Part shown: one piece after another, positions 1-64,000 of the stretch
Position numbering within the stretch: position 1 is the first letter of the stretch
Layout of the letters: each line of letters opens with the position of its first letter
Assembly: GCA_050008535.1 (NCBI GenBank)
Contig: JBEKML010000001.1
Span: 2,246 to 66,245 of the forward strand
Direction: 5' to 3'
Length of the DNA stretch: 64,000 nucleotides
DNA from: Minisyncoccia bacterium
GTDB lineage: Bacteria > Patescibacteriota > Minisyncoccia > UBA6257 > 2-01-FULL-56-20
The notes under the pieces: generated by a model
Seen by the model: the letters and a program-made list of their open reading frames with translations, nothing else
Database searches by the model: none
Told to the model about the DNA's origin: nothing
Translations under genes and position numbers: made by a program

Positions 1-1548
1 CATGGGTGATGAACATGCCGTCTTTTTCCCCTCTCTCGTGCGAAACGGTCACTGTTCCAGGGCCGCCCATGTACTTGATCGCGTTCCCTATAAGATTCAC
101 CATCACTTCTTTTATTCGATCGGGGTCGGCCATCACCTTGGGCATGTCCGCGTCGGGTGTATAGACCATGTGCACGGATTTTTCGTCGGCAAGCGACTTT
201 AGCTCGTCAAGGACCGCCCGGATCGGCGGCGCAACGTCGGTCGGCGCCACCTTGATCGTAAGCCGCCCTGCCTCCGACCGCGCCACTTCCAAAAGATCGT
301 TCACCAGCTGCACGAGGCGGTTATCCGAAGCGATCACTTTTTCAATATATGCCCTGGTCGGTTCGGCGATCGTGCCCGTCGTGCCGTCCAAGATCAAAGA
401 AAGATATCCCTTCATCGCAGCGACCGGCGTGCGGAGTTCGTGCGCAGCGACGAAGACGAATTCGTCTTTCAGCACTTCCAGTTGTTTCAGTCCCTGCACC
501 ATATCGTTGAACGAGGTCCCCAAGCTTTCCAGCTCATCCCCCGTCCTGATATATACTCCTTCATTGAAGTCGCCCTGCGCCACGCGCGCGGCGCCTTCCT
601 GCAATTTCTTGATCGGGCGCATAATATAAGCGGCGAGCAGGAACGATGCGACGAGCACGATAAGAAGTACGGCTGCAAGCGTGATCGCGCTCCGCAAAAG
701 AAGATCATTCACGAGGGCGTTCGCCTCGCTCGTGGGCCACTCGGCCACCAATTCCCATCCGAGCGTGGGAAGATACTTTGCGGCCGCAATGACCGCCGCG
801 CCGGAGATATTCCGATAGTTCATTTGCGCGTCGGCAGTAAGAAAATCGTTCCCGACGAACACCTTGCTCGTGGTAGCCGCCGTTCCCGCAATGTTCATCG
901 GCCCGCCGCCGCCGATCACCATTCCTTGAGTATCAACAAGATAAAGGTATCCGGTGGTCCCTATTGTTCCCTCCGCGACGATCGCCTGCGCCTGCGTAAG
1001 GTCCGCACTGCCCGTGATCACTGCCACAACATTGCCCGCGTCGTCTTTCACCGGAGATGAAAATATAACGGAAGGACCGGCGGGCGCATACGAAACGGGA
1101 CCGATATAATAGTTCCCCGTCCGCGCCGCGAGGAACTCGGGCGTGGCGCTCACGTCGCGGAGCTCCGCAGCCGCAAAACCCTGGGGATGCGCACGGTCAA
1201 CGCGCACCGATTCCCTGCCATTTAAGCCAACGAACGACTCAGCCTCGAGAAACGGGAGAAAACGCATGGTCTCGCTTACCGTGAACATCTGCGCCGACGT
1301 GGAATTTTCCACTCCCCCGCCGGAAGGCGTAATGACCCGCGGATGGCCCAAAATATCCCCGATCACATAATCATTGATCTCTTGCGCCTTCTCGTTGAGC
1401 ACCGACGCCTCAAGCCGCGCCACGTCCTCGCGGTGCGAATCATTCACTACGACAATCCCGAGGATCGTTGCGACCACAAGCGGTGCAAGTCCGATAAAGA
1501 TCACCAAAAGGATCCTGTTCCGCAGCTTCCCTTTTGGTACCCGCTTCA
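1..1548 (-). CDS. Sensor histidine kinase, 3'-partial. Start codon at 1546-1548; the C-terminus runs off the window. Architecture: N-terminal TM, periplasmic Cache-like region, second TM, HAMP, HisKA, HATPase_c.
   Basis: Reverse-strand translation reads MKRVPKGKLRNRILLVIFIGLAP... through ...FVAAHELRTPVAAMKGYLSLI (H-box) ...NLIGNAIKY (N-box) to DGMFITH at the window edge. It is not in the ORF track because no stop codon lies inside the window. Confidence 0.75.
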
Positions 1549-1577
1549 TCCTTCTATTCTACTATGTTTACGTTACA

Positions 1578-2327
1578 ATGAATCGTATGGTGGATATTCT
1601 TACCGTCTCCGATGTCAGCGTCGCTTTCGGCGACGAAACGGCCATTGATCGCATTAGCCTTTCGCTCGGGGCGGGCGATGCCCTTGCGATCATAGGCCCG
1701 AACGGCGCCGGGAAAAGCGTCTTCCTCCGCACACTCCTCGGCACGGTCCCCTACCGCGGCACGATCACGTGGGCTCCCGATACGCGCATCGGCTACGTGC
1801 CGCAAAAAATAGATGCCGACCGGCATCTGCCCGTCAATTTCCGCAACCTGCTCACCGCAAAGGCAGCGCTCCTCGCGCTCACCAAAAAGGATGTTGATAC
1901 GGTTGTGAAGGCAGTCGGCCTTGATGTAAAAATAATGGAAACTTCCGTGGGACATCTTTCCGGAGGCCAGTTCCAGCGCGCGCTCATCGCTTTCGCGCTC
2001 CTTGGGAAGCCGAACGTGCTCATCCTTGACGAGCCGACGGCAAGCATCGACAAGCCCGGCGAGGAACAAATGTACGAACTCGTCCATCGCCTTCAGGATC
2101 AATATGCGATGACCGTCATTCTTGTTTCCCATGACCTAAGTTTCGTCTACCGCTACGCCACTAAGGTGCTTTGCTTGAACAAAACCGGCCTCTGCTTCGG
2201 CGCACCCGAAGAGGCGCTCATGCCGAAAATATTGGAAGAACTCTACGGCTCGCACAAATATTTCCACTACTTCCACCATCCAAGCGAACGCCACCCGGAC
2301 AAAGACCGGGCAAATCACCATGAATAG
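1578..2327 (+). CDS. Metal (Zn/Mn-type) ABC transporter ATP-binding protein, ZnuC-like. The internal ATG at 1578 is used rather than the upstream extension that overlaps the kinase gene.
   Basis: Walker A GPNGAGKS, signature LSGGQFQR, Walker B LILDEPT, and a His-rich C-terminal tail (HYFHHPSERHPDKDRANHHE) typical of ZnuC/MntB-type ATPases. Confidence 0.8.
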   Translation: MNRMVDILTVSDVSVAFGDETAIDRISLSLGAGDALAIIGPNGAGKSVFLRTLLGTVPYRGTITWAPDTRIGYVPQKIDADRHLPVNFRNLLTAKAALLALTKKDVDTVVKAVGLDVKIMETSVGHLSGGQFQRALIAFALLGKPNVLILDEPTASIDKPGEEQMYELVHRLQDQYAMTVILVSHDLSFVYRYATKVLCLNKTGLCFGAPEEALMPKILEELYGSHKYFHYFHHPSERHPDKDRANHHE

Positions 2328-3084
2328 CGCTCTTTCTGTCATCCTCGCCGTTTTCGCCGCCGCTGCCGCAGGGCTCGTCGGTTCCTTCGCTTTAATGAAG
2401 CGGACCATCCTCGCGGGCGACGTGATGTCGCACATCGCGATCCCCGGCCTCGGCCTTGCGGTCATCTGGAGGATCAACCCGCTCGTGGGCGGCGGGCTCA
2501 CTTTATTCGCCGGCATACTTCTTATTTGGCATCTTCAGAAAAGCACGGAGTTGTCTGCCGAGGCCGCGATCGGCGTCGTCTTCGCGTCGTCGGTGGCGCT
2601 CGGGGCGCTCCTTATCCACTCCACCGAGGATCTTGTGGATGCCCTCTTTGGCGGGTTCGGGAATTTATCAATAGGAGAGTTTGTATTCGGCATGGCAATG
2701 AGCATCGCGATCATCGCGGCGCTCTGGTTCTTGCGCAACCGGTTGATCGTCACCCTCTTCTCGTCCGAGCTCGCGAGTTCCGCAGGCGTGAATGTGAATG
2801 CCGCGAATCTCTGGTTCCTTCTTCTCTTCGGCCTCGCCATTCTCGTCTCGCTGCGCTTCCTGGGCGCCCTTCTGGTCGGCTCGCTCATTATCATCCCCGC
2901 CGCCGCCGCGCGGCAGCTCACCCATTCGCTCGGATGGTTCCTCGCGATCTCAATGGCGCTCTCTGTGGCCGCCATGCTCATCGGATTTTATCTCTCCGCC
3001 CAATATGGACTTGCCCAAGGGCCTACGATCGTCGTCGTCGCGGCAGCACTTTTCGTTTTAAGTTTGTTTAAGAAGAAAGAGTAA
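2320..3084 (+). CDS. Metal ABC transporter permease (ABC-3 family, ZnuB-like). Overlaps the preceding ATPase gene by 8 nt, consistent with an operon.
   Basis: 254-aa polytopic membrane protein (8-9 TM segments) with typical ABC-3 permease sequence character; translationally coupled to the upstream ATPase. Confidence 0.75.
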   Translation: MNSALSVILAVFAAAAAGLVGSFALMKRTILAGDVMSHIAIPGLGLAVIWRINPLVGGGLTLFAGILLIWHLQKSTELSAEAAIGVVFASSVALGALLIHSTEDLVDALFGGFGNLSIGEFVFGMAMSIAIIAALWFLRNRLIVTLFSSELASSAGVNVNAANLWFLLLFGLAILVSLRFLGALLVGSLIIIPAAAARQLTHSLGWFLAISMALSVAAMLIGFYLSAQYGLAQGPTIVVVAAALFVLSLFKKKE

Positions 3085-3119
3085 GCTCTTCCTTATTCGA
3101 TTTCTTTCGCACAAATGAA

Positions 3120-3185
3120 GCTAGCAAGAAGACGGTTTGAAAAGAGCCCTTCTTAGTACTCTTTTCAAACCGTCTTCTTGCTAGC
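3120..3185. repeat. Conserved-loop hairpin, copy 1. A 27-bp perfect stem (3120-3146 pairs with 3159-3185) carries a 12-nt loop CCCTTCTTAGTA. It sits between convergent znuB-like (+) and tRNA-Gly (-), 5 nt past the tRNA 3' end.
   Basis: Left arm gctagcaagaagacggtttgaaaagag is the exact reverse complement of the right arm. The same loop sequence recurs in five other hairpins in this window whose stems are unrelated. Confidence 0.85.
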
Positions 3186-3190
3186 CAATG

Positions 3191-3261
3191 AGCGGGTGAA
3201 GGGAATCGAACCCTCGTCTATAGCTTGGGAAGCTACCGTACTGCCACTGTACTACACCCGC
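3191..3261 (-). tRNA. tRNA-Gly(CCC). No CCA is encoded.
   Basis: Reverse complement GCGGGTG-TA-GTAC-AGTGGCA-GTAC-G-GTAGC-TTCCCAA-GCTAT-AGAC-GAGGG-TTCGATT-CCCTT-CACCCGC-T gives a cloverleaf with 7-bp acceptor, GG in the D-loop, TTCGATT T-loop and anticodon CCC. Confidence 0.85.
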
Positions 3262-3288
3262 GACACAGATATTGTAAGCCAATCTTCT

Positions 3289-3954
3289 TTAATCTTCAAC
3301 GAGCGGCACAAAACTGAAACCGTGATATTCTCGCCGTTTGAAATCCCCTTTTTCTGCTTTTTGTAAAACCACCATGCTTTCCCTCGCCGGCGCAACGATC
3401 TTTCCGCCCGCGCGAAGTTCGTTTTTCCATGCCGGAGGGATATCGTCGCCTGCGGCCGCAGCGATGATCTTGTCATAGGGAGCGTCCGCCGCATATCCCT
3501 TTGAACCGTCGCCCAAAATCACTCGCACGATGCCGCTTTTTATAAAACCGTATTTCCCCACATTGGCCTCGGTCATTGTTTTGAGTTCGGGGATCCGCTC
3601 CACCGCCGTCACGTGGCCTTTTTCACCTACAAGATGTGCAAGCAAGGCGGTCTGCCATCCCGAACCGGAGCCGATGTCCAAAATCTTCTCTCCCGCGCGC
3701 GGGGCGAGAAGTTCAAGCATGAAAGCGACAGTAAGCGGCTGGGAAACGGTCTGTCCGAAACCGATGGGCAGCGGATAGTTGCCGTACGCCTCGCGCGCGA
3801 ATTCCGGCAAAACGAAGTCATTGCGATCAATCTCACGGAACGCCCGGATGATCGCCGGCGTCTTTAAATATCCGCCTCGTATCAAACCTTCTACAAGATC
3901 GTTGAATGCCTTATTCACCGGTCGTCGTTGCCGTGGATGTTTCCGCCGGAACAA
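3289..3954 (-). CDS. pcm: Protein-L-isoaspartate O-methyltransferase (Pcm). The true start is probably the GTG at 3918, which would remove the overlap with the upstream ftsB-like gene.
   Basis: Motifs VSQPLTVAFMLELL, ILDIGSGSGW (SAM-binding) and LGDG are typical of PIMT. Confidence 0.75.
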   Translation of the reverse strand: MFRRKHPRQRRPVNKAFNDLVEGLIRGGYLKTPAIIRAFREIDRNDFVLPEFAREAYGNYPLPIGFGQTVSQPLTVAFMLELLAPRAGEKILDIGSGSGWQTALLAHLVGEKGHVTAVERIPELKTMTEANVGKYGFIKSGIVRVILGDGSKGYAADAPYDKIIAAAAGDDIPPAWKNELRAGGKIVAPARESMVVLQKAEKGDFKRREYHGFSFVPLVED

Positions 3955-4204
3955 TAACGATCATCGTCTCGCCGGGTTTTTTATAGTTGAACCGCGCACG
4001 CAATTCTTTTTCCAAATTGAGCGGATTTGCAAGATATTGCACTTCCGACTGTAGATTTGCTTCGTCATACTGCGCCTTGGTAAGGCGCGTCTCAATATCG
4101 GCGAGGGCGGTACTCAACTGCCTTTCCTGTATGAAAAACCCGTAGACCCGCACCCCTACCGCTACAAGAACAATAAGGAGGATTATCGCTCCCACGATCT
4201 TCAT
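3911..4204 (-). CDS. Septum formation initiator (FtsB/DivIC-like) small bitopic protein.
   Basis: 97 aa with an N-terminal TM (IVGAIILLIVLVAVGV) followed by a coiled-coil region, as in FtsB/FtsL-family divisome proteins. Confidence 0.5.
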   Translation of the reverse strand: MKIVGAIILLIVLVAVGVRVYGFFIQERQLSTALADIETRLTKAQYDEANLQSEVQYLANPLNLEKELRARFNYKKPGETMIVIVPAETSTATTTGE

Positions 4205-4220
4205 TGCCTTCAGTGTACCA

Positions 4221-6035
4221 TCACTTCTTCAAAATTTCCCGGAACACCTCCGGCGAGAGCTCCACGCGCGCCATGCTCTGCAGTTTTTCCTTGCCGCGCT
4301 TTTGTTTTTTCCACAACTTCATCTTCCGCGTGCGGTCGCCGCCGGTCTTCCCGAAGCTGCCGAGCAGTTTTTTCATCGCGGGGATCGTTTCGCGCGCAAT
4401 GATGCGGCCAAGCGCCTTTGCCTGCAAGGCCTGCGTAAATTGCTGTTTCGGCAGGAGTTCTTTCAGCCGTTCCACCGTCTGCCGTCCTTCGCGTTCTATG
4501 TCTTTTTTCGGTACGATGCGCGTAAGCGCGGGGACCACTTCGTCCACGATCAATATCTCCAGCTTCTCCACTTCTGCTTCCTGCTCTCCCGCAAGCTCGT
4601 AGGTAAAGGAGGCGTATCCCTGCGAGACCGATTTCAGCCGGTCGTCAAAATCGCGGATCAATTCGCGGAGCGGCATCTTCGCAGACAGCAAAAGATTCTC
4701 GCCGATGTTTTTCACCTGTGCGATTTCAAGATCAAAAACAGTTTGCAGATTTACGACGGCGCTCAAATATTTTTGCGGCGTGAGCATTTCAAGGTCCACG
4801 ACCGGTTCCCACACTTTCTCCGGCTTGTCGGGAAAATCCTGCGGCTGCTTGACCATCTTCACTATGCCGCGATCCTGCACCCGGTAAGCAATGGAGGGAA
4901 AGCTCGTCAAAAACGAAAGATTGTATTCGCGCTCCAAGCGGCTTGAAGTGATCTCAAAATGCAGTTGGCCCAAAAAACCGACCTTCAATCCCCTGCCGAG
5001 TGCTTCGTTCGCATCCGGCTCAAAATGCAACGCAGCATCGTTCAATCGCAATTTTTCAAACGCGCGCTTCAGATCGTCGAATTTCGTGTCGCCGTCCGGA
5101 TAAAAAGAAATGAAAACGACCGGGGTCGGTTCCCGATACCCGGGCAATGCAAGCGTAGCGCGATCCGGCTTCCCGTCGCGGGCCGCAAGAACAGTATCGC
5201 CAATTTTGACGAGCGACGGTTCTTTCAGCCCGGTCGCAAGGTAGCCGATCTCGCCGCTCGCGATCATGGGCGCAGCTTTGAGGTCCGGCGTAAAATAACC
5301 GACCTCTTTCGGTTTGAACTCGGCGCCGGTCATGATGAACCTCATGTTTTCCGTCCTGAACTCGCCGCCGAACACGCGCACGAACGCGATGATACCCTTG
5401 TGATCGTCATAGAGCGAATCAAAAATGAGCGCCCTTGCCGCGCGGGCGGCATCTTTCCGCCCCGCCGTTTCGTTTTCGTGCGGCGGCGGCACGAGCCGGA
5501 CCACTTCATCCAATAATTCCTTCACCCCCGCGCCAGTCTTCGCGGAAACGCGGAACACGCTTTCCGCGGGCACATTCAAAAGCTCCGCTACCGACTCCAC
5601 CGTTTTCTCAAGATGCGGCAGCGCAAGATCAATCTTGTTCACGGCAGGGATGATCTTCAAGCCAGCTTTTTGTGCCGAACGCAGATTGGAGAGCGTCTGC
5701 GCCTGGATGCCCTTTCCGCCGTCAATTAAAATGATCGCGCCCTCCACCGCCGCGAGCGCGCGTGAAACCTCGTAGGAAAAATCCGAGTGGCCCGGCGTGT
5801 CGATCAGATTCAAGACATATTCTGCGCCGTCCATCCGGTACGCCATCCGCACCGGCGCCATTTTGATCGTGATCCCCCGTTCGCGCTCCAGCGGCAGCCG
5901 GTCCAGATACTGCGCGCGCATGGAACGCATGGGCACTGTTCCCGTGATCTCCAAAAGACGGTCGGCGAGCGTGGACTTGCCCGAATCGATGTGGGCAATG
6001 ATCACGAAGTTCCTTACGCGCGACGAATCTTCCAT
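4221..6035 (-). CDS. lepA: Elongation factor 4 (LepA). The ATG at 6035 is preferred over the GTG at 6050.
   Basis: N-terminus RNFVIIAHIDSGKSTLADRLLE with the GTPase G1-G4 motifs and the LepA-specific C-terminal domain; 604 aa. Confidence 0.9.
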   Translation of the reverse strand: MEDSSRVRNFVIIAHIDSGKSTLADRLLEITGTVPMRSMRAQYLDRLPLERERGITIKMAPVRMAYRMDGAEYVLNLIDTPGHSDFSYEVSRALAAVEGAIILIDGGKGIQAQTLSNLRSAQKAGLKIIPAVNKIDLALPHLEKTVESVAELLNVPAESVFRVSAKTGAGVKELLDEVVRLVPPPHENETAGRKDAARAARALIFDSLYDDHKGIIAFVRVFGGEFRTENMRFIMTGAEFKPKEVGYFTPDLKAAPMIASGEIGYLATGLKEPSLVKIGDTVLAARDGKPDRATLALPGYREPTPVVFISFYPDGDTKFDDLKRAFEKLRLNDAALHFEPDANEALGRGLKVGFLGQLHFEITSSRLEREYNLSFLTSFPSIAYRVQDRGIVKMVKQPQDFPDKPEKVWEPVVDLEMLTPQKYLSAVVNLQTVFDLEIAQVKNIGENLLLSAKMPLRELIRDFDDRLKSVSQGYASFTYELAGEQEAEVEKLEILIVDEVVPALTRIVPKKDIEREGRQTVERLKELLPKQQFTQALQAKALGRIIARETIPAMKKLLGSFGKTGGDRTRKMKLWKKQKRGKEKLQSMARVELSPEVFREILKK

Positions 6036-6050
6036 TACGTCACTATGCAC

Positions 6051-8003
6051 TTAAAGCGATTGCAGCGTCAAATTGACGACGAGCCGCCCGGGTGGATCAT
6101 CGGATTCGTATGCGTACGATGCAATGCCGTTCTCGGCAAACACATAGCCCAACGGGGCATCAATCTCATAGGAATAGTGCCGCTTCGTGCCCGCCTGTTT
6201 TTCAAACACAAACTGGTACTGCACGCCCGCTGCTGGCGGCAGGAACAAGCGGTGCGTGTAATCAAGCGAAAATTGCGTGGAAGCGCCGGCCTTCACGGTG
6301 GACCACGTCGTAAACACCCTCGCGCCCGATTCCTCGTGCCATGCCACGCCGGGATACGCAAAGAGGGTCTGCTCGGTTGATTCGACGGAGGATACCAGGG
6401 GGTCGGTGCTATAACCGCTTTTTGCATAATTGATAGGCGGCACGATCTTTTTTTGAACGGTCCCCGAAGCGTTCGTGAGCGTAGTCCCCGGGGGGACGAA
6501 CACTTGCGCATAATCTTGGTTGGTCGTTTTATACCACCAATACGGGCTCTTTGCGCCATTGTGCCTGCGGGTAACGACTACGTGGCTCGTCATCGTGCCG
6601 TCCGGATTGATCCGTCCGGTGTAGGAAAGAGTACTCGATACATACAGGTCGGATTTCCCGCCGTTCACGTTCGCGTCCACCAGGGCGAGGTAATCGCCAT
6701 TAAATCGCTGCGGGAATTCGTACACCGCGCCCGAGGCGCCGTAGGCGCCAAGAAGATCTTCCATCGCCTGGTCCTTGAAATAGACCATGATCTCTTTTTT
6801 TGCCGCCCAATCAAGCGCCATGGCAAGCAGCGCCTGCCGTTCATCGCTTGTTGTTGAAGCAAGCTTTGCGAAGAGCGCCCGCGAGAGATCGCGGAGGACC
6901 TGCTTTGGATAGGTTGCGGAAGTCGCCTGGCCGCTTTGAACGATTTTCTGGATTTGAACAAGAAAATTGTCGGCGGCGAAAGTGGTGGTGGGTTTCCCGA
7001 TCGCAACCGGCCCCACAATGGACAAAAGATCGTTTATCACCCTCGGCGTTATCGCCACCACGCCGTCAAAGGTCGTGGAGGTTTTCGCGTAAAGGTCTGA
7101 CTCTTCAAAAAAAGCGGTGGTCTTTGAGGCCGAGGTGGGAAAATCAAAAAACCAGTTCGCGTCCGCGGGCCGCCACTTTGTGATCTCAAGCTGCAGCGGC
7201 TTCGGCGGAACGATCTTCCGGTTGAACGCCGTATCCGCGTCCGCAATGTCGTGCACGGCGATGTCCGTGATGGTGCCGCTCGCAAGCGTCACATCGGCAT
7301 AACTTCCCAAGAACCCCCCCGCCGGACGGATCTCCGAGGGATTTTCAAGCAATACAAGAAGATGGTGTGTGCCGGGATCCGCAAGCCACGGCACGAAGGC
7401 ATCGAGGAAATTCTCCGCACTCTTAATTTGTGATTTAAGCGAAAGATAAAAATCCCCAACACCCGCGGGCGAAAGATTGCCCGCAAAAGAAGCGACGCTC
7501 GACAATTGGTCGCTTTCGGCATTAATGGCACCGAGGGTATCGCGCAAACGGCCGAGGTCGGCAATGAGCGGTCCGCCCGCGCCGGTCACGAAAAAATCGA
7601 AAGAGCTCGAGGCAACGTCGCCCATCTCTTGCGAAAAGAACACAAGCTGGGCCGAAAGGTTGGAGAGCGACCCGATGGAAGAAAACGCCTTTTGCGCCGC
7701 CGAGAGATCGAGGCCCTGAAGGTCTGACACCCCCGTGCGCAACAATCCAAAATCTTTTGAAACCGAAACGGCCATTTCCCCGCGGATGACGAGGAATGAA
7801 ACCAAAGACCCGCCGATAAAAAGCACCACGAGCCCAAAAATTCCCCAAAGGATGCCCTTGGGAAGCGGGGTGCGCGGTTCTTCGTGAACTTTTTCCAACG
7901 CTTCGTCTTTCGGCTCCCGCTTGATCACCCTCACAAGTTCATCGGGACGAACATCGTCATCTCTTTTTGGCGGCATCTGCAGCATAATTCCATTATACGG
8001 CAT
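6051..8003 (-). CDS. Membrane-anchored hypothetical protein, DUF4012-like (cell-envelope associated).
   Basis: 650 aa: N-terminal cytoplasmic stretch, a single TM (GILWGIFGLVVLFIGGSLVSFLVI), then a large extracytoplasmic domain. Size and architecture resemble the DUF4012 family; no catalytic motif was recognised. Confidence 0.4.
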   Translation of the reverse strand: MPYNGIMLQMPPKRDDDVRPDELVRVIKREPKDEALEKVHEEPRTPLPKGILWGIFGLVVLFIGGSLVSFLVIRGEMAVSVSKDFGLLRTGVSDLQGLDLSAAQKAFSSIGSLSNLSAQLVFFSQEMGDVASSSFDFFVTGAGGPLIADLGRLRDTLGAINAESDQLSSVASFAGNLSPAGVGDFYLSLKSQIKSAENFLDAFVPWLADPGTHHLLVLLENPSEIRPAGGFLGSYADVTLASGTITDIAVHDIADADTAFNRKIVPPKPLQLEITKWRPADANWFFDFPTSASKTTAFFEESDLYAKTSTTFDGVVAITPRVINDLLSIVGPVAIGKPTTTFAADNFLVQIQKIVQSGQATSATYPKQVLRDLSRALFAKLASTTSDERQALLAMALDWAAKKEIMVYFKDQAMEDLLGAYGASGAVYEFPQRFNGDYLALVDANVNGGKSDLYVSSTLSYTGRINPDGTMTSHVVVTRRHNGAKSPYWWYKTTNQDYAQVFVPPGTTLTNASGTVQKKIVPPINYAKSGYSTDPLVSSVESTEQTLFAYPGVAWHEESGARVFTTWSTVKAGASTQFSLDYTHRLFLPPAAGVQYQFVFEKQAGTKRHYSYEIDAPLGYVFAENGIASYAYESDDPPGRLVVNLTLQSL

Positions 8004-8033
8004 TTCCCCTCGCTGCCTGCTATAATAAAAACA
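8004..8033. promoter_or_regulatory. Compact 30-nt bidirectional promoter region between divergent genes. It reads TATAAT on the + strand and TATTAT on the - strand across the same AT-rich core.
   Basis: ctgctataataaaaacaATG precedes the + gene. On the other strand tattatagcaggcagcgaggggaaATG carries a GAGGGG SD for the - gene. Confidence 0.4.
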
Positions 8034-9980
8034 ATGTTCAAAAAAACCTCCTCGTGCCTCGCTTGGTGGACCCTTGCCTTGATCGCTCTCACTGCTTTTT
8101 CTCTCATGTTATGGGCGTCCCGCACTGATTCGGCTATTATGGACGAGCTCGCACACATTCCGGCGGGCTACGGCTACGTGCATAACCTGGATTACCGCCT
8201 GAACCCGGAACATCCCCCGCTCGTAAAAGCGCTCGCGATGCTGCCTGTGCTCTTCCTGCAGCCGAATTTCCCGGCAGCGAGCGACGCGTGGCAGAACCAG
8301 ATAAACGCACAATGGGACGTCGGCGCGCAGTTCCTCTACCAATCCGGCAATAATGCGAACGAAATCATCCAAACCGCGCGCATTTTCCCGATCTTGATCA
8401 CTTTGCTTGTCCTTCTTTTTATCTATCTTCTTGCGCGCGGCATTATGGGTAATTGGTGGGCGCTTCTGCCCGCCGCGCTTTTCGCACTTGATCCCACCGT
8501 GCTTGCACAGGGGCATTACGTGACGACAGACCTCGGCGCCGCATTTGGTGTCATCTTCGCTACTTATTATTTTCTAAAATTTGTTGAATCGCCTTCTACA
8601 AAGCATCTCTGGTTCGCCGGCCTTTCTTTCGGCGTAGCGCAGATCACGAAATTTTCCGCGCCGTTCCTCGTGCCGCTTTTCGTTTTTCTCACATTCGTGC
8701 TCTGGCTCCGCAATATCATCGTTGAACACGGCACCATGGAGCGTTCGCGGCGATTCAAGATATTTTTAACGCGCGGCCTTCGATGGATCTGGCGACTCAT
8801 CCTTGTTTTTGCGATCGGCTACGTCTTCATCGTCTATCCAATCTACTTCCTTTTCACAGCCAATTATCCCATCGCAAAACAGGTATCGGACGCGCAATTC
8901 ATCTTGGGTTCGTTCGCGAACGGCCCCACGCCCGCGGGGACGCACTGCGCGGGCATACGCTGCCTTGCCGATCTTGATATCTGGATGGCAAAAAGTCCTG
9001 TGCTCCGCCCGCTCGCGGAATATATGCTCGGCATCCTTATGGTGTTCCAGCGCTCTGCCGGCGGGAACACGATCTATTTCCTGGGCGAAGTCCGCGGCGC
9101 CGGCGGCCCGGCATATTTCCCGCTTCTTTTCCTTCTCAAAGAACCCGTCCCCACCCTTATCATCGTCCTTGCGGCGCTTATCCTCGCCGCCTGGTGGATG
9201 ATCCGCCGCGATCCCCGCGACGGCCGGAGGCGCGGGCAACGGATCCTTGATTACCTTGGCGTGAATTTCCCGGAATTTTCCATGGCGTCGTTCATCGTCC
9301 TCTATTGGGGCTACAGCATGCAAAGCCCCTTGAACATCGGCCTCCGCCATCTTATGCCGACCATTCCCTTTGTTTACATTCTCGCTGCAGGCGTCTGGAA
9401 AAAGTGGGTTACCCGCATTAACTTCCCCGGAGGAGAGCTTACCATTGCCTTGATCGGCGCCGCCGCAAAATCATTCGCACGCGGGAGCATCAAATACCTC
9501 TTCCTCGTAGCGCTCATTCTCTGGCTTTTTCTTGAAACGCTTTTTGCCGCGCCGTATTTCCTCTCTTATTTCAACGAGTTCGGCGGCGGCATTTGGAACG
9601 GCTACCACTGGGTGACCGATTCCAACTACGATTGGGGGCAGGACCTCCTCCGGTTGCAGTCGTGGGCCGTGGCACACCCGGAAGCGGACAAGATCGCAGT
9701 GGATTACTTCGGCGGAGGAAATCCCTCGTACACGCTGGGCGGCAAGGAAGTAAATTGGTGGGCATCGCGCGGGAATCCGAGCGATCAAGGCATCCACTGG
9801 CTCGCCGTTTCCGTGAATACGCTTGAGGGTGCGATCCAGCCGCTCGCGCCCGGGCAAGTGCGCAACGCCTCCGACACCTACTCCTGGCTCACGGCGCTTC
9901 GGCCGGCCGGCGCCGGCATGGGCAATGTTCCCGCGCCCGATGACCGGGCGGGCACGTCGATCTTCATTTATCATCTCTAA
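8034..9980 (+). CDS. Glycosyltransferase family 39 (ArnT/PMT-like, lipid-carrier-dependent) polytopic membrane protein. The start is taken at ATG 8034, not the upstream in-frame extension.
   Basis: About 12 TM segments and the conserved periplasmic-loop motif NPEHPPLVK near the N-terminus, as in ArnT/PMT family enzymes. Confidence 0.65.
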   Translation: MFKKTSSCLAWWTLALIALTAFSLMLWASRTDSAIMDELAHIPAGYGYVHNLDYRLNPEHPPLVKALAMLPVLFLQPNFPAASDAWQNQINAQWDVGAQFLYQSGNNANEIIQTARIFPILITLLVLLFIYLLARGIMGNWWALLPAALFALDPTVLAQGHYVTTDLGAAFGVIFATYYFLKFVESPSTKHLWFAGLSFGVAQITKFSAPFLVPLFVFLTFVLWLRNIIVEHGTMERSRRFKIFLTRGLRWIWRLILVFAIGYVFIVYPIYFLFTANYPIAKQVSDAQFILGSFANGPTPAGTHCAGIRCLADLDIWMAKSPVLRPLAEYMLGILMVFQRSAGGNTIYFLGEVRGAGGPAYFPLLFLLKEPVPTLIIVLAALILAAWWMIRRDPRDGRRRGQRILDYLGVNFPEFSMASFIVLYWGYSMQSPLNIGLRHLMPTIPFVYILAAGVWKKWVTRINFPGGELTIALIGAAAKSFARGSIKYLFLVALILWLFLETLFAAPYFLSYFNEFGGGIWNGYHWVTDSNYDWGQDLLRLQSWAVAHPEADKIAVDYFGGGNPSYTLGGKEVNWWASRGNPSDQGIHWLAVSVNTLEGAIQPLAPGQVRNASDTYSWLTALRPAGAGMGNVPAPDDRAGTSIFIYHL

Positions 9981-10002
9981 AAAGAGTCTTTTGACTTCCC
10001 TA

Positions 10003-10884
10003 CTATTTATAGTACGCGCGGTTCTCCACGCGGAAATCAACGTACTGGAGTTTCGCGAAATTCGGTTTGGCCATCAAGCTTTGTAACACAGCGAGGTCGT
10101 TGTCTGCGGGAAAACGCAAGCTGAAGTATAGATCGGGGCCATCATAGGTGGTTACGCCGACTTCCTGAAGGCCAATATCTTTGAGCGCTACTTCGCGGAC
10201 GTTCGCACCGCTCGCTGTGAGAACTTTTACGATAGACATGAAATTCGGCACGAACTCGTCCGGCAGTATCTTGTTGCCCAGCCCTCGCCCGGCTTGGGAA
10301 TAATCATGGATGGCGAACAACGAGCTCCCCTGTGTGTCGTATGTTTTTCCAAAGAGGATCCCTTGATCATCAAACCAATAACAGGTCTCGCCGGATTCGA
10401 TAGCGGGCGGAGCGAATGCGGACGATGACGGCGCGGCGGCAGGCGCGGAAGGTGCTGAGAGGGCCTTATCCAAAACGAAACACCAGATGCCGAAGGGCTT
10501 CCGTTCCACAACTGACGCTATGATAGTGTGCGTGAAATAATTTTTTGAGAGCGTTACGGACGCGAGCTGCGGGATGAAGGCAAGCTCCTGATCGTTCAAC
10601 GCCGGCGGCCAAATAAGCATGTTCTTCAGGCCTAGGAGGGACATTAGAAAACCACGGTCGCTCGAGGCGTTTGATTGCAGGAGCGTGACAATGCTGTCGC
10701 TCGCGACGGCGCTGTTCCCTTTTATCACAACATTCTGTACGCGGAAGAACGGTGAATAAAGAATGAGCCATGTCGTTCCCACAAAGAGAATTACTATGAT
10801 CGCGGCAGCAACGACCACAAAGACGTAGCGCTGCCGGCGCTTTTTCTTTTTTTGCTTTTCCGAAAGATAAGAATCAATCTCCAT
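10003..10884 (-). CDS. ftsQ: Cell division protein FtsQ/DivIB-like (POTRA domain).
   Basis: Lys-rich N-terminus, a single TM, then FRVQNVVIKGN..., the POTRA-domain start typical of FtsQ; 293 aa. Confidence 0.6.
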   Translation of the reverse strand: MEIDSYLSEKQKKKKRRQRYVFVVVAAAIIVILFVGTTWLILYSPFFRVQNVVIKGNSAVASDSIVTLLQSNASSDRGFLMSLLGLKNMLIWPPALNDQELAFIPQLASVTLSKNYFTHTIIASVVERKPFGIWCFVLDKALSAPSAPAAAPSSSAFAPPAIESGETCYWFDDQGILFGKTYDTQGSSLFAIHDYSQAGRGLGNKILPDEFVPNFMSIVKVLTASGANVREVALKDIGLQEVGVTTYDGPDLYFSLRFPADNDLAVLQSLMAKPNFAKLQYVDFRVENRAYYK

Positions 10885-10899
10885 AAGCAGGGCGGGGCA

Positions 10900-12066
10900 T
10901 CATACAAGAACGCGTTCCATGAGCGGATTGAGGCGCGTCAAAAATTCGTAATGGATGGTGCCCGTTTTCTGCGCCGGCTCCCACGCGAAAATTTCTTCGC
11001 CGGCATCGCGGCCGATGATCGTTGCGACGTCGCCCGGCCGCACGCGGCCCGCGGTCACAATCGCCGTCACGTCCATAGAAACCTTCCCAAGTACACGCGC
11101 CCGCCTGCCGTTCACGAGCGCCTCTCCCACACTCGAGAGCGCGCGGGGAAAACCATGCCAATATCCCAAGGGGAGGATCGCCATTTTGGCATCTTTCGGC
11201 ACGCGTTCGGACATATCGTAGCCAACGTAATCCCCCGCTTTGAGCGGTTTTACCTCGGAGACGACCGCCCGCCAGGCCAAAACCGGATGCAGTTTTATTT
11301 TGTGCCCAAGCTGCACCTCAAGTTCCTTGGAGGGCCAAAGGCCGTAAAGGCCGATGCCCACGCGCACCGCATCCAGGTGGTATTTTGGATTGATGAGCGT
11401 CCCGCCCGTTGCCGCAGCGTGCTTGATCAGGTTTTTGAATCCCGCTTTCAGAAAAAGCTTCACGGCTTTCTCAAATTTCGCGAACTGCTGCTCGGTGTAT
11501 GTGGGATAATTGAGGTCTTTCGCCGAAGCGAAATGCGTATAAATGCCGGCCAATTTTGACCTCGCCTCTTTTTTGCCAGTAATAATTTTTATCGTACGCG
11601 GGAGATCTTCAACATAGAATCCCTGTCGATGCATGCCGGTGTCTATTTTTATATGGAATTCCGGCGTTACCTTCGCGTGTATAAGCTCGCGGAGGGCGTC
11701 GTTATTGGAAATGGTGATGGTAATCCTGTTTTTCACCGCTGCCGGATACAGCGACGGCAACGTATATCCCAATACCAAGATCGGCTTTTTGATGCCCGCC
11801 TTCCGCAGTGCGACGCCCTCCACCAGACTGTCCACGCAAAAGCCGTCGATGCCGAAGCCGGCCATCAATTTCGAAAAGGCGAATATCCCGTGCCCGTACG
11901 CATTGGATTTCACAACCGCCCAGAGCTGCACCTTCTTCCGGTGCGGCGCGTTCCTGCCGATCAGCTTCCGGAACGTATCGTAATTCTTCCGGGCGGCGCG
12001 CGCGTCGATCTCAATCCACGTGCGGAGATGATCCGGCCGCTTAGCCGATGATCTCTTTTCCGACAT
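10900..12066 (-). CDS. alr: Alanine racemase.
   Basis: PLP-binding motif AVVKSNAYGHG near the N-terminus; 388 aa. Confidence 0.85.
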   Translation of the reverse strand: MSEKRSSAKRPDHLRTWIEIDARAARKNYDTFRKLIGRNAPHRKKVQLWAVVKSNAYGHGIFAFSKLMAGFGIDGFCVDSLVEGVALRKAGIKKPILVLGYTLPSLYPAAVKNRITITISNNDALRELIHAKVTPEFHIKIDTGMHRQGFYVEDLPRTIKIITGKKEARSKLAGIYTHFASAKDLNYPTYTEQQFAKFEKAVKLFLKAGFKNLIKHAAATGGTLINPKYHLDAVRVGIGLYGLWPSKELEVQLGHKIKLHPVLAWRAVVSEVKPLKAGDYVGYDMSERVPKDAKMAILPLGYWHGFPRALSSVGEALVNGRRARVLGKVSMDVTAIVTAGRVRPGDVATIIGRDAGEEIFAWEPAQKTGTIHYEFLTRLNPLMERVLV

Positions 12067-13318
12067 ATTTTTGGAGCACCTTCGGGATCTCGATCTTGCC
12101 GTCTTTCGTCTGGTAATTCTCTATGATGGCGAGCGGGGTGCGGCTCATCGCGATAGCGGTCGCGTCGTTCATATGGACGAATTCAACTTTGCCGTCCTTG
12201 CGGCGGACGCGCGTACCCAAACGCCGCGCTTGATAGTCGCCCATATAATCCGCAGAGTGCGTCTCGCGATACTTATTTTCTGAAGGAATCCACGCTTCAA
12301 TGTCAATGTGGCGCGCATCCGGATCGCCCTGATCGCCCGTAGAACACATAACCACCTGGTAGGGCAGTTCGAGCGACCACATGATATATTCTTGTATCGC
12401 GACCAGGAATTCCTGTTCGGCAACGCCGTCCTCCGGCACCGTAAAACTTTCCAGTTCCAATTTGTCGAATTGATGCATCCGAAGAATGCCGCGGACGTCT
12501 TTCCCATAGGAACCCGCCTCGCGCCGGAAGCTCGTCGAAAAACCGACGTAGCGGATCGGCAACTTATTTTCCGGGATCGTCTCGTCCATATGAAGCGGTC
12601 CCATTGTATGCTCGGCAGAACCAATGAGATAGAGGTCGTCAGAAGGGATATAATAACGCTCTTCCTTCGGCTCGAGCCGGGCCATTTTTTGAAACACCTC
12701 CGGACGGATCATATCGGGGACCAGGACCGGCACGAATGTGCCCGCGTGATAGCCGGGCTTCACGCCGCTTGCGATGGACTCGATAATCTTCGGATTCGTG
12801 AGTATTTCAAGCCCGTACTGGATGAGAGCAAACTCAAGCAGCACCGCATCGCCTTTCAAATACACGAAACGGCTGCCGGAAATCTTGCCTGCCGATTCAA
12901 TATCAATGATGCCGAGCGCCTCGCCGAGCGCCACATGGTCCTTCGGTTTGAAATCAAATTTCTTGGGCTCGCCGTTCTTACGGAGCACCTTGTTCGCCGA
13001 CTCGTCCTTGCCTACCGGCGTATCCTCCGACGGCAAGTTTGGGATTTTCAACCAAACTTCTTCACGCTTTTTCTCGATCCCCCCAATTTTTTCTTCCAAC
13101 GATTTGATTTCCTCCTTGTTTTTTTTGCCGCCTTCAATATCCCGCTTTTCGCTCAACTTTTTTTGCTCCCCACGCTTTTCGCCGATGTCTTTCGTGAGCT
13201 TCCGCCACTCCTCGTCCAGCTTCAAAAATTCGTCCACCAACTTCGGGTCGGCGCCTTTTGCGGCAATCCCCTGTTTCACCTTTTCCGATTGCCCCCGGAG
13301 AAGTTCAACGTCAAGCAT
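12041..13318 (-). CDS. serS: Seryl-tRNA synthetase. The start is taken at the internal ATG 13318 (MLDVELLRG...).
   Basis: N-terminal coiled-coil arm followed by a class II core with motifs 2 and 3 (FRREAGSYGKDVRGILRMHQFDKLE ... GDQG). Confidence 0.85.
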   Translation of the reverse strand: MLDVELLRGQSEKVKQGIAAKGADPKLVDEFLKLDEEWRKLTKDIGEKRGEQKKLSEKRDIEGGKKNKEEIKSLEEKIGGIEKKREEVWLKIPNLPSEDTPVGKDESANKVLRKNGEPKKFDFKPKDHVALGEALGIIDIESAGKISGSRFVYLKGDAVLLEFALIQYGLEILTNPKIIESIASGVKPGYHAGTFVPVLVPDMIRPEVFQKMARLEPKEERYYIPSDDLYLIGSAEHTMGPLHMDETIPENKLPIRYVGFSTSFRREAGSYGKDVRGILRMHQFDKLELESFTVPEDGVAEQEFLVAIQEYIMWSLELPYQVVMCSTGDQGDPDARHIDIEAWIPSENKYRETHSADYMGDYQARRLGTRVRRKDGKVEFVHMNDATAIAMSRTPLAIIENYQTKDGKIEIPKVLQKYVGKEIIG

Positions 13319-13407
13319 GTTCCCATCATATCCCTTTTTTGAACTTAGGTGAAGCGCCAAAAGCTCCCTTTGAAAATATCTCTTTTTCAGCATAGAATGA
13401 TAATATT

Positions 13408-15162
13408 ATGCCGAAAACAGAATCGAAGGCCTCTTTGGACCCCATCCGCCACTCGCTCGCGCACTTGCTCGCAGCGGCGGTTTTGAAAGAATTTCCGGAC
13501 GCGAAGCTTGCTATCGGCCCCACAATAGAGAACGGCTTTTATTATGATTTCCTGCTTCCCCGTTCGCTTTCGCCGGAAGATTTGAAAACTTTTGAGAAAA
13601 CGATGCGGGATCTCGCAAAGAAGGATCTGCCGTTCGTGGGGAAAGAGGTCTCCGCAACCGAAGCGAAAAAGCTCTTCGCCGACCAGCCATTCAAACTGGA
13701 ACTCATCAAGGAATTTTTGGATGCCGGCGAAAAACTGACGGTCTACCACACGGGCGACATCTTCGTGGACCTCTGCCGCGGCGGGCACGTGACGAACACG
13801 AAAGAGATCCCGCTTGACGGGTTCAAGCTTGATAAAATCGCCGGTGCCTACTGGCGTGGCAGCGAAAAGAACCCGATGCTCCAGCGTATTTACGGGCTTG
13901 CGTTCGGAAGCAAAAAAGAGCTTGAAGAATATTTGAAGCTTATCGAGGAGGCGAAGAGACGCGATCACAAAGTGCTCGGCCCGGCGCTTGATCTTTTTAC
14001 CTTCTCGGACCTTGTAGGGCCGGGGCTCCCCCTCTGGACACCGAAGGGGACGCTCATCCGGAATCTGCTTGATGATTTTGTCTGGGAGCTTCGGAAAAAG
14101 CGCGGCTACGTGAAAGTGGAGATCCCCCACATCACCAAAAAAGAACTTTACGAGACGAGCGGCCACTGGGAAAAATTCAAAGATGAGCTCCTGAAGATCG
14201 AAACGCGTGAAGGGCACGTTTTCGCAATGAAGCCGATGAACTGCCCGCATCACACGCAGATCTACGCCCGCAAGCCGTGGAGCTACCGCGAACTTCCGCA
14301 GCGCTACGCAAACACCACCACGTGCTATCGCGACGAACAGACGGGCGAACTCTCCGGCCTCTCGCGCGTACGCGCGTTTGCGCAGGACGACGCCCACGTA
14401 TTCTGCCGCATGATACAGGCAAAAGAAGAATTTCTAAAGATATGGGATATTGTTAACGAATTTTATCCAGTGTTTGGATTCAAACTTCGTGTGCGCCTTT
14501 CCCTGCACGATCCGGCCTACCCTGAAAAATATCTCGGCGATAAAAAAAGTTGGGCGACCGCCGAAAACATTTTGCGCGAGATCGTCACCGAGAAAAAGGT
14601 GGATTGGTTTGAAGGTGTTGGTGAAGCCGCGTTCTACGGCCCGAAACTGGACTTTATGGCGAAGGATGCCCTGGGCCGCGAATGGCAGGTTGCCACCATC
14701 CAGCTTGATATGAACATGCCAGACCGCTTTGACCTTGTCTGCACAAATGAAAACGGAGAAAAAGAGCGTATCGTGATGATCCATGCCGCCATCATGGGTT
14801 CCATTGAGCGGTTTTTATCAATTCTGATAGAACATACGGCCGGTGCCTTCCCCGTCTGGCTTGCGCCCGTGCAGGCGACGGTGCTTCCAGTAAGTGAAAA
14901 ATTCTCGGCATATGGCGAAAAAATCTATAAAGCGCTTCTTGCAGCCGGCATCCGCGCGGAACTTTCTGAGGCGAACGAATCGCTCGGCAAGCGCATCCGT
15001 GCGGCAGAATTGATGAAGGTCCCCTATGTGCTCGTGGTCGGCGAGAAAGAAGAGAAGGACGGTATGGTCGCCGTGCGGAGCCGGAAAGGAGATGAAGGCC
15101 CAGTGGAACTCGCAGAATGGTTGGGAAAGATCCAAAAGGAGATCGCGGCGCGGTCGCTCTAA
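13408..15162 (+). CDS. thrS: Threonyl-tRNA synthetase lacking the N1 (TGS) domain; it begins in the editing domain.
   Basis: RHSLAHLLAAAV (editing-site His pair), class II catalytic core and a C-terminal anticodon-binding domain; 584 aa. Upstream gcaTAGAATgataatattATG looks like a -10 element with a near-leaderless start. Confidence 0.85.
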   Translation: MPKTESKASLDPIRHSLAHLLAAAVLKEFPDAKLAIGPTIENGFYYDFLLPRSLSPEDLKTFEKTMRDLAKKDLPFVGKEVSATEAKKLFADQPFKLELIKEFLDAGEKLTVYHTGDIFVDLCRGGHVTNTKEIPLDGFKLDKIAGAYWRGSEKNPMLQRIYGLAFGSKKELEEYLKLIEEAKRRDHKVLGPALDLFTFSDLVGPGLPLWTPKGTLIRNLLDDFVWELRKKRGYVKVEIPHITKKELYETSGHWEKFKDELLKIETREGHVFAMKPMNCPHHTQIYARKPWSYRELPQRYANTTTCYRDEQTGELSGLSRVRAFAQDDAHVFCRMIQAKEEFLKIWDIVNEFYPVFGFKLRVRLSLHDPAYPEKYLGDKKSWATAENILREIVTEKKVDWFEGVGEAAFYGPKLDFMAKDALGREWQVATIQLDMNMPDRFDLVCTNENGEKERIVMIHAAIMGSIERFLSILIEHTAGAFPVWLAPVQATVLPVSEKFSAYGEKIYKALLAAGIRAELSEANESLGKRIRAAELMKVPYVLVVGEKEEKDGMVAVRSRKGDEGPVELAEWLGKIQKEIAARSL

Positions 15163-15164
15163 AA

Positions 15165-16118
15165 ATGCCCAAGATCGTCGCCGTCGTAGGCCCCACGGCG
15201 AGCGGAAAAACGGCGCTCGCCATCGCAATCGCGCGGCGCTTTGACGGCGAGATCGTTTCCGCCGACTCACGGCAGGTCTACCGCGGGATGGATATAGGCA
15301 CCGCGAAACCGACAAGAACGGAAATGCGGGCGGCGCCTCACCATCTTATTGATATAAAAAACCCGGATGAGGAGTACGCGGTTGCGGAATATAAAGAAGA
15401 CGCACTTTTAGCGATACGGGACATTCTTGCAAGGAAAAAATTGCCGATCGTGATCGGCGGTACGGGCCTCTACGTTAAAGCGGTCCTTGAAAATCTTGAT
15501 ATCCCGAAAATAAAAGCAAATCCGGCGTTGCGCGAACGATTAGAGCGGGAAATAAAAGAACGGGGCTTGCCGGCCGTATTCGATAAATTGGTCGCGCTCG
15601 ATCCCGAAGCGGCGTACGTCGTTGACCCAAAAAATCCGCGGCGCATCGTGCGCGCGCTCGAGGTCGCACTCACAACGGGCATACCCTTCACCGCCCAGCG
15701 CAAAAAGAACGAACCGCTGTTTGACGCGCTTGTGATCGGCCTCAACCCCCCGCCGGATATTCTCCGTAAGCGGATCGACGCGCGCGTCGACCGGATGGTC
15801 CGCGATGGGCTTGTAAAAGAAACTGAACAATTGGTAAAGAAATATGGTGCGGATTGCCAGGCACTTGATGCCATCGGCTATCGCGAAATCATTGATTATC
15901 TTCAGAAAAAACACTCTCTTCCCGAAACGGTTGCGCTCATCAAAACGAATACATGGCATTACGCGAAGCGGCAACTGACCTGGTTCAGAAAAGATAAAAC
16001 AGTGCGGTGGATGCGGGGAAAAAGCAAAACATTCGCCGCGATAAAAAAATGGTTGGGCGACCCGCGGGCGCCGCACCGTCCAGGCGCTACTTCAAGTGCC
16101 GCTCGAAAAGTTCCTTAA
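15165..16118 (+). CDS. miaA: tRNA dimethylallyltransferase (MiaA).
   Basis: P-loop VVGPTASGKT and DSRQVYRGMDIGTAKP; the start ATG lies 2 nt after the thrS stop. Confidence 0.85.
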   Translation: MPKIVAVVGPTASGKTALAIAIARRFDGEIVSADSRQVYRGMDIGTAKPTRTEMRAAPHHLIDIKNPDEEYAVAEYKEDALLAIRDILARKKLPIVIGGTGLYVKAVLENLDIPKIKANPALRERLEREIKERGLPAVFDKLVALDPEAAYVVDPKNPRRIVRALEVALTTGIPFTAQRKKNEPLFDALVIGLNPPPDILRKRIDARVDRMVRDGLVKETEQLVKKYGADCQALDAIGYREIIDYLQKKHSLPETVALIKTNTWHYAKRQLTWFRKDKTVRWMRGKSKTFAAIKKWLGDPRAPHRPGATSSAARKVP

Positions 16119-17499
16119 GCGTCGCAGGTTGCGCGCGACCCTTCAATATGCCCATCGCCTTGCCGATCAAGAATTGCAAGCTCGCCGTCTTTCCCTTCCT
16201 GTAGTCCGCTACGGCGGCGTGGTTCTCCGCAATAACTGCCAAGACCACCGCTTCAATCTCCCCCGCGTCGGAGGCAACACCGATGTTCTCGTTCCCCGCG
16301 ATATCTTCGGGATCGTCGCCCGTTGCGAACATCTTGGTGAGCATGTCCTTCGCCTGGCGCGTCGTTATTTTTTTCTCTTCGATGAGCCCCGCAAGATGCG
16401 CCAGATGTTCGGGATTCACTTTCAGGTCCGCGAACGATACGCCCTCCTGATTCATAAGTCCGCGAAGGTCGCTCGTTAAATAATGATAGAGCGTCGTAAC
16501 ACCCGCATTAGGAAGGCGCTCCTTTAATTCGGACGTTGCCGCCTCAAAATAGTTCGCCATTTCCGGCTCAGCTATCAACATTTCCACCTGCTTTGCGTCC
16601 AAGCCATACTCTTTCGCGAAGCGCGTGCGCTTTCCTGCCGGAAGCTCCGGAAGCGTCGCGCGCAACCGCTCCGGATCAAAGATTTTCGTCTCAAAAGGCG
16701 GGATGTCCGGTTCGGGGAAATAACGGTAGTCGTGCGCTTCTTCTTTTGAGCGCTGTAGAACGGTCTTCTGCTTCGCCTCGTCCCATCCGCGCGTCTCTTG
16801 CGTTATTTTCTCGCCGCGCGTGAGCGCTTCCTCCTGCCGCTTCAATTCGTACTGCACCGCATCGTGCACCGCTCTGAACGAATTGATGTTTTTGAGCTCT
16901 ATCTTCGTGCCCATATCCAAACTCACGTTCGCTTCAATGCGCATCTCTCCTTTTTCCATGTCGGCGTCCGAAACGCCCAAAAAACGCAGGATGAGCTGGA
17001 ACTCCCGCGCAAACGCCGTCGTATCGTCCGCGCTCCTCAAGTCCGGCTCCGTCACCAGCTCCATGAGCGGCACGCCTGAACGGTTATAGTCCACGAGCGA
17101 TGCTCCGCCCGCGTGCACAAGTGTCCCCGTATCTTCTTCAAGGTGCACGCGCCGGATGCGTACGCCGTTCAAGGCACCGCCCGTAACGAGCGGCTGGTCA
17201 TACTGCGAAATTTGATAGCCCTTTGGAAGGTCGGGGTAAAAATAATTCTTGCGGTCAAATTTCGTGATCTCGTTCACGCGACCGCCGAGCGCGAGCCCAA
17301 CCTTGATCACGTCTTCAATCGCCTGTTTATTGGGGACGGGCAGCGTCCCCGGATGGCCAAGGCACACCGGGCAGACATTTACGTTTGGATGCTTTTCCTC
17401 CGGATCGTTCAACGAATCACAAAACATCTTCGTCCGCGTTTTGAGCTCTGCGTGAATTTCCAGGCCGATCGTAGGGCTATATTCTTTCGCCGCTGCCAT
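16087..17499 (-). CDS. gatB: Asp/Glu-tRNA(Asn/Gln) amidotransferase subunit B.
   Basis: TIGLEIHAEL ... CPVCLGHPGTLP motifs; 470 aa. gatC and gatA are encoded separately at 46.9-48.7 kb. Confidence 0.9.
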   Translation of the reverse strand: MAAAKEYSPTIGLEIHAELKTRTKMFCDSLNDPEEKHPNVNVCPVCLGHPGTLPVPNKQAIEDVIKVGLALGGRVNEITKFDRKNYFYPDLPKGYQISQYDQPLVTGGALNGVRIRRVHLEEDTGTLVHAGGASLVDYNRSGVPLMELVTEPDLRSADDTTAFAREFQLILRFLGVSDADMEKGEMRIEANVSLDMGTKIELKNINSFRAVHDAVQYELKRQEEALTRGEKITQETRGWDEAKQKTVLQRSKEEAHDYRYFPEPDIPPFETKIFDPERLRATLPELPAGKRTRFAKEYGLDAKQVEMLIAEPEMANYFEAATSELKERLPNAGVTTLYHYLTSDLRGLMNQEGVSFADLKVNPEHLAHLAGLIEEKKITTRQAKDMLTKMFATGDDPEDIAGNENIGVASDAGEIEAVVLAVIAENHAAVADYRKGKTASLQFLIGKAMGILKGRAQPATLKELFERHLK

Positions 17500-17540
17500 A
17501 GGTTTGATTATTTGCGATTTGGGACATAAAGTAAAGGCAA

Positions 17541-18866
17541 ATGCCCAAGAACATTCGCACGCCGAAGGTGGTCGCAGATCCTATTTACGGCATCGTGGAT
17601 ATCCGGCCGGTGCTTCCGATGGTGGAAACCCCGGCGTTCCAGGCGCTCGGCGACAAGCGGCAGCTCGGTATGGCGTATCTTACCTTCCCGTCGGCCACGC
17701 ACACGCGGAAGGCGCATTCCTTGGGCGCCTATCATGCGACGCGCGAACTTGCCGACCGGTGGATCAAATTAGGATTCATCAAAAAGCGCGAGGGCGATGC
17801 GCTTGCGGGCTACGCGCTCTACCACGACATCGGCCATCCGGCGTTTTCCCACGTGACGGAACCCTTTTGCGCGATGCCTGCGGGGATCCGCGGCATGAGC
17901 GCAAATAGCGCCTTGAGTTTGGCCGTTATTCGGGAGCACAAAAAAGAGATCAAGGCCTGTGGTATTGATTTTGCGCTGCTTTGCGCGCTCGCGAGCCACG
18001 AACATCCGCTCCATGTGGCCGTAAGCGACAAAAATCTCGGCACGGAAAAATTGGATTATTTGGAGCGCGACGGAGCGGTCACCATTTTGAGCCGTCCGCC
18101 CGGCCTCTCCTATCTCCGCGAACACATCTATTTCATAAACGGCAAACTGGCCGCGGACGAAAAAGTGGTTGACAACGCCATTGAGGCGCAGAATTTCTAC
18201 CTCAAAATGTACAAAAACGTATATCTGCGGAAGGCGTCGGTCATCGCCCAGCGCATGCTCCAGAAAATGGTCCATCACCTTATCCTCGCGGGAGAGATCG
18301 CGCCGGACGATCTCTTACAACTCACCGATTCGGAGCTCTTGGGCGTCATACGCCTTTCAAAAGATCATCTTGTGAACACGCTGTATGATCTTTTAAAACG
18401 CCGCAATCTTTTCCGCGAGGCGATCGTTGTAAGGCCGGAGCGATTCATGGATATTGAGACGAAAACGGAAAAAGGGGTGGCTATCTTCGGCGCCGCAGAA
18501 CGCACGATGGCACGGCTTATAAACTCCCCGACATTCCGGGTTAAAAACCAAAGCGGTCTTGAAGCGGCGGAGGCGGAAATCGCAAAGATCGCCGGAATTC
18601 CGCCCAAATTCGTCCTCATCGCCCCCATAGCGACGCCGGAACGCTTTGATGCCCGTGATATCATGATCTATCAAGACAACGCAAAAAAATTGGTGTCCCT
18701 GCGGAAGCAATATCCGGCGCATTTCAAGAATCTCGAAGAGATCGCGCAAAGCTATCTCGCTTTCCGCGTCTGCACCACGGAAAAATATCGAAAAGCGCTT
18801 TCCGCCCCGCGCACCGCGCGGAAAATATTCAAATTTTTGACGGCTCACGCCACTTCCGCCTGGTAG
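17541..18866 (+). CDS. HD-domain phosphohydrolase, dGTPase/dNTP triphosphohydrolase-like.
   Basis: HTRKAHSLGAYH ... YHDIGHPAFSH ... DKLDYLERD (HD motif plus downstream Asp); 441 aa. Confidence 0.65.
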   Translation: MPKNIRTPKVVADPIYGIVDIRPVLPMVETPAFQALGDKRQLGMAYLTFPSATHTRKAHSLGAYHATRELADRWIKLGFIKKREGDALAGYALYHDIGHPAFSHVTEPFCAMPAGIRGMSANSALSLAVIREHKKEIKACGIDFALLCALASHEHPLHVAVSDKNLGTEKLDYLERDGAVTILSRPPGLSYLREHIYFINGKLAADEKVVDNAIEAQNFYLKMYKNVYLRKASVIAQRMLQKMVHHLILAGEIAPDDLLQLTDSELLGVIRLSKDHLVNTLYDLLKRRNLFREAIVVRPERFMDIETKTEKGVAIFGAAERTMARLINSPTFRVKNQSGLEAAEAEIAKIAGIPPKFVLIAPIATPERFDARDIMIYQDNAKKLVSLRKQYPAHFKNLEEIAQSYLAFRVCTTEKYRKALSAPRTARKIFKFLTAHATSAW

Positions 18867-20635
18867 CACTGTTCGCAGTAGACGATTTCCGATTGATCCG
18901 GCGAATAGGTCGTTCGAAACGCGTGTGGGCACCGCACCGACTCATGAAAATGTGAAGTCGTATTGACATAGGCTCCGTTTGCTGATTTTGCTCCCTCGCA
19001 TTGGCACGCTCGATCATAAAACTTAATAGGATTCCTTTGGCGTAAGAGATAATAGTGGCGGCAATTATAGCACGACCGAGGAAGAGGCAGTTTCAGTTTC
19101 CGATAAAACGCCAATTCTTCTTTGGTGAACTTGAACGCGGTCGTGCACTGCTCATTGCAACTACCTCCATGTTCGCAGCCGATAGTTTCTTCCAGTGCAG
19201 AGTCCGAAACATCTTTTATGTCGTCCGGCAGATCCGCCGCGTTGTGTTGAATGTTGTAATCCTTTTTCTCGGAATCCCGCCATTTATATCCTCTTGCAAC
19301 TGCCTCCTTTTTAGTGAGCGGAAAATACTTTTGTGCGATAGTTTCATTGTAGGTGTAGGCGGACATCTCCGGAGGGAAAAACTCGCCATATTTATAGGTT
19401 TTTCCTTGTCTGTCGATATAGGGCATCGCGTTCATATGTGCCACGATTTTCGGCACGAGCCCTTCGTATTCCTCTTTCGTATATTGCTTGTTTAAAATAC
19501 AGTACTGTTTATTCCGAAGCGCCATGCAGCCGAAAAGGTCAGAGTTGCGTGCGAGAATGTGCCAGCAGTATTGGAGGTTAAATGCGTCGCTCCAGGTGTC
19601 GTAGCAAAATTTAACATCGTTCTGATTATTGCCCGACCCCATACACTCGTAAATTCTTAGGGCCTTCGCTCCCCACATGGTGAAGTCATAAGAATCCTTT
19701 GTTCCATTAATGAAAAGAAAATGGCAATATTTCGAATCTTCCGCACCGCCGACTTCATAGCTTGAAAACACATTCTTGGAATTGAATATATAGTCGCCGG
19801 ACACATCCGCGTTTTGTAATCCCTCCATAAACTTGCGGGGATAACCGATATGAACCTCCCTTGCCCGACGAGCGAGCTGCTGGATCGTTTTGTACGAACC
19901 CGTATTCCATTCGGCAATTTTATTGGAATATTCTTCTTTGGTGTACGGCTGATTGAAGATATAGTACTGCTTGTTGCGCAGATTGATGCACCCCAAACAA
20001 TTGGAACAGCCTCTGAGATTCTTGGAAAACCACACATCCACGCACTCATTACAGTTATTGGAAAAGAATGTCCGGAAACACTTGAATAAATTTGTGCTCA
20101 TGTAGCAAAACTCGCACAGATCCGAGATGTAGAGATCCAGGCAGTTCTTGCTCCTTTCCAAGACAGTAGAATAGGCGCAATCCTCGTCGTAGTCGGAGTT
20201 GAAAAGGAGGTAGCAATTTTTAAGATAGGAGCCGATGTTGCAATAATCACTGTTTACTAAAGTTGAATGCATCGTCTGCGGCCCAAAATCCGGCACGGAA
20301 CGAAAAAGTTCGTTGAGTTGTTCAAAGAAAGGACGGGAGAAATCTATTTCTTTGCCATACATCAGGGGATCCCACTTGTCAGACCACCAGCAGGGCTGAC
20401 AGTATACCGGCCTCCCTGCATTCTCTGGAAATATCGAGATAACCTGTTTATTGCACAAGTCACAACCACGCCGATGGAGGGAACGCTCATTAAGAAAAAC
20501 CATCCTCCTTTTAAGGCGGCAGTCCGGACACCAGGTCGGTGGCGGAACCTTGATATTTCCGTAGAACGCAAAATCTTCCTGTTCGATGACAAAAGACGAT
20601 TTGCAGTTCTGGCATGTTTTCGTCTGGGAATCCAT
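18845..20635 (-). CDS. Cysteine-rich repeat protein, paralog B (unknown function; putative metal or disulfide-rich). The start is taken at ATG 20635 (MDSQTKTCQNCKSSF...).
   Basis: 596 aa with >40 Cys. N-terminal zinc-ribbon-like CxNC...FxIExEDFxFYxxIKVPPPTxCPxCR repeats in mirrored form at the C-terminus (LPLPRSCYNCRHY). A central ~15-aa CxNCxxC repeat ladder is present. The last 12 residues are identical to paralog A. Confidence 0.6.
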   Translation of the reverse strand: MDSQTKTCQNCKSSFVIEQEDFAFYGNIKVPPPTWCPDCRLKRRMVFLNERSLHRRGCDLCNKQVISIFPENAGRPVYCQPCWWSDKWDPLMYGKEIDFSRPFFEQLNELFRSVPDFGPQTMHSTLVNSDYCNIGSYLKNCYLLFNSDYDEDCAYSTVLERSKNCLDLYISDLCEFCYMSTNLFKCFRTFFSNNCNECVDVWFSKNLRGCSNCLGCINLRNKQYYIFNQPYTKEEYSNKIAEWNTGSYKTIQQLARRAREVHIGYPRKFMEGLQNADVSGDYIFNSKNVFSSYEVGGAEDSKYCHFLFINGTKDSYDFTMWGAKALRIYECMGSGNNQNDVKFCYDTWSDAFNLQYCWHILARNSDLFGCMALRNKQYCILNKQYTKEEYEGLVPKIVAHMNAMPYIDRQGKTYKYGEFFPPEMSAYTYNETIAQKYFPLTKKEAVARGYKWRDSEKKDYNIQHNAADLPDDIKDVSDSALEETIGCEHGGSCNEQCTTAFKFTKEELAFYRKLKLPLPRSCYNCRHYYLLRQRNPIKFYDRACQCEGAKSANGAYVNTTSHFHESVRCPHAFRTTYSPDQSEIVYCEQCYQAEVA

Positions 20636-20648
20636 ATGCCTCTTTTTA

Positions 20649-22427
20649 TCACGCCACTTCCGCCTGGTAGCACTGTTCGCAATAGACAGTCCTGGGAAGG
20701 TCGGGAGTGTAGGGCGTTTCGAATTCATTGGGACAGTGGCCGCTGCCGTGAAAATGGCCCGCTGTATTTTTATAAACCGCATTTTCCGATCCCAAACCGG
20801 CGCATCCGCATTTCCCATGCCAAAGGTTCAACGGATTCCTTCGGCGCAATCTCTGGTAATGGCGACAGTTGGGGCATAATCGGGGCAAGGGCAGGTTCAT
20901 TCTCCGATAGAACTGCAGTTCCTGGGGAATGATGCGGAATGCGGTCGCGCATTGCTCGCTGCATTTTCCATCATGCTCGCACATTATGATTTCCTTCAAA
21001 ATGCCGTCATCCACTCCCCGTATGTTTTCGGGGAGCTTCTCCGGCAAAAGCGTTGCCGAGTAGTTCTTTTCCGCCAGATTTTTCCATAGGTATCCAGCCT
21101 TCTTTGCTTCGTCGCTCGTCAACGGAAAATATTCTTGTGCGATGGTTTCGTTGTAGGCAAAGGGGGAAATCTCAGTGGGCAGAAATTCGCCATATCCATA
21201 CTGTCTTCCTGCGCTACCAACGTAAGGATGGATCCGCACATACTCTTCGATCTTTGGAGCAAGCGTTTCATATTCTTCCTTGGAATACTGGGTGTTCAGA
21301 ATGCAATATGATTTTTGGCGAAGCCCTATGCATCCGAAACAATGCTCGCAACCGTGACAACTGTGGGAATAACGGCAATCCGAAGAAGCGTATACCGTTA
21401 TCGTCCCCAGATTATTTTGCCCCACGTTTGAATCAATGTTTTCATAACCAAAATTGTTTTTCCACTGTCCCATGCTGTCATATGACTCTTTCAGATCCGC
21501 GCTCCACCCTATAAACTTTGCATCCTCCACATTCCCCATCAGATCAAAACAAAAGCGGGCGTTCTTTGAGTTGTAGATGTTGTCTCCGGTGCAATTGACC
21601 GATGCTATTATATTCCCATACCGGCGTATTGCTTTATCAAAGATCTCATCCTGCACCCGCGCGGCGATGCGCGAGAGCGACGAACGATTTTCCAAATCGA
21701 ATTCCTTGAGCTTCTTTTCGTATTCTTCTTTTGAATACTGCTCGTTGAATAGGCAATGCGATTTGCCGACCAGGTTCGCGCATCCGAAGCAATCCGAGCA
21801 ATTGCGGCAGTTCAGAAGAAAATATGAATCCCGGCATGTTTCGCAGTTCGTGCAGAAAAGAAGATGGTAAGAGCCGGAACAGTTCACGCACTCATAGCAC
21901 AGTTCTGATTCGTGGAGGATATAGCAATCCTCGCTGTCCCGCGATTTCCATGCCCGGGCATAAGCGACGTTTTCACAAAAACCGGTTCCAAAAACCAAAT
22001 AGCAGTTTTTATTATCGCTGACAAAATTCGCATAATCACTGTTTACGGAATTGATATTGGAAAGCGCCTGAAGCGGAACCTTCCGGAACAGATCCCCGAA
22101 TTGTTCAAAAAATGGTTTTTCAAAATCATACTTCTGCCCGAAATCCAACGGATTCCATCGGTCCGACCACCAACACTCTCGGCAATAGGAAATTACCTTT
22201 GATTCCGGAGCATACATGGAAATGATGGATTTTCCGCATAGTCCGCACACGGCTTGGTATAAGCTCCTTTCGTTGCGCCACGTCATTCTCCGCACCATGC
22301 GGCACCGGGGGCAGAATGTCGGCGGCGGAACTTTTATCTTCGTATAGAAATCAAAATCTTCGGGTTCAATCGTGAATTGTGTTTTGCAATTCTTACATAC
22401 CCGATTTTCGGAATTCATGTCTCTCAT
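20649..22427 (-). CDS. Cysteine-rich repeat protein, paralog A (unknown function).
   Basis: 592 aa with the same architecture as paralog B, about 50-55% identity by eye, and an identical C-terminus (VYCEQCYQAEVA). The two 3'-terminal DNA segments are near-identical. Confidence 0.6.
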   Translation of the reverse strand: MRDMNSENRVCKNCKTQFTIEPEDFDFYTKIKVPPPTFCPRCRMVRRMTWRNERSLYQAVCGLCGKSIISMYAPESKVISYCRECWWSDRWNPLDFGQKYDFEKPFFEQFGDLFRKVPLQALSNINSVNSDYANFVSDNKNCYLVFGTGFCENVAYARAWKSRDSEDCYILHESELCYECVNCSGSYHLLFCTNCETCRDSYFLLNCRNCSDCFGCANLVGKSHCLFNEQYSKEEYEKKLKEFDLENRSSLSRIAARVQDEIFDKAIRRYGNIIASVNCTGDNIYNSKNARFCFDLMGNVEDAKFIGWSADLKESYDSMGQWKNNFGYENIDSNVGQNNLGTITVYASSDCRYSHSCHGCEHCFGCIGLRQKSYCILNTQYSKEEYETLAPKIEEYVRIHPYVGSAGRQYGYGEFLPTEISPFAYNETIAQEYFPLTSDEAKKAGYLWKNLAEKNYSATLLPEKLPENIRGVDDGILKEIIMCEHDGKCSEQCATAFRIIPQELQFYRRMNLPLPRLCPNCRHYQRLRRRNPLNLWHGKCGCAGLGSENAVYKNTAGHFHGSGHCPNEFETPYTPDLPRTVYCEQCYQAEVA

Positions 22428-22455
22428 TATACATTTACTCCCCAGACAGGACTAC

Positions 22456-23136
22456 CTAGACGCCGAGCACTTTCCTCGCGATGGCCCACACTTTTTCGTG
22501 GATCTCGTCCGGCGTGAGGAGAATACCCCCGGGAGCGCATTCTACCACCTGAAAATCCCCCGGAAAAAGCTCCGCAATTTCTAAATACACTTCTTCTGCC
22601 CGCTTCAGATCAGCAAGGTCGGGCTCGGGAAGATCGTGTTTTTTCCCGTCAAGATATCCGCGTCCGCTTCTTTTTGCGACCAGTTCATAAGAAACCTCCG
22701 CCGGCACACGGAGGACAATATTGAGATCCGGTTTGGGAATCCCGAAAATGCCATATTCAAGGTCGTAGAGCCACTTATAAAATTTCTCGCGCTCGTTTCT
22801 TGTTCCTATCTTCCCTCCCTGGTGCCCCATGTTGGACGCCACATAACGGTTCGCAATAATAGCCCGTCCTTCCGCGATCCACTGGGACAGCTTCAGCTTC
22901 ACATCAAAACGGTCGACGGCATAAAACACCGATGCTGCGTAGGGACCGACCTCGCCGCCGTACTTTCCGGTGAGATATTTCTGGACGAAATAAGAAGAGG
23001 GTTCGCCGTATTGCGGGAAGTCAAGCGTTCCCACTTTTGTACCCTCGGGAAGCGCAAGGACAAGCCGCTCAAACTGAACAGTTTTCCCCGAACCATCGGT
23101 TCCCTCAATAACGATGAATTTCCCGCGTTGGTCCAT
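22456..23136 (-). CDS. tmk: Thymidylate kinase of eukaryotic/archaeal-like type.
   Basis: P-loop FIVIEGTDGSGKTVQ, then LDFPQYGEPSSYFVQKYL and a DRY-like RYVASN motif, resembling human TMPK more than E. coli Tmk. Confidence 0.65.
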   Translation of the reverse strand: MDQRGKFIVIEGTDGSGKTVQFERLVLALPEGTKVGTLDFPQYGEPSSYFVQKYLTGKYGGEVGPYAASVFYAVDRFDVKLKLSQWIAEGRAIIANRYVASNMGHQGGKIGTRNEREKFYKWLYDLEYGIFGIPKPDLNIVLRVPAEVSYELVAKRSGRGYLDGKKHDLPEPDLADLKRAEEVYLEIAELFPGDFQVVECAPGGILLTPDEIHEKVWAIARKVLGV

Positions 23137-23173
23137 AAGGATTTATTACATTATAGAACAAAAATAAGCAACT

Positions 23174-23219
23174 AAAACAAACCGCTTAGTTATGACGGCG
23201 AAATACTGCGGTTTGTTTT
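23174..23219 (-). terminator. Intrinsic-terminator-like hairpin downstream of rplK (11-bp stem aaacaaaccgc/gcggtttgttt). A TATAAT for tmk follows immediately.
   Basis: A hairpin followed on the minus strand by the T-rich tract ttagttgcttatttttgttc. ttctataatgtaataaatcc then precedes the tmk ATG. Confidence 0.4.
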
Positions 23220-23226
23220 ATTGCGC

Positions 23227-23652
23227 CTAATCCACCACCTCAATCCCCATATTCCTCGCGGTGCCGCGGATGATCCGCTCTGCCGCATCAAGATCGGTCG
23301 TATTCAGATCGGGAAGTTTTTTCTCCGCGATGGCGCGCACGTCGGCTTTGGTCACTTTCCCCACTTTTGTCGTAAGCGGGTTAGCGGAACCCTTCTCAAT
23401 GCCCGCGGCTTTTTTCAAAAGCGCTGCTGCAGGCGGAGTTTTTAAAATAAACCTGAAGCTGCGGTCTTCAAAAATCGTAATCTCGGCGGGAACGATATCC
23501 CCTTTCATATCCTTCGTCGCATCATTGAATTGCTTGCAGAACTCCTGCAAGTTGATGCCTTGTGGGCCGAGCACGGTGCCAACCGGCGGCGCCGGGTTCG
23601 CCGCGCCCGCCGGCAATTGAAGCTTAATGACTGTTTTTACTTTCTTGGCCAT
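23227..23652 (-). CDS. rplK: 50S ribosomal protein L11.
   Basis: [43 protein letters not shown]... is the canonical L11; 141 aa. Confidence 0.95.
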
Positions 23653-23750
23653 TGGTAGGTATGGTATCCCACAACGACAGGGAAATCAAGCGTTCTGGCG
23701 TCGTGGCTCCCGGCGGGCGAGTGGGCCCAATCCGCATCCGCACATTATTG

Positions 23751-24017
23751 CTACCGACGCTTATACCGAGCGGATAAAATAATGACTGTGAGCAATGCGA
23801 GAGATTCTAAAATTGTAAGTGTCATAAAAACAACATCCTTTTCGTGTATGGCATACGCGACCAGAATGAGCGCGCCAAAAAGCCAAATAAACCACGCGGG
23901 GATATCGATACCGGTAGAATCTTTAACTTTGAGCAAGTGGATGATCTGTGGCGCGTAAGCCGATACAAAAACAATAGAAGCGATCAATCCAAGACTTTGA
24001 AAAACTGCGTCATTCAT
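23751..24017 (-). CDS. PQ-loop small membrane protein (bacterial SemiSWEET-like sugar transporter).
   Basis: 88 aa with three TM helices and a PQ motif (YAPQIIHLL) in TM1. Confidence 0.55.
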   Translation of the reverse strand: MNDAVFQSLGLIASIVFVSAYAPQIIHLLKVKDSTGIDIPAWFIWLFGALILVAYAIHEKDVVFMTLTILESLALLTVIILSARYKRR

Positions 24018-24092
24018 GGACGGTTCCCTTTTCTAAAAGATTGGTAGTGCGCGGGGCAGGATTCGAACAGTAGTAAAACAACCACTTGCGTA

Positions 24093-24599
<507 letters not shown>

Positions 24600-24648
24600 C
24601 TAGCACATATGTCATTAAAATTCTCTTAAAGAAAACTTGACACGGAAT

Positions 24649-24728
24649 CATGATAGCGTGAGTTGTAGTGTTTGGCCGGCAGCCCTTCTTAGTACTGACG
24701 GCAAAACACTACAACTCACGCTATCATG
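24649..24728. repeat. Conserved-loop hairpin, copy 2. A 34-bp stem with two G:A mismatches carries the loop CCCTTCTTAGTA. It lies between rpsF and ssb.
   Basis: catgatagcgtgagttgtagtgttt... pairs with ...aaacactacaactcacgctatcatg. The loop is identical to copy 1 although the stem is unrelated. Confidence 0.85.
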
Positions 24729-24729
24729 G

Positions 24730-25152
24730 TCACTGCGAGATTTCCTCAATCTTTTTCTCCAATGCCTCGTTCGAAAGCGGAGACGGAACGGGCGGCCGGG
24801 CTTCAACGGGCGGCCTCCCTCTTTTCGGTAAAGGAAAAGGCGGCGCGGTGAGCGGCTGTCTTTCTGCTTGCGGAGGCGCGACGAGCACGAGGAACCTGAT
24901 TATTTCCTCGCGCATCCCGAGATCGCGTTCAATTTGCTTCGCGTCCTCGCCGGTCATCCTCACGACATAAGACATGAACATCGCTTCGGTCATGCCTTTT
25001 ATCTTATAGGCAAGCGCGAGTTTTTTTATGCGGGGCTCCGATACCGTTTCGCCGTTGTGCTGGCGGACCAATTCAAGCACGCGCGCCGCATCGCTCTCGC
25101 TTTTCAAAAGCAGTGCGAGCTCGTATATTTTCTTGTCTTTTTCTTCGTCCAT
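24730..25152 (-). CDS. rpsF: 30S ribosomal protein S6.
   Basis: KIYELALLLKSE...IKKLALAYKIKG..EAMFMSYV matches the S6 fold consensus. It lies upstream of ssb in the classic rpsF-ssb arrangement. Confidence 0.8.
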   Translation of the reverse strand: MDEEKDKKIYELALLLKSESDAARVLELVRQHNGETVSEPRIKKLALAYKIKGMTEAMFMSYVVRMTGEDAKQIERDLGMREEIIRFLVLVAPPQAERQPLTAPPFPLPKRGRPPVEARPPVPSPLSNEALEKKIEEISQ

Positions 25153-25173
25153 AGCGTGGGTATTATAATCGAA

Positions 25174-28100
25174 TTATTCCTTAGCGGCAAGGGTGGTCTT
25201 TTCTGCATCAGCTTCAAGTTCATGGAGCACCTCGCGGCCCGATTCCCTATCCCCCGCAGGGATGAGACGGCCGATGATCACGTTTTCTTTGAGCCCGCGG
25301 AGTTTGTCCACTTTTGCCTCAATTGCGGCCTTCACGAGCACGCGCGCGGTATCCTGGAACGATGCCGCAGAAAGGAAGCTCTCAGCCGAAAGCGCGATGC
25401 GCGTGATCCCAAGGAGCACCTCGTCCGCTTTCGCAGGCTGCCCGCCCTGTTTTTTGATCTCGCGGTTCACCTCCAAAAACTTCGCCTTCTCGACGATCTC
25501 GCCCATCACAAAGTCCGGTGCATCGCCCCCGTCGCGGATCTTCACGCGCGAGAACATCTGCCGCACGATCATTTCAATGTGTTTATTGTTGATCGAGGCG
25601 CCCTCCGAGAGATAGATCTTTTGCACTTCGTTCACGATATAACGGGCCACCGCAAGCGCGCCCCTGTGCTCGTATAACTCATGGATATCCAGGTTCCCCT
25701 CGGAAAGCAGGTCGCCCTTCCGGATCTTGTCCCCCGCTTTCGCATAAAGCACGGTGCTGCGCGGGACGGCGATCTCCTGGGCCTTTGTTTTCTTGTTCTC
25801 GGAAATAAGACGGAGCACTTTCTGGGAACCTCTTTCCTCCACTTTCTCCACCGATCCATCAAAAGGCGCGAGCACGGCGCGGCCCTTCGGCGAGCGCATC
25901 TCGAAAATTTCTTCCACGCGCGGCAAACCGTGCGTAATGTCCGCGCCCGCCACGCCTCCCGCGTGGAACGTGCGCATCGTAAGCTGCGTTCCCGGTTCCC
26001 CGATGGACTGCGCCGCAAGCACTCCTGCCGCAGCGCCGATCTTCACCGGTTCGTTTACGCCAAGATCATATCCGTAACACTTGGCGCAAATACCGTAAAA
26101 TGTCCTGCAGGTGATGGGCGACCGCACGGTAACCGCATCCAGCTTGGATTGTTCGATAAGTTCCGCCGCCGCTTTGTCTATGATCTCTCCGGCCCGCGCA
26201 ACAACTTTGTGCCCGATCCGGATATCATCAAGCGCCGCGCGGGAGAACAAACGGGAAGAAAAGCTCTGGTTGAATTCCTTGCCGTCGGCGCGCAAAATCT
26301 CGATCCCCTCTTTCGCCCTGCAATCTTCTTCGCGGACCGTGAGGTCCTGGGCCACATCCACCAAGCGCCGCGTCAGGTAGCCGGCCTGCGCCGTCTTCAA
26401 AGCGGTGTCGGTGGTTCCTTTCCGCGCGCCGTGCGTAGAAATGAAGTATTCCAAAACCGAGAGCCCTTCTTTAAGCGACGACCGCACGGGGAGCTCGATG
26501 GTTTCTCCTTTCGGGTTCTGCACGAGCCCTTTCATGCCCATCATCTGGATCGGCTGGGACCATGAACCGCGCGAGCCGGAATCCACCATCTGATAGATAG
26601 CATTGTCCACCGACAAAACGACCGAGACGAGCTTCGCAAGCTCGCCCTTCGCCCTGTCCCACACACTGATTACGCGCGCCTTGCGCTCAGAGGACGTAAG
26701 AAGCCCCTCGCGGTATTGTTCCCGTATCAAACCCACCTCTTCGTCGGCCTTCCGCATGATCTCGCCTTTTTCGGTAGGAATAATAAGGTCGGCCATTGCC
26801 CATGTGATGCCCGAGACCGTTGCCATCTCAAAGCCAAGCAGTTTCACGCCGTCCAAAATCTCGCGCGCCGTATCGAGCCCGTGCACGTCAAGGATCTTCT
26901 CGATGATCTTTTTGAGTTTTTTGCTTGTCACCGTCTCGTTCACGAACTCAACTGTCCCGTGAAGTACTTCATTGAAGATCAAGCGGCCGAGCGTGGTATC
27001 GATGCCCTTCACGCGGATCGCCGAATGGAGCGTGACCACGTTATTTTCGTAGGCAAGAAGCGCCTCTTCGACGCCGAGCATCGGTTTTGCGGCATCCCCT
27101 TTCGAGGACGGGCGGGTGAGATAATAAACGCCGAGCACCATATCTTTTGTGGGAGCGGCAATAAGCTCGCCGGTTGCGGGCTTCAAAAGCCCCTTCCCTG
27201 CCGCCATGATCTCTACGGCTTCCTTTTGCGCAAAATCGGAAAGCGGAAGATGAACCGCCATCTGGTCGCCGTCAAAGTCGGCATTGAACGCGGAACAGAC
27301 GAGCGCGGGGATCTTTATCGCAAGCCCCTCAACAAGAAGCGGCTTGAAGGCCTGCACGGAGAGCCGGTGCAGGGTCGGCGCGCGGTTCAAAAGCACGCGT
27401 TTGCCCTTAATGATCTCTTCCAGAATTCCCAACACTTCCGGCGTATGTTCTTCAATATAGCGCGACGCGCTCCGGATGTTGTGCGCAAGGCCGCGCTTGA
27501 TGATCTCGCCAATCACGAACGGGCGGAAAAGCTCCAGCGCCATCCGCTTCGGCAAACCACATTCGTCAATTTTTAAATTGGGACCCACGACAATGACCGA
27601 CCGGCCGGAATAATCCACGCGCTTCCCGAGCAAGTTCTGGCGGAAACGGCCCTGCTTCCCTTTCAACATGTCGGCCAGGGAACGCAAAGGACGCCGCTGC
27701 GCCGAGAGCTGCTGGGTGCCGAAGCGGGCGGAATTATCAATTAGGGCGTCCACCGCTTCTTGAAGCATGCGCTTCTCGTTGCGGATAATGACGTCCGGCG
27801 CCTTGATCTCCAGGAGCTTTTTCAAGCGGTTGTTGCGGTTGATCACGCGGCGGTAAAGGTCGTTCAGGTCGGAAGTTGCGTACCGTCCGCCGTCCAGGGC
27901 CACCATGGGCCGAAGGTCCGGCGGGAGGACCGGAAGCACCGTCATCACCATCCATTCCGGACGGCTGCCGTTCCGGATCATTGATTTGAGCATCTTCAGG
28001 CGCCGCAGGAGCTTGCTTTGCGCAAGAGGGTCCTTTGCGTTTTCCAGTTGCGCCTCAACGCCTTGCACTTCCTTCCGAAGGTCCAATTTTTCCAAAATTT

Positions 28101-31100
28101 GTTTTACGGCCTCGGCGCCGCTCCCCGCCTTGAAAATACTCCCGAACCTCCGCGAGAGCGAGAAATATTCGTTCTCCGAAAGGATCTGGCCAACGTGAAG
28201 ATTTTCCAAATATTCTTTCGTCGTGTCGGCGGCCTCCAAGATCTCTCCTTTTACCATCTTATCCTTATTGCCGACGGTCTTCAGCTTGCCCTTGAGCTCG
28301 CGCTCAAGGTCCGCAAGCGCAACTTTGCGGTTTTCCTCTTTTATCTCCGTGATGATGTAGGCCGAGTAATAAATGACGCGCTCAAGCTTCTGCGAAGAAA
28401 CGTCAAGGGCGAGCGCAAGGCGCGAAGGGATGCTCTTCAAGAACCAGATATGCGAGACAGGAGCGGCAAGCGCGATGTGGCCGATGCGCTCGCGCCGCAC
28501 CGCCGCGCGCGTGACCTCCACGCCGCACTTATCGCAGATCACGCCCTTGTAGCGGATCCGGCGATACTTGCCGCAATAGCACTCATAGTCCTTCGTAGGG
28601 CCGAAGATGCGTTCGGAGAACAAGCCGTCCTTCTCGGGGCGCTGCGTCCGATAATTGATGGTCTCCGGTTTTATCACCTCCCCATGGGACCATTTCAAAA
28701 TATCTTCCGACGACGCGACGCTGATCTTCAATGCGGAGAAATCATCTTTACGATCGGTTTCTGTCTCATACAGCGGCTGGATATTGAATCCAAGCGATTT
28801 AAGTTCGTTCACAAGCACATTGAAGGACGCCGGAATGTTCGGCTCCTTGATCTGCTCGCTGCGTATGATGGACTCGTACGCCGCTGCGCGGCCCAGGACG
28901 TCGTCGGACTTGATCGTGAGCATTTCCTGGAGCGTGTGGCGCGCGCCGTAGCCTTCAAGGGCCCACACCTCCATTTCGCCGAACCGTTGGCCGCCGAACT
29001 GCGCCTTCCCACCCAGCGGCTGCTGGGTGATCAAAGAGTACGGACCGATGGAACGCATGTGCGCCTTGTCTTCCACAAGATGGTTCAGCTTCATCATGTA
29101 CACCTGCCCCACGGTCACCCGGCTTTCAAAAGGTTCGCCGGTGCGGCCGTCAAAGAGCTTCACTTTGCCGTCCTCGGGCAGTCCCGCCTTCGCGAGTTCC
29201 TCGCGGATCTCCGCTTCCGTCGCCGAGTCCAGTCCCGGCGTGATCGCGCGGTATCCCAACTTTGAAGCCGCCCACCCCAAGTGGGTCTCCAGGATCTGGC
29301 CGAGGTTCATGCGCGAGATGACGCCCAACGGGTTCAAAACGATGTCCACCGGCGTGCCGTCCTCCAAATAGGGCATGTCTTCCGCCGCGCGCACCTGCGA
29401 GATGACGCCCTTGTTCCCGTGGCGCCCGGCAAGCTTGTCGCCCGACTGGACCTTCCGGAGTTCCGCGATCTCCACCTGAATGCGGCGGATGATCCCCGGC
29501 TCCAGCTTGTCGCCGCGCTCCCGGTCAAAGATCTTCACGTTCACCACGCGGCCCAGTTTCCCGTGCGGAAGGATAAGCGAGGTATCTTTCACGTCCCGCG
29601 CCTTCTCGCCGAAGATCGCACGGAGCAGGCGCTCTTCCGACGTCAGTTCCGATTCGCCCTTCGGCGAAATTTTCCCGACCAAAATGTCGCCGGCTTTGAC
29701 CTCGGCGCCGATGCGGATGATCCCCTCCTCGTCAAGATTTTTCAATTTGTCTTCCGAAACATTGGGGATATCGTAGGTGGTGACTTCCGGCCCTAATTTC
29801 GTGTCGCGTACGTCGCAATCATAATTATCAATATGGATGGAGGTGAAAAGGTCGTCGCGGACCACGCGTTCGGAAAGAACGATGGCATCCTCAAAATTCG
29901 CGCCTTCCCACGAGACGAAGGCAACAAGAAGATTCTGGCCCAGGGCGAGCACTCCGTGATCGATCGACGGACCGTCAGCGAGAATCTCTCCTTTTGCGAC
30001 CGCCTGCCCCGTAACGACGAGCGGTTTCTGCGAAATGCACGTGAATTGGTTGGAGCGTTTGAACTTTTCAAGAACGTAGTTTTTGGTCACCCTGCCATAC
30101 TTCACCTTAAGATGGTTCCCGTCGGCCTCAAGCACGGTCCCTTTGTCCTCGGCGACGATCACATAGCCCGAATCAAGCGCCACCCGCTCTTCCTCCCCCG
30201 TCGAAACATAGGGGGCGTCGGGCTTCACGGACACCACGGCCTGCCGTTGCATGTTCGAACCCATGAGCGCGCGGTTTGCATCGTCGTGCTGGAGGAAGGG
30301 AATAAGCGCGGTCGCAACCGAGATGAACTCGTTCGGAGCGACGTCGATAAGGTCTATTTCTTCCGGCGTGCAGGTTCCCGGCTCGCCTTTAATGCGCGCT
30401 TCCACGATCGGTCCTTTCAAGCGGTCTCCCTCGCGCGGGGTACCGGCATGGGTGATCTTGTATTTTTCTTCTTCCGAAGCATCGAACCAAACGATCTCGT
30501 TCGTAACGCGGCCGTCTTTTACCTTTGCATACGGCGCCTCCAAAAATCCAAAATCGTTGATGCGCGTAAAGCTTGCAAGATAATTGATAAGGCCTATGTT
30601 CGATCCCTCCGGCGTTTGGATCGGGCAGATACGGCCGTAGTGCGAGCGATGGACGTCGCGCACCTCAAAGCTCGCGCGTTCGCGCGTGAGGCCGCCGGGG
30701 CCGAGCGCCGAAATCCTCCGCTTATGCTCCAATTCCGCAAGCGGGTTCACCTGGTCCATGAACTGCGAAAGCTGCGAAGAAGCGAAAAACTCCTTGATGA
30801 CCGCGGCGATCGGACGGAAGTTCACGAGCTGCGACGGCATCAAATGATCTTTATCTTCCGTGGACATCCGGTCCTGGATGATCCTCCGCAAGCGCGCGAG
30901 CCCGATCCGGAGGCGGCCCTGCAAAAGCTCTCCCACGGTCTTCAGGCGGCGGTTGCCCAAGTGGTCGATGTCATCCTCTTCGGCCTCGGCATTGTTATTC
31001 AAAGAGATGATCTCTTTTACGATCCCAATGAGGTCCTCGGCATCCAAAAGTTTGTTGTTCTTCTTGCGATCCAGATCCAGGCGCTGGTTCATCTTGTAGC

Positions 31101-31905
31101 GGCCGACCTCCGAGAGGTCATAGCGATCAGGGCGATGGAACATCGCGTCAATGAGGCTTTTTGCCGTTTCCGCGCCCGCAGGGTCGCCCGGCCGCAAGCG
31201 GCGGTAGATCTCGATATACGACTCGGTCGTGTCTTTTGCGACGTCTTTTTTGAACGTCGCTTCGATGAATTTCACCGGGCCATTATCCATCTTCTCGAAT
31301 GCGGCCCCGATCTTTTCGTTGTCCAACCCGAATATACGAAGGATGTCCGTCACCGGCACTTTCCTCCGGCGGTCGATCTTCACGCCGATTTCGCCGTTCA
31401 CGTCGGTTTCGAATTCAAGCCAGGCGCCGCGCGAAGGAATGATCTTCGCGCCGAAAAGCTGCCGGCCGCGATAGGGCACCGCCGTGAAATACACGCCGGC
31501 GGAACGCACGAGCTGTGAAACCACCACGCGCTCAACGCCGTTCACGATGAACGTTCCGCGGCTTGTCATGATCGGGAAATCGCCGAAGTACACCTCTTGC
31601 TCTTCCGTCCTCCCCGTCCGCTTGTTCACCAGTTTCAAAGTGCACCGCAAGGGTGCTTCATACGTCGCTTCTTTGTACCGCGCCGTCGCCTCGTCATATT
31701 TCGGTTCGTCGAAACGATAGTTGGTAAAGGAAAGTTCGAACTCCTTGCCCGTGTGATCGCGGACCGGCGAAATTTCCACAAGGAGCTCCTGCAGCCCTTT
31801 ACCCAAAAACCACTGATACGACTTCAGTTGCGCTTCATTCAAATTGAATGGCGCAATAAGGGATTTCGATTTCGAAAAGTCTTTTATTTTGGAAAATTTT
31901 GCCAT
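25174..31905 (-). CDS. rpoBC: DNA-directed RNA polymerase beta-beta' fusion (rpoB and rpoC in one continuous frame). The start is taken at ATG 31905 ([10 protein letters not shown]...).
   Basis: N-terminal half is RpoB (rifampicin-region and GEMEVWALE-like motifs). The RpoB C-terminal end ...[24 protein letters not shown] runs without a stop into the RpoC N-terminus ...[40 protein letters not shown] (zinc finger), through NADFDGDQM to the C-terminus. Total 2243 aa. Confidence 0.85.
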
Positions 31906-31995
31906 CAAAATAAAGTTTTTTATAATGAAAAAGTTTGCTCCCCTCCAACGCACAAAAAACGGCTCCCTTCTCTTTTTTCAAGAAGTCCGTTCTAA

Positions 31996-32970
31996 TTACC
32001 TTACTAGGTATTTAACTGTATTTTGGTGTTGCTCGTCAAGAGTCTTGGCAAAAATAGTTTTTCCCGTCTTGGGGTCGCTTAGATAGAACCAGTAAGGCGA
32101 ACTTGTGGGCGTGAGAGCTGCCTGAATAGCCGAAATGCCAGGATTTCCGATAGGACCAGGGGGGAGCCCCTTATACAAGTAGGTATTGTAGGGCGAATCG
32201 ATCTTTAAGTCAATAGTACCACAACCCGGCTCGGAAAGGGGGGTACCGATCTGCATCGCGTAACAAACCGTCGCGTCCACCTGAAGCGGCATGCCCGCCC
32301 GGAGACGTTTCCATAAAATCCCGGCGACGATTCTCCGGTCGTCCGAATTTGATACCTCCTTCTCAAGGATGGACGCGAGGATCAGATCGTTCGGGGCATC
32401 CGCCCCGTCCTGCGCCATGATCGGCGCTGCCTTTGCGTCAAAATTATCGAGCATCGCCTTGACCACGTCGCCTATGGGGGAATTGGTATAGAAGCGATAA
32501 GTGTCGGGAAACAATTTTCCTTCCAAATTTCCGGCATCATGAAAATTGACGAGATCGCCCCGCCGGATCACAAGCGCTTTGGCAAGGATCGCGTCAATCT
32601 GATAGAGATTCGCCCCTTCGGGAATCGTGATCGTCGTTTCTCCGGCGGCATTCTTCGAAAGTTCGCCCAACACCGCCCAGGGCGACATCGTCGCGTTCAA
32701 CCGATAAAGTCCCGGCTGCAGATGAAACGCCGACCCATTCAGAAGGGAAAGCGCCTCGGTGGCGAACGACGACCGTACGATGCCCGCGTGCGCGAGGCCC
32801 GTAATAATTTCGTGGAAGCCTTCCCCTTGTTTTATTTCAAAGATCGCAGGCGCCGCATCCGCACGGGCACCGATTGGCGTAAGACCATAGAGAAAAAAAC
32901 CGACCGCTCCAGCAAGAAGAAGCATGGCGCACGAACCAACGATGAATTTCCTTGTAAAAAACTGTGGCAT
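31996..32970 (-). CDS. mltG: Endolytic murein transglycosylase MltG (YceG family).
   Basis: N-terminal TM; the conserved YceG signature region ...TYLYKGLPPGPIGNPGISAIQAAL...; 324 aa. Confidence 0.75.
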   Translation of the reverse strand: MPQFFTRKFIVGSCAMLLLAGAVGFFLYGLTPIGARADAAPAIFEIKQGEGFHEIITGLAHAGIVRSSFATEALSLLNGSAFHLQPGLYRLNATMSPWAVLGELSKNAAGETTITIPEGANLYQIDAILAKALVIRRGDLVNFHDAGNLEGKLFPDTYRFYTNSPIGDVVKAMLDNFDAKAAPIMAQDGADAPNDLILASILEKEVSNSDDRRIVAGILWKRLRAGMPLQVDATVCYAMQIGTPLSEPGCGTIDLKIDSPYNTYLYKGLPPGPIGNPGISAIQAALTPTSSPYWFYLSDPKTGKTIFAKTLDEQHQNTVKYLVR

Positions 32971-32976
32971 GGCGCT

Positions 32977-34023
32977 CTATGACCGTTTCCGGATGGAATT
33001 TACAATAGCTAAAAGGAAAAAATTGGCAAGCATGCTTGATCCGCCGTAGCTCACAAAGGGGAACGTGACGCCGACGACCGGCAAAAGTCCCGTCGTGGAA
33101 CCAGCGTTCAGAAAGAACTGGACTCCCAGCGCCATTGCGACGCCAAGGCAGATGAACTTTTCGAAATTTTCGTCGGCAAGCGCGCCGATCCTCAAGATCT
33201 GGAGCACGAGAAAGAAGAACGCCGCAATAACGACGAGCCCGCCTATTATCCCCCATTCCTCAATGATTGCGGCAAGAATAAAATCCTCCGACGGTTCCGA
33301 AAGAAATCCAAGTTGGGTTTCCGTCCCCTGCCCGTATCCCTTGCCGAAAAGCCCCGCCGACCCGATCGCGATCTTTGCCTGTGTTGCACTGTAATTGATC
33401 CCCAAGACATTCTCCTGCGGATAAAGAAATCCTACGATCCGCGCCCGGTGATAATCCTTGAGAACATATGTCCAAACGAGCCCGGTCGCAAGAACAAGAA
33501 CAATGACCGCCGCAAGTACCCTCTTCGGCGGAAGCCCCGAAAGAAGGAGGAAGCCGAACCAGATGCAAAAGAAGATGACCGCCGATCCAAGGTCGGGCAA
33601 TTGCACCGCGATCGCCGCGGGAACCACAAAAAAGAAAAAGGAGGTGATGATGTTCGTGAGCCGCGCAACGGCAAGATGACGCCGGCTGAAATAATTGGCG
33701 TATAAAAAAATGATCGCCACCTTCATGAGTTCCACCGGCTGAAGCGTGAAGGGTCCGAACACGAGCCAGCTTCTCGTATTCCGAATGACCGGCCCCTTGA
33801 AATACGCGAGGAGCATCAGGGCAAGCACCAAAAAATAGAACCCCCAAATGACCCAGCGCGCATTGAACACCGACCGCCAGTCAACATAGAGAAAAAGCAC
33901 CACGAGGCTGACGCCGAGCGCCACCCAGAGCAGCTGGAGATAAAAAAGGTGCAGCGAGACCGCCGAAAGCAAAATGAGCCCGGCCGCGACCAAGATACCA
34001 ACCGGAAGAAAGAGGATAGGCAT
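32977..34023 (-). CDS. rodA: SEDS-family peptidoglycan glycosyltransferase (RodA/FtsW). The start is taken at ATG 34023 (MPILFLPVGIL...).
   Basis: Ten TM helices and conserved SEDS motifs (…GAKSWL-like RNTRSWLVFGPFTLQPVELMK, C-terminal PFVSYGGSSMLANF). Confidence 0.75.
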   Translation of the reverse strand: MPILFLPVGILVAAGLILLSAVSLHLFYLQLLWVALGVSLVVLFLYVDWRSVFNARWVIWGFYFLVLALMLLAYFKGPVIRNTRSWLVFGPFTLQPVELMKVAIIFLYANYFSRRHLAVARLTNIITSFFFFVVPAAIAVQLPDLGSAVIFFCIWFGFLLLSGLPPKRVLAAVIVLVLATGLVWTYVLKDYHRARIVGFLYPQENVLGINYSATQAKIAIGSAGLFGKGYGQGTETQLGFLSEPSEDFILAAIIEEWGIIGGLVVIAAFFFLVLQILRIGALADENFEKFICLGVAMALGVQFFLNAGSTTGLLPVVGVTFPFVSYGGSSMLANFFLLAIVNSIRKRS

Positions 34024-34036
34024 AAGAAAAAGCGTA

Positions 34037-34816
34037 TTACGACCGGAGCGCGTAGGCAAAGACCTTCGTAAGCGACGGGACGACGCTCGGCACCGTTGGA
34101 TACGCCACGGAAAAATCCTCGGTTTGGTTCGGCGCGATCGCGTCAAGCATGGTTTGTGAAGCACCGACCGGCTTGCCGTTCTTATCGTAGAAAATAGCGA
34201 CGATAAATATATTGTTGAATGCCGCAATATCGCCGTCGGCAACCTGTCCCGTCACCGTAATGCTGCTTGACGAAATCGTGGTGCCCGTGATCGGCAAAGG
34301 AGCGCCGCGCGAATTCCCCAATTGCGGCACAAGGCCCATTGCGGAGCCGGTCGTCCATGTGGTGCTTCCTATCACAAGTGCGGCATGATCCACCGTGGTT
34401 GTAACGTTCACATTAGGGATCAGGAGGTACTTCACTTCGCTTGCATAAATGAAGGATTGGCCGGGGACCGATCCAATAAGCGCCCCCGAGGCATCATAGA
34501 GATCGAATGAATAACCAAAGCCCGGAGAAGCGAATCCTGCATTGTGATTTTCCACCTCCGCGAGGAAGGTATAATGCCCGGGACTTGAAACAAATGTCTG
34601 AACGTTTCCTACGGTAATACTAAGTGTTTCCGATGGAACGCACACCTTGGCGCACGGTCCGCCGCAGTCCACGCCCGCTTCTCCCTGGTTTTGCACATTG
34701 TCAAAGCACGACGGCGCCCGATAAAAAAACAAAAAATAGATGCCCAGGGCGATACCGACGAGCACAACAAGGTAAAGCACGCCGTAGATCATCTGCTTCA
34801 TCCACCGTGGGGTCAT
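34037..34816 (-). CDS. Hypothetical membrane-anchored extracytoplasmic protein.
   Basis: N-terminal TM (MIYGVLYLVVLVGIALGIYFLFF), a short Cys cluster (CFDNV...CGGPCAKVC), then a Ser/Thr/Gly-rich beta-type domain. No recognisable family. Confidence 0.4.
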   Translation of the reverse strand: MTPRWMKQMIYGVLYLVVLVGIALGIYFLFFYRAPSCFDNVQNQGEAGVDCGGPCAKVCVPSETLSITVGNVQTFVSSPGHYTFLAEVENHNAGFASPGFGYSFDLYDASGALIGSVPGQSFIYASEVKYLLIPNVNVTTTVDHAALVIGSTTWTTGSAMGLVPQLGNSRGAPLPITGTTISSSSITVTGQVADGDIAAFNNIFIVAIFYDKNGKPVGASQTMLDAIAPNQTEDFSVAYPTVPSVVPSLTKVFAYALRS

Positions 34817-34922
34817 GGGTTCATTATAACGGATTTACCCAAATCTAAGGTCGTAAGCAACTTATGAACTTAGGTTTGGAGGGGGGTGTGCTCGGGCGTG
34901 GTGCCTGGCTCCTCCCCTTCCC

Positions 34923-35318
34923 TTAAGTGATCGGGTGGCAGGAAAGCGGGGAGATGCCCCTTCTCTTCCTGCGCTTCCCTGGCGGATCGTTCAGCTCGAG
35001 ATCCACATCCACCGAGTAATCGGCGTTAATCGCGGTGATTCTTGCGGGCCCGCCATTGTAGGTAACGGGCTGGCCCGTCACGAGCCCCCTTCCAACCACC
35101 ACGACCATGTTACGTGCAGCATGGCAACGATTCGATAGAGCGGCCGCCTCCTCCCTGAACCTTGTGGGGGGAGCGTCGACGCCAAGAATGACCCTGACAT
35201 TCCTGATGATCTCGGCTCGCCGCGCAGGGTCTCGCCTGCACCGGTGGTAATACTCCTCGAGCAGCCTTTCGCATAGATCCAACTGCTCATCTGCCAACAA
35301 CGGAATTGGCGTAGACAT
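34923..35318 (-). CDS. Hypothetical protein (131 aa).
   Basis: An ORF with a strong SD (acgacAAGGAGGcggcaATG) and the upstream ACCTAAGTTCA box. No recognisable domain. Confidence 0.4.
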   Translation of the reverse strand: MSTPIPLLADEQLDLCERLLEEYYHRCRRDPARRAEIIRNVRVILGVDAPPTRFREEAAALSNRCHAARNMVVVVGRGLVTGQPVTYNGGPARITAINADYSVDVDLELNDPPGKRRKRRGISPLSCHPIT

Positions 35319-35368
35319 TGCCGCCTCCTTGTCGTAAGTATTTTATGAACTTAGGTTGGGGGGCGATG

Positions 35369-35650
35369 TTACTCGCCCACCTCCTTCTTCTTTCTGCCGA
35401 GAACGACCCCGCAGGCAATCGCGGAGACCACGGTAAGGACGGCGAAGGCCTGAGTGCCGACCTTCCTCGCAGCCACCTCTTCCTTCACGGAACCGGCAAG
35501 GGCTGTGTTGCCCTGTTCTCCCTGGGCAAGGCAGGCGCTCTGCCCGAGAGAGATTCCCCAGTTCGTTGCGTTGTAGAGGGAGAGATAGCCGAACACCAGC
35601 GCAAGAAGCGCCAGCAAGACCACGAGACGCTTTCTCATGAGATAGCTCAC
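35369..35650 (-). CDS. Hypothetical small membrane protein (93 aa, two TM segments).
   Basis: GAGGTG SD upstream; hydrophobic N- and C-terminal segments. Confidence 0.35.
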   Translation of the reverse strand: MSYLMRKRLVVLLALLALVFGYLSLYNATNWGISLGQSACLAQGEQGNTALAGSVKEEVAARKVGTQAFAVLTVVSAIACGVVLGRKKKEVGE

Positions 35651-35717
35651 CTCAGAGCTGTGCTTGTTATAGCCTATTTATAGAATTATGTCCAGTGCAC
35701 GGGACGGGATTTGAACA

Positions 35718-35740
35718 AATAACAAAAAACGGCCCTTTGA
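35718..35740 (-). terminator. U-tract immediately after the 5S rRNA 3' end. 5S helix I plus the T-run probably act as the operon terminator.
   Basis: The minus strand reads ...GCCGACATCAAAGGGCCGTTTTTTGTTATTTGTTC directly after the 5S 3' end. Confidence 0.35.
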
Positions 35741-35861
35741 TGTCGGCACATCCTACTTTCCCCGCAGGCGAACCCGCAAGTATCATCGGATCGGGGCGCT
35801 TTCACTTCTCTGTTCGGAATGGGAAGAGGTGGGACACGCCCGAATAAAGCACCGACATCAA
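35738..35861 (-). rRNA. rrf: 5S ribosomal RNA.
   Basis: Reverse complement contains CCCATTCCGAACAGAGAAGTGAAAGCGCC... (5S loop B/helix III consensus), and the terminal helix I pairs gatgtcggtgc with gcaccgacatc. About 124 nt. Confidence 0.85.
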
Positions 35862-35874
35862 AAGGTCGTTCACA

Positions 35875-35934
35875 GACAGGTATGCGTTTTGGCAACAGTA
35901 CTAAGAAGGGCTGTTGCCAAAACGCATACCTGTC
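35875..35934. repeat. Conserved-loop hairpin, copy 3, in the 23S-5S spacer. A 24-bp perfect stem carries the loop in the opposite orientation (TACTAAGAAGGG).
   Basis: gacaggtatgcgttttggcaacag is the exact reverse complement of ctgttgccaaaacgcatacctgtc. Confidence 0.85.
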
Positions 35935-35960
35935 TGCTCACTCTCTTTGAACATTGATTG

Positions 35961-36030
35961 AGTGTTTGCCAAATAGCGTTTGGACGAGAGCCCTTCTTAG
36001 TACTCTCGGACAAACGCTATTTGGCAAACA
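35961..36030. repeat. Conserved-loop hairpin, copy 4, in the 23S-5S spacer. A 29-bp stem with a 2-nt internal mismatch carries the loop CCCTTCTTAGTA. It abuts the 23S 3' processing stem.
   Basis: gtgtttgccaaatagcgtttggacgagag pairs with ctctcggacaaacgctatttggcaaacac. Confidence 0.85.
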
Positions 36031-36033
36031 CGA

Positions 36034-36054
36034 AGTCAGCATTGGGATGGTTGG
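36034..36054. repeat. 3' arm of the 23S rRNA processing stem. It is the exact reverse complement of 40083-40103, about 4 kb away.
   Basis: gtcagcattgggatggttggc at 36034 matches gccaaccatcccaatgctgac at 40083 as a 21-bp perfect long-range inverted repeat bracketing the 23S gene. This is the classic RNase III processing helix. Confidence 0.8.
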
Positions 36055-36157
36055 CGGGATTATTAGTACTCCTTGGCTGAAGCCATTGCTGGCCTTACAC
36101 CTAGAGCCTATCAACGTGGTAGTCTTCCACGAAATCACGCACACCTAATCTTGGGGT

Positions 36158-36191
<34 letters not shown>

Positions 36192-36333
36192 CTTCCATAC
36201 ATAGCTACCCGGCAGTTCACCTGGTGGCAAAGCCGGTAGACCAGAGGTATGTTCAGCCCAGTCCTCTCGTACTAAGGCCAACTCCCCTCAAGTGTTAAAC
36301 GCCTGCAGCAGATAGAGACCGACCTGTCTCACG

Positions 36334-37086
36334 CAATATATTATTTCACGCCATTGCTGGCGGTTTGGACTATACCACCATCTCGATCCACACCGAGATG
36401 ACCGACGTTTTATGGAATTTTTCTTCCATCCAATCCCTTAGATTGAGTCTCTACGGGGTCAATGTATATAGCTTTCGCTTCTTTGAATAATTCAATTCTC
36501 TGAAACGATCTACGGTCTTCATCAGCACGTGAAAATCGCCTTGATTTTTCACATTCGCTTTTTTATCCAAGACTTCCAGCATAAGCATCGCTTGATCCTT
36601 TTTCATAATGAGGTACGGCTGAACTATATCAAGAAATGCGCGGATAGCGCCTTCTCTCGCAATAGTATATTCAACCATGCCGTCATTTCTCTCTCGGAAA
36701 TAACCGAGGTTGACGAAGGAACAAACTTGCTTGAACTTTTTCAGTTCTTTTTTGGATTGGAACAACACAATATACGGTGCTACTTGAAATCCGTACCGAT
36801 ATTCGGCATTAGGTTTCAATCGCACGTAAATGCTTCCATCTCCATCTAGAAATCCTGCAATATATGCTTTTTGTGCTGACGAAAGACTTTTCATACACGA
36901 CTTCCCTCGGTATTATCCTATAATCACCCACTCATGCAAAATATCTTTTAATATATTTTTAATGAGCATTGTGGTATGTCCACAGGTCATGGACATTAGG
37001 ACTTCACCGATATGAGTCGATTTATGCACCCTAACGTTGCCGCTAGGGGCCGCCGTGTTCGATTATCGTTAAGGGTTCTTTGGTTG
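36334..37086 (-). mobile_element. Group I intron in 23S rRNA at the E. coli L2593-equivalent (I-CreI-type) site, carrying a LAGLIDADG homing endonuclease ORF.
   Basis: The flanking exons rejoin to GGGTTCAGACCGT|CGTGAGACAG, matching E. coli GGGTTTAGAACGTCGTGAGACAG exactly. Exon 1 ends in U, the intron ends in G, and the ORF lies in a peripheral loop. Confidence 0.75.
36451..36894 (-). CDS. LAGLIDADG homing endonuclease (single-motif, I-CreI-like) encoded in the 23S group I intron.
   Basis: MKSLSSAQKAYIAGFLDGDGSIYVRLKPN... has a single LAGLIDADG motif (IAGFLDGDGSI) near the N-terminus; 147 aa. Confidence 0.85.
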   Translation of the reverse strand: MKSLSSAQKAYIAGFLDGDGSIYVRLKPNAEYRYGFQVAPYIVLFQSKKELKKFKQVCSFVNLGYFRERNDGMVEYTIAREGAIRAFLDIVQPYLIMKKDQAMLMLEVLDKKANVKNQGDFHVLMKTVDRFRELNYSKKRKLYTLTP

Positions 37087-38493
37087 ACGGTCTGAACCCA
37101 GCTCACGTGCCACTTTAATTGGCGAACAGCCAAACGCTTGGGAGCTTCTTCACCCCCGCGCTGTGGCGAGCCGACATCGAGGTGCCGAGCGAAGTCGTCG
37201 ATAGGAACTCTCGGACTTCACCAGCCTGTTATCCCCGGAGTAGCTTTTATCCGGTGTCTCCGGCCTTTCTATCAAGAGTTTAATGAATCGTAAGAAACAA
37301 TAAACGTAGCCGTCGGGTCACTAACTTCTGCTTTCGCACCTGCTCGACTTGTAGGTCTCGCAGTCAAGCCGGCTTTTGCGTTTGCACGTCCTGCCCGATT
37401 TCCATCCGGGCTAAGCCGACCTTAATAAACTCCTCCGTTACTTTTTTGGAGGAAAACGCCCCATTTAAACTGCCTACCAAGCACTGTCTCAGCCGGGTTT
37501 ATGCTTGCGCACTTCCCAGCCGGTTAGTCTTTAAAATCTTAAAGATGGCTGTTTCATTGTCGGATCCACCGCCCCCGAGAGGGCGGCTTCAAATCCTCAC
37601 CACTACGCTACGCATCAAGATTCTAAAGACAATACCAAGCTGCAGTAAAGCTTCCGGGGTCTTTTCGTCCCGCTGCAGGTATCCCGCGTCTTCACGGGAA
37701 TCGCATTTTCACCGAGCTTGCCTCTGAGACAGTTCTCCAGTCGTTACGAGCACCGCACCTTGCGGCACGGCACCCCCAACCTTGACCTTCTCGCATCGGT
37801 CAGGCGTCACCCCCTATACATCCTCTTGCGAGTTAGCAGGGAGCTGTGTTTTTGGTAAACAGTCGCCAGAGAGACTTTCGCTGCGGCCCCTCAATAAAGA
37901 AGGGCAGGCCATATTGCTAACTTACGGCCGCTTTTTTGCCGAGTTCCTTAGAGGCAAATCACTCGTTCCCCTTGGGCTTCTCGCCCTATCTACCAGTGTC
38001 GGTTTACGGTACGGATCCTCTGTAACGTTACCGTCGTGCTTTTCTCGGAAGGCTCTTCACGCGTGTTAGTGAGGTAAATTCCTCACCTTCCGCCAATCCT
38101 CGCTTGAACTTCGGACCAGCGATACCAAACCAATAAGGCATACGCACTTATTTCCTTCGCACACGACGGATAATCACAAAGGAGGGCTGGAATATTAACC
38201 AGCATTCCATCAGCTGCGGCTTTCGCCATCGCCTTAGGACCGCCTAACCCGTGGTTGATTGCCAGTGCCACGGAAACCTTGGATTTTCGGGGTTCCAATT
38301 TCTCATTGGGATTGTGGTTACTCATGCCAACATTTTCTCTTCCGGCCGCTCCAAACGCCCTCGCGGGTCGATCTTCGCTGCAGACCGGAATGCTCTCCTA
38401 CCGCGCATGGACTTCATAGAGGAGGCCAAGCGAACATATGCTCGCCTCGCACTCCGATAATTATTGCTATTCGTGTTGACCGCCCAGGAGGGG

Positions 38494-38570
38494 TGGTCGG
38501 GCCGGTGGGATTTGAACCCACGACTTCCGAGGCCCGAGCTCGGCGCGCTACCAGGCTGCGCCACGGCCCG
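38494..38570 (-). tRNA. tRNA-Pro(CGG) embedded inside the 23S helix-45 IVS, with CCA encoded (38494-38496).
   Basis: CGGGCCG-TG-GCGC-AGCCTGGTA-GCGC-G-CCGAG-CTCGGGC-CTCGG-AAGTC-GTGGG-TTCAAAT-CCCAC-CGGCCCG-A-CCA. The D-arm GGCGCAGCCTGGTAGCGC is identical to E. coli tRNA-Pro, and G72/A73 plus G35G36 are the Pro identity set. Confidence 0.65.
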
Positions 38571-38703
38571 CCACACGAATGGCGGAGGGGCACGGGGATT
38601 CCTCCCCGCGCCAAGCCAAAACTACCGTACATGGCCTCCCAACAGCACGCTTGCGCATGCCAAGGCGCCCCTCCATGAAACAAAACAAAGAGCTACTAAG
38701 AGA

Positions 38704-38791
38704 TGGTGGAGCGGGGGAGAGTCGAACTCCCCTATGGCCCCGTAGTAATCGCGCACCGAAATGCAATGCGCGCACACACAGGCCGCGCCCC
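38704..38791 (-). ncRNA. tRNA-like element inside the IVS. It has an acceptor stem with a G3:U70 wobble, a T-arm and encoded CCA, but no recognisable D or anticodon arms.
   Basis: TGGGGCGCGG...[hairpin-rich 50 nt]...ATAG-GGGAG-TTCGACT-CTCCC-CCGCTCC-A-CCA. The 5' GGGGCGC pairs with the 3' CCGCTCC (6 of 7 pairs, G3:U70). It resembles a tRNA-Ala/tmRNA-type acceptor/T-arm minihelix. Confidence 0.3.
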
Positions 38792-39540
38792 ACAACTCTT
38801 CACGAAACAAACTACTCCTCTATGAAGTCCACGCACCCGTATCTTCGGTACCATGCTTAGCCCCGGTACATTTTCGGCGCCACCACCCATCGAATAGTGA
38901 GTTGTTACACACTCTTTAAAGGATGGCTACCTCTAAGCCAACCTCCTATCTGTCTATGGGTGATGACTACCTTTCACACTTAGCATGGATTTGGGGACCT
39001 TAGATAACGGTCTGGGCTCTTCCCCTCGCGACCACGGAGCTTAGCCCCCGCAGTCTGACTAGGGTAATACCACCACGGTATTCGGAGTTTGATTGACTCG
39101 TCGGCCTTTCGGCCTTTACGAATCATCCAGTGCTCTACCCCCGTGGCTACCTTACCCCGCTAGTCCTAAAACTATTTCGGAGAGAACCAGCTATTACCAA
39201 ATTCGATTAGCTTTTCACTCCTTACCTCAGCTCATCCGAAGGTGTTGAACAACCCACCGGTTCGGGCCTCCCCTTCGATTTCTCGAAGGTTCACCCTGGC
39301 CAAGGCAAGCTCATCTGGCTTCGGGTCTACCTTGTGATGCCATAGTTCGCCCTATTAAGACTCGCTTTCGCTGTGCCTCCGCGCTTTCGCGCTTAGACAA
39401 GCAACACAAGATAAGTCGTTGGCTCATTCTTCAATAGGCACATTGTTGCACTCGTCCGCGGATTGCTCCGCGATCGTTCGTGCTTCAATTCCTTGTAGAC
39501 AAATGGTTTCAGGTTCTATTTCAACGGCCTCACCGGCCTG

Positions 39541-39577
<37 letters not shown>

Positions 39578-40082
39578 ATCTAGAAAAGTATTTAGCCTTC
39601 AAGTTGAAAAACTAAGGAGATCATTAGTTTTCGCCTACGGGGCTATCACCCGCTCTGGCGCCGTCTTTCCAGGCGGCTTCGGCTAACCAACGATTTTTTT
39701 ACTCCTCCACCTCGATAGCCAATAGCCACCCGGGAAAAACCCGAGTCGCTATTAGCTAAAAAGAGCGTCTTCCTCTTATTACCCCAAGGTCCGATCTTGC
39801 GATCAGAACCTTAGTTTGGGCTCTTCCCTGTTCTCTCGCCGATACTAAGGGAATAAACTTTTGTTCTTTGTTCCTCTGGCTACTGAAATGTTTTACTTCG
39901 CCAAGTACGCGAATCGGCTTGCGCCGAAACGATTGCGGGTTACGCAATCAGGTTTCCCCATTCGGAAATCCCCGGATCACAGGTTGCTACGCACCTCCCC
40001 GAGGCGTATCGTCGCTACGCCACGTCCTTCATCGCCTTTTCTAGTCAAGGCATCCACCATTCGCCCTTAATGCCAACCATCC

Positions 40083-40103
40083 CAATGCTGACTTACTAAC
40101 TGC
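40083..40103. repeat. 5' arm of the 23S processing stem (partner of 36034-36054).
   Basis: Exact 21-nt reverse complement of 36034-36054, located immediately upstream of the 23S 5' end on the transcribed strand. Confidence 0.8.
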
Positions 40104-40501
40104 TCTGCCTGCCAAGAGAAATTGCGCGCTTTGTGAAAATGCGATTGTCGATAGCGCGTGTCCGGCACAATACCAGACATAATAATGGCGCAGAGCTTCT
40201 TATACCATACTCCGACTCTACAATTCGGAGCCGCCCAATGACTACCAAGGCGGACGATGTTAAATTGCGTTCCATGCACGAATCCCGGGAAAAAAATCAG
40301 CCGCACACGGCGGCCGCCCCAGTGCGCAAAAACGCGCGGTTCAGCCGCAATGCTTTTGGAGGATTATTTTCGCGTTCATTCGTACGAGGTCTATTATACG
40401 CGGCGGCAAAATAGTGTCAAGTGGGCGAAAATCCCACACTAGACCGATAAAGGAAAATCCTATATGGTCATTAGAGAAATCTTCGGTTCCAAGGAGGGAC
40501 C

Positions 40502-40873
40502 ATGTCCATGTTTGTTCGCGTAGGCGCGGTTTTGCTTCTCGCCCTATCCCTTTGCGCCGTCGGGCAAGAGGCTCCCAAAAGCGGCGAAACGACGCCGTGC
40601 GCACCGAAGACGCCGGGCTACATAGAGTTTGCCTGCGCAGATATCGTCGTGCCGCCGCCGCAGAAAAACGGGAGTGGAGCGGCCGTGAGTAATGACGAGC
40701 AAAAAGCGCTGTCCAGGATACTGGCCATCAACCAGAGGACCATCCTCATGGCTCAGTACCTGACGGATAAAGAAAAATGGCACGCGAATGTGCCGAGGCT
40801 CGTTCTCGAAACAAAGAAACTGGCCGATAAGCTTTGCGAGCAGTTCAAGTGCGAAGCGAAGGCGGCCAAGTGA
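40502..40873 (+). CDS. Small secreted hypothetical protein (signal peptide plus 4 Cys).
   Basis: MSMFVRVGAVLLLALSLCAVGQEAP... is a signal peptide; an AAGGAGGG SD lies 6 nt upstream; 123 aa. Confidence 0.5.
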   Translation: MSMFVRVGAVLLLALSLCAVGQEAPKSGETTPCAPKTPGYIEFACADIVVPPPQKNGSGAAVSNDEQKALSRILAINQRTILMAQYLTDKEKWHANVPRLVLETKKLADKLCEQFKCEAKAAK

Positions 40874-40890
40874 AAGCACGGAGGCATTCA

Positions 40891-40938
40891 GGGGCGGCGC
40901 TCATCGTCGCCCCGATCCTTTAGTTTGAGTTTTTTTTG
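40891..40938 (+). terminator. Rho-independent terminator with a GC hairpin and a T8 tract.
   Basis: ggggcggcg-ctcat-cgtcgcccc is followed by gatcctttagtttgagttttttttg. Confidence 0.75.
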
Positions 40939-40966
40939 AAACAGGGTACTATTCAAGCACGGTAAA

Positions 40967-41037
40967 CGGGCCGTCGTATAGTGGTAGTATACACGCTTCG
41001 GGTGCGTGCGGTCTGGGTTCGATTCCCAGCGGCCCGA
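40967..41037 (+). tRNA. tRNA-Pro(CGG), free-standing copy, with no encoded CCA.
   Basis: Acceptor CGGGCCG/CGGCCCG is identical to the IVS copy, with discriminator A. Anticodon stem-loop CACGC-TTCGGGT-GCGTG, T-arm CTGGG-TTCGATT-CCCAG. The body sequence is divergent from the IVS copy. Confidence 0.7.
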
Positions 41038-41045
41038 CAAGAGAA

Positions 41046-41111
41046 CATAAAGCAGGTACGGTTTGAAACGAGTACTAAGAAGGGCTCGTTTCAAACCGTA
41101 CCTGCTTTATG
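41046..41111. repeat. Conserved-loop hairpin, copy 5. A 27-bp perfect stem carries the loop TACTAAGAAGGG. It lies 8 nt after the tRNA-Pro 3' end and ahead of a convergent gene.
   Basis: cataaagcaggtacggtttgaaacgag pairs with ctcgtttcaaaccgtacctgctttatg. Confidence 0.85.
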
Positions 41112-41126
41112 TTTGTTCGTTTTGCG

Positions 41127-41534
41127 TCAGCTTATCTTGGAGAGGTCGCCGTTAAGAATTATCGGCTCGACAGCCTGAAGTTCGTCCTTAATGTACGGCT
41201 GGTCAGGCATGGGATTAAGGAAATAAATTTTCTTTCCCTTGTAATGCGCGAATCCGATCTCCAGGAATGAGTTTGCGCCGATATAGTTTTCTATTTCCCC
41301 CTTGGTAAAGTTCGTGACGAGAATAGCATCGGAATTTTCTATTTTCCGCATGTGTTCGCCGATAAGCCCGAGGCTTTGTTTTGCCTGCACGCGGCCTGAA
41401 TTATCTTCCGCCCAATAATTGACACCTGGGACCTTGATCGGCATAAAGACGGTGTGTCCCATGGCTTCAAGCTTTTTCTGGACCTCGATTTCTTGATCGT
41501 AAAACTTTATTGAGCCGCAGATCGTGATGGTCAT
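41127..41534 (-). CDS. Nucleoside 2-deoxyribosyltransferase-like (Rcl/DNPH1-like fold) protein. The start is taken at ATG 41534 (MTITICGS...).
   Basis: MTITICGSIKFYDQ...AILVTNF... has a flavodoxin-like N-deoxyribosyltransferase-superfamily pattern; 135 aa. Confidence 0.4.
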   Translation of the reverse strand: MTITICGSIKFYDQEIEVQKKLEAMGHTVFMPIKVPGVNYWAEDNSGRVQAKQSLGLIGEHMRKIENSDAILVTNFTKGEIENYIGANSFLEIGFAHYKGKKIYFLNPMPDQPYIKDELQAVEPIILNGDLSKIS

Positions 41535-41536
41535 GG

Positions 41537-41968
41537 TTAGATTATGTTCAATTTCTTGAACCAGTATTCCCACACCGGCTCAAGTTTCAATGTTTTGATT
41601 TCGTCCTTTTGGTACCAACCGGCGGATTTCGTTTCCTGCTCGTTTTTTTTCATTTCTCCCGAAACGCTGCACTCAAAAAGGTACCAATAATGGGCGCCCA
41701 CTCCCTTACTGCACCAGTTCCAGCCAAGTTCTTCTTCAAAGAGAAGCTTCGCGCTGTCCGCCTCCAACCCTGTTTCTTCCCTGATTTCCCGCACCACGGC
41801 TTGCTGCTCGTCTTCTCCTTCGTCAACATGGCCCGCAACCCCTGCGAATCCGAGGGGCGGTACGGCGCGGTCGATCAAAAGATATTTTCCGTCCCGCAGG
41901 ATGAGCGCTCCCGCCGAAAAATGCATTGGTTTGCCATCCCTCGTTTCGCCTTTTTTGGGGATTGCCAT
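41537..41968 (-). CDS. NUDIX hydrolase.
   Basis: NUDIX box GHVDEGEDEQQAVVREIREETGL. Confidence 0.8.
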   Translation of the reverse strand: MAIPKKGETRDGKPMHFSAGALILRDGKYLLIDRAVPPLGFAGVAGHVDEGEDEQQAVVREIREETGLEADSAKLLFEEELGWNWCSKGVGAHYWYLFECSVSGEMKKNEQETKSAGWYQKDEIKTLKLEPVWEYWFKKLNII

Positions 41969-42032
41969 CCGAATATTCTATCACGAAAAACGAATGCTCG
42001 AACAATACTACTTGCCATGCATGTCCGCCGCG

Positions 42033-42431
42033 CTATTTTCTCCTCCGCCTTTCCCGATGGAGCTGCTTTGATTTCTGCGTGATGGCGAAAACGGAAAGGA
42101 CCATAATGTAATCCGCAACCACCTCGGGCTCAAGCATGTAGTGTTTGCCGCTTGAGAAAAAAGCGATGCCGGAAAGAAGAAAGACGAGCACCGTCCACGC
42201 GACAATGAAGAGCTCCCCGGGGTGGCGACTGTCGTGGATGTCATACCAACGGTCGAATTCCTTCGTGCTGGCGTAAAGCATAAGCACGCCCGCATAGACG
42301 GCGCTCAAGGGGAGGGTAAGTGCTTCGTACTTGTTAAGCGAGAAAAAATTCACGACCACAAACACCATGAAGACGATAGTCCACATTGCGCAGAGGAACC
42401 GCCATATCCGTTCGTCGCGAAAGGGTCCCAT
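42033..42431 (-). CDS. Hypothetical integral membrane protein (4 TM).
   Basis: 132 aa, hydrophobic, with a basic C-terminus. Confidence 0.4.
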   Translation of the reverse strand: MGPFRDERIWRFLCAMWTIVFMVFVVVNFFSLNKYEALTLPLSAVYAGVLMLYASTKEFDRWYDIHDSRHPGELFIVAWTVLVFLLSGIAFFSSGKHYMLEPEVVADYIMVLSVFAITQKSKQLHRERRRRK

Positions 42432-43888
42432 TACTTCACAAAATACTTCTTTTTTATTCCTTCTTCAAGTTCCGTCTCGAATTCATCTTTCGCGGCGCGG
42501 GCTTTTTCGGCAAGCGCCTTGAGTGCGGCATCGCCCAATTCGTTCAATTCCCTCATCCGCACGATCAATCCGTCCCGCTCATTTTTCTTCGGATCATCAA
42601 GTACCTCTTCCAGGAGTGCGGCGAGGATCCAGCCGACGCGGTGGCCGGGCGCGATCTTCAAGATCTCCATCACGTCGTCGCCGTTCACTTTGAGCATTTT
42701 GGGCGAGATCGGGTCGTTCTTCACTTTTTCGATCATAAACATCAAGTGGCGGTTCTTGTACGGAGTGGCTTTCGGGGCGCCCGAGCCGATGCGATCGGCT
42801 TCACGGACCTTGAATAAATCCGGCACCGTTTCCGGTCCCACGCGCGCAAGGAACCGCCGCACGCCGCGCTCGCTTACCTCTCCCACGCTGTAATAGAACA
42901 TGTGATAACGCACCAAGTGCGCTACTTCTTCTATAAATTCCTTTGAAAATCGCAGACGGTCGAGCGCCTTCGCCGCCATTTTTGCGCCAACGTATTCGTG
43001 CTGATAGAAGGTGGATGCTTTACCTTCGCCTTGTTTTGTGCGGGGCTTGCCGACATCGTGCAGGAACGACGCCATCCGCACCGCAAGCGAATAATCCTGC
43101 TTTGCGGCGTAATCAAGCGCACGCACGCTGTGCTCAAAAACGGTATAGACATGATGCAAGTTTTGGTCGACGCCCAATCCCTCGCGCAACTCCGGCAGAA
43201 CATATCGCAAAAGGCCAAGTTCCTCCAAAAGGAGTATCCCCTTCGCCGCGCGGGGCGCCCCTATGATCTTCGCAAACTCGTCGCGGATCCGCTCCTTCGC
43301 GATCATTTCAAGTTCGCCGGCCAATCGCTCGATCGCGCGCCGCGTGTTCATTTCTATCTCAAAATCCAATTCCACCGCAAAGCGGACGGCACGCATAAGG
43401 CGCAGCGCGTCTTCGGCGAAGCGCTCCGCAGGCGCGCCCACCGTGCGGATGATCTTTTCTTCCAAATCATCCTTCCCGCCGAAAGGATCGAGCACTTCGC
43501 CCTTCAGATTCATCGCAAGCGCGTTCACGGTAAAATCGCGGCGGCTCAAATCTTCTTTGATCGTCTTTGCGAATTTCACTTTGTCCGGATGCCGCTTGTC
43601 CGTATATTTTCCCTCAATCCGATACGTGGTCACCTCAACCACGTGCAATTTCGGATCTTCCGATTCTGTCTTCACGCCCACCGTGCCGAAATCATTTTCG
43701 TACACGCTCTCCGGAAAAAGCTTCTGGATCTCCTCCGGCCGCGCGTTCGTCGCCACGTCCCAATCCTTCGGCTCGCGGGCCAAGAGCATATCCCGGACAC
43801 ATCCGCCCACAAGATATGCCTCAAATCCCGCCTCTGCCAGGATCTTTGAGATTTCAGCGACCTCTTGAGGAACGGAGGTTTTTTTCAT
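42431..43888 (-). CDS. cca: CCA-adding tRNA nucleotidyltransferase (pol-beta NTase head plus C-terminal HD domain).
   Basis: GGCVRDMLL ... DWD (NTase motif) and a downstream HD phosphohydrolase region; 485 aa. It is functionally required because the four free-standing tRNA genes here do not encode CCA. Confidence 0.8.
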   Translation of the reverse strand: MKKTSVPQEVAEISKILAEAGFEAYLVGGCVRDMLLAREPKDWDVATNARPEEIQKLFPESVYENDFGTVGVKTESEDPKLHVVEVTTYRIEGKYTDKRHPDKVKFAKTIKEDLSRRDFTVNALAMNLKGEVLDPFGGKDDLEEKIIRTVGAPAERFAEDALRLMRAVRFAVELDFEIEMNTRRAIERLAGELEMIAKERIRDEFAKIIGAPRAAKGILLLEELGLLRYVLPELREGLGVDQNLHHVYTVFEHSVRALDYAAKQDYSLAVRMASFLHDVGKPRTKQGEGKASTFYQHEYVGAKMAAKALDRLRFSKEFIEEVAHLVRYHMFYYSVGEVSERGVRRFLARVGPETVPDLFKVREADRIGSGAPKATPYKNRHLMFMIEKVKNDPISPKMLKVNGDDVMEILKIAPGHRVGWILAALLEEVLDDPKKNERDGLIVRMRELNELGDAALKALAEKARAAKDEFETELEEGIKKKYFVK

Positions 43889-43899
43889 GTGCCCGGGGC

Positions 43900-45090
43900 T
43901 TAGCGCACTGTCGCACCGAATTCCTCCTTTACCTTTTCTTCAAGCGCATGATGCATACTATCTACCTCTTCATTGGTAAGCGTCCGATCAAGATGGCGAT
44001 AGACGATGCGGAAAGTGTAGCTTGTTTTGCCAGCGCCAAATTTCGCTTCGTCGGCGTATTCGTCAAGCTGTTTCATTTCTTCTATATATTCATCGCCAAT
44101 TACCTCGCGGGTAATTTCATAAAACCGATTCACATTGAACACGTTCTTATCAACGATGAATGAAATGTCGCGCGTAACCGGAGGATATTTGCTCACAGAT
44201 TGATAAAGGCGATCAAGATCGGCAAGTTGTTTTATAACGCGCGGATCCGTTGAGCGGAACAATCGTATGTCCGGCAACTTCAATTTGATCATCGCGAGGC
44301 GGTCAACGCCAAAACCAAACGCCCAGCCATTATAGACCGCGGGGTCAAAGCCGAGATTGCGAATAACATTAGGATGCACGATGCCGGCGCCCAAAATTTC
44401 CACCCACTGATCACCCCACGCAATGTTCATTTCCAGGCTCGGATCGGTGTAGGGGAAGTGATCCACAACAAACTTATATTTTACATCTTCCCCATACAGT
44501 GAACGCGCGACTTCAAGAAGGATCGCCTCAAGGTCCGGCTGATCAAGCGTTTTCAGATCTTTGCGGATGATGAAAAGGCCATCAATTTGGTGGGGAATAT
44601 TCGTGTGCTGCCAGTCGATCTCGTCGCGGCGATAGGTCTTGCCATAACTTAAGGCACCCACAGAACCATGCTTTTCCAATTTTTCCTTCACTTCGGGAAT
44701 TTCAAGATAATATTTCCACATCAAGCTTGTATGGGGGCGGAGAATGTGTTCCTTATCGACAAAATACGTGTCGCTCCGCGAGCGCGCCGGGTGATCTTTG
44801 GGAAAATTAAAGAGATCAAAAACAACGACTGGCGAGATAACTTCGGGGGTTTCAATAAGATCGAAATTCTTTAAGCTCGGGAGCTCAATAAGCCGCTCAA
44901 CGACCGTTTTAATGGGACTGCCCGCCGTGCGCGTAAGGTCCGGTAGAGCAAGATAGCGCCGCAGGCGATCAGCCTCGACGTCGCCGCGCGTACCGAGTTT
45001 TTTCAAAATTTCATTTTGCTCATCAGGCGGAACCCGATATTCTTTCCGCTTCAAGTGCGACGCCGCATACATTGGTTCCATGCTGCTCAT
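43900..45090 (-). CDS. pheS: Monomeric phenylalanyl-tRNA synthetase: a PheS-type class II catalytic core fused to a C-terminal FDX-ACB anticodon-binding domain, the mitochondrial FARS2-like architecture.
   Basis: Catalytic motifs FPKDHPARSRSDTYFV and GFGVDRLAM. The C-terminal RDISFIVDKNV...FRIVYRHLDRTLTNEEV...FGATVR matches the FDX-ACB domain normally at the PheT C-terminus. No pheT lies adjacent. Confidence 0.7.
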   Translation of the reverse strand: MSSMEPMYAASHLKRKEYRVPPDEQNEILKKLGTRGDVEADRLRRYLALPDLTRTAGSPIKTVVERLIELPSLKNFDLIETPEVISPVVVFDLFNFPKDHPARSRSDTYFVDKEHILRPHTSLMWKYYLEIPEVKEKLEKHGSVGALSYGKTYRRDEIDWQHTNIPHQIDGLFIIRKDLKTLDQPDLEAILLEVARSLYGEDVKYKFVVDHFPYTDPSLEMNIAWGDQWVEILGAGIVHPNVIRNLGFDPAVYNGWAFGFGVDRLAMIKLKLPDIRLFRSTDPRVIKQLADLDRLYQSVSKYPPVTRDISFIVDKNVFNVNRFYEITREVIGDEYIEEMKQLDEYADEAKFGAGKTSYTFRIVYRHLDRTLTNEEVDSMHHALEEKVKEEFGATVR

Positions 45091-45138
45091 AATAGCAAAA
45101 ATGCGGAGAAGGGCAAGGGAAATGCACTCGAGAAATCG

Positions 45139-45211
45139 TGCCGGCGGCAGGATTCGAACCTGCGACCTTGGCCTTATGAAAGCCCTGCTCTAACCACTGA
45201 GCTACGCCGGC
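45139..45211 (-). tRNA. tRNA-Met(CAU), elongator-type (Ile-lysidine not excluded); no encoded CCA.
   Basis: GCCGGCG-TA-GCTC-AGTGGTTA-GAGC-A-GGGCT-TTCATAA-GGCCA-AGGTC-GCAGG-TTCGAAT-CCTGC-CGCCGGC-A; G1-C72 is paired. Confidence 0.75.
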
Positions 45212-45277
45212 GCACCACCACTATATTATTTTCCGGCCGCCCCGTAAAGTCACGCATAAAAAATAAAAGTGAAAGAC

Positions 45278-45343
45278 GGTGGTAGCAATGGCTTTTGAAA
45301 CGAGCCCTTCCTAGTACTCGTTTCAAAAGCCATTGCTACCACC
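45278..45343. repeat. Conserved-loop hairpin, copy 6. A 27-bp perfect stem carries the loop variant CCCTTCCTAGTA (one T to C change). It lies 66 nt upstream of tRNA-Met.
   Basis: ggtggtagcaatggcttttgaaacgag pairs with ctcgtttcaaaagccattgctaccacc. Confidence 0.85.
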
Positions 45344-45488
45344 ACTCACTTCGCGTGTTGCGGGGGCCGGAATCGGACCGGCTTCGGGAGCTTATGGGGC
45401 TCCCCGGAAAACCATTCCCAACCCTCCCGCGCAATCCGCGGCCGAGCCGCAGAGAATGCATACCAATGATAAATAACTTTTTAATGAA

Positions 45489-45517
45489 TTGTCAAAGCGC
45501 GCAATTAATGAGATTAT
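45489..45517 (+). promoter_or_regulatory. Sigma-70-like promoter for murD: TTGTCA, 17-nt spacer, GATTAT, with the ATG 7 nt downstream.
   Basis: ttgtcaaagcgcgcaattaatgaGATTATgaaatcATG. Confidence 0.55.
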
Positions 45518-45523
45518 GAAATC

Positions 45524-46852
45524 ATGAAGCGCGGACACGCGAAAAAGATAGCGATTTTAGGCTTCGGCCGCGAAGGGCGGTCCACGCTAAAATTCCTAAA
45601 GCGGGCACCGGAATTTCGCGGCGCGGAACTATGGATCCTGGATAAAAACGCTGATACAAAAATACCGCGCGGCCTCCGTGCACGGCTCGGGAAAAATTAT
45701 CTCGCGGATCTTCACGATTTTGATCTTGTCTTCCGGGCACCGGGCATCCCCTACACCCTGCCGCCCCTTATCCGTGCCCGGCGGCGCGGCGTAAGGTTTA
45801 CGAGCCTCATGGAGCTTTTTTTCACGCACTGTCCGGCAAAAATAATCGGCGTTACCGGCACCAAGGGAAAAGGCACGACGGCGACGCTCCTTTGTAAAAT
45901 ATTGAAGGCCGCCGGGCGCGACGCCTATTTCGCCGGCAATGTCGGGACTCCAGCACTCGAGATCATCCAAAAATTAAAAAAGGGCTCGCTCGTAGTGCTT
46001 GAACTTTCAAGCTTCCAATTGCAGGGCACCAAAACTTCCCCGCCCGTCGCCCTTGTACTCGATGTTTTCCCCGACCACCAGGACGCGCATAAAAATCTAA
46101 AAGAATATTATGAAGCAAAAGCGAACATTGCCCGGTTCCAAAAGCCGCACGATGCCGTTTTCTTTTTCAAAAACAGCCGCATGAGCGAATGGGTCGCCCG
46201 GCACGGCCGCGGAAAAAAGATCGCCGTGGACGAACGCGCCTTCGGACATTTCGGGCCGGAAAACCTCAAAATGCCAGGCTTCCATAATTTCAGAAATGCC
46301 ATTATGGCGGCGACGGTCGCGCGGGCACTCGGCGTTCCCGACCGCATCATCGTAAAAACCATAAAGGCGTTTTCGGGGAACAAACACCGGCTGGAATTCG
46401 TGCGGAAGATCGGTAACGTGTTTTTCTATAACGATTCCGCCTCCACAAATCCACAGACCTCCGCCGCGGCCGCGAAGGCGTTTCCCGGCAATCCAAAAGT
46501 GCTCATTGCGGGCGGCAAGGATAAAAAACTTGATTACGCGCCACTCGCGAAAGCGCTTCGCGAATCGCGCATCACGCGCATTATTCTCCTCGGAGAAAAC
46601 AAAAAGAAAATAGAACGCACTCTAAGGCCCGCTCTCAAAAATTCCGTTTCGCGCGCTCCGATACAACTGGTTTCTAACCTGCAAGCGGCCGTCCGCGCTG
46701 CTTATCGCGCCGCGCGATCGGTGCGGCGCGCGGTGAAACCGCCGGTTGTTCTTTTTTCCCCAGGTGCCGCAAGCTTCGATCAATTCGAGAACTATGCCGA
46801 TCGCGGAGAACAGTTCAAGAGGCTCGTGCGGAAACTGAAAGAAAAAAATTGA
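45524..46852 (+). CDS. murD: UDP-N-acetylmuramoylalanine--D-glutamate ligase.
   Basis: IGVTGTKGKGTTATLL (Mur ligase P-loop) and overall Mur ligase domain order; 442 aa. Confidence 0.85.
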   Translation: MKRGHAKKIAILGFGREGRSTLKFLKRAPEFRGAELWILDKNADTKIPRGLRARLGKNYLADLHDFDLVFRAPGIPYTLPPLIRARRRGVRFTSLMELFFTHCPAKIIGVTGTKGKGTTATLLCKILKAAGRDAYFAGNVGTPALEIIQKLKKGSLVVLELSSFQLQGTKTSPPVALVLDVFPDHQDAHKNLKEYYEAKANIARFQKPHDAVFFFKNSRMSEWVARHGRGKKIAVDERAFGHFGPENLKMPGFHNFRNAIMAATVARALGVPDRIIVKTIKAFSGNKHRLEFVRKIGNVFFYNDSASTNPQTSAAAAKAFPGNPKVLIAGGKDKKLDYAPLAKALRESRITRIILLGENKKKIERTLRPALKNSVSRAPIQLVSNLQAAVRAAYRAARSVRRAVKPPVVLFSPGAASFDQFENYADRGEQFKRLVRKLKEKN

Positions 46853-46883
46853 AATAATCCGCCGGACGCGCTAGAATCCACTC

Positions 46884-47177
46884 ATGGCCGCACAATTGGG
46901 CAAGCATGAGCTGGAACACCTGGCGAAACTCGCGCGCATTGAACTTGATCCCAAAGAGGAAGAGAAACTCCTGAAAGACCTGGGGAGTATTTTGGATTAC
47001 TTTAAAGAATTGCAGAAACTTGATACGGCAAACGTGGAACCGATGACGGGCGGCACGGATCTGCGGAACGTGTTCCGCGAGGACGGCGAGCGCGAGAATA
47101 CCAATCGCGGCGCGGGCACGGAAGCATTCCCCGAAAAAAAAGACGGTTACCTTAAGGTGCCGCCGGTGTTCGAATAG
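46884..47177 (+). CDS. gatC: Asp/Glu-tRNA amidotransferase subunit C.
   Basis: 97 aa with LAKLARIELDPKEEEKL, a GatC signature; it immediately precedes gatA. Confidence 0.8.
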   Translation: MAAQLGKHELEHLAKLARIELDPKEEEKLLKDLGSILDYFKELQKLDTANVEPMTGGTDLRNVFREDGERENTNRGAGTEAFPEKKDGYLKVPPVFE

Positions 47178-47184
47178 CTGGTTT

Positions 47185-48660
47185 TTGAATACTATGGAAC
47201 CGCTCCAAAGTCTCACCATAAAAAAATTCCACGAAGGCCTGCTCGCGAAAAAATTCTCGGCGCTCGAAATTACGCAGGCATTCTTCACGCACATCAAGGA
47301 ACACGATAAGCAGGTCGGCGCCTACCTGAGCATAGCCGAGGAATCGGCGGCGCGCGAAGCGGAAGCAGTGGACCTTGCTGTCGCAAAAGACGAAGATATT
47401 TCCGAACTTGCGGGCGTACCGCTTGCGATCAAAGATTGCATCCTCGTAAAAGATCAACCTGCGACGGCCGCCTCAAAAATCCTCGAACAATACGTTGCGA
47501 GCTACGATGCGACTGTCATACAAAAACTGAAGGCGGAAAAGGCGGTGTTCCTGGGGAAAACAAACTGTGACGAATTCGCGATGGGCAGCTCCACAGAGAA
47601 CTCTGCCTTCCAGCTTACGCACAACCCACACGATCTTATGCGCGTGCCGGGCGGCTCGTCTGGCGGCTCGGCTGCGGCGGTCACGGCGCATCTTGCGATG
47701 GCGGCGCTGGGGTCCGACACTGGCGGCTCCATTCGCCAACCGGCGTCGTTTTGCGGCATCGCTGGCCTCAAGCCGACGTACGGCGCAGTTTCACGTTCCG
47801 GGCTTATCCCAATGAGTTCAAGTTTGGATCAGATCGGCCCGCTCGCGAAGACCGCGGAAGATGCAGCGATTGTCTTCAAGGCGATTGCGGGCCGCGATCC
47901 GCTTGATGCCACAAGCGCGGACCACGACTACGGCGACCTTACCAATCCGAAACTGGAAAAAATAAAAACGCTCCGCGTCGGGCTTCCCGAAGAATATTTC
48001 ATAGGCGGCGTTGACCCGGAAGTGATCGCGGGCATCGAGAGCGCCGTCAAAAAAATAGAGAGTTTGGGTTTGAAGGTGAAAAAAATCTCCCTGCCGCACA
48101 CGAAACACGCGCTCGCCGCCTATTACATCATTATGCCGGCAGAAGTAAGCTCGAACCTCGCGCGTTTTGACGGCATCCGCTATGCGCAGACCCCCGCGGC
48201 AGCGCAAGGCAAAACGCTCCTTGATCTCTATTTAAAACAGAAGGGGGCTGGCTTCGGCGCGGAAGCAAAGCGGAGGATCATCCTCGGAACCTTCGTGCTT
48301 TCCTCCGGCTATTACGACGCCTATTACGAAAAAGCACAGCGCGTCCGCACGCTCATCAAAAACGACTTTGATGAAGCGTTCAAGGAAGTAGATGTGATCC
48401 TTGCACCCGTCGCGCCGACGACCGCATTCAAGATCGGCGAAAAAGTTGACGACCCGCTTTCAATGTACCTTTCGGATATTTTCACGATCACCGCAAACCT
48501 CGCCGGACTTCCCGGACTTTCCATGCCGGTCAAGCCCTATCCCTATCCCAATCCCGCCACCGGTTCAAAAAAAGAAATGCCGATCGGATTCCAATTGATC
48601 GGTAAAAAATGGCACGAGGCCGATATTCTCGGCCTCGGGCAATTCTACGAAAGGATATAA
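47185..48660 (+). CDS. gatA: Asp/Glu-tRNA amidotransferase subunit A (amidase signature family).
   Basis: Amidase signature GGSSGGSAAAV...GSDTGGSIRQPA; 491 aa. Confidence 0.9.
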   Translation: MNTMEPLQSLTIKKFHEGLLAKKFSALEITQAFFTHIKEHDKQVGAYLSIAEESAAREAEAVDLAVAKDEDISELAGVPLAIKDCILVKDQPATAASKILEQYVASYDATVIQKLKAEKAVFLGKTNCDEFAMGSSTENSAFQLTHNPHDLMRVPGGSSGGSAAAVTAHLAMAALGSDTGGSIRQPASFCGIAGLKPTYGAVSRSGLIPMSSSLDQIGPLAKTAEDAAIVFKAIAGRDPLDATSADHDYGDLTNPKLEKIKTLRVGLPEEYFIGGVDPEVIAGIESAVKKIESLGLKVKKISLPHTKHALAAYYIIMPAEVSSNLARFDGIRYAQTPAAAQGKTLLDLYLKQKGAGFGAEAKRRIILGTFVLSSGYYDAYYEKAQRVRTLIKNDFDEAFKEVDVILAPVAPTTAFKIGEKVDDPLSMYLSDIFTITANLAGLPGLSMPVKPYPYPNPATGSKKEMPIGFQLIGKKWHEADILGLGQFYERI

Positions 48661-48669
48661 CCGGCGGTG

Positions 48670-49683
48670 CTACTGCAGCACGGTGCCATTCACCGCGGTC
48701 ACGGTAATATACGGCGAACCGGCCACATGCGTTCCGGTCAGCTGGACCGTGCTTGTGCTCCCCACGAATGGCGTCAAGGCCGCTGCCACTTTTGCGTCCT
48801 TTGCGTTAGAAACATAGACCACAACGCCGTGCGCCGTCGTAAGCGCATATGATGATTTTCCGCCAGCGAGCGTCCCGCTTATGGAAACCGTGCTCGAAAC
48901 CGAGGCGCCTGCCGCAACGCCTACGGGACCAGCAACAAACGAGAGGTTGTTCCATAAATCCACATTTTGGGAGGTAAGGGAAACAACTTGCGCCGCAAGT
49001 ATCGTGTTCGAGGCGTTGAGCGCCTGAAATTGATTATTCAGGGAGGAAAGGCGCGAGGTGACATCAACGCTCTCGTTGCTCAATGCGGTAATCTTTGCGG
49101 TAAGGCCGCTATTTTGGAAATAAAGAAAGCCGGCAAAGCCCGCAAGCGCAAGAATGACCACTATCCCCACAATCATTATTATGTGGCCTCCTCTCGGGGT
49201 CCCCGTCTTTGTGCCCACGCCCATTATAGGATCCGTCATTGGATCTATCTTCGGCCCCATGTTTTTCGGAGACATGCTCGCGAAAGTGGTTTTTGTCGCG
49301 GGACCCGCAGCCGTACTCGCAGAGATAAGATCGCTCACGCGGATAGATTGTGCCCCGGAACTTTTCTGCATCCCGCCCATGCTCACGGCCATCGGCTTCG
49401 GTGAACCGTTCATTGTTATCTTAGGTGCACCTCCCACCGAAACCGTGCCTGTGGACATGCTGCCCGAGGAGGTACTTGTGAACGCCGAGTTTGCCGGCAT
49501 AGCGCCCGCTGGCGCCGCGGCTGCGGGTGCCGCCGGCTTATTCGCCTCTCCCACTTTTTTCAGGGTATCCTCAACGTCCGCGGCTGCCCAGCCCACGCCC
49601 ACAAGCGCCGCCTTGATCGCATCGCGCGAAACCCCCACCTTCATCTGCGACGAAATATATTCAACCAGCTGATCCTGTACCAT
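48670..49683 (-). CDS. Hypothetical bitopic protein with a cytoplasmic N-domain, an Ala/Pro/Ser-rich linker, one TM and an extracellular Ser/Thr/Val-rich beta domain.
   Basis: 337 aa; TM segment IIMIVGIVVILALAGFAGFLYF; no family recognised. Confidence 0.4.
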   Translation of the reverse strand: MVQDQLVEYISSQMKVGVSRDAIKAALVGVGWAAADVEDTLKKVGEANKPAAPAAAAPAGAMPANSAFTSTSSGSMSTGTVSVGGAPKITMNGSPKPMAVSMGGMQKSSGAQSIRVSDLISASTAAGPATKTTFASMSPKNMGPKIDPMTDPIMGVGTKTGTPRGGHIIMIVGIVVILALAGFAGFLYFQNSGLTAKITALSNESVDVTSRLSSLNNQFQALNASNTILAAQVVSLTSQNVDLWNNLSFVAGPVGVAAGASVSSTVSISGTLAGGKSSYALTTAHGVVVYVSNAKDAKVAAALTPFVGSTSTVQLTGTHVAGSPYITVTAVNGTVLQ

Positions 49684-49817
49684 GCTTTAATTATACACCA
49701 CCGCATACCACTGCAAAAACCAGGTAATGCACAGGGGACACGCCGCTTGTTCTTTCCATTATTCAGGGCTACTCTCTAGGCAGAAACACTCACAACTAAA
49801 ATCGAAAGGAGGCGGAC

Positions 49818-50366
49818 ATGCCGCTACCCATCCATCCGCCCCCTGGCGGAAAAACGTTGATCGTCCTGGCAACACTGTCGGACTTGGACAAGGATGCTCT
49901 CGCAGATCTCTCTTTTGTCCTCTGTCCGATCGGTGAAGCGTACGAGAATCCCCAAATCCTGGCATCGGTCAGTCGGGTGATCGTTTGCACAAGATTCCTC
50001 AGCAAGGAACGAGTGCCTGACCTTATCCGGCATCTTGAAGCCAACGGTATCGTCCCAGAGGCTATTCAACTGGCAACGAGCATTGAGGCGATCCAGAAAT
50101 GGGCGCAAAGGGAAAACCGCCTGAATCCTCCCATCGCCCCCGAAAAGAAAGAAGAGGGCAAAAAACCCACCGTCATCCAGATCGTCGCGGACAACTGGCA
50201 AAGGACGGGGGGCGACAAGGGACAGCTTCTTGCCCTTGTCCGCGAATACTACCCCGATGCCCCTGAACGGGTGGTCCCTGACGCAAAGCACAGCATAAGG
50301 AAGTTAAGGAAGCGTGGGGGCCGACCGTCCGAAGGCGTTCCCGAAGTTCCGCCAACCCGATCCTGA
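49818..50366 (+). CDS. Hypothetical protein (182 aa).
   Basis: A strong AAAGGAGG SD lies 6 nt upstream of the ATG; no recognisable domain. Confidence 0.45.
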   Translation: MPLPIHPPPGGKTLIVLATLSDLDKDALADLSFVLCPIGEAYENPQILASVSRVIVCTRFLSKERVPDLIRHLEANGIVPEAIQLATSIEAIQKWAQRENRLNPPIAPEKKEEGKKPTVIQIVADNWQRTGGDKGQLLALVREYYPDAPERVVPDAKHSIRKLRKRGGRPSEGVPEVPPTRS

Positions 50367-50406
50367 CAAGGCCCGCGCCGATAACGCCGGGCCTTGAAAC
50401 TTTTTG

Positions 50407-50482
50407 CGCGGGCGATGGGATTTGAACCCACGACCTTCCCCGTGACAGGGGGACGCTCTAAACCAAGCTGAGCTACGCCCGC
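50407..50482 (-). tRNA. tRNA-Asp(GUC); no encoded CCA.
   Basis: GCGGGCG-TA-GCTC-AGCTTGGTTTA-GAGC-G-TCCCC-CTGTCAC-GGGGA-AGGTC-GTGGG-TTCAAAT-CCCAT-CGCCCGC-G. Confidence 0.8.
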
Positions 50483-50546
50483 AATTTCAACGCTTCTCGA
50501 AAATCTTATATTTTCTCTCGAGAGAACGCAAGGCACTGCATTTTTG

Positions 50547-52694
<2,148 letters not shown>

Positions 52695-53129
52695 CTACGG
52701 CATCGTTAGTGCCCCCGTGAAGTTGAGATAAAACGCCCGCCGCGCATCGGCATACGCGCCTCTCGCCACCGCAGAAACCACGTTTGCTGTATCGCTACAG
52801 GTGGACGTCGCGACGCCGGAACCGTCGTAACACGTCACCTGGACGGTCGCATCGTTTCCAAGGGCGCCCACCGGCTCCTGTTCCCGTTGCGCCCCCATGC
52901 AACGCGAGGAGCTTGTCGCGTCACAATAAAAATCGAACAGCGCCCATTCGACGCCTGCGTCCGCCGCGAAGATCGCCTTCGCGGAATTTCCCGAATCCCT
53001 CGTCGCCCTTATTTGATAGAGCATCAGAAGCCCGGCGATCGTCGTCGCCCCGAGGATCGCCCCGCTGAACGCGAGGACCGCAATCAGCATTGATTGGCCG
53101 TTTTTTTGGTTCGTTTTTTTCATCAGCAT
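52695..53129 (-). CDS. Pilin-like protein (putative minor pilin lacking the canonical Glu5).
   Basis: The N-terminus KNGQSMLIAVLAFSGAILGATTIAG resembles a class III signal with a hydrophobic helix. It lies in the pilin cluster and has a Cys pair near the C-terminus. Confidence 0.35.
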   Translation of the reverse strand: MLMKKTNQKNGQSMLIAVLAFSGAILGATTIAGLLMLYQIRATRDSGNSAKAIFAADAGVEWALFDFYCDATSSSRCMGAQREQEPVGALGNDATVQVTCYDGSGVATSTCSDTANVVSAVARGAYADARRAFYLNFTGALTMP

Positions 53130-53725
53130 GAAGCGGTGGGGCCCGACGTACAGTCGATCGCCCGTGCGCTCACGGTCGTCTGTAGGTCCAGCACGGTATT
53201 ATATCCCGGCGTAAGATAGGTCGAGCTCGGACTTACTTCCATGGAGATCGTGATGCGCGGGGTCCAGTTGTCGCCTTCTGTCTGCCCCTGCAGATAAAAA
53301 CTAAGATGCCGGACATCCACGTTATCGCTCGTCACGGGATCAAAGTTCCCGCTCCCGCCGATCTCCCGCTTGATCGCGCCGTTCTCCAGCCGATATTGCA
53401 CTTCCTGGGGCGTCGCACTGAAGAAAGCAATGAGGTTGTCGCACTGCCATGCCCCGCCGTTCTCTACGGTGCAAGCGCGGGCGCACGCTCCGTCGCCTCC
53501 ATCGGGAGTATTGCTCCCGGGAAGGTGGCAAAAAAGATAGCCCGTGCGCATTTCTCTCGCCATCTGTTCCAAGATCAAATTGGCGTTTGACTGGACCGAG
53601 ATCATCGCGGTGATCTGGCGCTGCGTGCGGAGCGCATTCGTGAACCCGCCCCAGGCGACACCGACAAGGATGGAAAACAAGCCGACTGCGATCAATGCTT
53701 CAACCAACGTGAATCCTTTTTTCAT
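53123..53725 (-). CDS. Type IV pilin / pseudopilin (prepilin-type N-terminal methylation domain).
   Basis: MKKGFTLVEALIAVGLFSILVGVAW matches the prepilin motif G|FTLVE. Confidence 0.7.
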   Translation of the reverse strand: MKKGFTLVEALIAVGLFSILVGVAWGGFTNALRTQRQITAMISVQSNANLILEQMAREMRTGYLFCHLPGSNTPDGGDGACARACTVENGGAWQCDNLIAFFSATPQEVQYRLENGAIKREIGGSGNFDPVTSDNVDVRHLSFYLQGQTEGDNWTPRITISMEVSPSSTYLTPGYNTVLDLQTTVSARAIDCTSGPTASC

Positions 53726-53732
53726 GGTTGTG

Positions 53733-54281
53733 TTATGGATGCCAATTATAGAAACGGTCTTCAAGATTGATGCTCTGGGAGGCAAGCGGCCCCGTCGACC
53801 ACCGCACGATGGAGCTCACCACGATCTCGTTCGCATTCGGCACGGCGACCCGCACATCCCTTGTAAATACCGTCGCCACCGCACCGGCGGTTACCTGATA
53901 GCTATAAAGATGCGTGTTCGGATCAAGGTTTAAATGGCGGGTGCCGTCATAGGACGCGATCTCGGCGCAGTCGGTGGTCGTGTAGTCAAGCTGGAAGTCA
54001 TTGCCTCCCGTATTCGCCGCTGCCGTACCAAAACAAGAACCCCACCCAAGTCCTGCGGGCGGAACAGCAAGGTGAGCATAAACATCATGATCAATGAGGT
54101 TCTTTGCGATCTCAATCCCCTCGGAGGCCAAGTACGTTGCGACGGCTTCGTCGGCGATCACCCGGCCCAAAAAGAACGATTGGCCAAGCAGCGACGCGAT
54201 GCCGAGAAGGCCCGTCGTAAGCATAGTGAGCGCGATCATCACCTCCAGGAGCGACTGACCCTTATGATGCGAGAATTTCAT
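53733..54281 (-). CDS. Type IV minor pilin-like protein.
   Basis: KGQSLLEVMIALTMLTTGLLGIASL is a prepilin-type leader with Glu at +5. Confidence 0.6.
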   Translation of the reverse strand: MKFSHHKGQSLLEVMIALTMLTTGLLGIASLLGQSFFLGRVIADEAVATYLASEGIEIAKNLIDHDVYAHLAVPPAGLGWGSCFGTAAANTGGNDFQLDYTTTDCAEIASYDGTRHLNLDPNTHLYSYQVTAGAVATVFTRDVRVAVPNANEIVVSSIVRWSTGPLASQSINLEDRFYNWHP

Positions 54282-54286
54282 GCTAT

Positions 54287-54889
54287 TCAAAAACTTATTT
54301 GTCCGGCGGCGTTCACGGAGATCATTGAGCTCGACTTTCCATCAGAAGTCACAAGGTACACGCGGGAGGTCGTGTTCGGCGTCACTTGGGAATCGAGAAA
54401 AGTTCCGCCGTCGCGGCTCATAAGCGTTACGGGTGCCGGCGGATAAAAGAGTACGACAACAAGATCGTCGCCATTTCCCCCTGATCGCAGGCGCACGCCG
54501 TTCATAGGAGAAATATTCCACGAATCAGGCGAGTACTGGACCGTCTCGGTCGAAGGAGAAATGCCCGCAGCCGTTGTCGATGCCGCCCTCGGGCACGGCG
54601 GTACGGAACCGGGACCTCCATACTTTGCAGGGTCGGGATTGAAACCAAAAAGCGAATAGGCGTTTTGAGCCACGTTGAAAGACACTCCGTAGGCGCAGGT
54701 TTTCGGGTTCTGTGCGTAGGTGACAACGGAAAGCTCTTTGGCGCGAAGGATGAACCCGGCGATCTTTGAGGTCTCCACCGAGAGCGCTATCTGATTCCGC
54801 TCGACGCTCGTATAGGTGATCGCAATTCCGGAAAGCAACGCGGAAATGCCGAGGACGATGAGAAGTTCAATAAGAGTAAAACCCTTCAT
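54287..54889 (-). CDS. Type IV pilin. The start is taken at ATG 54889, not the long upstream extension.
   Basis: MKGFTLIELLIVLGISALLSGIAI is a canonical prepilin N-terminus. Confidence 0.7.
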   Translation of the reverse strand: MKGFTLIELLIVLGISALLSGIAITYTSVERNQIALSVETSKIAGFILRAKELSVVTYAQNPKTCAYGVSFNVAQNAYSLFGFNPDPAKYGGPGSVPPCPRAASTTAAGISPSTETVQYSPDSWNISPMNGVRLRSGGNGDDLVVVLFYPPAPVTLMSRDGGTFLDSQVTPNTTSRVYLVTSDGKSSSMISVNAAGQISF

Positions 54890-55734
54890 AAGCCTATTAT
54901 ACGAAAATACCATTGAAAAGCGGTGGCGCCGAAAAAAAGAACGAACACGGCGCCCGCGGCGAGGAAGGGCACGAAAGGCACGGCGCTTTTCATGGTTTTC
55001 CGCTTTCCCAAGAGGAGCATGGCGCCGACAAGCCCGCCAAAGACGAAAGCGAAAGCCGAAAGGAAAAGGATGTCCGGCCAGCCAAAAAGAAATCCGAGAG
55101 GAACCGAAAGCGTTACATCCCCGATCCCCATTCCCTTCCCCCGCGTCCCAAGAACAAGAAGTCCAAAAAGGACTGCGCCGAAAAGGGCGCCCACAAGGTG
55201 GCCAAGCCACACGTTCCCATAGAGATAAGCGCCGAAAAGCGCCGCGGGTGCCCCAAAAAACGATTGCTGTTCAGGGCCAAGATAAGCTCCTGCGAAGATC
55301 GCCTCAAAAAGAGCGACGGTGCCGAGGAGCACGACGAGCTCGTCTGGGACGATTTGTAGCCGAAGATCAACGTAAGCGATGAGGAGCAGTATCTCAAAGG
55401 CGAGGATCCAAAGGCCGGAAATAAAATACCATCCCGCGGGGACAAGCCAGGGATAAACAACAAAGTGCAGGGGGACAAAGACGAAAATGGCGGCGGAAAT
55501 GAGTTCCACCAAGGGATAGCGAAAGCCGATTTTTGCTCCGCAGCTCCGGCATCTTCCGCGCTGAATGGCAAAACTTGCGAGCGGAATGAGTTCGAACCAG
55601 CGAAGGGTGTGCTTACAATGGGGGCAGCGCGAGCGGCCGCCGACATGCCAGCCACCATCATAGCGCAAGGCGAGCACGTTCAAAAAACTCCCCACCGCAA
55701 GGCCGAAAAGGAAAAGAAAAACAAAGGCCGCCAT
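54886..55734 (-). CDS. pilD: Prepilin peptidase (A24 family, PilD).
   Basis: An N-terminal Zn-binding CPHCKH...CRSCGAKI pair, then a polytopic membrane core with the catalytic Asp motifs (...MGIGDVTL...). Confidence 0.85.
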   Translation of the reverse strand: MAAFVFLFLFGLAVGSFLNVLALRYDGGWHVGGRSRCPHCKHTLRWFELIPLASFAIQRGRCRSCGAKIGFRYPLVELISAAIFVFVPLHFVVYPWLVPAGWYFISGLWILAFEILLLIAYVDLRLQIVPDELVVLLGTVALFEAIFAGAYLGPEQQSFFGAPAALFGAYLYGNVWLGHLVGALFGAVLFGLLVLGTRGKGMGIGDVTLSVPLGFLFGWPDILFLSAFAFVFGGLVGAMLLLGKRKTMKSAVPFVPFLAAGAVFVLFFGATAFQWYFRIIGL

Positions 55735-55752
55735 GAAATTATTGTACCATGC

Positions 55753-55785
55753 AAAACCGCATCCCCATCAGGGGAATGCGGTTTT
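55753..55785 (-). terminator. Hairpin terminator immediately downstream of the major pilin gene pilA.
   Basis: aaaaccgcatcccc-atca-ggggaatgcggtttt, a 14-bp stem with one bulge. Confidence 0.45.
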
Positions 55786-55809
55786 GGTTCGCGGCACAGA
55801 AACAAAAAA

Positions 55810-56340
55810 TTATAGCGCGACGCAATAGGTGGCGCTGCCCGCAGGAAGAACTTTGCTGCAGCCGGTGTCGGGAACAATCGATACTGCATCCGTTATCCAT
55901 ATGTATCCAGCTGCGGATGGCGCAGTGTAGCCGTTGAAGACGCTGTTACTCGGGTTTTCAAGCGCCACGCCGAGAACGTAAGCCGTATTGCCGGAGTTAT
56001 AAGCGTAACCGTACGACCGATTCGAGCTCGGATCGCCCGGAATAGCGCTCACGCCGATGCCGGCCGCCGTGAGCATGCTCCCAAAACCGGTCCAGGTGGC
56101 CGGGCTTGGAGCGGCAGTGCTGCAAGCGCCGCCGGAAACGTTTCCGGGATAGTAACCGCACTTGTTGTAGAAGAGTTCAAGAGCGTTCTGTACTTGGCGG
56201 ATGTCGGAAAGGCGGCGCGCGTCGCGACCCGCCTGTTGCGTAGGACCGAGACCCACAAGGACCACCGACGCCAAGATAGCAATGATCGCGACAACGATCA
56301 ATATTTCAATAAGGGTAAAGCCCTGTCTTTTTTTGTTCAT
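55810..56340 (-). CDS. pilA: Major type IV pilin (PilA-like).
   Basis: MNKKRQGFTLIEILIVVAIIAILASVVLVGL. It has its own extended -10 promoter (TGtTATAAT) and an AAGGAGA SD upstream. Confidence 0.85.
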   Translation of the reverse strand: MNKKRQGFTLIEILIVVAIIAILASVVLVGLGPTQQAGRDARRLSDIRQVQNALELFYNKCGYYPGNVSGGACSTAAPSPATWTGFGSMLTAAGIGVSAIPGDPSSNRSYGYAYNSGNTAYVLGVALENPSNSVFNGYTAPSAAGYIWITDAVSIVPDTGCSKVLPAGSATYCVAL

Positions 56341-56385
56341 TCTCCTTGAAACAAATCTTTCGACCTTTTCGTTGGTTGCTTTTCC

Positions 56386-56400
56386 ATTATAACACAGGAA
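56386..56400 (-). promoter_or_regulatory. Extended -10 promoter (TGTTATAAT) for pilA.
   Basis: The minus strand reads cctgTGtTATAATggaaaagcaaccaacgaaaaggtcgaaagatttgtttcAAGGAGAatg. Confidence 0.5.
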
Positions 56401-56417
56401 CCCCGATCCGACGGCTT

Positions 56418-57629
56418 CTAATGGATGCTCGACGTTAAACTGTAGATGGGGATAAGAATGGAAGCAAAGAGAAACCCCACCATAAGGCCCATCACTATCA
56501 TCAAAATGGGCTGGATAAGGTCAACCAAGTTGTTTGTTACCTGGTCGGCCTCGCGAGTATAGGTTGCCGCAAGCCGTCTGAACATTTCCTCCATTTTCCC
56601 CGTGCTTTCCCCCACCCCCACCATCTGCGAAACGACCGGCGGGAAAAACTGCGGATACGCCGCGATACTTTCCGAAAGAAGTTTTCCCTGCCGCACGTCG
56701 TCGGCAATGTCATGGATAACGTCTTTATAGAGGATATTCCCCACCATGTGCCCGATGATCTCGAGTGTCTGTTCGATGGGGATGCCGCCGTGGATCAAAA
56801 GCGCCGCTGAATTCCCGAATCGCGCCATGATGACCGGAAGATACACTTTTTTTGCGATGGGCAGCCGGATCTTAGAATCGTCGAGAAGCGCTTTTCCTTC
56901 GTCGGTCCCAAAATAGTCCGTGAGAGCAAGGCCGGACATAGCGACGGCGACGAGAATCACCACCCACCATTTCGCCAAAAAATTCCCCGTATTAAGAAGA
57001 GCTTGCGTATACCACGGTAATGATATGTCGTTCTGGGTAAACACCACTCCGATGGAAGGGAAAACGAACGTAATAAGGATAAAGGCGACCACCAAAAAAA
57101 GCAGGAGCACGATGGCGGGATAAATGAGCGCCGAGGATGCCTTGCTTGCAAGGTTTCCCTCGCGTTCGGTGTAATCGGCAAGGAAGCCGACGATCTCGTT
57201 CAAATTTCCCGTTACCTCCGCAGCGCGCACCATCTCTACATAGAAATGGGGGAATATCGTCCCTTGGCGCTCGAGCGCTTGAGAGAAGGAAAGTCCGGAA
57301 TCGATATCTTCCGAAACCTGGTAGACCGCTTCCTTCAAAAGTTTGTTCGCGGTCTGTTCGTAAAGGATCTTCAGGGCGTTGTTCAGGGGAAGCCGCGCCT
57401 CAAGGAGCGTCGCAAGCTGGCGCACGAAAACTATCATGTCTTTGCGGCGCACCCGGTTCAAAAGCGAAGACAGCCGGTCCGCAATGCCGGGGCTTTCCGC
57501 GGACTCAACGCTCAAAACAAAAAGGTCGTGACTTGTAAGAATATTGAGCGCGCCGTCACGGCTTCCTGCGTCCACAAATCCCACCTGCGGCTCCCCTTCC
57601 TTAGTTTTTGCCTGATATTTGAACCTCAT
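56418..57629 (-). CDS. pilC: Type IV pilus inner-membrane platform protein PilC (GspF family).
   Basis: Two GspF repeats and three TM segments; 403 aa. Confidence 0.85.
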   Translation of the reverse strand: MRFKYQAKTKEGEPQVGFVDAGSRDGALNILTSHDLFVLSVESAESPGIADRLSSLLNRVRRKDMIVFVRQLATLLEARLPLNNALKILYEQTANKLLKEAVYQVSEDIDSGLSFSQALERQGTIFPHFYVEMVRAAEVTGNLNEIVGFLADYTEREGNLASKASSALIYPAIVLLLFLVVAFILITFVFPSIGVVFTQNDISLPWYTQALLNTGNFLAKWWVVILVAVAMSGLALTDYFGTDEGKALLDDSKIRLPIAKKVYLPVIMARFGNSAALLIHGGIPIEQTLEIIGHMVGNILYKDVIHDIADDVRQGKLLSESIAAYPQFFPPVVSQMVGVGESTGKMEEMFRRLAATYTREADQVTNNLVDLIQPILMIVMGLMVGFLFASILIPIYSLTSSIH

Positions 57630-57638
57630 TCCTGCTTG

Positions 57639-58715
57639 CTATGTTCTTTCAAGAAGGATCCGGAGCTCCGCCGGGTTCAACGAATACAGCTCGGCGTTCT
57701 CGAGCGTGATCTCCTTGTTCTTCACAAGATTCACGAGCGCCCGGTTCAAGGTCACCATGCCTTCCTGGAGTGAAGTCTCTATCACAAGGTCTATCTGGTA
57801 GGTCTTCCGCTCGCGAATGAGGTTTCGGATGGCGGGATTCACGATCATGATCTCCATTGCGGGGATACGCCCGCCCGAAATGCGCGGCAGGAGCCGTTCG
57901 GAAACGATCGCGACGAGCGTGGCCGCAAGCTGCGAGGTCACCTGGCTCTGTTGCTCGGCAGGGAAAGAATCAATGATGCGGTCAACGGTCTGTGAGGCGG
58001 AGTTTGTATGTAAGGTGGAGAGTACCAAATGGCCCGTCTCCGCCGCGGTCATCGCTGTGGAGATTGAAACGGTATCGCGCATCTCGCCGATCATAACCAC
58101 GTCCGGGTCCTGCCGGAGCACGGTGCGAAGCGCAGAATGGAAACCGACCGTATCGCTTCCCACCTCACGTTGCGATACGATGCATTTATCTTGGACAAAG
58201 AGATACTCCACCGGGTCCTCGATCGTAATGATGTGGTCCGAGCGCATATGATTGACCTCGTCAAGGACCGCGGCGAGCGTGGAAGATTTTCCGTGTCCCG
58301 CCGGCCCCACAATAAGAATGAATCCCTGGGACAATTTGGCGAAATCGTGGAGGATCGGCGGCAAGTTAAGTTCTTCAATAGTACGGATACGCGCGGGCAC
58401 CAGGCGCAATGCCGCCGCCAGGTATCCGCGCTGGAAATAGATATTCACGCGGAAACGCGCCTTGTCTTCAAAGCTGTAAGCGAGGTCGAGCTGCCGGTCG
58501 GCAAGCAGTTTCTGCTTCTGGGGGCCCGTGATAAGCTCGCCAATGATGCCCTCGGCTATGTCGGGCGTAAGGATCGGTTCTTTCTGGAGCGGCACGAGTG
58601 CGCCGTCAATGCGCAGCGTGGGCCGGCGCCCCACCGCGATGTGGAGATCCGACGCGTTCTGCCGCGCGCACGTCGTCAGCAAGTCGTTCAGTTTTGCCTT
58701 ATAATCTTCCGCCAT
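57639..58715 (-). CDS. pilT: Type IV pilus retraction ATPase PilT.
   Basis: Walker A GPAGHGKSST, Asp box, Walker B and His box, with a PilT-type N-terminus; 358 aa. Confidence 0.85.
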   Translation of the reverse strand: MAEDYKAKLNDLLTTCARQNASDLHIAVGRRPTLRIDGALVPLQKEPILTPDIAEGIIGELITGPQKQKLLADRQLDLAYSFEDKARFRVNIYFQRGYLAAALRLVPARIRTIEELNLPPILHDFAKLSQGFILIVGPAGHGKSSTLAAVLDEVNHMRSDHIITIEDPVEYLFVQDKCIVSQREVGSDTVGFHSALRTVLRQDPDVVMIGEMRDTVSISTAMTAAETGHLVLSTLHTNSASQTVDRIIDSFPAEQQSQVTSQLAATLVAIVSERLLPRISGGRIPAMEIMIVNPAIRNLIRERKTYQIDLVIETSLQEGMVTLNRALVNLVKNKEITLENAELYSLNPAELRILLERT

Positions 58716-58737
58716 CTTTTCTGTAAGTATAACACAG

Positions 58738-60462
58738 CTACGCTTCCTCCGTTTCCCGTATCACTTCTTCCATCAACGTAATGCCATCAAGCGCTTTCAT
58801 AACGCCATCCTGCCGCAATGTAATCATTCCCTGACGTTTCGCTTCGGCCGTAATTTTCTGGGTAGTGGCGCCGTTCGCAATAATCTCCCCCAAAGCCGGC
58901 GTCATGCGAAATACTTCATAGATCGCTACGCGGTCCACAATTCCCTTGCCCTTGCAGATCTCACAGCCCTTCGTATGCCAAACCTTATACGGCGCCGGAT
59001 ATTTTGACGCAACTTCCGGCCGTACGCCCTCAAGCGTCCGCGTAATAACCTTTTGAAGTTCCGGCGACGCTTCTTCCTGAAACTTGCAATTGGAGCAGAT
59101 CTGTCCCACAAGACGCTGGGCCATCATCAGATTGAGCGAAACAGGAAGCAGGAAAGGCTCCACCTTCATATCAATAAGGCGCGGGATAACCCCTGCGGCA
59201 TTGTTCGTGTGAAGCGTAGAGAGCACGATGTGGCCCGTAAGCGCGGCCTGGACGGCGAGTCCCGCCGTTTCGTCGTCGCGAATCTCGCCGACCATCACAA
59301 TGTCCGGGTCCTGCCGCAGGATCTGCCGGAGCCCCGAGGCAAAATCATAACCGATCTCCGGACGCACCTGCGACTGATTGACGCCTGCGACGAAGTATTC
59401 CACCGGATCTTCCAAGCTTACGATATTGACCGCCTCCTGGTTCAGTTTCTTCAAGAATGCATACAGCGTCGTTGTTTTCCCCGATCCCGTCGGCCCCGTC
59501 ACGAGCACCATGCCAAACGGCCGCTCAAGCCCCGCTTTCACCATTTCAAGATTGCCGTAATGGAGCGGAAGATTCTCAAATTCCTTCAATCCTTTTGAGG
59601 GATCGAGCACGCGGATTGCCACCTTCTCGCCAAGCGGGGTGGGAAAGGTCGCCACGCGGAAATCAACGTCGCGGCCCGCGATCCTTGCCCGGAAACGGCC
59701 GTCCTGTGGGATTCTTGCTTCGTCGATCTTCAAACTGGAAATGACCTTCACGCGCGAGACGATCGGCTGCGAAAGTTGCGTAGGCAAGGACGCCACCTGG
59801 TGCAGGTCGCCATTATTTCTGAGGCGGATACGCAGGTAGTTCTCCTGGGGTTCAATATGGATGTCCGAAGCTCCGGAGAGCACTGCTTCGCGGAAGGTGT
59901 CCGCAACGATCTTGATCACCGGCGCTTCTTCCCCGCCCGTTGCATCCTCCAGGCTGACCATCCTCCGGACGCCTTCCCCTTCTTTAAGGTTCAGCGACTG
60001 GACGGCGTTCGCGATGGTCGCCCGATAAGGAGAATATTTTTTAAGGATTTCTTCCCAGTCGCCGTACGAAATAAGATATACGCCAAGATTGAGATGATTC
60101 TGCCGTGCGACGAACTTCAACACGTCCTGCGCTTTGGGATCGTCGGGATGGAGCATTCCTACAACAAGAAGATTGTCTTGAAGCGCGATGGGAATCGCCT
60201 GATAGGTTCTCGCCGTCTCTTCCGAAACAAGCTCGAAGAGCTTCGCGTCAACGTCCGTAGGGGAAATCTTTTTATAGGGAACTTTCAAGAGCGCGCTTTT
60301 GAGTTCGGCGATCTTCGTGTCGGGAACCGCGCGCTGCTTCGCGATTACCGCTTCTATTGAATCGCCGCTTATAAGCGCCTCGCGCGCGAGCCGTTTCGCA
60401 AGGGCCTCGTCAACAAGCCCCTTCGCCTGCATCTGTTTCAAAAGTTCTTCGGAGGTCATCAT
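58738..60462 (-). CDS. pilB: Type IV pilus assembly ATPase PilB (GspE family).
   Basis: N-terminal GSPII domains, Walker A GPTGSGKTTT, and a tetracysteine CSNC...CEIC motif; 574 aa. Confidence 0.85.
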   Translation of the reverse strand: MMTSEELLKQMQAKGLVDEALAKRLAREALISGDSIEAVIAKQRAVPDTKIAELKSALLKVPYKKISPTDVDAKLFELVSEETARTYQAIPIALQDNLLVVGMLHPDDPKAQDVLKFVARQNHLNLGVYLISYGDWEEILKKYSPYRATIANAVQSLNLKEGEGVRRMVSLEDATGGEEAPVIKIVADTFREAVLSGASDIHIEPQENYLRIRLRNNGDLHQVASLPTQLSQPIVSRVKVISSLKIDEARIPQDGRFRARIAGRDVDFRVATFPTPLGEKVAIRVLDPSKGLKEFENLPLHYGNLEMVKAGLERPFGMVLVTGPTGSGKTTTLYAFLKKLNQEAVNIVSLEDPVEYFVAGVNQSQVRPEIGYDFASGLRQILRQDPDIVMVGEIRDDETAGLAVQAALTGHIVLSTLHTNNAAGVIPRLIDMKVEPFLLPVSLNLMMAQRLVGQICSNCKFQEEASPELQKVITRTLEGVRPEVASKYPAPYKVWHTKGCEICKGKGIVDRVAIYEVFRMTPALGEIIANGATTQKITAEAKRQGMITLRQDGVMKALDGITLMEEVIRETEEA

Positions 60463-60547
60463 GATACCTCTATTTTAACACAACGCAGCGCAGAGCAGGA
60501 TTCGAATTCGTCCCGGCACTTCAAAACGCTTTTGCTTTGCCGCAGCC

Positions 60548-60853
60548 TTACGGCGCCACGAACGGGTTCGCGCGGCCGACCGCGGCGGGACCCTGCGGGG
60601 AAGGCAGCGGGAACGTAGGCGGCTTCAATAACTGGAACCCGGGGCTATTGAGCACGTCCTCCGGATGGAGGGTCGCCTGCGAAATAGGCGCGATATTCTG
60701 AAGTCCTTCGGGAGGCACAACGATCACGAGCGACGGAGGAGCAACGAAGAAAAGGTAATAGATCGCAACGCCCAAAACTCCAATGACCACAAGCCACCCT
60801 ATGAGGCGGGGGAGGTTCACCTTGCTTCTTTTTTCTTCAATAAGGATGGCCAT
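60548..60853 (-). CDS. Hypothetical small membrane protein, Pro-rich C-terminus, in the pilus locus.
   Basis: 101 aa with one TM (LIGWLVVIGVLGVAIYYLFFV). Confidence 0.35.
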   Translation of the reverse strand: MAILIEEKRSKVNLPRLIGWLVVIGVLGVAIYYLFFVAPPSLVIVVPPEGLQNIAPISQATLHPEDVLNSPGFQLLKPPTFPLPSPQGPAAVGRANPFVAP

Positions 60854-60859
60854 GGATAA

Positions 60860-61489
60860 TTAAGGGACCTGATAATAAGTGGTGACCGTAAAGTTATAAG
60901 TGAAAAAATCGGGGGTAACTTGGGCTCCTTTCCCGCCAATGGCGATGCCGGATGCCGCTTGGGTTGAGAGCGTGGTCAGGTCGAAAACGCGGATGTTGGT
61001 TTCAAGCTGCGAAAAGAAATTTTTAAAATTTTCGTAGCTTCCAAGGGCCGTGATTTGGAGCGAGAGGGCTCCCGTTGGTTTTATGATCTGGATTTCCTCG
61101 ACCGACGTGGAGGCGCTTCCTCTTTGGGCTTGATTTGGCACCTGCACCGTCGGCGGATTAATCCCCACATTCTGGATTACGATGTTGTTGTTTTGGGCGA
61201 TACCATAGACCTCCGCGAGCGCCATCGCCACATTCGGCCCCGTGGGCATTGCGAGCGCAAGGTTGTTCTCTGCCAGGCTCTCATTCTGGTATTGGCTGAT
61301 CAATTTTTTCGCCTGGGCGACCACTTGCTGTTCGTGGTCAAAGAGAGTTTGATTGCTCAATACTGTCGCTTTTTTTGTCTGAAGATCCCCGTACGTCGGT
61401 TGGATGAGGTCAAAAAAGATGAACAACGCAGCCGCGAGGAAAACGAGGGAGAGAATCATACTTGAAAGCCGTTTTGAACTTTGTTTCAT
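60860..61489 (-). CDS. pilO: PilO-like pilus assembly protein.
   Basis: N-terminal TM, coiled-coil, then a periplasmic alpha/beta domain; about 200 aa; positioned between pilN-like and pilB. Confidence 0.45.
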   Translation of the reverse strand: MKQSSKRLSSMILSLVFLAAALFIFFDLIQPTYGDLQTKKATVLSNQTLFDHEQQVVAQAKKLISQYQNESLAENNLALAMPTGPNVAMALAEVYGIAQNNNIVIQNVGINPPTVQVPNQAQRGSASTSVEEIQIIKPTGALSLQITALGSYENFKNFFSQLETNIRVFDLTTLSTQAASGIAIGGKGAQVTPDFFTYNFTVTTYYQVP

Positions 61490-61502
61490 GGTATGAGGAT
61501 GA

Positions 61503-62060
61503 TTATGGCGATTGGCGAAGGGTAAGCGACGGATCCATGGTAAGGATCATATTGAATTGCCACTGCCCGCCCGTGGCGGAAAGAACGACCGACGAGAGAT
61601 CCACGGCCCTCACTTCGGGGGCGGCCTCAAAAATCGCGGCTTGCTGATTCACGTCCGCTTCGGTCTTTGCGGCCCCGGAGAGTGCGATCTTGTTCCCTGC
61701 CGAAAAAGCGAGGTGCGAATAATACACATTTGCTTCGGTGTTCTTCTCAAGCCAAGAGAGGAAGCGGGAAAAAACGACGTGATTCGCGACGGCAGTCTTA
61801 ACATTCACGATCTCCGAATAAAAGGTGATGAACTTCGCCCGGTCATCCGAGGAAATTGATTTTGTAAGCGTGTTGATCTGGGTGCTCAATTGCGCGGTCT
61901 GCGCGTCGAGGTACGGCTCATAGCCGAAGGTAAGGCCGAAGTAAACCGCGAGCGCGATCGCAAGGATCCCGCAGGAGAACGTAAGCAAACCCAAGGACCA
62001 TCCCGGCGTTTCGGGAGGTTCCCTGGTTAAGCGATCAATGACTTGTTGAGGAAGGGCCAT
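61503..62060 (-). CDS. pilN: PilN-like pilus assembly protein.
   Basis: Short cytoplasmic N-terminus, a single TM, then a periplasmic domain; 185 aa; downstream of pilM. Confidence 0.45.
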   Translation of the reverse strand: MALPQQVIDRLTREPPETPGWSLGLLTFSCGILAIALAVYFGLTFGYEPYLDAQTAQLSTQINTLTKSISSDDRAKFITFYSEIVNVKTAVANHVVFSRFLSWLEKNTEANVYYSHLAFSAGNKIALSGAAKTEADVNQQAAIFEAAPEVRAVDLSSVVLSATGGQWQFNMILTMDPSLTLRQSP

Positions 62061-62070
62061 GTTGCAAAAT

Positions 62071-63123
62071 TTATATAAATTCTTTCAAGCCGAGCCCCAG
62101 GGCAATGCTCATCACCGGATTTAATTCCGCAACGAGCGGGGCGATCTCGGGAGCGTATTCAAATCGCAGGAAGGGGGTTGCTTTCACGATCGGCATCCCG
62201 AACTCCCGTTCAAAATACTTTTCGATGCCCAAAAGGTTTGCCCCGCCGCCCGAGAGCATGAGCCGTTCTATCTTCCGCGCCGCAGGAAACTGCTGCGCAT
62301 AGATGAACTGCGTTTTCTTCACTTCACTAATTATAGCATCTAAAAACGGCAACATTATTGTGGACAATTCATAGCTTGGACCGGTGCCTATAATGCCTCG
62401 TTCCTTCTTGAGTTCTTCGGCACGCGCCGGATTAATGCTCAAACTGGTTGCCAGGGCCTGGGTAAGCGAGGCCGAAGCGAAATCGCCCTGTGCGCTCCAA
62501 ATGAGCCTTCCCTGATCAAGAAAAATGACGTTGGTCGATTGGCTCCCGATATCCACCGCCATGGTCGGCGTGGGATCTCCCCCCAGGATCCGCGCAAGGC
62601 TTACGCTCTCGATCTCAAGCGCGCGGAGAGAAAGCCCCGCCCCTTTAAATATCCTTTGATATTTTGCGATTTGTTCTTTTGGGACGGAGATAAGCAGGAT
62701 CTTTTGGTGCATAAAACCCTTGTCGTCTTCGTAATCTCCAACCTTCATCCAATCAAGTGCGACCTCCGAAAGCGGCAACGGCACATATTGTTTCGCCTGG
62801 TACACCATTGCTTTCTCCACTTCTGCCGGTTCCATCTGCGGAAAATCAATGACGGTGGTAAAAGCGGAAAAGGGAGGCAGCGATGCGAGCGCAAGTTTCG
62901 TTGATGTTCCCATCTGCTTTATGACGGTCTTCAAAAATTCAATCACGTCCGATTCGAAAATTTTCAGACTGCTTGTCTGTAACGCCTGGTTGGCACGCGA
63001 AAGATATCCACTTGACTCCAGAAGGCCGTAGTTTGTGACCTGCGGGCGGGCTCCGCCTCCTCTCACTTCAACAACTTTGATGGAGGTCGTTCCAATATCA
63101 ACGCCGAGATATGAACTTGCCAT
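62071..63123 (-). CDS. pilM: PilM, an actin-like ATPase-fold pilus assembly protein.
   Basis: LGVDIGTTSIKVVE is the actin/FtsA-like phosphate-1 motif; 350 aa. Confidence 0.8.
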   Translation of the reverse strand: MASSYLGVDIGTTSIKVVEVRGGGARPQVTNYGLLESSGYLSRANQALQTSSLKIFESDVIEFLKTVIKQMGTSTKLALASLPPFSAFTTVIDFPQMEPAEVEKAMVYQAKQYVPLPLSEVALDWMKVGDYEDDKGFMHQKILLISVPKEQIAKYQRIFKGAGLSLRALEIESVSLARILGGDPTPTMAVDIGSQSTNVIFLDQGRLIWSAQGDFASASLTQALATSLSINPARAEELKKERGIIGTGPSYELSTIMLPFLDAIISEVKKTQFIYAQQFPAARKIERLMLSGGGANLLGIEKYFEREFGMPIVKATPFLRFEYAPEIAPLVAELNPVMSIALGLGLKEFI

Positions 63124-63162
63124 TTAAGCTCTTTTTAATGCCTGATTTCCTATTATCATACC

Positions 63163-63867
63163 ATGAATTTTGAATTGCTTGCTTCTGTTTTATTTCCGCG
63201 CTCCTGCCTTATTTGCAGAAAATACCTCCGCACGGATGTCCTTTGTGAAGGATGCCGCCGAACGATCGCGGTCGCGAGCACGTCCTTCTGCGGGCAATGC
63301 GGTGCGGCGCTTCCTTGTGCGGATCCTCCTCACATCTCCGCGAGCCCCTGCCATCCCGCATTCCCTTATATCCTCGGCGCCGCAGGAAGCTACGACGACA
63401 AGGCGCTCACGACGCTTATCCATTCCCTTAAGTTCCGCGGCATGAGGGCCGCCGCAGTGCCGCTCGCAGACCTTATGGCGGAATACGTTCTCCTCCTCAA
63501 GATGGACCTCCGAGAGTATCTTGTAATGCCGATCCCCCTTTCGCGCCAACGCTTCCGCACCCGCGGCTTCAACCAATCGGCATGCATTGCAAAACGATTC
63601 GCGGAACAGCTCCTCCTTCCGCTTGAAACAAGATGCCTCTTCCGCACGAAGCACGCAAAGCCGCAGAGCGAGACGGAAAATCTTAAGGAGCGGAAAGGCA
63701 ACATTCGCGGATGTTTCACGGTTGTAGATACTGAAGCGATCCGGGGGGAAAACATCGTCCTTGTTGACGACGTCTGCACCTCCGGCGCGACCTTTCTTGA
63801 AGCCGCACAAGCCCTCAAGTCCGCGGGCGCCGCAAAAATCTTTGCCCTTGCGGCCGCAAGGGCCTAA
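63163..63867 (+). CDS. comF: ComF family protein (double zinc ribbon plus phosphoribosyltransferase domain), a competence DNA-uptake factor.
   Basis: N-terminal CxxC...CxxC pairs and a C-terminal PRTase motif IVLVDDVCTSGAT. Confidence 0.8.
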   Translation: MNFELLASVLFPRSCLICRKYLRTDVLCEGCRRTIAVASTSFCGQCGAALPCADPPHISASPCHPAFPYILGAAGSYDDKALTTLIHSLKFRGMRAAAVPLADLMAEYVLLLKMDLREYLVMPIPLSRQRFRTRGFNQSACIAKRFAEQLLLPLETRCLFRTKHAKPQSETENLKERKGNIRGCFTVVDTEAIRGENIVLVDDVCTSGATFLEAAQALKSAGAAKIFALAAARA

Positions 63868-63900
63868 ACAAGCGGTACTTTTTTTGGTAAGATAAACGGA

Positions 63901-64000
63901 ATGGCATCATTCCAAATACTGTGGGAAGCACCGGAATACGAATACCGCGAGAAGACCGTTTCATGGTATTGGCTTTCCATCATCATCGCCGCTATCGTCA
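63901..64000 (+). CDS. 5' fragment of a hypothetical membrane-protein ORF; it continues beyond the window.
   Basis: ATG at 63901 reads MASFQILWEAPEYEYREKTVSWYWLSIIIAAIV... Confidence 0.25.
   Translation, partial: MASFQILWEAPEYEYREKTVSWYWLSIIIAAIV

What the first reader, a model, noticed from the sequence alone, without database searches (positions are those of the whole stretch)
3120..45343. Six hairpins with unrelated 24-34-bp near-perfect stems but one conserved 12-nt loop, all next to tRNA or rRNA genes
Copies lie at 3120-3185, 24649-24728, 35875-35934, 35961-36030, 41046-41111 and 45278-45343. In every copy the two arms are exact or near-exact reverse complements, yet the arm sequences share no similarity between copies. 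Only the loop (CCCTTCTTAGTA or its complement, with one T to C variant) is constant. This rules out a simple duplicated MITE/REP-type element, where the whole sequence is conserved. It instead implies selection for a stem plus a specific loop sequence, with full covariation in the stems. Placement is not random. Two copies start 5-8 nt after a tRNA 3' end (Gly, Pro), one lies 66 nt upstream of tRNA-Met, two sit back-to-back in the 23S-5S spacer, and one lies between rpsF and ssb. Long perfect duplexes of at least 20 bp are RNase III substrates. The element may therefore be a processing or insulator module for stable-RNA transcripts whose loop is read by a protein or by base-pairing. I am not aware of a described family with this signature.
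Basis: seen in the sequence. Interest (0 to 1): 0.85.

Follow-up and report, generated by a model that had tools for sequence, protein, structure and literature searches.

The report
Conserved-tip hairpins at gene 3′ ends
Six long, almost perfect hairpins that share one 12-base tip sit directly after tRNA, rRNA and ribosomal-protein genes of a tiny Patescibacteria bacterium; they belong to an undescribed repeat family that occupies terminator positions, and what reads the conserved tip is unknown.

Summary
The six hairpins are the only long inverted repeats in the window. All carry CCCTTCTTAGTA (one has T7>C), against 0.16 matches expected by chance.

The stems are not unrelated. The 11 bp next to the loop are conserved (consensus TTTGRAARSAG); only the outer 10-25 bp differ by locus.

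I found 24 distinct copies, only in Patescibacteria MAGs and metagenomes, none in viral contigs and none in Rfam. Of 712 stem pairs, 695 are Watson-Crick and only 5 are G·T. Differences between related copies, including indels, are mirrored in both arms. This is the signature of replication template switching, not RNA-level compensatory selection.

Each copy with an identifiable neighbouring gene abuts that gene's 3' end (tRNA, 23S, rpsF, ordinary protein genes). In 13 of 16 scorable cases the transcript reads UACUAAGAAGGG.

At the orthologous rpsF-ssb site, ten genomes carry this tip, other conserved tips, or a canonical terminator.

Best reading: a REP-like 3'-end/terminator hairpin with an exchangeable, selected apical module. 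The tip reader and any RNase III cleavage are untested. I rate it a new variant of a known kind, of moderate interest.

The parts
3120..3185 (-). Hairpin c1. It has a 27-bp perfect stem and loop CCCTTCTTAGTA on the + strand, so the tRNA-Gly transcript reads UACUAAGAAGGG. It lies between convergent genes: an ABC-3 permease (ends 3084, +) and tRNA-Gly (3' end at 3190, -).
24649..24728 (-). Hairpin c2. It has a 34-bp stem with two mismatches (G·A on the + strand). It starts 1 nt after the rpsF stop codon, at the end of the rpoBC-rpsF unit. It lies upstream of an extended -10-like TGCTAGAAT motif that I read by eye just before the ssb start codon.
35873..35936 (-). Hairpin c3. It has a 26-bp perfect stem and lies 17 nt upstream of 5S rRNA. 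It is the only window copy whose transcript reads CCCUUCUUAGUA.
35962..36031 (-). Hairpin c4. It has a 29-bp stem with a tandem G·A/A·G mismatch. It starts 2 nt after the 3' strand of the 23S processing stem.
41044..41113 (+). Hairpin c5. It has a 29-bp perfect stem and lies 5 nt after tRNA-Pro(CGG) on the + strand. A convergent ORF ends at 41127. Its loop orientation is flipped relative to c1, c2, c4 and c6, in step with the strand of the adjacent gene.
45278..45343 (-). Hairpin c6. It has a 27-bp perfect stem and the variant loop CCCTTCCTAGTA. It lies 16 nt downstream of a tRNA(CAU)-like gene and 66 nt upstream of tRNA-Met. In the gene sense it is followed by a U-rich tract.
45360..45430 (-). 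A tRNA(CAU)-like gene that ARAGORN did not report. Its 3' end abuts c6.
   Evidence: Rfam tRNA clan, 33 bits, E = 3e-5
3190..3261 (-). tRNA-Gly(CCC) with no encoded CCA. c1 lies in its 3' trailer.
40967..41038 (+). tRNA-Pro(CGG) with no encoded CCA. c5 lies in its 3' trailer.
36039..36065 (-). The 3' strand of the 23S processing stem (GCCAACCAUCCCAAUGCUGACUU). It pairs with the 23S 5' leader. This marks the true 23S 3' end, immediately upstream of c4.
35741..35856 (-). 5S rRNA. It is followed by its own U-tract, so canonical U-tract termination exists in this organism.

Best explanation
The six hairpins belong to a dispersed family of extragenic palindromes in Patescibacteria. The family behaves like REP elements but has a different architecture.

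Architecture (shown). Each copy has two parts:
- A conserved apical module of about 34 nt. It comprises an 11-bp inner stem (TTTGRAARSAG / CTSYTTYCAAA) and a 12-nt tip.
- A locus-specific basal stem of 10-25 bp.
In the commoner transcript sense the tip folds as a U·G pair, an A·G mismatch, C-G and U-A pairs, and an AAGA tetraloop.

Function (inferred from position). In the transcript of the gene it abuts, the element acts as a 3'-end hairpin. That means a U-tract-poor terminator, or a 3'-exonuclease and read-through barrier. At convergent gene pairs it would work in both directions.

Arm maintenance (inferred from the sequence pattern plus a published mechanism). The perfect arms, the mirrored indels, the extension towards neighbouring gene ends and the occasional flipped loop come from replication template switching. 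This includes quasipalindrome correction, arm extension and spacer inversion. RNA-level compensatory selection is not needed to explain them.

Apical module. The module is kept by selection and can be exchanged among hairpins (shown by comparison of orthologous sites). The selecting agent is unknown. It could be a trans-acting reader of the tip, or the requirements of the module's own spread.
For: Position:
- Each copy with an identifiable neighbouring gene begins 0-16 nt after that gene's 3' end; one copy (L039) lies 178 nt past its tRNA. The genes are tRNAs, 23S, rpsF and Pfam-verified protein genes.
- Several copies lie exactly between convergent genes: c1, c5, L024 and L045.

Equivalence to terminators at one orthologous site. 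Ten genomes differ at the rpsF 3' end:
- this tip (window, L010);
- a second conserved tip, TCGTACGAAGACGAATTC (L157, L158, L280);
- apexes of 57-90 nt (L155, L156, L279);
- a hairpin followed by a U-tract (L278);
- a textbook A-tract/hairpin/U-tract terminator (L281).
A second site shows the same: window 23173-23220 has a short hairpin followed by TTTT where L010 has a long hairpin.

Composition. From the loop outward the 3' arm is core, then a G/C-rich stretch (+12 to +16), then a T-rich stretch (+17 to +24). The 5' arm mirrors this with an A-rich stretch. The 12 nt after the hairpin are 39% T in the gene sense.

Orientation. The transcript of the abutting gene reads UACUAAGAAGGG in 13 of 16 scorable copies (binomial two-sided p about 0.02; my tally). 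c5, which lies on the other strand, flips together with its gene. That sense folds about 1.9 kcal/mol better.

Constraint on the tip:
- It is 12/12 identical at orthologous sites whose stems are 0-68% identical.
- The variants seen hit only the two variable tetraloop positions.
- The second tip type shares the AAGA tetraloop, with covarying closing pairs.

Template switching:
- 695 of 712 pairs are Watson-Crick, with 5 G·T pairs.
- 98% of alignment cells are paired, against 63% in shuffles and at most 51% in slid controls.
- All differences between related copies, including 2-7-nt indels, are mirrored in both arms.
- L157 keeps the 5' arm sequence but lacks the outer 3' arm that L158 has.
- The mechanism, including arm extension and spacer inversion, is described in PMC8794818 and PMC8604942.

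Module exchange. The outer stems are homologous but the tips differ at c3 vs L072 and at L155 vs L010.
Against: - There is no transcript evidence of any kind.
- Most copies lack a canonical U-tract, and the simple terminator scan does not flag them.
- c3 and c4 lie inside the 23S-5S operon, and c6 lies between two tRNA genes. A strong terminator would be harmful at those positions.
- The second tip type shows no orientation preference (about 3 vs 4).
- Three or four copies of this tip are in the 'wrong' sense.
- Nothing identifies a reader of the tip.
- Perfect Watson-Crick pairing and orientation independence fit a purely DNA-level element equally well.
Confidence: 0.45

Rival explanations
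1. The hairpins are dedicated RNase III-type processing or insulator modules for stable-RNA transcripts. A protein or an RNA reads the 12-nt loop and positions cleavage, much as Rnt1p reads AGNN tetraloops.
For: - The stems of 21-36 bp are long enough for RNase III.
- Copies are enriched directly after tRNA and 23S genes, and between co-transcribed RNAs (c3/c4, c6).
- No tRNA gene in the window encodes CCA, so the 3' trailers must be removed by endonuclease.
- The conserved tip forms a structured AAGA tetraloop and shows an orientation bias.
Against: - 23S has its own 23-bp 5'/3' processing stem, and c4 lies outside it.
- Many copies follow ordinary protein genes.
- The tip at a given site is replaced in relatives by other tips or by plain terminators.
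- Different genomes attach the element to different tRNAs.
- tRNA-Asp in the window has a different hairpin.
- Bacterial RNase III is not known to read loops (my own knowledge).
Confidence: 0.2
2. A selfish DNA-level element. The 34-nt apical module would be a miniature mobile palindrome, moved by a REP/RAYT-like or HUH-type enzyme acting on single-stranded DNA hairpins. It colonises or replaces the tips of existing hairpins such as terminators. In this model the tip is conserved because the mobilising enzyme needs it, not because the RNA does anything.
For: - The module is swapped on homologous outer stems.
- The inner stem has genome-specific flavours: GGGAAGAG in CAVYIK01 and GAAAAMAG in DATAXS01.
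- Copies in one genome (L010, L039) and copies in unrelated flanks (c1, L138) have related stems.
- c3 and c4 form an adjacent inverted pair, like a BIME.
- Several discrete tip families coexist.
- Pairing is purely Watson-Crick.
- An invariant loop on variable stems is also the hallmark of HUH-nicked origins (my own knowledge).
Against: - There are no target-site duplications.
- No presence/absence polymorphism is seen among relatives at 93-99% identity.
- Sites persist down to about 75% nucleotide identity.
- No 'naked' cores without a long stem were found; the shortest stem is 21 bp.
- No unpaired remnant marks the core/outer-stem junction.
- No transposase was found next to any copy, though this was not searched systematically.
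- Orientation correlates with transcription: 13 of 16 copies, and c5 flips with its gene.
Confidence: 0.2
3. No function. The hairpins would be neutral by-products of template-switch mutagenesis, or assembly artefacts, and the shared loop would be coincidental.
For: Template switching alone can create and perfect long inverted repeats (PMC8794818).
Against: - The same 12-mer appears in 24 distinct hairpins from independent JGI, ENA, NCBI and Logan assemblies.
- None of 114 viral matches to the loop pattern (3, 111) lies in a hairpin, and none of the about 34 non-Patescibacteria genome stretches does.
- The loop is identical at orthologous sites where the stems have diverged.
Confidence: 0.03

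Closest known systems
REP / BIME / REPIN extragenic palindromes of Proteobacteria (mobilised by RAYT transposases)
   Same: Both are short dispersed palindromes confined to extragenic DNA just downstream of genes. Both sometimes occur as adjacent inverted pairs, as c3/c4 do. REPs are tolerated or co-opted as 3' mRNA stabilisers and terminators. Here, as there, sequence flavours are specific to the genome.
   Different: In REPs the stem, with its 5' GTAG-type motif, is the conserved part and the loop or spacer is free. Here the tip and inner stem are conserved and the base is locus-specific. The 12-nt tip is identical across Patescibacteria classes, whereas REPs are species-specific. The copy number seen is low (6 in 64 kb; 3-5 found per MAG). 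No RAYT has been identified.
Rho-independent (often bidirectional) intrinsic terminators
   Same: The hairpins sit immediately after stop codons or stable-RNA 3' ends, and often between convergent genes. They occupy the same orthologous slot as canonical terminators in relatives. The arm composition runs A-rich, then GC-rich, then T-rich.
   Different: The stems are 21-36 bp, against 5-14 bp. The apex is 12 nt and conserved in sequence. Most copies have no clear U-tract. Some copies lie inside operons.
Neisseria Correia elements and other MITE-type repeats that form RNase III-cleaved hairpins in transcripts
   Same: Both are dispersed inverted-repeat elements that are co-transcribed with neighbouring genes and form long duplexes suited to RNase III.
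   Different: Correia elements have conserved 26-bp terminal inverted repeats, a TA target duplication and a 100-155-bp body. Here the outer arms differ by locus, there are no target-site duplications, and the conserved part is the apex.
Hairpins read through their loop: yeast Rnt1p AGNN-capped stems, the histone mRNA 3' stem-loop with SLBP, and HUH-Rep origin hairpins with an invariant loop nonamer
   Same: In each case a variable stem carries an invariant apical sequence, and that sequence is what the protein recognises. The first two define RNA 3' ends.
   Different: None of these is known in this form in bacteria. No reader protein is known here, and there is no adjacent Rep gene. The resemblance is functional analogy only.

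Membership tests
REP/BIME (REPIN) elements | Dispersed, extragenic, palindromic, and located downstream of genes | tested here: met
   All six window copies and the 18 other distinct copies are intergenic, and those with an identifiable neighbouring gene lie at its 3' end.
REP/BIME (REPIN) elements | The whole palindrome (stem) is conserved among copies within a genome, with a conserved motif at the foot of the stem | tested here: not met
   Only positions -1 to -11 and the loop are conserved. Positions -12 to -27 show all four pair types. No motif is conserved at the foot.
REP/BIME (REPIN) elements | A cognate RAYT (Y1 transposase) gene, usually flanked by the repeats | not tested
   Only neighbouring ORFs were scanned, and none is a transposase. 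No whole genome was available.
Intrinsic terminators | A stable hairpin directly downstream of a transcription unit | tested here: met
   The same slot is filled by canonical terminators in L281 and L278.
Intrinsic terminators | A U-tract of about 7-9 nt immediately after the stem | tested here: inconclusive
   Mean T content is 4.7 of 12 nt downstream in the gene sense, and 5-7 of 12 for c1, c4, c5 and c6. Most copies fail the scan rule of at least 5 T in 8 nt.
Intrinsic terminators | Transcripts end at the element | not testable with these tools
   No RNA data are available.
RNase III processing stems of rRNA operons | A duplex of at least 20 bp | tested here: met
   Stems are 21-36 bp and 97.6% Watson-Crick.
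RNase III processing stems of rRNA operons | The stem is formed by the sequences that flank the mature rRNA | tested here: not met
   23S has a separate 23-bp 5'/3' stem. c4 and c3 are local hairpins outside it.
MITEs | Terminal inverted repeats shared by copies, and flanking target-site duplications | tested here: not met
   The outer arms differ between copies. Target-site duplication length is 0 in 21 of 25 copies and 2 nt in the rest.
Integron attC sites | Conserved R''/R' boxes at the base of the hairpin, with a variable apex | tested here: not met
   The polarity is opposite: the apex is conserved and the base is variable.
Any Rfam 15 family | A score at or above the family's gathering threshold | tested here: not met
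   No hit lies on any hairpin. Only sub-threshold miRNA-precursor noise appears at c6.

The most novel reading that the evidence does not exclude
Patescibacteria may possess a loop-guided system for forming RNA 3' ends. A conserved and still unidentified protein would read the AAGA-tetraloop tip, as UACUAAGAAGGG or as the related tip TCGTACGAAGACGAATTC, on long hairpins placed directly after tRNA, rRNA and mRNA 3' ends. It would then trigger termination or measured cleavage. That would be a bacterial analogue of Rnt1p/AGNN or SLBP/histone stem-loop recognition.
Probability: 0.15. Interest if true: 0.8.

Novelty: new variant of a known kind. Interest (0 to 1): 0.55.

Why it matters
Almost nothing is known about how transcripts end or how stable RNAs mature in the ultra-small, uncultivated Patescibacteria.

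- This family offers a concrete handle that can be searched by sequence: a covariance model now exists for it. Its copies mark 3' ends of tRNA, rRNA and ribosomal-protein operons in MAGs labelled as different classes.
- The 12-nt tip is kept identical while the stems turn over, which points to an unidentified reader.
- The family is also an unusually clean natural example of template switching. That process creates, perfects, extends and flips long hairpins here. It is a warning that 'perfect covariation' is not in itself evidence of selection on RNA structure.

Tried and rejected
1. Rfam. Gathering-threshold scans of the window and 17 loci, plus E-value scans around c6, gave no family on any hairpin.

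2. Literature. Searches for the loop sequence, and for CPR/Patescibacteria hairpins, terminators or palindromes, found nothing relevant. The stem-loops in the Gracilibacteria paper are unrelated.

3. Phage origin. None of 114 viral matches to the loop pattern (3, 111) and none of the 9 matches to the second tip lies in a hairpin.

4. Six 'Saccharibacteria' genome hits turned out to be one conserved coding gene that contains the 16-mer by chance.

5. c4 as the 23S processing stem. Rejected, because 23S has its own 5'/3' stem.

6. MITE with target-site duplications. Rejected.

7. The 2.6-kb strain-specific segment next to 5S in L055/L088 as a possible mobilising gene. It encodes an HD-domain protein and an inositol monophosphatase, not a transposase.

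8. Loop complementarity to 23S. There is only one 8-nt match (CCCUUCUU at 37897-37904), which is compatible with chance.

9. Resemblances to lambda boxB/boxA, CsrA sites, SRP domain IV and the sarcin-ricin motif. I considered these from memory and dropped them because the alignments were partial and inconsistent between copies.

10. Taxonomic check of the Saccharibacteria-labelled contig. It returned only unnamed homologues, so the cross-class claim rests on record titles.


Full report
**1. What is in the window**

The 12-mer CCCTTCTTAGTA, or its complement, occurs five times exactly and once with one change (45305-45316, T7>C). Chance expectation is 0.16. Each occurrence is the 12-nt spacer of one of the six longest inverted repeats in the 64 kb. 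The arms are 26-36 nt and 86-100% complementary. The next-best inverted repeats are much poorer.

As RNA each site folds at -48 to -57 kcal/mol, with z-scores of -11 to -14. A covariance model built later from 24 family members finds these six and nothing else in the window.

**2. The stems are not unrelated**

When all copies are oriented the same way, the 11 bp next to the loop are conserved. The 5' arm reads TTTG-R-A-A-R-S-A-G and the 3' arm is its complement. Positions -12 to -27 are paired in about 100% of copies, and every column shows all four pair types.

The element is thus a conserved apical module of about 34 nt on a locus-specific basal stem.

Some outer stems are related across loci:
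- c1 resembles L138, although their flanks are unrelated.
- L010 resembles L039, two loci of one MAG.
- L140 resembles L143.

In total 15 outer-stem pairs exceed the 99th percentile of a shuffle null, against 2.8 expected.

**3. Distribution**

| Collection scanned with AGCCCTTCTTAGTACT | Stretches matched | True hairpins |
|---|---|---|
| 185,579 species genomes | 44 | 10, all in four MAGs |
| Metagenome contigs | 101 | 17, in 13 loci |
| Viral contigs | 3 exact sites; 111 sites with a free tetraloop | 0 |

- The four MAGs are labelled Paceibacterota (DATAXS01), Minisyncoccia (JBEKRC01), Saccharibacteria (CAZNYI01) and 'uncultured bacterium' (CAVYIK01). The SSB of CAVYIK01 is 76% identical to the window's.
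- Six other Saccharibacteria hits are one coding gene that carries the 16-mer by chance.
- The metagenome hits include close relatives of the window at 93-99% identity.
- After removing duplicates, 24 distinct copies remain.
- The window is part of JGI contig Ga0427963_0000376. NCBI labels its SSB 'Minisyncoccia bacterium'.
- Rfam has no matching family, and full-text searches found no description.

**4. How the arms evolve**

Across the 24 copies the stems are 21-36 bp (mean 29.7). Of 712 pairs, 695 are Watson-Crick. Only 5 are G·T. Eight are G·A, recurring at positions -4, -8 and -9.

On the alignment, 98% of cells pair, against 63% in shuffles and at most 51% when the partner column is slid. 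Twenty-five of 29 pairs change on both sides.

Related copies differ only by changes mirrored in both arms:
- c6 vs its orthologue in L099/L141: two substitutions, both mirrored.
- c3 vs the L072 orthologue (outer stem): nine mirrored differences.
- L155 vs L010: eleven mirrored differences, seven of them indel columns.

At the rpsF site L157 keeps the 5' arm sequence but lacks the outer 16 nt of the 3' arm that L158 has.

The near-absence of wobble pairs, together with mirrored indels, is what replication template switching produces. Stepwise RNA-level compensation would not give this pattern. Template switching is documented to create perfect stems in one event, homogenise and extend arms, and invert spacers (PMC8794818; PMC8604942).

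Spacer inversion would also explain how the same arms carry the loop in either orientation, as in c3 vs c4 and in L280 vs L158.

**5. Where the hairpins sit**

Window copies:

| Copy | Position |
|---|---|
| c1 | 4 nt after tRNA-Gly; convergent with an ABC-3 permease gene |
| c5 | 5 nt after tRNA-Pro; convergent with an ORF ending at 41127 |
| c6 | 16 nt after a tRNA(CAU)-like gene missed by ARAGORN; upstream of tRNA-Met and pheS |
| c4 | 2 nt after the 23S 5'/3' processing stem |
| c3 | 17 nt before 5S |
| c2 | 1 nt after the rpsF stop, at the end of an rpoBC-rpsF unit; followed by an extended -10-like motif read by eye before ssb |

- The true 23S 3' end is near 36045, because a LAGLIDADG intron interrupts the gene at 36333-37086.
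- In other genomes copies abut tRNA-Gly, tRNA-Arg (two) and tRNA-Lys, and ssb. They also abut Pfam-verified genes for an SDR, KhpA, a thioredoxin-reductase-like protein, H+-PPase, DoxX and a metallophosphatase.
- No flanking target-site duplications exist.
- No tRNA gene in the window encodes CCA.
- 5S is followed by a U-tract, so ordinary U-tract termination exists in this organism.

**6. Orientation**

For the 16 copies with a verified abutting gene, that gene's transcript reads UACUAAGAAGGG in 13 and CCCUUCUUAGUA in 3 (L041b, L117, L278). The two-sided binomial p is about 0.02. This is my own tally from the calls cited in section 5.

c5 is the one window copy next to a plus-strand gene, and its loop is flipped accordingly.

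In the UAC sense the helix continues through U·G, A·G, C-G and U-A to an AAGA tetraloop. That fold is about 1.9 kcal/mol more stable than the opposite sense. The three loop variants seen change only the first two tetraloop positions: AGGA in c6, and CGGA in L033b and L278.

**7. The same slot in relatives**

I fetched the rpsF-ssb spacer from nine further genomes through SSB homologues (L010 came from the genome scan). All ten genomes have a structure directly after the rpsF stop, but the structure differs.

| Genome(s) | Structure after rpsF |
|---|---|
| Window, L010 | This tip |
| L157, L158, L280 | A second conserved tip, TCGTACGAAGACGAATTC, in both orientations |
| L155 | A 90-nt apex on a stem homologous to L010's |
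| L156, L279 | A 57-72-nt apex |
| L278 | A complex hairpin followed by a U-tract |
| L281 | A textbook A-tract/hairpin/U-tract terminator |

- The second tip also replaces c3 in L072, on a homologous outer stem. It also follows tRNA-Arg in the Saccharibacteria-labelled contig.
- The second tip shares the AAGA tetraloop. Its closing pairs covary: C-G/G-C, U-A and C-G.
- A second orthologous site shows the same pattern. Window 23173-23220 has a short hairpin followed by TTTT where L010 has a long hairpin with yet another 13-nt tip.

What is conserved at a site is therefore a hairpin at the gene's 3' end. The apical modules are discrete, conserved across distant genomes, and interchangeable.

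**8. Interpretation**

*Shown:*
- the architecture;
- the phylogenetic spread;
- the constraint on the tip (12/12 identity at c2/L010 and c4/L072 while the stems are 0-68% identical);
- the DNA-level symmetrisation of the arms;
- placement at gene 3' ends;
- positional equivalence with terminators;
- exchange of the apical module.

*Inferred:* the element works in RNA as a 3'-end hairpin, meaning a U-poor terminator, a read-through or exonuclease barrier, or possibly an RNase III substrate. The tip is kept for a reader or for the spread of the module.

*Against a simple terminator:* the U-tract is weak or absent, and c3, c4 and c6 lie within operons.

*For a purely DNA-level selfish element:* the module swaps, the genome-specific inner-stem flavours, the BIME-like c3/c4 pair and the purely Watson-Crick pairing.

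*Against a purely DNA-level selfish element:* the absence of target-site duplications, no insertion polymorphism among close relatives, persistence of sites down to about 75% identity, and the transcription-linked orientation.

However, it is not specific to stable RNAs, and 23S does not need it.

**9. Comparison with known systems, and verdict**

The family behaves most like REP/BIME elements and like intrinsic terminators, but it fails defining tests of both.
- REP elements conserve the stem and foot; here the apex is the conserved part.
- Terminators have a U-tract; here it is inconsistent.
- The family also fails the tests for MITEs and for integron attC sites.

An invariant tip on variable stems resembles loop-read hairpins (Rnt1p, SLBP, HUH-Rep origins) only by analogy.

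I classify it as a new variant of a known kind: extragenic 3'-end palindromes. The hairpins are real and undescribed, and of moderate interest. The open question is what reads the tip.

Noticed in passing
window 38494-38570 (-): A complete tRNA-Pro(CGG) lies inside the 23S rRNA gene on the same strand (Rfam tRNA, 65 bits). Unlike the other tRNA genes here it has an encoded CCA. Its acceptor stem is identical to that of the free-standing tRNA-Pro(CGG) at 40967-41038. It is also present in relative L088. It could be an intervening sequence excised by the tRNA-processing enzymes, which would fragment the 23S.
   Followed up: partly
window 36333-37086 (ORF 36451-36894, -): A 753-bp insertion lies near the 3' end of 23S and is absent from relative L088. 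It encodes a LAGLIDADG homing endonuclease. Because of it, Rfam places the 23S end at 37010, whereas the true 3' end is near 36045.
   Followed up: partly
window 25174-31953 (-): rpoB and rpoC are fused into one gene of about 2,250 codons. The fusion is conserved in relatives L156, L157, L158, L280 and L281.
   Followed up: no
window 45360-45430 (-): A tRNA(CAU)-like gene with an imperfect acceptor stem is detected only by the Rfam tRNA clan model (33 bits) and is missed by ARAGORN. With tRNA-Met and pheS it appears to form one transcription unit.
   Followed up: partly
window 40393-40420 (-): A perfect sigma-70 consensus promoter (TTGACA, 16-nt spacer, TATAAT) lies about 310 nt upstream of 23S. 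No 16S gene is present in the window, so the rRNA genes appear to be unlinked.
   Followed up: no
L280 9872-9943, 11268-11333, 11818-11877; L157/L158 about 9880-9940; L072 312-374; L037 2372-2444: A second conserved hairpin tip (TCGTACGAAGACGAATTC and variants) is capped by an AAGA tetraloop with covarying closing pairs. It occurs on long perfect stems at gene, tRNA and 5S flanks in several Patescibacteria genomes, in both orientations.
   Followed up: partly
L155 1539-1694 and 2609-2766; L156 9831-9941 and 10515-10657; L279 9799-9924: Long perfect stems of 27-34 bp, with the same TTTTGRAAC-type inner stem, carry apical inserts of 57-90 nt. The two L155 inserts are reverse complements of each other. 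They may be larger cargo versions of the same kind of element.
   Followed up: no
window 35330-35694 vs L055 11238-13857 and L088: A strain-level difference lies just downstream of 5S. Relatives at 99% identity carry about 2.6 kb encoding an HD-domain protein and an inositol monophosphatase. The window has 364 bp there, with a small ORF that has no Pfam hit.
   Followed up: partly
L041 7519-7592; L010 3120-3194: A third tip type has loops GGGCTCTTTTTA and AGGGCTTCTCTTA closed by CAT/ATG, on 31-bp stems. One copy lies 1 nt after tRNA-Gly. The other occupies the slot where the window has a short hairpin followed by a U-tract (23173-23220).
   Followed up: no

Follow-up and report, generated by a model that had tools for sequence, protein, structure and literature searches.

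Zinc modules of the zf_Tbcl, zf_Tbcl_2 and TIGR04272 type, including those of small M. mazei proteins, are known from small proteins or C-terminal tails. Left-handed β-helix (LbH) proteins comprise LbH acyltransferases, γ-carbonic anhydrases, curli CsgA and the spruce budworm antifreeze protein (PDB 1m8n), which is built of 15-residue Cys-rich coils. T4CP substrates and adaptors, such as VirD4-recruited effectors and relaxosome accessory proteins, form a third point of comparison. A census of 2,918 Patescibacteria genomes reported 5,713 VirD4-like T4CPs, only 148 of which are near virB4, and proposed that these proteins were possibly 'exapted for other functions' (PMC12102498).

Here we compare these systems with a pair of adjacent minus-strand genes, A and B, in a 64,000-nucleotide stretch of DNA (the window). 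An ORF check of the window locates the pair and a neighbor as follows.

20649–22427, minus strand: gene A, 592 aa, 40 Cys, stop codon at 20649–20651
18845–20635, minus strand: gene B, 596-aa paralog of A, 36 Cys, start MDSQTK
17541–18866, plus strand: convergent HD-domain gene, whose 3′ end partly overlies the tail tract of gene B

The Cys counts are lower than the more than 40 per protein given in the initial annotation. Gene B starts 13 nt past the stop codon of gene A and is preceded by an AAGAGG ribosome-binding site, and the same 596-aa gene call is made on the identical contig L081. The longest ORF for gene B, reaching to 20818, was rejected, as it overlaps gene A by 170 nt and its 61 extra residues are non-conserved. 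For gene A, the alternative start M4 (22418) agrees with the family consensus N-terminus. In public collections, gene A is present as a 522-aa product lacking the N-terminal zinc finger, and family members are often truncated by gene callers. The gene A product is a 100% match to P0001 and has hundreds of full-length homologs at 55–66% identity. Both genes are intact family members. Pseudogenisation, named at the outset as a potential objection, is ruled out by the conserved columns (≥90% conserved, n = 63), of which each gene retains 62 of 63 and deviates at one, and by the 3.8-kb segment carrying the pair, which recurs at 100% identity in three independent metagenome assemblies. The exact contig is present in groundwater samples (ERZ27249969, ERZ27250006 and ERZ27250144).

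The two genes had been described as tandem paralogs, and their full-length alignment indeed shows 44% identity (BLASTP 9e-176). They had also been said to share their last 12 residues and last ~40 nt. The shared residues are confirmed. At the DNA level the exact match spans 33 nt, stop codon included, and extends to 39 nt if one mismatch is allowed.

20649–20681, minus strand: identical 33-nt 3′ tract of gene A, encoding CEQCYQAEVA and the stop codon
18845–18877, minus strand: identical 33-nt 3′ tract of gene B, same as the gene A tract

Elsewhere in A and B, identical residues use the same codon in only 44% of cases, which gives P ~5e-5 for 12 consecutive identical codons in the tail. A conserved nucleotide element or family-wide feature was rejected as the source of the tract, since such a tract turned up in just 1 of the 147 further pairs compared within loci, despite identical terminal residues in some of them. 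We infer a short, sporadic gene-conversion event, one of the two origins initially suggested. The other, recent duplication, is excluded by the 44% identity and by closer relatives in other species: each gene is nearer to genes of other species (52–55% identity) than to its neighbor. Likewise, paralogs within arrays have a mean identity of 42%, versus 43% between family members of different genomes. By these identities, A and B are old, anciently diverged paralogs.

Alignment, internal homology and structure prediction resolve each protein into a pseudo-symmetric architecture, in which a treble clef plus ribbon is followed by two copies of a Cys-laddered β-solenoid-like half with its cap, an aromatic linker, and a second treble clef plus ribbon. 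The elements of gene A are as follows.

22302–22397, minus strand: N-terminal treble-clef knuckles, residues 11–42 (C11, C14, C39, C42), around F-x-I-E-x-E-D-F-x-F-Y..VPPPT.CP.CR
22173–22247, minus strand: complete CxxC-x17-CxxC ribbon, residues 61–85 (C61, C64, C82, C85), followed by a WWSD.W motif
21708–22022, minus strand: solenoid half 1 and cap 1, residues 136–240, Cys-laddered with 15-residue CxxCxxC units
21252–21617, minus strand: solenoid half 2 and cap 2, residues 271–392, from internal homology and the conservation map
20997–21251, minus strand: conserved aromatic/acidic linker, residues 393–477, with YGEF.P.E.SPFAYNETIAQEYFPLT
20652–20996, minus strand: C-terminal zinc module, residues 478–592, homologous to the N-terminal module

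None of the N-terminal knuckle residues C11, C14, C39 and C42 varies across 63 sequences, A, B and the consensus all carry the surrounding motif, and AlphaFold2 models residues 11–42 of A as a hairpin plus helix with pLDDT >90. The ribbon spacing is exact in both proteins (C61-x2-C64-x17-C82-x2-C85 in A; C58, C61, C79 and C82 in B), and the full ribbon is retained in only ~22% of close homologs. The C-terminal module, which carries invariant Cys/His positions among the 63 close homologs, contains C483, H485, C489, C493, C518, C521, H523, C540, C542, H558, H560, C565, C583 and C586; in its copy of the ribbon the first knuckle is replaced (C565 ... C583-x2-C586). Consistent with the earlier proposal that zinc-ribbon-like modules mirror each other at the two ends, hhalign gives a probability of 98.4% for homology of the N- and C-terminal modules. 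An HUH-relaxase reading of H558-x-H560 was rejected, as these His residues lie inside a Cys/His knuckle cluster and neither the model nor the searches hint at an HUH fold. Across the 63 close homologs, ~25 Cys/His positions with knuckle-type spacings are conserved in ≥90%, and 16 Cys and one His are invariant. We infer that several zinc ions would be bound by the conserved Cys/His residues, giving a rigid scaffold. For the CxxC-x17-CxxC module, zinc binding is established by ICP-MS only in the M. mazei small proteins (PMC12704099).

The end-modules share with the zf_Tbcl, zf_Tbcl_2 and TIGR04272 proteins the same knuckles, CxxC..F.[FI]...[DE]..FY...P..C..CR and CxxC-x17-CxxC with ..P....[VI]YC..C, and weak but recurrent matches to these models fall exactly at the end-module positions, all under curated thresholds. 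Specifically, zf_Tbcl (PF13451; gathering threshold 24 bits) scores 19.6 bits in B and does not match A, while its matches in 21 of the 63 homologs are all sub-threshold (E 9e-4 to 1). The scores for zf_Tbcl_2 (PF23477; Pfam cut-off 27 bits) and TIGR04272 (NCBIfam cut-off 36 bits) are 21.6 and 22.9 bits in A, both at residues 564–589, and 14.3 and 12.8 bits in B. In contrast to the known examples, the family proteins are 590 aa long with a duplicated Cys-laddered core, and modules of this type cover just ~30% of them.

The ~15-residue Cys repeats reported at the outset are borne out between the end-modules, with CxxCxxC units in A at residues 177–191, 192–206 and 207–221. The accompanying ..GC.NL..K.YC[IL].N.QY[ST]KEEYE motif likewise has two copies in each gene, making four. 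It corresponds to the caps: cap 1 of A (C207, C210, C213, C216) reads FGC.NL..K..C.FN.QY.KEEY and cap 2 (C357, C366, C375) reads FGCIGLR.K.YCILN.QYSKEEYE. The two solenoid halves are homologous to each other (probability 99.8%), and central Cys-Cys spacings are almost exclusively multiples of 3 throughout the family. The full-length AlphaFold2 model has a pTM of 0.85, with low confidence and little secondary structure at residues ~185–225. The linker is modelled with pLDDT 90–97 and has low column entropy at residues 393–440, and residues 393–477 match no family. Paralogs have constant end-modules, caps and linker, and differ in the solenoid bodies and the intervening helices.

The family proteins are predicted to be soluble, with neither a signal peptide nor a transmembrane segment, and the maximum Kyte-Doolittle value over a 19-residue window is <1.6. 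The end-modules are basic (pI 8–9) and the center is acidic, so that the whole proteins are acidic (median pI 6.3). A secreted disulfide-bonded protein was rejected as no signal peptide is present, which also makes disulfides unlikely. The left-handed β-helix proteins offer a weak similarity, in a region where the model is only moderately confident. Unlike them, the family lacks a Hexapep match (63 members, E ≤ 1), a signal peptide and a hydrophobic segment, and its Cys lattice has a period of 3, resembling metal knuckles. Ferredoxin-type 4Fe-4S proteins differ as well, in that CxxCxxCxxxCP is absent, the family motif being CxxCxxC(xxC), and no Fer4 Pfam match is found.

Searches yielded >7,235 matches in Liptonbacteria, Nomurabacteria, Kaiserbacteria and related lineages, all annotated as 'hypothetical' and lacking Pfam domains. 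Clustering at 50% identity leaves 4,899 representatives when the cut-off is E ≤ 1e-3, or 2,185 when it is E ≤ 1e-30, almost all of 550–600 aa, and species-representative genomes contain at least 580 relatives; a scan of viral contigs found no relatives. By these searches the family is unnamed, very large and restricted to Parcubacteria/Paceibacteria, which are very small symbiotic bacteria of the CPR. The view that it belongs to no characterised family holds, as none of the matches reaches a curated threshold in Pfam, NCBIfam or the PDB. When A and B were scanned against Pfam, NCBIfam, PHROGs and PADLOC, only sub-threshold zinc-finger matches emerged, the PHROGs hits being noise and the PADLOC-DB defence-system profiles matching neither protein, and a Pfam scan of 63 aligned members added nothing but noise such as Med15_N. 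PDB sequence searches, whether run with the single protein or the family profile, gave nothing useful, the only match being ferredoxin 1clf (E = 9.4), and Foldseek against the PDB found nothing significant (best E 0.81). The literature search found no description of the family.

Family genes commonly occur in same-strand arrays. These range from 2 to at least 15 deep paralogs, which often overlap and are translationally coupled. Two or more copies are present in 45 of 79 loci, with up to 8 in 16 kb, and Patescibacteria bacterium AH-259-L05 has at least 15 copies over 26 kb, with gene overlaps of 1–4 nt and a T4CP-like gene at the end. Family size, tandem arrays and the link to T4CP-like ATPases were absent from the initial annotation, which instead pointed to nucleotide-metabolism neighbors. 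That adjacency is real in the window, but tmk or an HD gene lies beside the family in 0 of 79 other loci, so a functional tie to these genes was rejected. The window pair is probably a detached two-gene array, co-transcribed downstream of tmk, and close relatives of A are located amid unrelated housekeeping genes. Among other neighbors, CutA1 is found in 6 loci, and ComEC directly follows family genes in L011, L091 and L092; L003 and L062 also contain it.

In a forward test, 26 of 79 family loci have a T4CP-like ATPase no more than 7 kb away, usually adjacent and on the same strand. In a reverse test, 4 of 6 T4CP-centred loci, picked solely on contig size, carry 1–10 family genes, directly adjacent in 3. 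No linkage is seen in the remaining 53 family loci and 2 T4CP loci, and the 64 kb around the window pair contain no T4CP-like gene, DUF8128-type membrane protein, sigma/HARE-HTH protein or ComEC. The linkage recurs in several candidate phyla of Parcubacteria. Furthermore, 13 of 37 neighboring T4CP-like proteins contain the ribbon CSxCGKxTxVPFxPxxGRPVYCKxC, which is carried by the long form of the ATPase. An HMM of this ribbon matches the N- and C-terminal ribbons of the family, with independent E values of 2.5e-4 for residues 61–85 of gene A and 1.3e-6 for gene B. The T4CP-like neighbors bear TrwB/T4SS DNA-binding domains and score under curated T4CP cut-offs. The short form has a mean identity of 74%, versus 69% for DnaK, and may be a housekeeping gene whose neighborhood merely tolerates arrays.

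The family genes resemble those of T4CP substrates and adaptors in being located, at some loci, beside VirD4/TraD-like ATPase genes, in having a small domain in common with one of these ATPases, and in comprising several paralogs with constant docking-type modules and a variable remainder. They differ from T4CP effectors in having no recognised translocation-signal domain (BID, XVIPCD), toxin or enzymatic domain; in 63 members, a search for translocation signals gave one noise-level Bep_C_terminal match (E 0.15, 1/63). They differ from T4CP systems in that the ATPases here are orphans, away from virB4 (PMC12102498), and in that the window pair is unlinked to a T4CP. We tentatively favor, at somewhat less than even chances, a repertoire of zinc-scaffolded binding proteins that serve as adaptors or cargo for the T4CP-like ATPase. 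Each paralog would show a different solenoid surface and dock through the constant zinc modules, and the family would then act as interchangeable adaptors, or cargo, for a coupling-type ATPase machinery that would probably move DNA or protein across the membrane in a host-dependent lifestyle. A bolder version, which we consider unlikely, is that the family, as a lineage-specific set of zinc-scaffolded proteins with variable surfaces, represents the missing clients of the orphan VirD4-like ATPases, recruited via the shared CxxC-x17-CxxC ribbon and either exported to the host cell or capturing and handing over host DNA or proteins.

It is also rather unlikely, though somewhat less so than the client version, that the T4CP link is purely positional, the proteins being cytoplasmic zinc-finger binders of nucleic acids or proteins (for example, RNA/DNA chaperones or regulators) whose arrays pile up in a recombination-tolerant part of the chromosome. 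The basic end-modules would suit such binders, and the window pair, the closest relatives of A and the 53 unlinked loci all lack a nearby T4CP, while the short T4CP is conserved at a housekeeping level. However, from roughly two T4CP genes per ~1-Mb genome, linkage in 26/79 and 4/6 loci is far above chance, the adjacency is same-strand with small gaps, the ribbon is common to both partners, and the linkage recurs across candidate phyla. A more specific form of the adaptor or cargo reading takes DNA as the cargo, with zinc modules binding DNA that enters or leaves the cell and is handled by ComEC and T4CP-like translocases, for uptake or salvage. The ComEC neighbors, the DNA-binding domains of the T4CP-like proteins and the position of the window pair between tmk and the HD-domain gene point in this direction, but ComEC adjacency is confined to a few loci, the tmk/HD linkage is seen in none of the 79 other loci, the proteins are acidic overall and they match no known DNA-binding fold, and we regard this form as distinctly improbable.

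Two further readings concern the core of the protein. The Cys ladder (CxxCxxC; CxxCxxCxxC in cap 1) could serve in storage, buffering or redox functions by binding Fe-S clusters or many metal ions, in line with 28–41 Cys per protein, three consecutive CxxCxxC units in A, the strict period-3 lattice, the adjoining CutA1 genes, and the low model confidence near residues 185–225, as for a metal-dependent fold. Most ladder Cys are poorly conserved, however (C180 38%, C192 6%, C195 60%), those that are conserved have zinc-knuckle spacing, Fer4 and radical-SAM matches are absent, and storage would leave 15 deeply diverged paralogs with variable surfaces unexplained, which makes this reading very unlikely. 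Slighter still are the chances of self-assembling cytoskeletal or filament subunits, in which β-solenoid bodies would be joined head-to-tail via the homologous end-modules and arrays would encode the components of a hetero-polymer. The predicted solenoid-like core with its curli and β-helix structural neighbors, the homology of the end-modules and the translational coupling of arrays would fit a polymer, but genomes differ in copy number, from 1 to at least 15, the make-up of arrays is not fixed, and variable surfaces are atypical for polymer interfaces.

Few bacteria are as diverse and as poorly understood as the Parcubacteria/Paceibacteria, whose genomes measure ~1 Mb or less. Some Parcubacteria spend at least 15 genes (>26 kb) on this one unnamed family, which is thus probably central to their biology. 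As the family has no Pfam or NCBIfam model, defining one would better annotate thousands of genomes. The linkage and the shared zinc ribbon offer a concrete candidate partner for the orphan VirD4-like coupling ATPases, thousands of which occur in Patescibacteria outside any type IV secretion system (PMC12102498), and if the client reading were true, the family would belong to an undescribed type of T4CP-dependent host-interaction system that can occupy at least 26 kb of a ~1-Mb genome.

Genes A and B are two ancient paralogs, both intact, that belong to a huge, lineage-restricted and unnamed protein family, which has a modular architecture with constant and variable parts and is organised in arrays. 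The pair and the other features discussed here are:

17541-18866, plus strand, HD-domain gene (PF19276, HD_assoc_2, on an identical contig)
18845-20635, minus strand, gene B, best model, 596 aa, 36 cysteines
20649-22427, minus strand, gene A, ORF, 592 aa, 40 cysteines
23751-24017, minus strand, PQ-loop membrane protein gene, 88 aa, between ssb and rplK
25174-31953, minus strand, fused RNA polymerase beta + beta' gene, single ORF, 2,259 aa

Gene B starts at MDSQTK, 13 nt past the stop codon of A, with an AAGAGG ribosome-binding site ahead; extending B to its longest possible ORF, at 20818, would create a 170-nt overlap with A and add 61 residues absent from every homolog. The 3.8 kb spanning A and B is 100% identical across three independent metagenome assemblies, and the shorter public calls (522 aa for A, 505 aa for B) are therefore gene-caller choices, not sequence variants. 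The public call of A (entry P0001; identical contigs L080-L082) starts at Met71 and loses the conserved N-terminal treble-clef finger, while B is called as 505 aa on one identical contig and 596 aa on another, despite the same DNA. The two proteins share 44% identity over their full length (BLASTP 9e-176). Each deviates from consensus at only one of 63 columns with at least 90% conservation, so neither gene is a pseudogene, a possibility raised in the initial annotation, which had also slightly overstated the cysteine content as more than 40 in each.

As first noted, the proteins cannot be placed in a known family. Searches of Pfam, NCBIfam, PHROGs and PADLOC returned only sub-threshold matches, to zf_Tbcl (PF13451), zf_Tbcl_2 (PF23477) and TIGR04272 (CxxC-x17-CxxC), falling exactly on the end-module positions; PDB sequence and profile searches gave no match, and a literature search found no description of the family. 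The CxxC-x17-CxxC module binds zinc in Methanosarcina mazei small proteins (PMC12704099), and purely by analogy zinc is the most likely metal of the knuckles. More than 7,235 of the 8,000 candidates scored reach significance. All are annotated 'hypothetical' without a precomputed Pfam domain and originate from Liptonbacteria, Nomurabacteria, Kaiserbacteria, Paceibacterota or Minisyncoccia. A full HMMER search of 1.84 billion cluster representatives retrieved 4,899 clusters at E<=1e-3 (2,185 at E<=1e-30), with lengths almost always of 550-600 aa. Species-representative genomes contain at least 580 relatives, essentially all from Parcubacteria-type lineages, and the viral contigs scanned contained no member. 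Two contigs under proteobacterial names, L038 (JAMPXW010000002.1, labelled Burkholderiales) and L065 (CAYZAZ010000094.1, labelled Gammaproteobacteria), carry typical Parcubacteria loci, which probably points to wrong binning or labelling; on L038, family genes, a type IV coupling protein (T4CP)-like ATPase, DnaJ and a ~200-aa membrane protein follow the order of Nomurabacteria loci.

Alignment of A, B and 61 homologs (alignment A1, 63 sequences), with sub-regions compared profile against profile (hhalign), reveals a pseudo-symmetric layout:

residues 1-100, N-terminal zinc module: treble-clef finger, then CxxC-x17-CxxC ribbon, then WWSD.W motif
residues about 120-262 and 263-400, two homologous central halves (hhalign probability 99.8%, E 2e-29)
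residues 393-440, conserved linker, YGEFFP.E.SPFAYNETIAQEYFPLT
residues 478-592, C-terminal zinc module, homologous to the N-terminal module (hhalign probability 98.4%), as its mirrored motifs had suggested

In the treble-clef finger, C11, C14, C39 and C42 are invariant and flanked by F.IE.EDF.FY..I.VPPPT.CP.CR..RR. The complete N-terminal ribbon (C61, C64, C82, C85) is kept in just ~22% of close homologs; both A and B retain it. Each central half closes with a cap, FGC..L..K.YC[IL].N.QY.KEEY, and a helix. Some 25 Cys/His positions reach 90% conservation or more in the 63 close homologs, with 16 Cys and one His invariant; the remaining ladder cysteines vary. Central-region Cys-Cys spacings are nearly all multiples of 3, such lags being enriched 2-5 times and all other lags reaching 0.05-0.5 times the shuffled expectation. 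The ~15-residue repeats described initially are present in gene A as three clean units, CYECVNCSGSYHLLF, CTNCETCRDSYFLLN and CRNCSDCFGCANLVG. Comparison of 157 family members shows constant zinc modules, caps and linker, and variable solenoid bodies (136-205, 271-355) and intervening helices. An AlphaFold2 model built with the alignment (mean pLDDT 83.9, pTM 0.85) exceeds pLDDT 90 in the end-modules, caps and linker and reaches only 60-75 in the most cysteine-rich, most variable parts. The end-modules are basic (pI 8-9) and the centre acidic (pI about 5), with a family median pI of 6.3; no hydrophobic segment or signal peptide was found in the proteins.

A and B share their final 33 nt, stop codon included, and the match extends to 39 nt if one mismatch is allowed, close to the ~40 nt first reported. 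Outside this tail, the same codon is used at only 44% of identical A/B residues, a rate that gives P ~5e-5 for 12 consecutive identical codons. A nucleotide-identical tail occurs in one of 147 other within-locus pairs, and pairs sharing 13-16 terminal residues have only 9 terminal nucleotides identical. Within-locus identity averages 42% (range 28-56%) and identity between genomes 43%; A and B fall in different clusters, each nearer to other species' genes (52-55%) than to one another. The arrays are thus deep paralogs, and by these comparisons the A/B duplication is ancient. Of the two explanations initially offered, recent duplication fails, and a short gene-conversion tract is the best account of the identical tails. 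The one other such pair, L068 6265-9706 (36 nt), suggests that short tracts are now and then converted where the conserved C-terminal zinc knuckle is encoded.

Here tmk, A and B follow one another on the minus strand of the window, and the HD-domain gene, convergent with B, overlaps its 3' end by 22 nt, so that part of the shared 33-nt tract also encodes the C-terminus of the HD protein on the opposite strand. These nucleotide-metabolism neighbours are real but not conserved: tmk or the HD gene adjoins a family member in none of 79 other loci, and the nearest relatives of A lie in unrelated housekeeping contexts. The PQ-loop gene interrupts an otherwise ribosomal/replication string (rpoBC, rpsF, ssb, PQ-loop, rplK, tmk), and the RNA polymerase fusion is annotated on the identical contig L082 as a single 2,243-aa product in which Pfam recognises both Rpb2 and Rpb1 domains.

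Family genes form same-strand tandem arrays, with at least two copies in 45 of the 79 loci and up to 8 copies in 16 kb; Patescibacteria bacterium AH-259-L05 carries at least 15 over 26 kb, many overlapping by 1-4 nt. When the flanking ORFs of the 79 loci were clustered, the commonest neighbour was a TraG/TrwB/VirD4/TraD-like ATPase (26 loci; PF10412, PF12696), with all NCBIfam T4CP matches under cut-off. A conserved same-strand module encodes, in order, a sigma70_r4+HARE-HTH protein, a DUF8128-type membrane protein (~460 aa), a ~175-aa protein, a short T4CP-like ATPase (~490 aa) and a long one (550-860 aa), with family arrays immediately to either side of the ATPase pair or between its two genes. 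The module is seen at locus L089 (3988-11842) and at L024, L025, L031 and L012, usually with efp on the opposite strand. In conservation, the short ATPase matches DnaK (74% vs 69% mean identity). In the long ATPase, a CSxCGKxTxVPFxPxxGRPVYCKxC ribbon (PF23477) follows the ATPase domain and is itself followed by a disordered tail, which contains an LGIEF motif. An HMM of this ribbon matches the family ribbons, at an independent E of 1.3e-6 for B and of 2.5e-4 and 1.5e-3 for the two hits in A, and reaches independent E<0.01 in 47 of 157 members. In a reverse test with six long-ATPase homologs, selected solely by length of surrounding sequence, family genes lay within 10 kb in four (6, 10, 1 and 8 copies), three of which have them immediately next to the ATPase. 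The linkage to ribbon-sharing T4CP-like ATPases is statistically strong but incomplete.

Several other associations recur. Nomurabacteria-type loci (L019, L030, L037, L038, L045, L049) repeat the order T4CP-like ATPase, DnaJ, (family gene), ~200-aa multi-pass membrane protein; L090 has DnaK between family array and long T4CP; and a CutA1 gene adjoins the family in six loci.

One paper (PMC12102498) reports 5,713 VirD4-like T4CPs from 2,918 Patescibacteria genomes, no more than 148 of them close to virB4, and regards the proteins as possibly 'exapted for other functions'. We tentatively infer that the family proteins may be adaptors or cargo of the coupling-type ATPase machinery. Their conserved Cys/His would bind several zinc ions as a scaffold, and their variable solenoid faces would be binding surfaces. 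Somewhat less probably, family and ATPase genes are linked by position only, and the proteins bind nucleic acids or other proteins in a role of their own; the window itself contains no T4CP-like ATPase, module gene or ComEC.

A variant of the proposal limited to DNA, in which ComEC and nucleotide salvage take part, is unlikely. ComEC directly follows family genes in L011, L091 and L092. We give still less weight to a metal-storage or Fe-S role. Filament subunits are the least probable reading. The building blocks, treble-clef and ribbon zinc fingers and a Cys-laddered beta-solenoid-like repeat, are known; new relative to the literature searched are the combination of modules, the family size, the arrays and the T4CP association. 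The window pair is an ordinary member, and the family itself merits definition.

What the first reader, a model, noticed from the sequence alone, without database searches (positions are those of the whole stretch)
25174..31905. rpoB and rpoC are fused into one 2243-codon gene
The RpoB C-terminal consensus (...[17 protein letters not shown]) continues in frame through a 30-residue linker ([35 protein letters not shown]) into the RpoC N-terminal zinc finger ([36 protein letters not shown]). There is no stop or frameshift across the junction. Beta-beta' fusions are documented in Helicobacter and Wolbachia but are otherwise rare. Here the gene is also not preceded by rplL. Instead rpsF-ssb lies downstream and mltG-rodA upstream.
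Basis: seen in the sequence. Interest (0 to 1): 0.55.

Follow-up and report, generated by a model that had tools for sequence, protein, structure and literature searches.

The report
Fused rpoB-rpoC gene in Parcubacteria
The two largest subunits of the bacterial RNA polymerase are encoded here as one 250-kDa protein; this is a real, inherited trait of a whole clade of ultra-small Parcubacteria (candidate phyla radiation), and it arose separately from the known fusions in Helicobacter and Wolbachia.

Summary
Window 25174-31905 (- strand) is one uninterrupted ORF of 2243 codons. It carries every beta domain (aa 22-1043) and every beta' domain (aa 1055-2145).

It is not an assembly artefact:
- At least 115 full-length homologues (71-100% identity) from independent JGI, ENA, NCBI and Logan assemblies carry the same fusion.
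- They form a clade with 100% bootstrap support (names include Liptonbacteria, Ryanbacteria and Paceibacterota).
- The sister clade is unfused (Harrisonbacteria and others). It has rpoB, a stop codon, a 15-70 nt spacer and then rpoC, in the same rodA-mltG ... rpsF-ssb neighbourhood.

- The linker is 13 residues (Q1043-D1055), not about 30. The rest of the quoted stretch is the ordinary conserved beta' N-terminus.
- Fusions are rare but occur in about 20 other scattered lineages, each with an unrelated linker.

The protein passes NCBI's rpoB and rpoC models. It fails both curated fused models (Helicobacter type and Wolbachia type), so it is an independent fusion.

I found no paper describing it, although the sequences are public. 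It is a new member of a known kind and of modest interest. No protein-level evidence is available.

The parts
25174..31905 (-). rpoBC: single ORF of 2243 codons plus a TAA stop (25174-25176). Predicted protein 249.9 kDa.
   Evidence: An identical protein (P0001) is present in JGI and ENA assemblies.
28780..31905 (-). Beta module, aa 1-1042 (Rpb2 domains 1-7). Contains GEMEVWA at aa 976 and ends at ...[10 protein letters not shown].
   Evidence: Pfam. NCBIfam rpoB NF001616 scores 1507.8 against a cutoff of 896, over aa 7-1043. PDB beta chains align up to aa 1043-1052.
28741..28779 (-). Linker, aa 1043-1055 ([13 protein letters not shown]), 13 residues. Anchor residues P1044, Y1046, R1052 and D1054 are conserved in 83-91% of homologues; the other positions vary.
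   Evidence: Length is 13 aa in 108 of 115 homologues. Its column entropy is higher than in 91% of all 13-aa windows of the protein.
25177..28740 (-). Beta' module, aa 1056-2243 (Rpb1 domains 1-5). Begins at the conserved F1056[21 protein letters not shown].
   Evidence: Pfam. NCBIfam rpoC TIGR02386 scores 1521.9 against a cutoff of 963.5, over aa 1059-2218. PDB beta' chains align from aa 1052-1056.
28525..28581 (-). Beta' N-terminal zinc finger, [19 protein letters not shown] (aa 1109-1127).
   Evidence: Motif search. The four cysteines are invariant in alignment A2, apart from one sequence with S at the second position.
27265..27285 (-). Catalytic Mg-binding motif NADFDGD (aa 1541-1547).
31996..32970 (-). 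mltG/YceG, immediately upstream (90-nt gap to rpoBC).
   Evidence: Pfam YceG, E = 4e-71. Same position in the relatives L081, L004 and L008.
32977..34242 (-). rodA/ftsW family gene upstream of mltG. The true start is probably internal, because homologues are 348 aa.
   Evidence: Pfam FTSW_RODA_SPOVE, E = 5.5e-79.
24730..25152 (-). rpsF, 21 nt downstream of the rpoBC stop codon. A sigma-70-like promoter match (TTGCCG-17-TATAAT, 25190..25162) lies in the last codons of rpoBC.
   Evidence: Pfam Ribosomal_S6; promoter scan.
24093..24590 (-). ssb.
   Evidence: Pfam SSB, E = 9e-37.
23227..23652 (-). rplK (L11), further downstream. It is followed by tmk (22456-23136), not by rplA.
   Evidence: Pfam. 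Same order in L081 and L004.

Best explanation
This is a genuine chromosomal rpoB-rpoC fusion, inherited by a whole clade. It encodes the catalytic core of the bacterial RNA polymerase as one 2243-residue (250-kDa) beta-beta' polypeptide.

Shown here:
- The ORF is continuous, and both modules are complete with their catalytic and zinc motifs.
- The fusion is shared by a monophyletic group of Parcubacteria (Patescibacteria) that includes MAGs labelled Liptonbacteria, Ryanbacteria, Paceibacterota and Minisyncoccia.
- The sister group has separate rpoB and rpoC genes in the same rodA-mltG-[rpoB rpoC]-rpsF-ssb neighbourhood. In one member only a TAA stop, five in-frame codons and an ATG separate them.
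- So the fusion arose once, in place, by loss of the rpoB stop codon and the rpoC start codon.
- In the unfused sisters the beta C-terminal tail is charged and varies from 5 to 35 aa. In the fused clade it is replaced by a linker held at 13 aa.

Inferred:
- The protein is made and used as one uncleaved chain. The 13-aa tether would join the beta C-terminus to the beta' N-terminus, which lie next to each other in the clamp of assembled RNAP. This is established knowledge: engineered E. coli and M. tuberculosis beta-beta' fusions are active, and the Helicobacter enzyme is naturally fused.
- The consequences would be obligatory 1:1 stoichiometry and assembly of the two large subunits within one molecule.
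- Whether this is adaptive or a neutral change that became fixed is unknown.
For: ORF and modules:
- The ORF is continuous and the domain set is complete. NADFDGD, GEMEVWA and the zinc finger are present.
- GC and GC3 are the same in both halves, and the window holds no second copy.

Recurrence:
- 120 clusters at 90% identity, 71-100% identical to the query, are all fused. They come from four independent data sources.
- A relative with 89% identity occurs on 10 contigs with the same gene order.
- The linker is 13 aa in 108 of 115 homologues.

Phylogeny:
- In a neighbour-joining tree of the beta module, the fused clade has 100% bootstrap support, the unfused sister clade 97.5%, and the two together 100%.
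- The 120 nearest relatives of the unfused L007 beta are all 1042-1089 aa.

Origin in place:
- L007 junction: TAA, 15 in-frame nt, ATG. L008 has a 70-nt spacer.
- Unfused L008 and fused L004 share the same flanking genes.

Independence from known fusions:
- The protein passes the rpoB and rpoC equivalog models and fails both curated fused models.
- Other fused lineages fall elsewhere in the tree and have unrelated linkers.

No separate beta':
- The only Met codon between aa 1000 and 1300 is M1217, beyond the zinc finger.

Literature:
- Engineered fusions are functional (10.1101/2021.11.05.467461; 10.64898/2026.04.06.716786).
- Natural fusions are reported in Helicobacteraceae and Wolbachia (PMC7483510).
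Against: - There are no protein-level data. All evidence comes from metagenome assemblies and from gene calls made on them.
- Proteolytic cleavage in the linker is not excluded. Four linker positions are conserved (P1044, Y1046, R1052, D1054), which could mark either a structural contact or a processing site.
- The AlphaFold model of the junction fragment was too poor (mean pLDDT 44) to say whether the linker is ordered, or whether 13 aa span the gap. That point rests on prior knowledge of RNAP structures.
- The trees are distance-based neighbour-joining trees built on one module only.
- No selective benefit is demonstrated.
Confidence: 0.88

Rival explanations
1. Assembly or sequencing artefact: a spurious indel or base error removed the rpoB stop codon, or put rpoC in frame, in this assembly only.
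For: The window comes from an assembly whose reads cannot be inspected. Noisy assemblies of this gene do exist: L003, a long-read MAG, shows at least 12 frame switches along it.
Against: The same in-frame junction occurs in at least 115 full-length homologues from independent JGI, ENA, NCBI and Logan assemblies, with many substitutions but a fixed 13-aa length. The fused sequences form a clade with 100% bootstrap support. The identical protein was assembled independently (P0001).
Confidence: 0.01
2. The gene is fused, but the cell still ends up with separate beta and beta'. This could happen by proteolytic cleavage at the conserved linker (P-x-Y...R-K-D), or by internal translation initiation near the junction.
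For: Four of the 13 linker positions are conserved in 83-91% of homologues, more than a purely passive tether needs. An in-frame TTG codon (L1059) lies just after the junction.
Against: There is no ATG between the junction and M1217, which lies beyond the zinc finger. No Shine-Dalgarno-like sequence precedes the TTG. From my own memory of Zakharova, Severinov and colleagues, not verified here: the Helicobacter fusion protein is found intact in purified RNAP. The strict constraint on linker length fits a tether that spans a fixed distance better than a cleavage site.
Confidence: 0.08
3. The fusion is an adaptive compensation specific to ultra-small symbionts. Tethering would replace a lost assembly aid, such as the omega subunit or chaperones, or would buffer subunit stoichiometry when expression is very low. 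On this view it is not a neutral accident.
For: The fusion has been retained across a deep clade (down to 71% identity) with a constrained linker. Other fused lineages found here include reduced-genome symbionts and parasites: Wolbachia and Mycoplasma wenyonii.
Against: The unfused sister clade consists of equally reduced Parcubacteria with the same gene neighbourhood. Fusions also occur in MAGs labelled Anaerolineaceae and Deltaproteobacteria, which are not known as reduced symbionts. Presence or absence of rpoZ could not be examined with a 64-kb window.
Confidence: 0.12

Closest known systems
Helicobacteraceae fused RpoBC (NCBIfam NF007172 / PRK09603, profile of 2890 positions)
   Same: One ORF encodes beta followed by beta', joined from the C-terminus of beta to the N-terminus of beta'. 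All catalytic modules are kept. It is a trait of a clade, not of a single strain (PMC7483510, citing Zakharova et al. 1999 and Lane & Darst 2010).
   Different: Independent origin. The window protein scores 2198.7 against a curated cutoff of 5372. It is about 650 residues shorter because it lacks the lineage-specific insertions. Its linker is different, and the organism belongs to the Parcubacteria group, not the epsilonproteobacteria.
Wolbachia/Rickettsiales fused RpoBC (NCBIfam NF011417 / PRK14844; cluster of P0124, 2842 aa)
   Same: A natural single-chain beta-beta' in a bacterium with a reduced genome that depends on a host.
   Different: The score is 2069.3 against a cutoff of 4632. The linker is unrelated and longer (...[34 protein letters not shown]...). 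It falls elsewhere among beta sequences.
Engineered beta-beta' fusions (E. coli; M. tuberculosis expression plasmid pMP61)
   Same: The same head-to-tail topology. They show that a tethered beta-beta' assembles into active RNAP (10.1101/2021.11.05.467461, its reference 21; 10.64898/2026.04.06.716786).
   Different: They are artificial, with designed linkers and no evolutionary history.
Unfused rpoB and rpoC of sister Parcubacteria (loci L007 and L008; Harrisonbacteria and others)
   Same: They are the closest sequences outside the fused clade. Beta has the same compact size (about 1045-1090 aa), and the rodA-mltG ... rpsF-ssb neighbourhood is the same.
   Different: rpoB ends in a stop codon after a variable charged tail of 5-35 aa. 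A spacer of 15-70 nt and an ATG precede rpoC.
Other sporadic fused beta-beta' proteins in public data (Mycoplasma wenyonii WP_014849752.1; Anaerolineaceae MBQ6520178.1; Deltaproteobacteria MDR1577725.1; the unnamed clusters of P0138, P0163 and P0164)
   Same: The same architecture. Together they show that this fusion is a recurrent evolutionary outcome.
   Different: Each has its own linker length and sequence and its own position in the tree. Several are singletons that could be artefacts. Of those examined, none is represented by as many independent assemblies as the Parcubacteria clade.

Membership tests
Bacterial RNAP beta subunit (rpoB equivalog, NCBIfam NF001616 / TIGR02013) | Whole-protein score above the curated cutoff, with full-length coverage of the model | tested here: met
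   NF001616 scores 1507.8 against a cutoff of 896, aa 7-1043 on profile positions 3-1093 of 1096. TIGR02013 scores 1491.9 against 801. All seven Rpb2 Pfam domains are present.
Bacterial RNAP beta' subunit (rpoC equivalog, TIGR02386) | Whole-protein score above the curated cutoff, with full-length coverage; catalytic NADFDGD motif and N-terminal zinc finger present | tested here: met
   The score is 1521.9 against a cutoff of 963.5, aa 1059-2218 on profile positions 2-1139 of 1147. NADFDGD is at aa 1541 and the C-x-C...C-x2-C finger at aa 1109-1127.
Natural beta-beta' fusion (general kind) | rpoB and rpoC are joined in one reading frame, with no stop codon, frameshift or internal start between them | tested here: met
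Natural beta-beta' fusion (general kind) | The fusion is heritable: it is present in related genomes assembled independently | tested here: met
   At least 115 full-length fused homologues, forming a clade with 100% bootstrap support.
Natural beta-beta' fusion (general kind) | A single polypeptide of about 250 kDa is present in the enzyme | not testable with these tools
   This needs proteomics, a gel or a purified enzyme. The PDB sequence search returned no chain that matches both halves.
Helicobacter-type RpoBC (NF007172) | Score at or above the curated equivalog cutoff of 5372 bits | tested here: not met
   2198.7 bits.
Wolbachia-type RpoBC (NF011417) | Score at or above the curated equivalog cutoff of 4632 bits | tested here: not met
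   2069.3 bits.
Canonical rplKAJL-rpoBC operon organisation | rplJ-rplL lie immediately upstream of rpoB, and rpsL-rpsG-fusA often lie downstream of rpoC | tested here: not met
   Upstream are rodA-mltG and downstream rpsF-ssb. For contrast, in Woesebacteria locus L021 the two ORFs after rpoC begin like ribosomal proteins S12 and S7; I judged this by eye from their N-terminal sequences and did not run Pfam on them.

The most novel reading that the evidence does not exclude
The fusion is a single, ancient rare genomic change that defines a major subclade of Parcubacteria (Liptonbacteria, Ryanbacteria and relatives, as opposed to Harrisonbacteria and relatives). It would be kept by selection because a length-constrained 13-residue tether takes over part of RNAP core assembly or stoichiometry control in these ultra-small symbionts, for example by compensating for a missing omega subunit or chaperone. 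If so, this would be the most widely represented natural single-chain RNAP core among those examined here, and a clean phylogenetic marker for the radiation.
Probability: 0.15. Interest if true: 0.5.

Novelty: new member of a known kind. Interest (0 to 1): 0.3.

Why it matters
Natural beta-beta' fusions are a textbook curiosity known from Helicobacteraceae and Wolbachia. This finding adds a third, independent lineage that is more widely sampled: more than 100 clusters at 90% identity, spanning at least two candidate phyla. It also comes with an unusually clear before-and-after comparison, because the unfused sister clade has the same gene neighbourhood.

Practical uses:
- It is a simple rare-genomic-change marker for the internal phylogeny of Parcubacteria.
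- It warns annotators. These 2,250-residue proteins are currently labelled 'subunit beta' or 'subunit beta'', no NCBIfam fused model fits them, and marker-gene pipelines that expect separate rpoB and rpoC may mis-score such genomes.
- It offers a compact natural single-chain RNAP core (250 kDa, few insertions) that could be attractive for heterologous expression and structural work.

It does not change how transcription is understood.

Tried and rejected
1. Structure prediction. I ran AlphaFold2 on a 206-aa junction fragment with a 20-sequence alignment (A2). Mean pLDDT was 44 and pTM 0.25. This is useless for judging whether the linker is ordered or how far it must span, so I did not pass it to fold search.

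2. Genome scan. The scan of genome contigs with the junction alignment was swamped by Bacteroidota loci reported as matching query residues 1-125. ORF inspection showed these are ordinary unfused rpoB/rpoC pairs that happen to lie in the same frame with stop codons between them. Only L001-L006 are truly fused. The coverage figure from that tool is therefore not evidence of fusion.

3. Literature. Seven full-text searches and targeted reading of papers on Parcubacteria and Minisyncoccus found no description of an rpoBC fusion in the candidate phyla radiation. The primary papers on the Helicobacter fusion (PMC93870) and on RNAP sequence evolution (PMC2813377) are not held. Details about them rest on the citation in PMC7483510 and on my memory.

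4. Motif search. Simple regular expressions failed to locate junctions in distant fused proteins. I replaced them with local alignment to anchor peptides.

5. Explanations considered and rejected:
- An alternative genetic code or stop-codon readthrough. There is no stop codon at all in the junction.
- A chimeric assembly of two organisms. GC and GC3 are identical in both halves, and homologues with 92% identity are collinear.
- The longer ORF starting at the GTG at 31953. Homologues do not have the extra 16 residues.
- L003 as a counterexample. It is a noisy long-read assembly.

6. Ribosomal genes. It is a weak negative.
Full report
OBSERVATION

The window holds one ORF on the minus strand from 31953 (GTG) or 31905 (ATG) down to 25174. 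Translated from the ATG, it gives 2243 residues and a TAA stop, with no internal stop.

Pfam places all beta domains (Rpb2_1, 2, 3, 45, 6 and 7; aa 22-1043) in front of all beta' domains (Rpb1_1 to Rpb1_5; aa 1055-2145). The beta signature GEMEVWA (aa 976), the beta' zinc finger (aa 1109-1127) and the catalytic NADFDGD (aa 1541) are all present. The predicted mass is 249.9 kDa.

The two halves have the same GC (0.572 and 0.571) and GC3 (0.74 and 0.72). The window contains no second rpoB or rpoC. The ATG at 31905 is the likely start, because homologues begin at the equivalent position.

WHERE THE JUNCTION REALLY IS

Solved beta' chains align with the window protein from aa 1052-1056 onwards. 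E. coli beta' residue 13 corresponds to aa 1052, and residues 4-7 of Gram-positive and actinobacterial beta' correspond to aa 1055-1056. The rpoB models and beta chains end at aa 1043-1052.

[22 protein letters not shown] is therefore the ordinary conserved N-terminus of beta'. The true linker is the 13 residues Q1043-D1055 (window 28741-28779).

NOT AN ARTEFACT

A search of 5.8 billion proteins with the whole protein returned 120 clusters at 90% identity, 71-100% identical to the query. Every one carries both the beta and the beta' domains: 115 are full length (2240-2322 aa) and five are cut by a contig end. They come from JGI, ENA, NCBI and Logan assemblies. One is an identical protein from another assembly.

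All the junctions I could read are in frame. The linker is exactly 13 aa in 108 of 115 full-length homologues. It is among the most variable 10% of 13-aa windows in the protein, but P1044, Y1046, R1052 and D1054 are conserved at 83-91%. A relative with 89% identity was found on 10 contigs with the same flanking genes.

One apparent exception is L003. It is a long-read assembly with at least 12 frame switches along the gene, but its junction is intact.

ORIGIN

Source names place the fused proteins in the Parcubacteria group of the Patescibacteria (the candidate phyla radiation): Candidatus Liptonbacteria, Ryanbacteria, Paceibacterota and Minisyncoccia.

The genome scan also recovered close relatives that are not fused:
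- L007 has a beta of 1071 aa, then TAA, five in-frame codons and the ATG of rpoC.
- L008 has a 70-nt spacer.

The 120 nearest relatives of the L007 beta are all unfused, at 1042-1089 aa, with names such as Harrisonbacteria, Paceibacterota and Parcubacteria.

In a neighbour-joining tree of the beta module (65 sequences, 1027 columns, 200 bootstraps):
- the fused sequences form a clade in 100% of replicates;
- the unfused sister group forms a clade in 97.5%;
- the two together form a clade in 100%, nested among other unfused Parcubacteria.

Unfused L008 has rodA-mltG-x-rpoB-rpoC-rpsF-ssb. Fused L004 has rodA-mltG-rpoBC-rpsF-ssb-rplK. The window has the same order as L004.

The move away from rplJL is therefore older than the fusion. 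The fusion happened once and in place, by loss of the rpoB stop codon and the rpoC start codon.

In the unfused sisters, beta ends in a charged tail of very variable length, 5-35 aa. After the fusion this region became a linker of fixed length. That is what would be expected if it now has to span a fixed distance.

HOW IT MOST LIKELY WORKS

Shown: a complete beta and a complete beta' are encoded in one frame. No ATG could start a separate beta' before M1217, which lies beyond the zinc finger. No Shine-Dalgarno-like sequence lies at the junction.

Inferred: the product is an uncleaved single chain that folds into the normal RNAP core. The tether would join the C-terminus of beta to the N-terminus of beta', which are neighbours in the clamp. 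This rests on established knowledge:
- rpoB and rpoC are 'occasionally fused' in nature, and a synthetic fusion is functional (10.1101/2021.11.05.467461).
- M. tuberculosis RNAP is routinely produced from a fused rpoBC construct (10.64898/2026.04.06.716786).
- The genes are fused in Helicobacteraceae and Wolbachia (PMC7483510).

The expected consequences are strict 1:1 stoichiometry and assembly of the two large subunits within one molecule. Whether that is selected or neutral is open.

My attempt to model the junction failed (mean pLDDT 44). The PDB sequence search returned no chain that matches both halves, so there is no solved fused enzyme to compare with.

COMPARISON WITH WHAT IS KNOWN

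NCBIfam has two curated equivalog models for fused beta/beta': NF007172 (2890 positions, Helicobacter type) and NF011417 (2839 positions, Wolbachia type). The window protein scores 2198.7 and 2069.3, far below their cutoffs of 5372 and 4632. It passes the plain rpoB and rpoC equivalogs. It works like those fusions but is a member of neither family.

I also ran an exhaustive HMMER search of 1.84 billion cluster representatives (clusters at 50% identity), using a 600-aa query centred on the junction. All 150 listed hits are strong (E-values of 4e-99 or lower). Only one of them (P0037) is both a fused protein and a close match (89% identity), so the 50%-identity cluster it represents probably holds most or all of the fused Parcubacteria clade; I infer this from identity levels and did not check cluster membership.

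About 20 other fused representatives were found. They include Wolbachia/Rickettsiales, Mycoplasma wenyonii, an Anaerolineaceae MAG, a Deltaproteobacteria MAG and several unnamed clusters. Each has a different linker and sits among unfused relatives elsewhere in the tree.

Fusion of these two genes is thus rare but recurrent.

NOVELTY AND VERDICT

Seven full-text searches and several targeted readings found no description of this fusion in the candidate phyla radiation. The library is incomplete, and the sequences themselves are public, annotated merely as 'subunit beta' or 'subunit beta''.

I rate it a new member of a known kind: real, clade-wide and neatly documented, but not surprising to a specialist.

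Interest is 0.3. Confidence is about 0.9 that the fusion is genuine and inherited. Confidence that it functions as an uncleaved chain is lower, about 0.75, pending protein data.

Noticed in passing
window 38420-38830 (insertion) and 38497-38570 (tRNA), - strand, inside the 23S rRNA gene at 37010-40080: The 23S rRNA gene carries an insertion of about 410 nt at the tip of a hairpin, between Rfam model positions 1218 and 1219. By my memory this is the classic helix-45 site for intervening sequences. Inside the insertion, on the same strand, is a full-scoring tRNA-Pro(CGG) (65 bits in Rfam, also called by ARAGORN). There is also a second stretch that looks like a T-arm plus acceptor stem ending in CCA. 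A tRNA nested in an rRNA insertion suggests that RNase P and RNase Z could cut the 23S rRNA into fragments. The relative L081 has a still larger 23S gene (3917 nt) but no nested tRNA.
   Followed up: partly
window 36451-36894 (-), between the 3' end of the 23S gene (37010) and the 5S gene (35741-35856): A 147-aa ORF with a LAGLIDADG homing-endonuclease domain (E = 3e-11) sits in the unusually long spacer (about 1.15 kb) between the 23S and 5S genes. No 16S gene lies next to the 23S gene in the window.
   Followed up: no
window 17541-22427: This block has lower GC (0.475-0.49, against about 0.55 around it). It lies between gatB (16087-17499) and tmk (22456-23136). In the relative L081, tmk is directly followed by gatB. 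The block encodes an HD-domain protein (17541-18866, +) and two large overlapping ORFs of unknown function (657 aa and 592 aa, -), each with only a weak treble-clef zinc-finger hit. It may be an inserted island.
   Followed up: no
window 23227-23652 (rplK) and the whole window: rplK stands alone. It is followed by tmk rather than rplA. No rplA, rplJ, rplL or nusG was detectable in the 64 kb with E. coli queries (a weak test). The order ssb-small ORF-rplK-tmk is conserved in L081.
   Followed up: partly
window 38494-38570 (-) and 40967-41038 (+): There are two tRNA-Pro genes with the same CGG anticodon within 2.5 kb, one inside the 23S gene and one outside it on the opposite strand.
   Followed up: no
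proteins P0138, P0163 and P0164 (from; members listed): Three unnamed clusters of fused beta-beta' proteins from metagenomes are well populated (6, 21 and 12 members; 2412-2485 aa). They have very short junctions and diverged N-terminal beta' motifs, for example ...LDLDIAQDGSQASVRLAGPETIRAWSAGEI.... They group together in the tree. They look like yet another independent lineage with a fused RNAP, of unknown taxonomy.
   Followed up: partly
locus L003 (OY970354.1, an 829-kb chromosome-level MAG), 3024-9761: The rpoBC homologue in this long-read assembly needs at least 12 frame switches to be read through. This is typical indel noise and would make the essential gene look like a pseudogene in annotation.
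   Followed up: yes
window about 28200-28740 (rpoBC aa 1056-1234): The N-terminal beta' region is about 45 residues longer than in E. coli. Window aa 1056-1234 correspond to E. coli beta' residues 17-152. The Pfam Rpb1_1 match spans 371 residues for a 312-position profile. The extra stretch is charged and looks helical ([23 protein letters not shown]...), which suggests a lineage-specific insertion.
   Followed up: no
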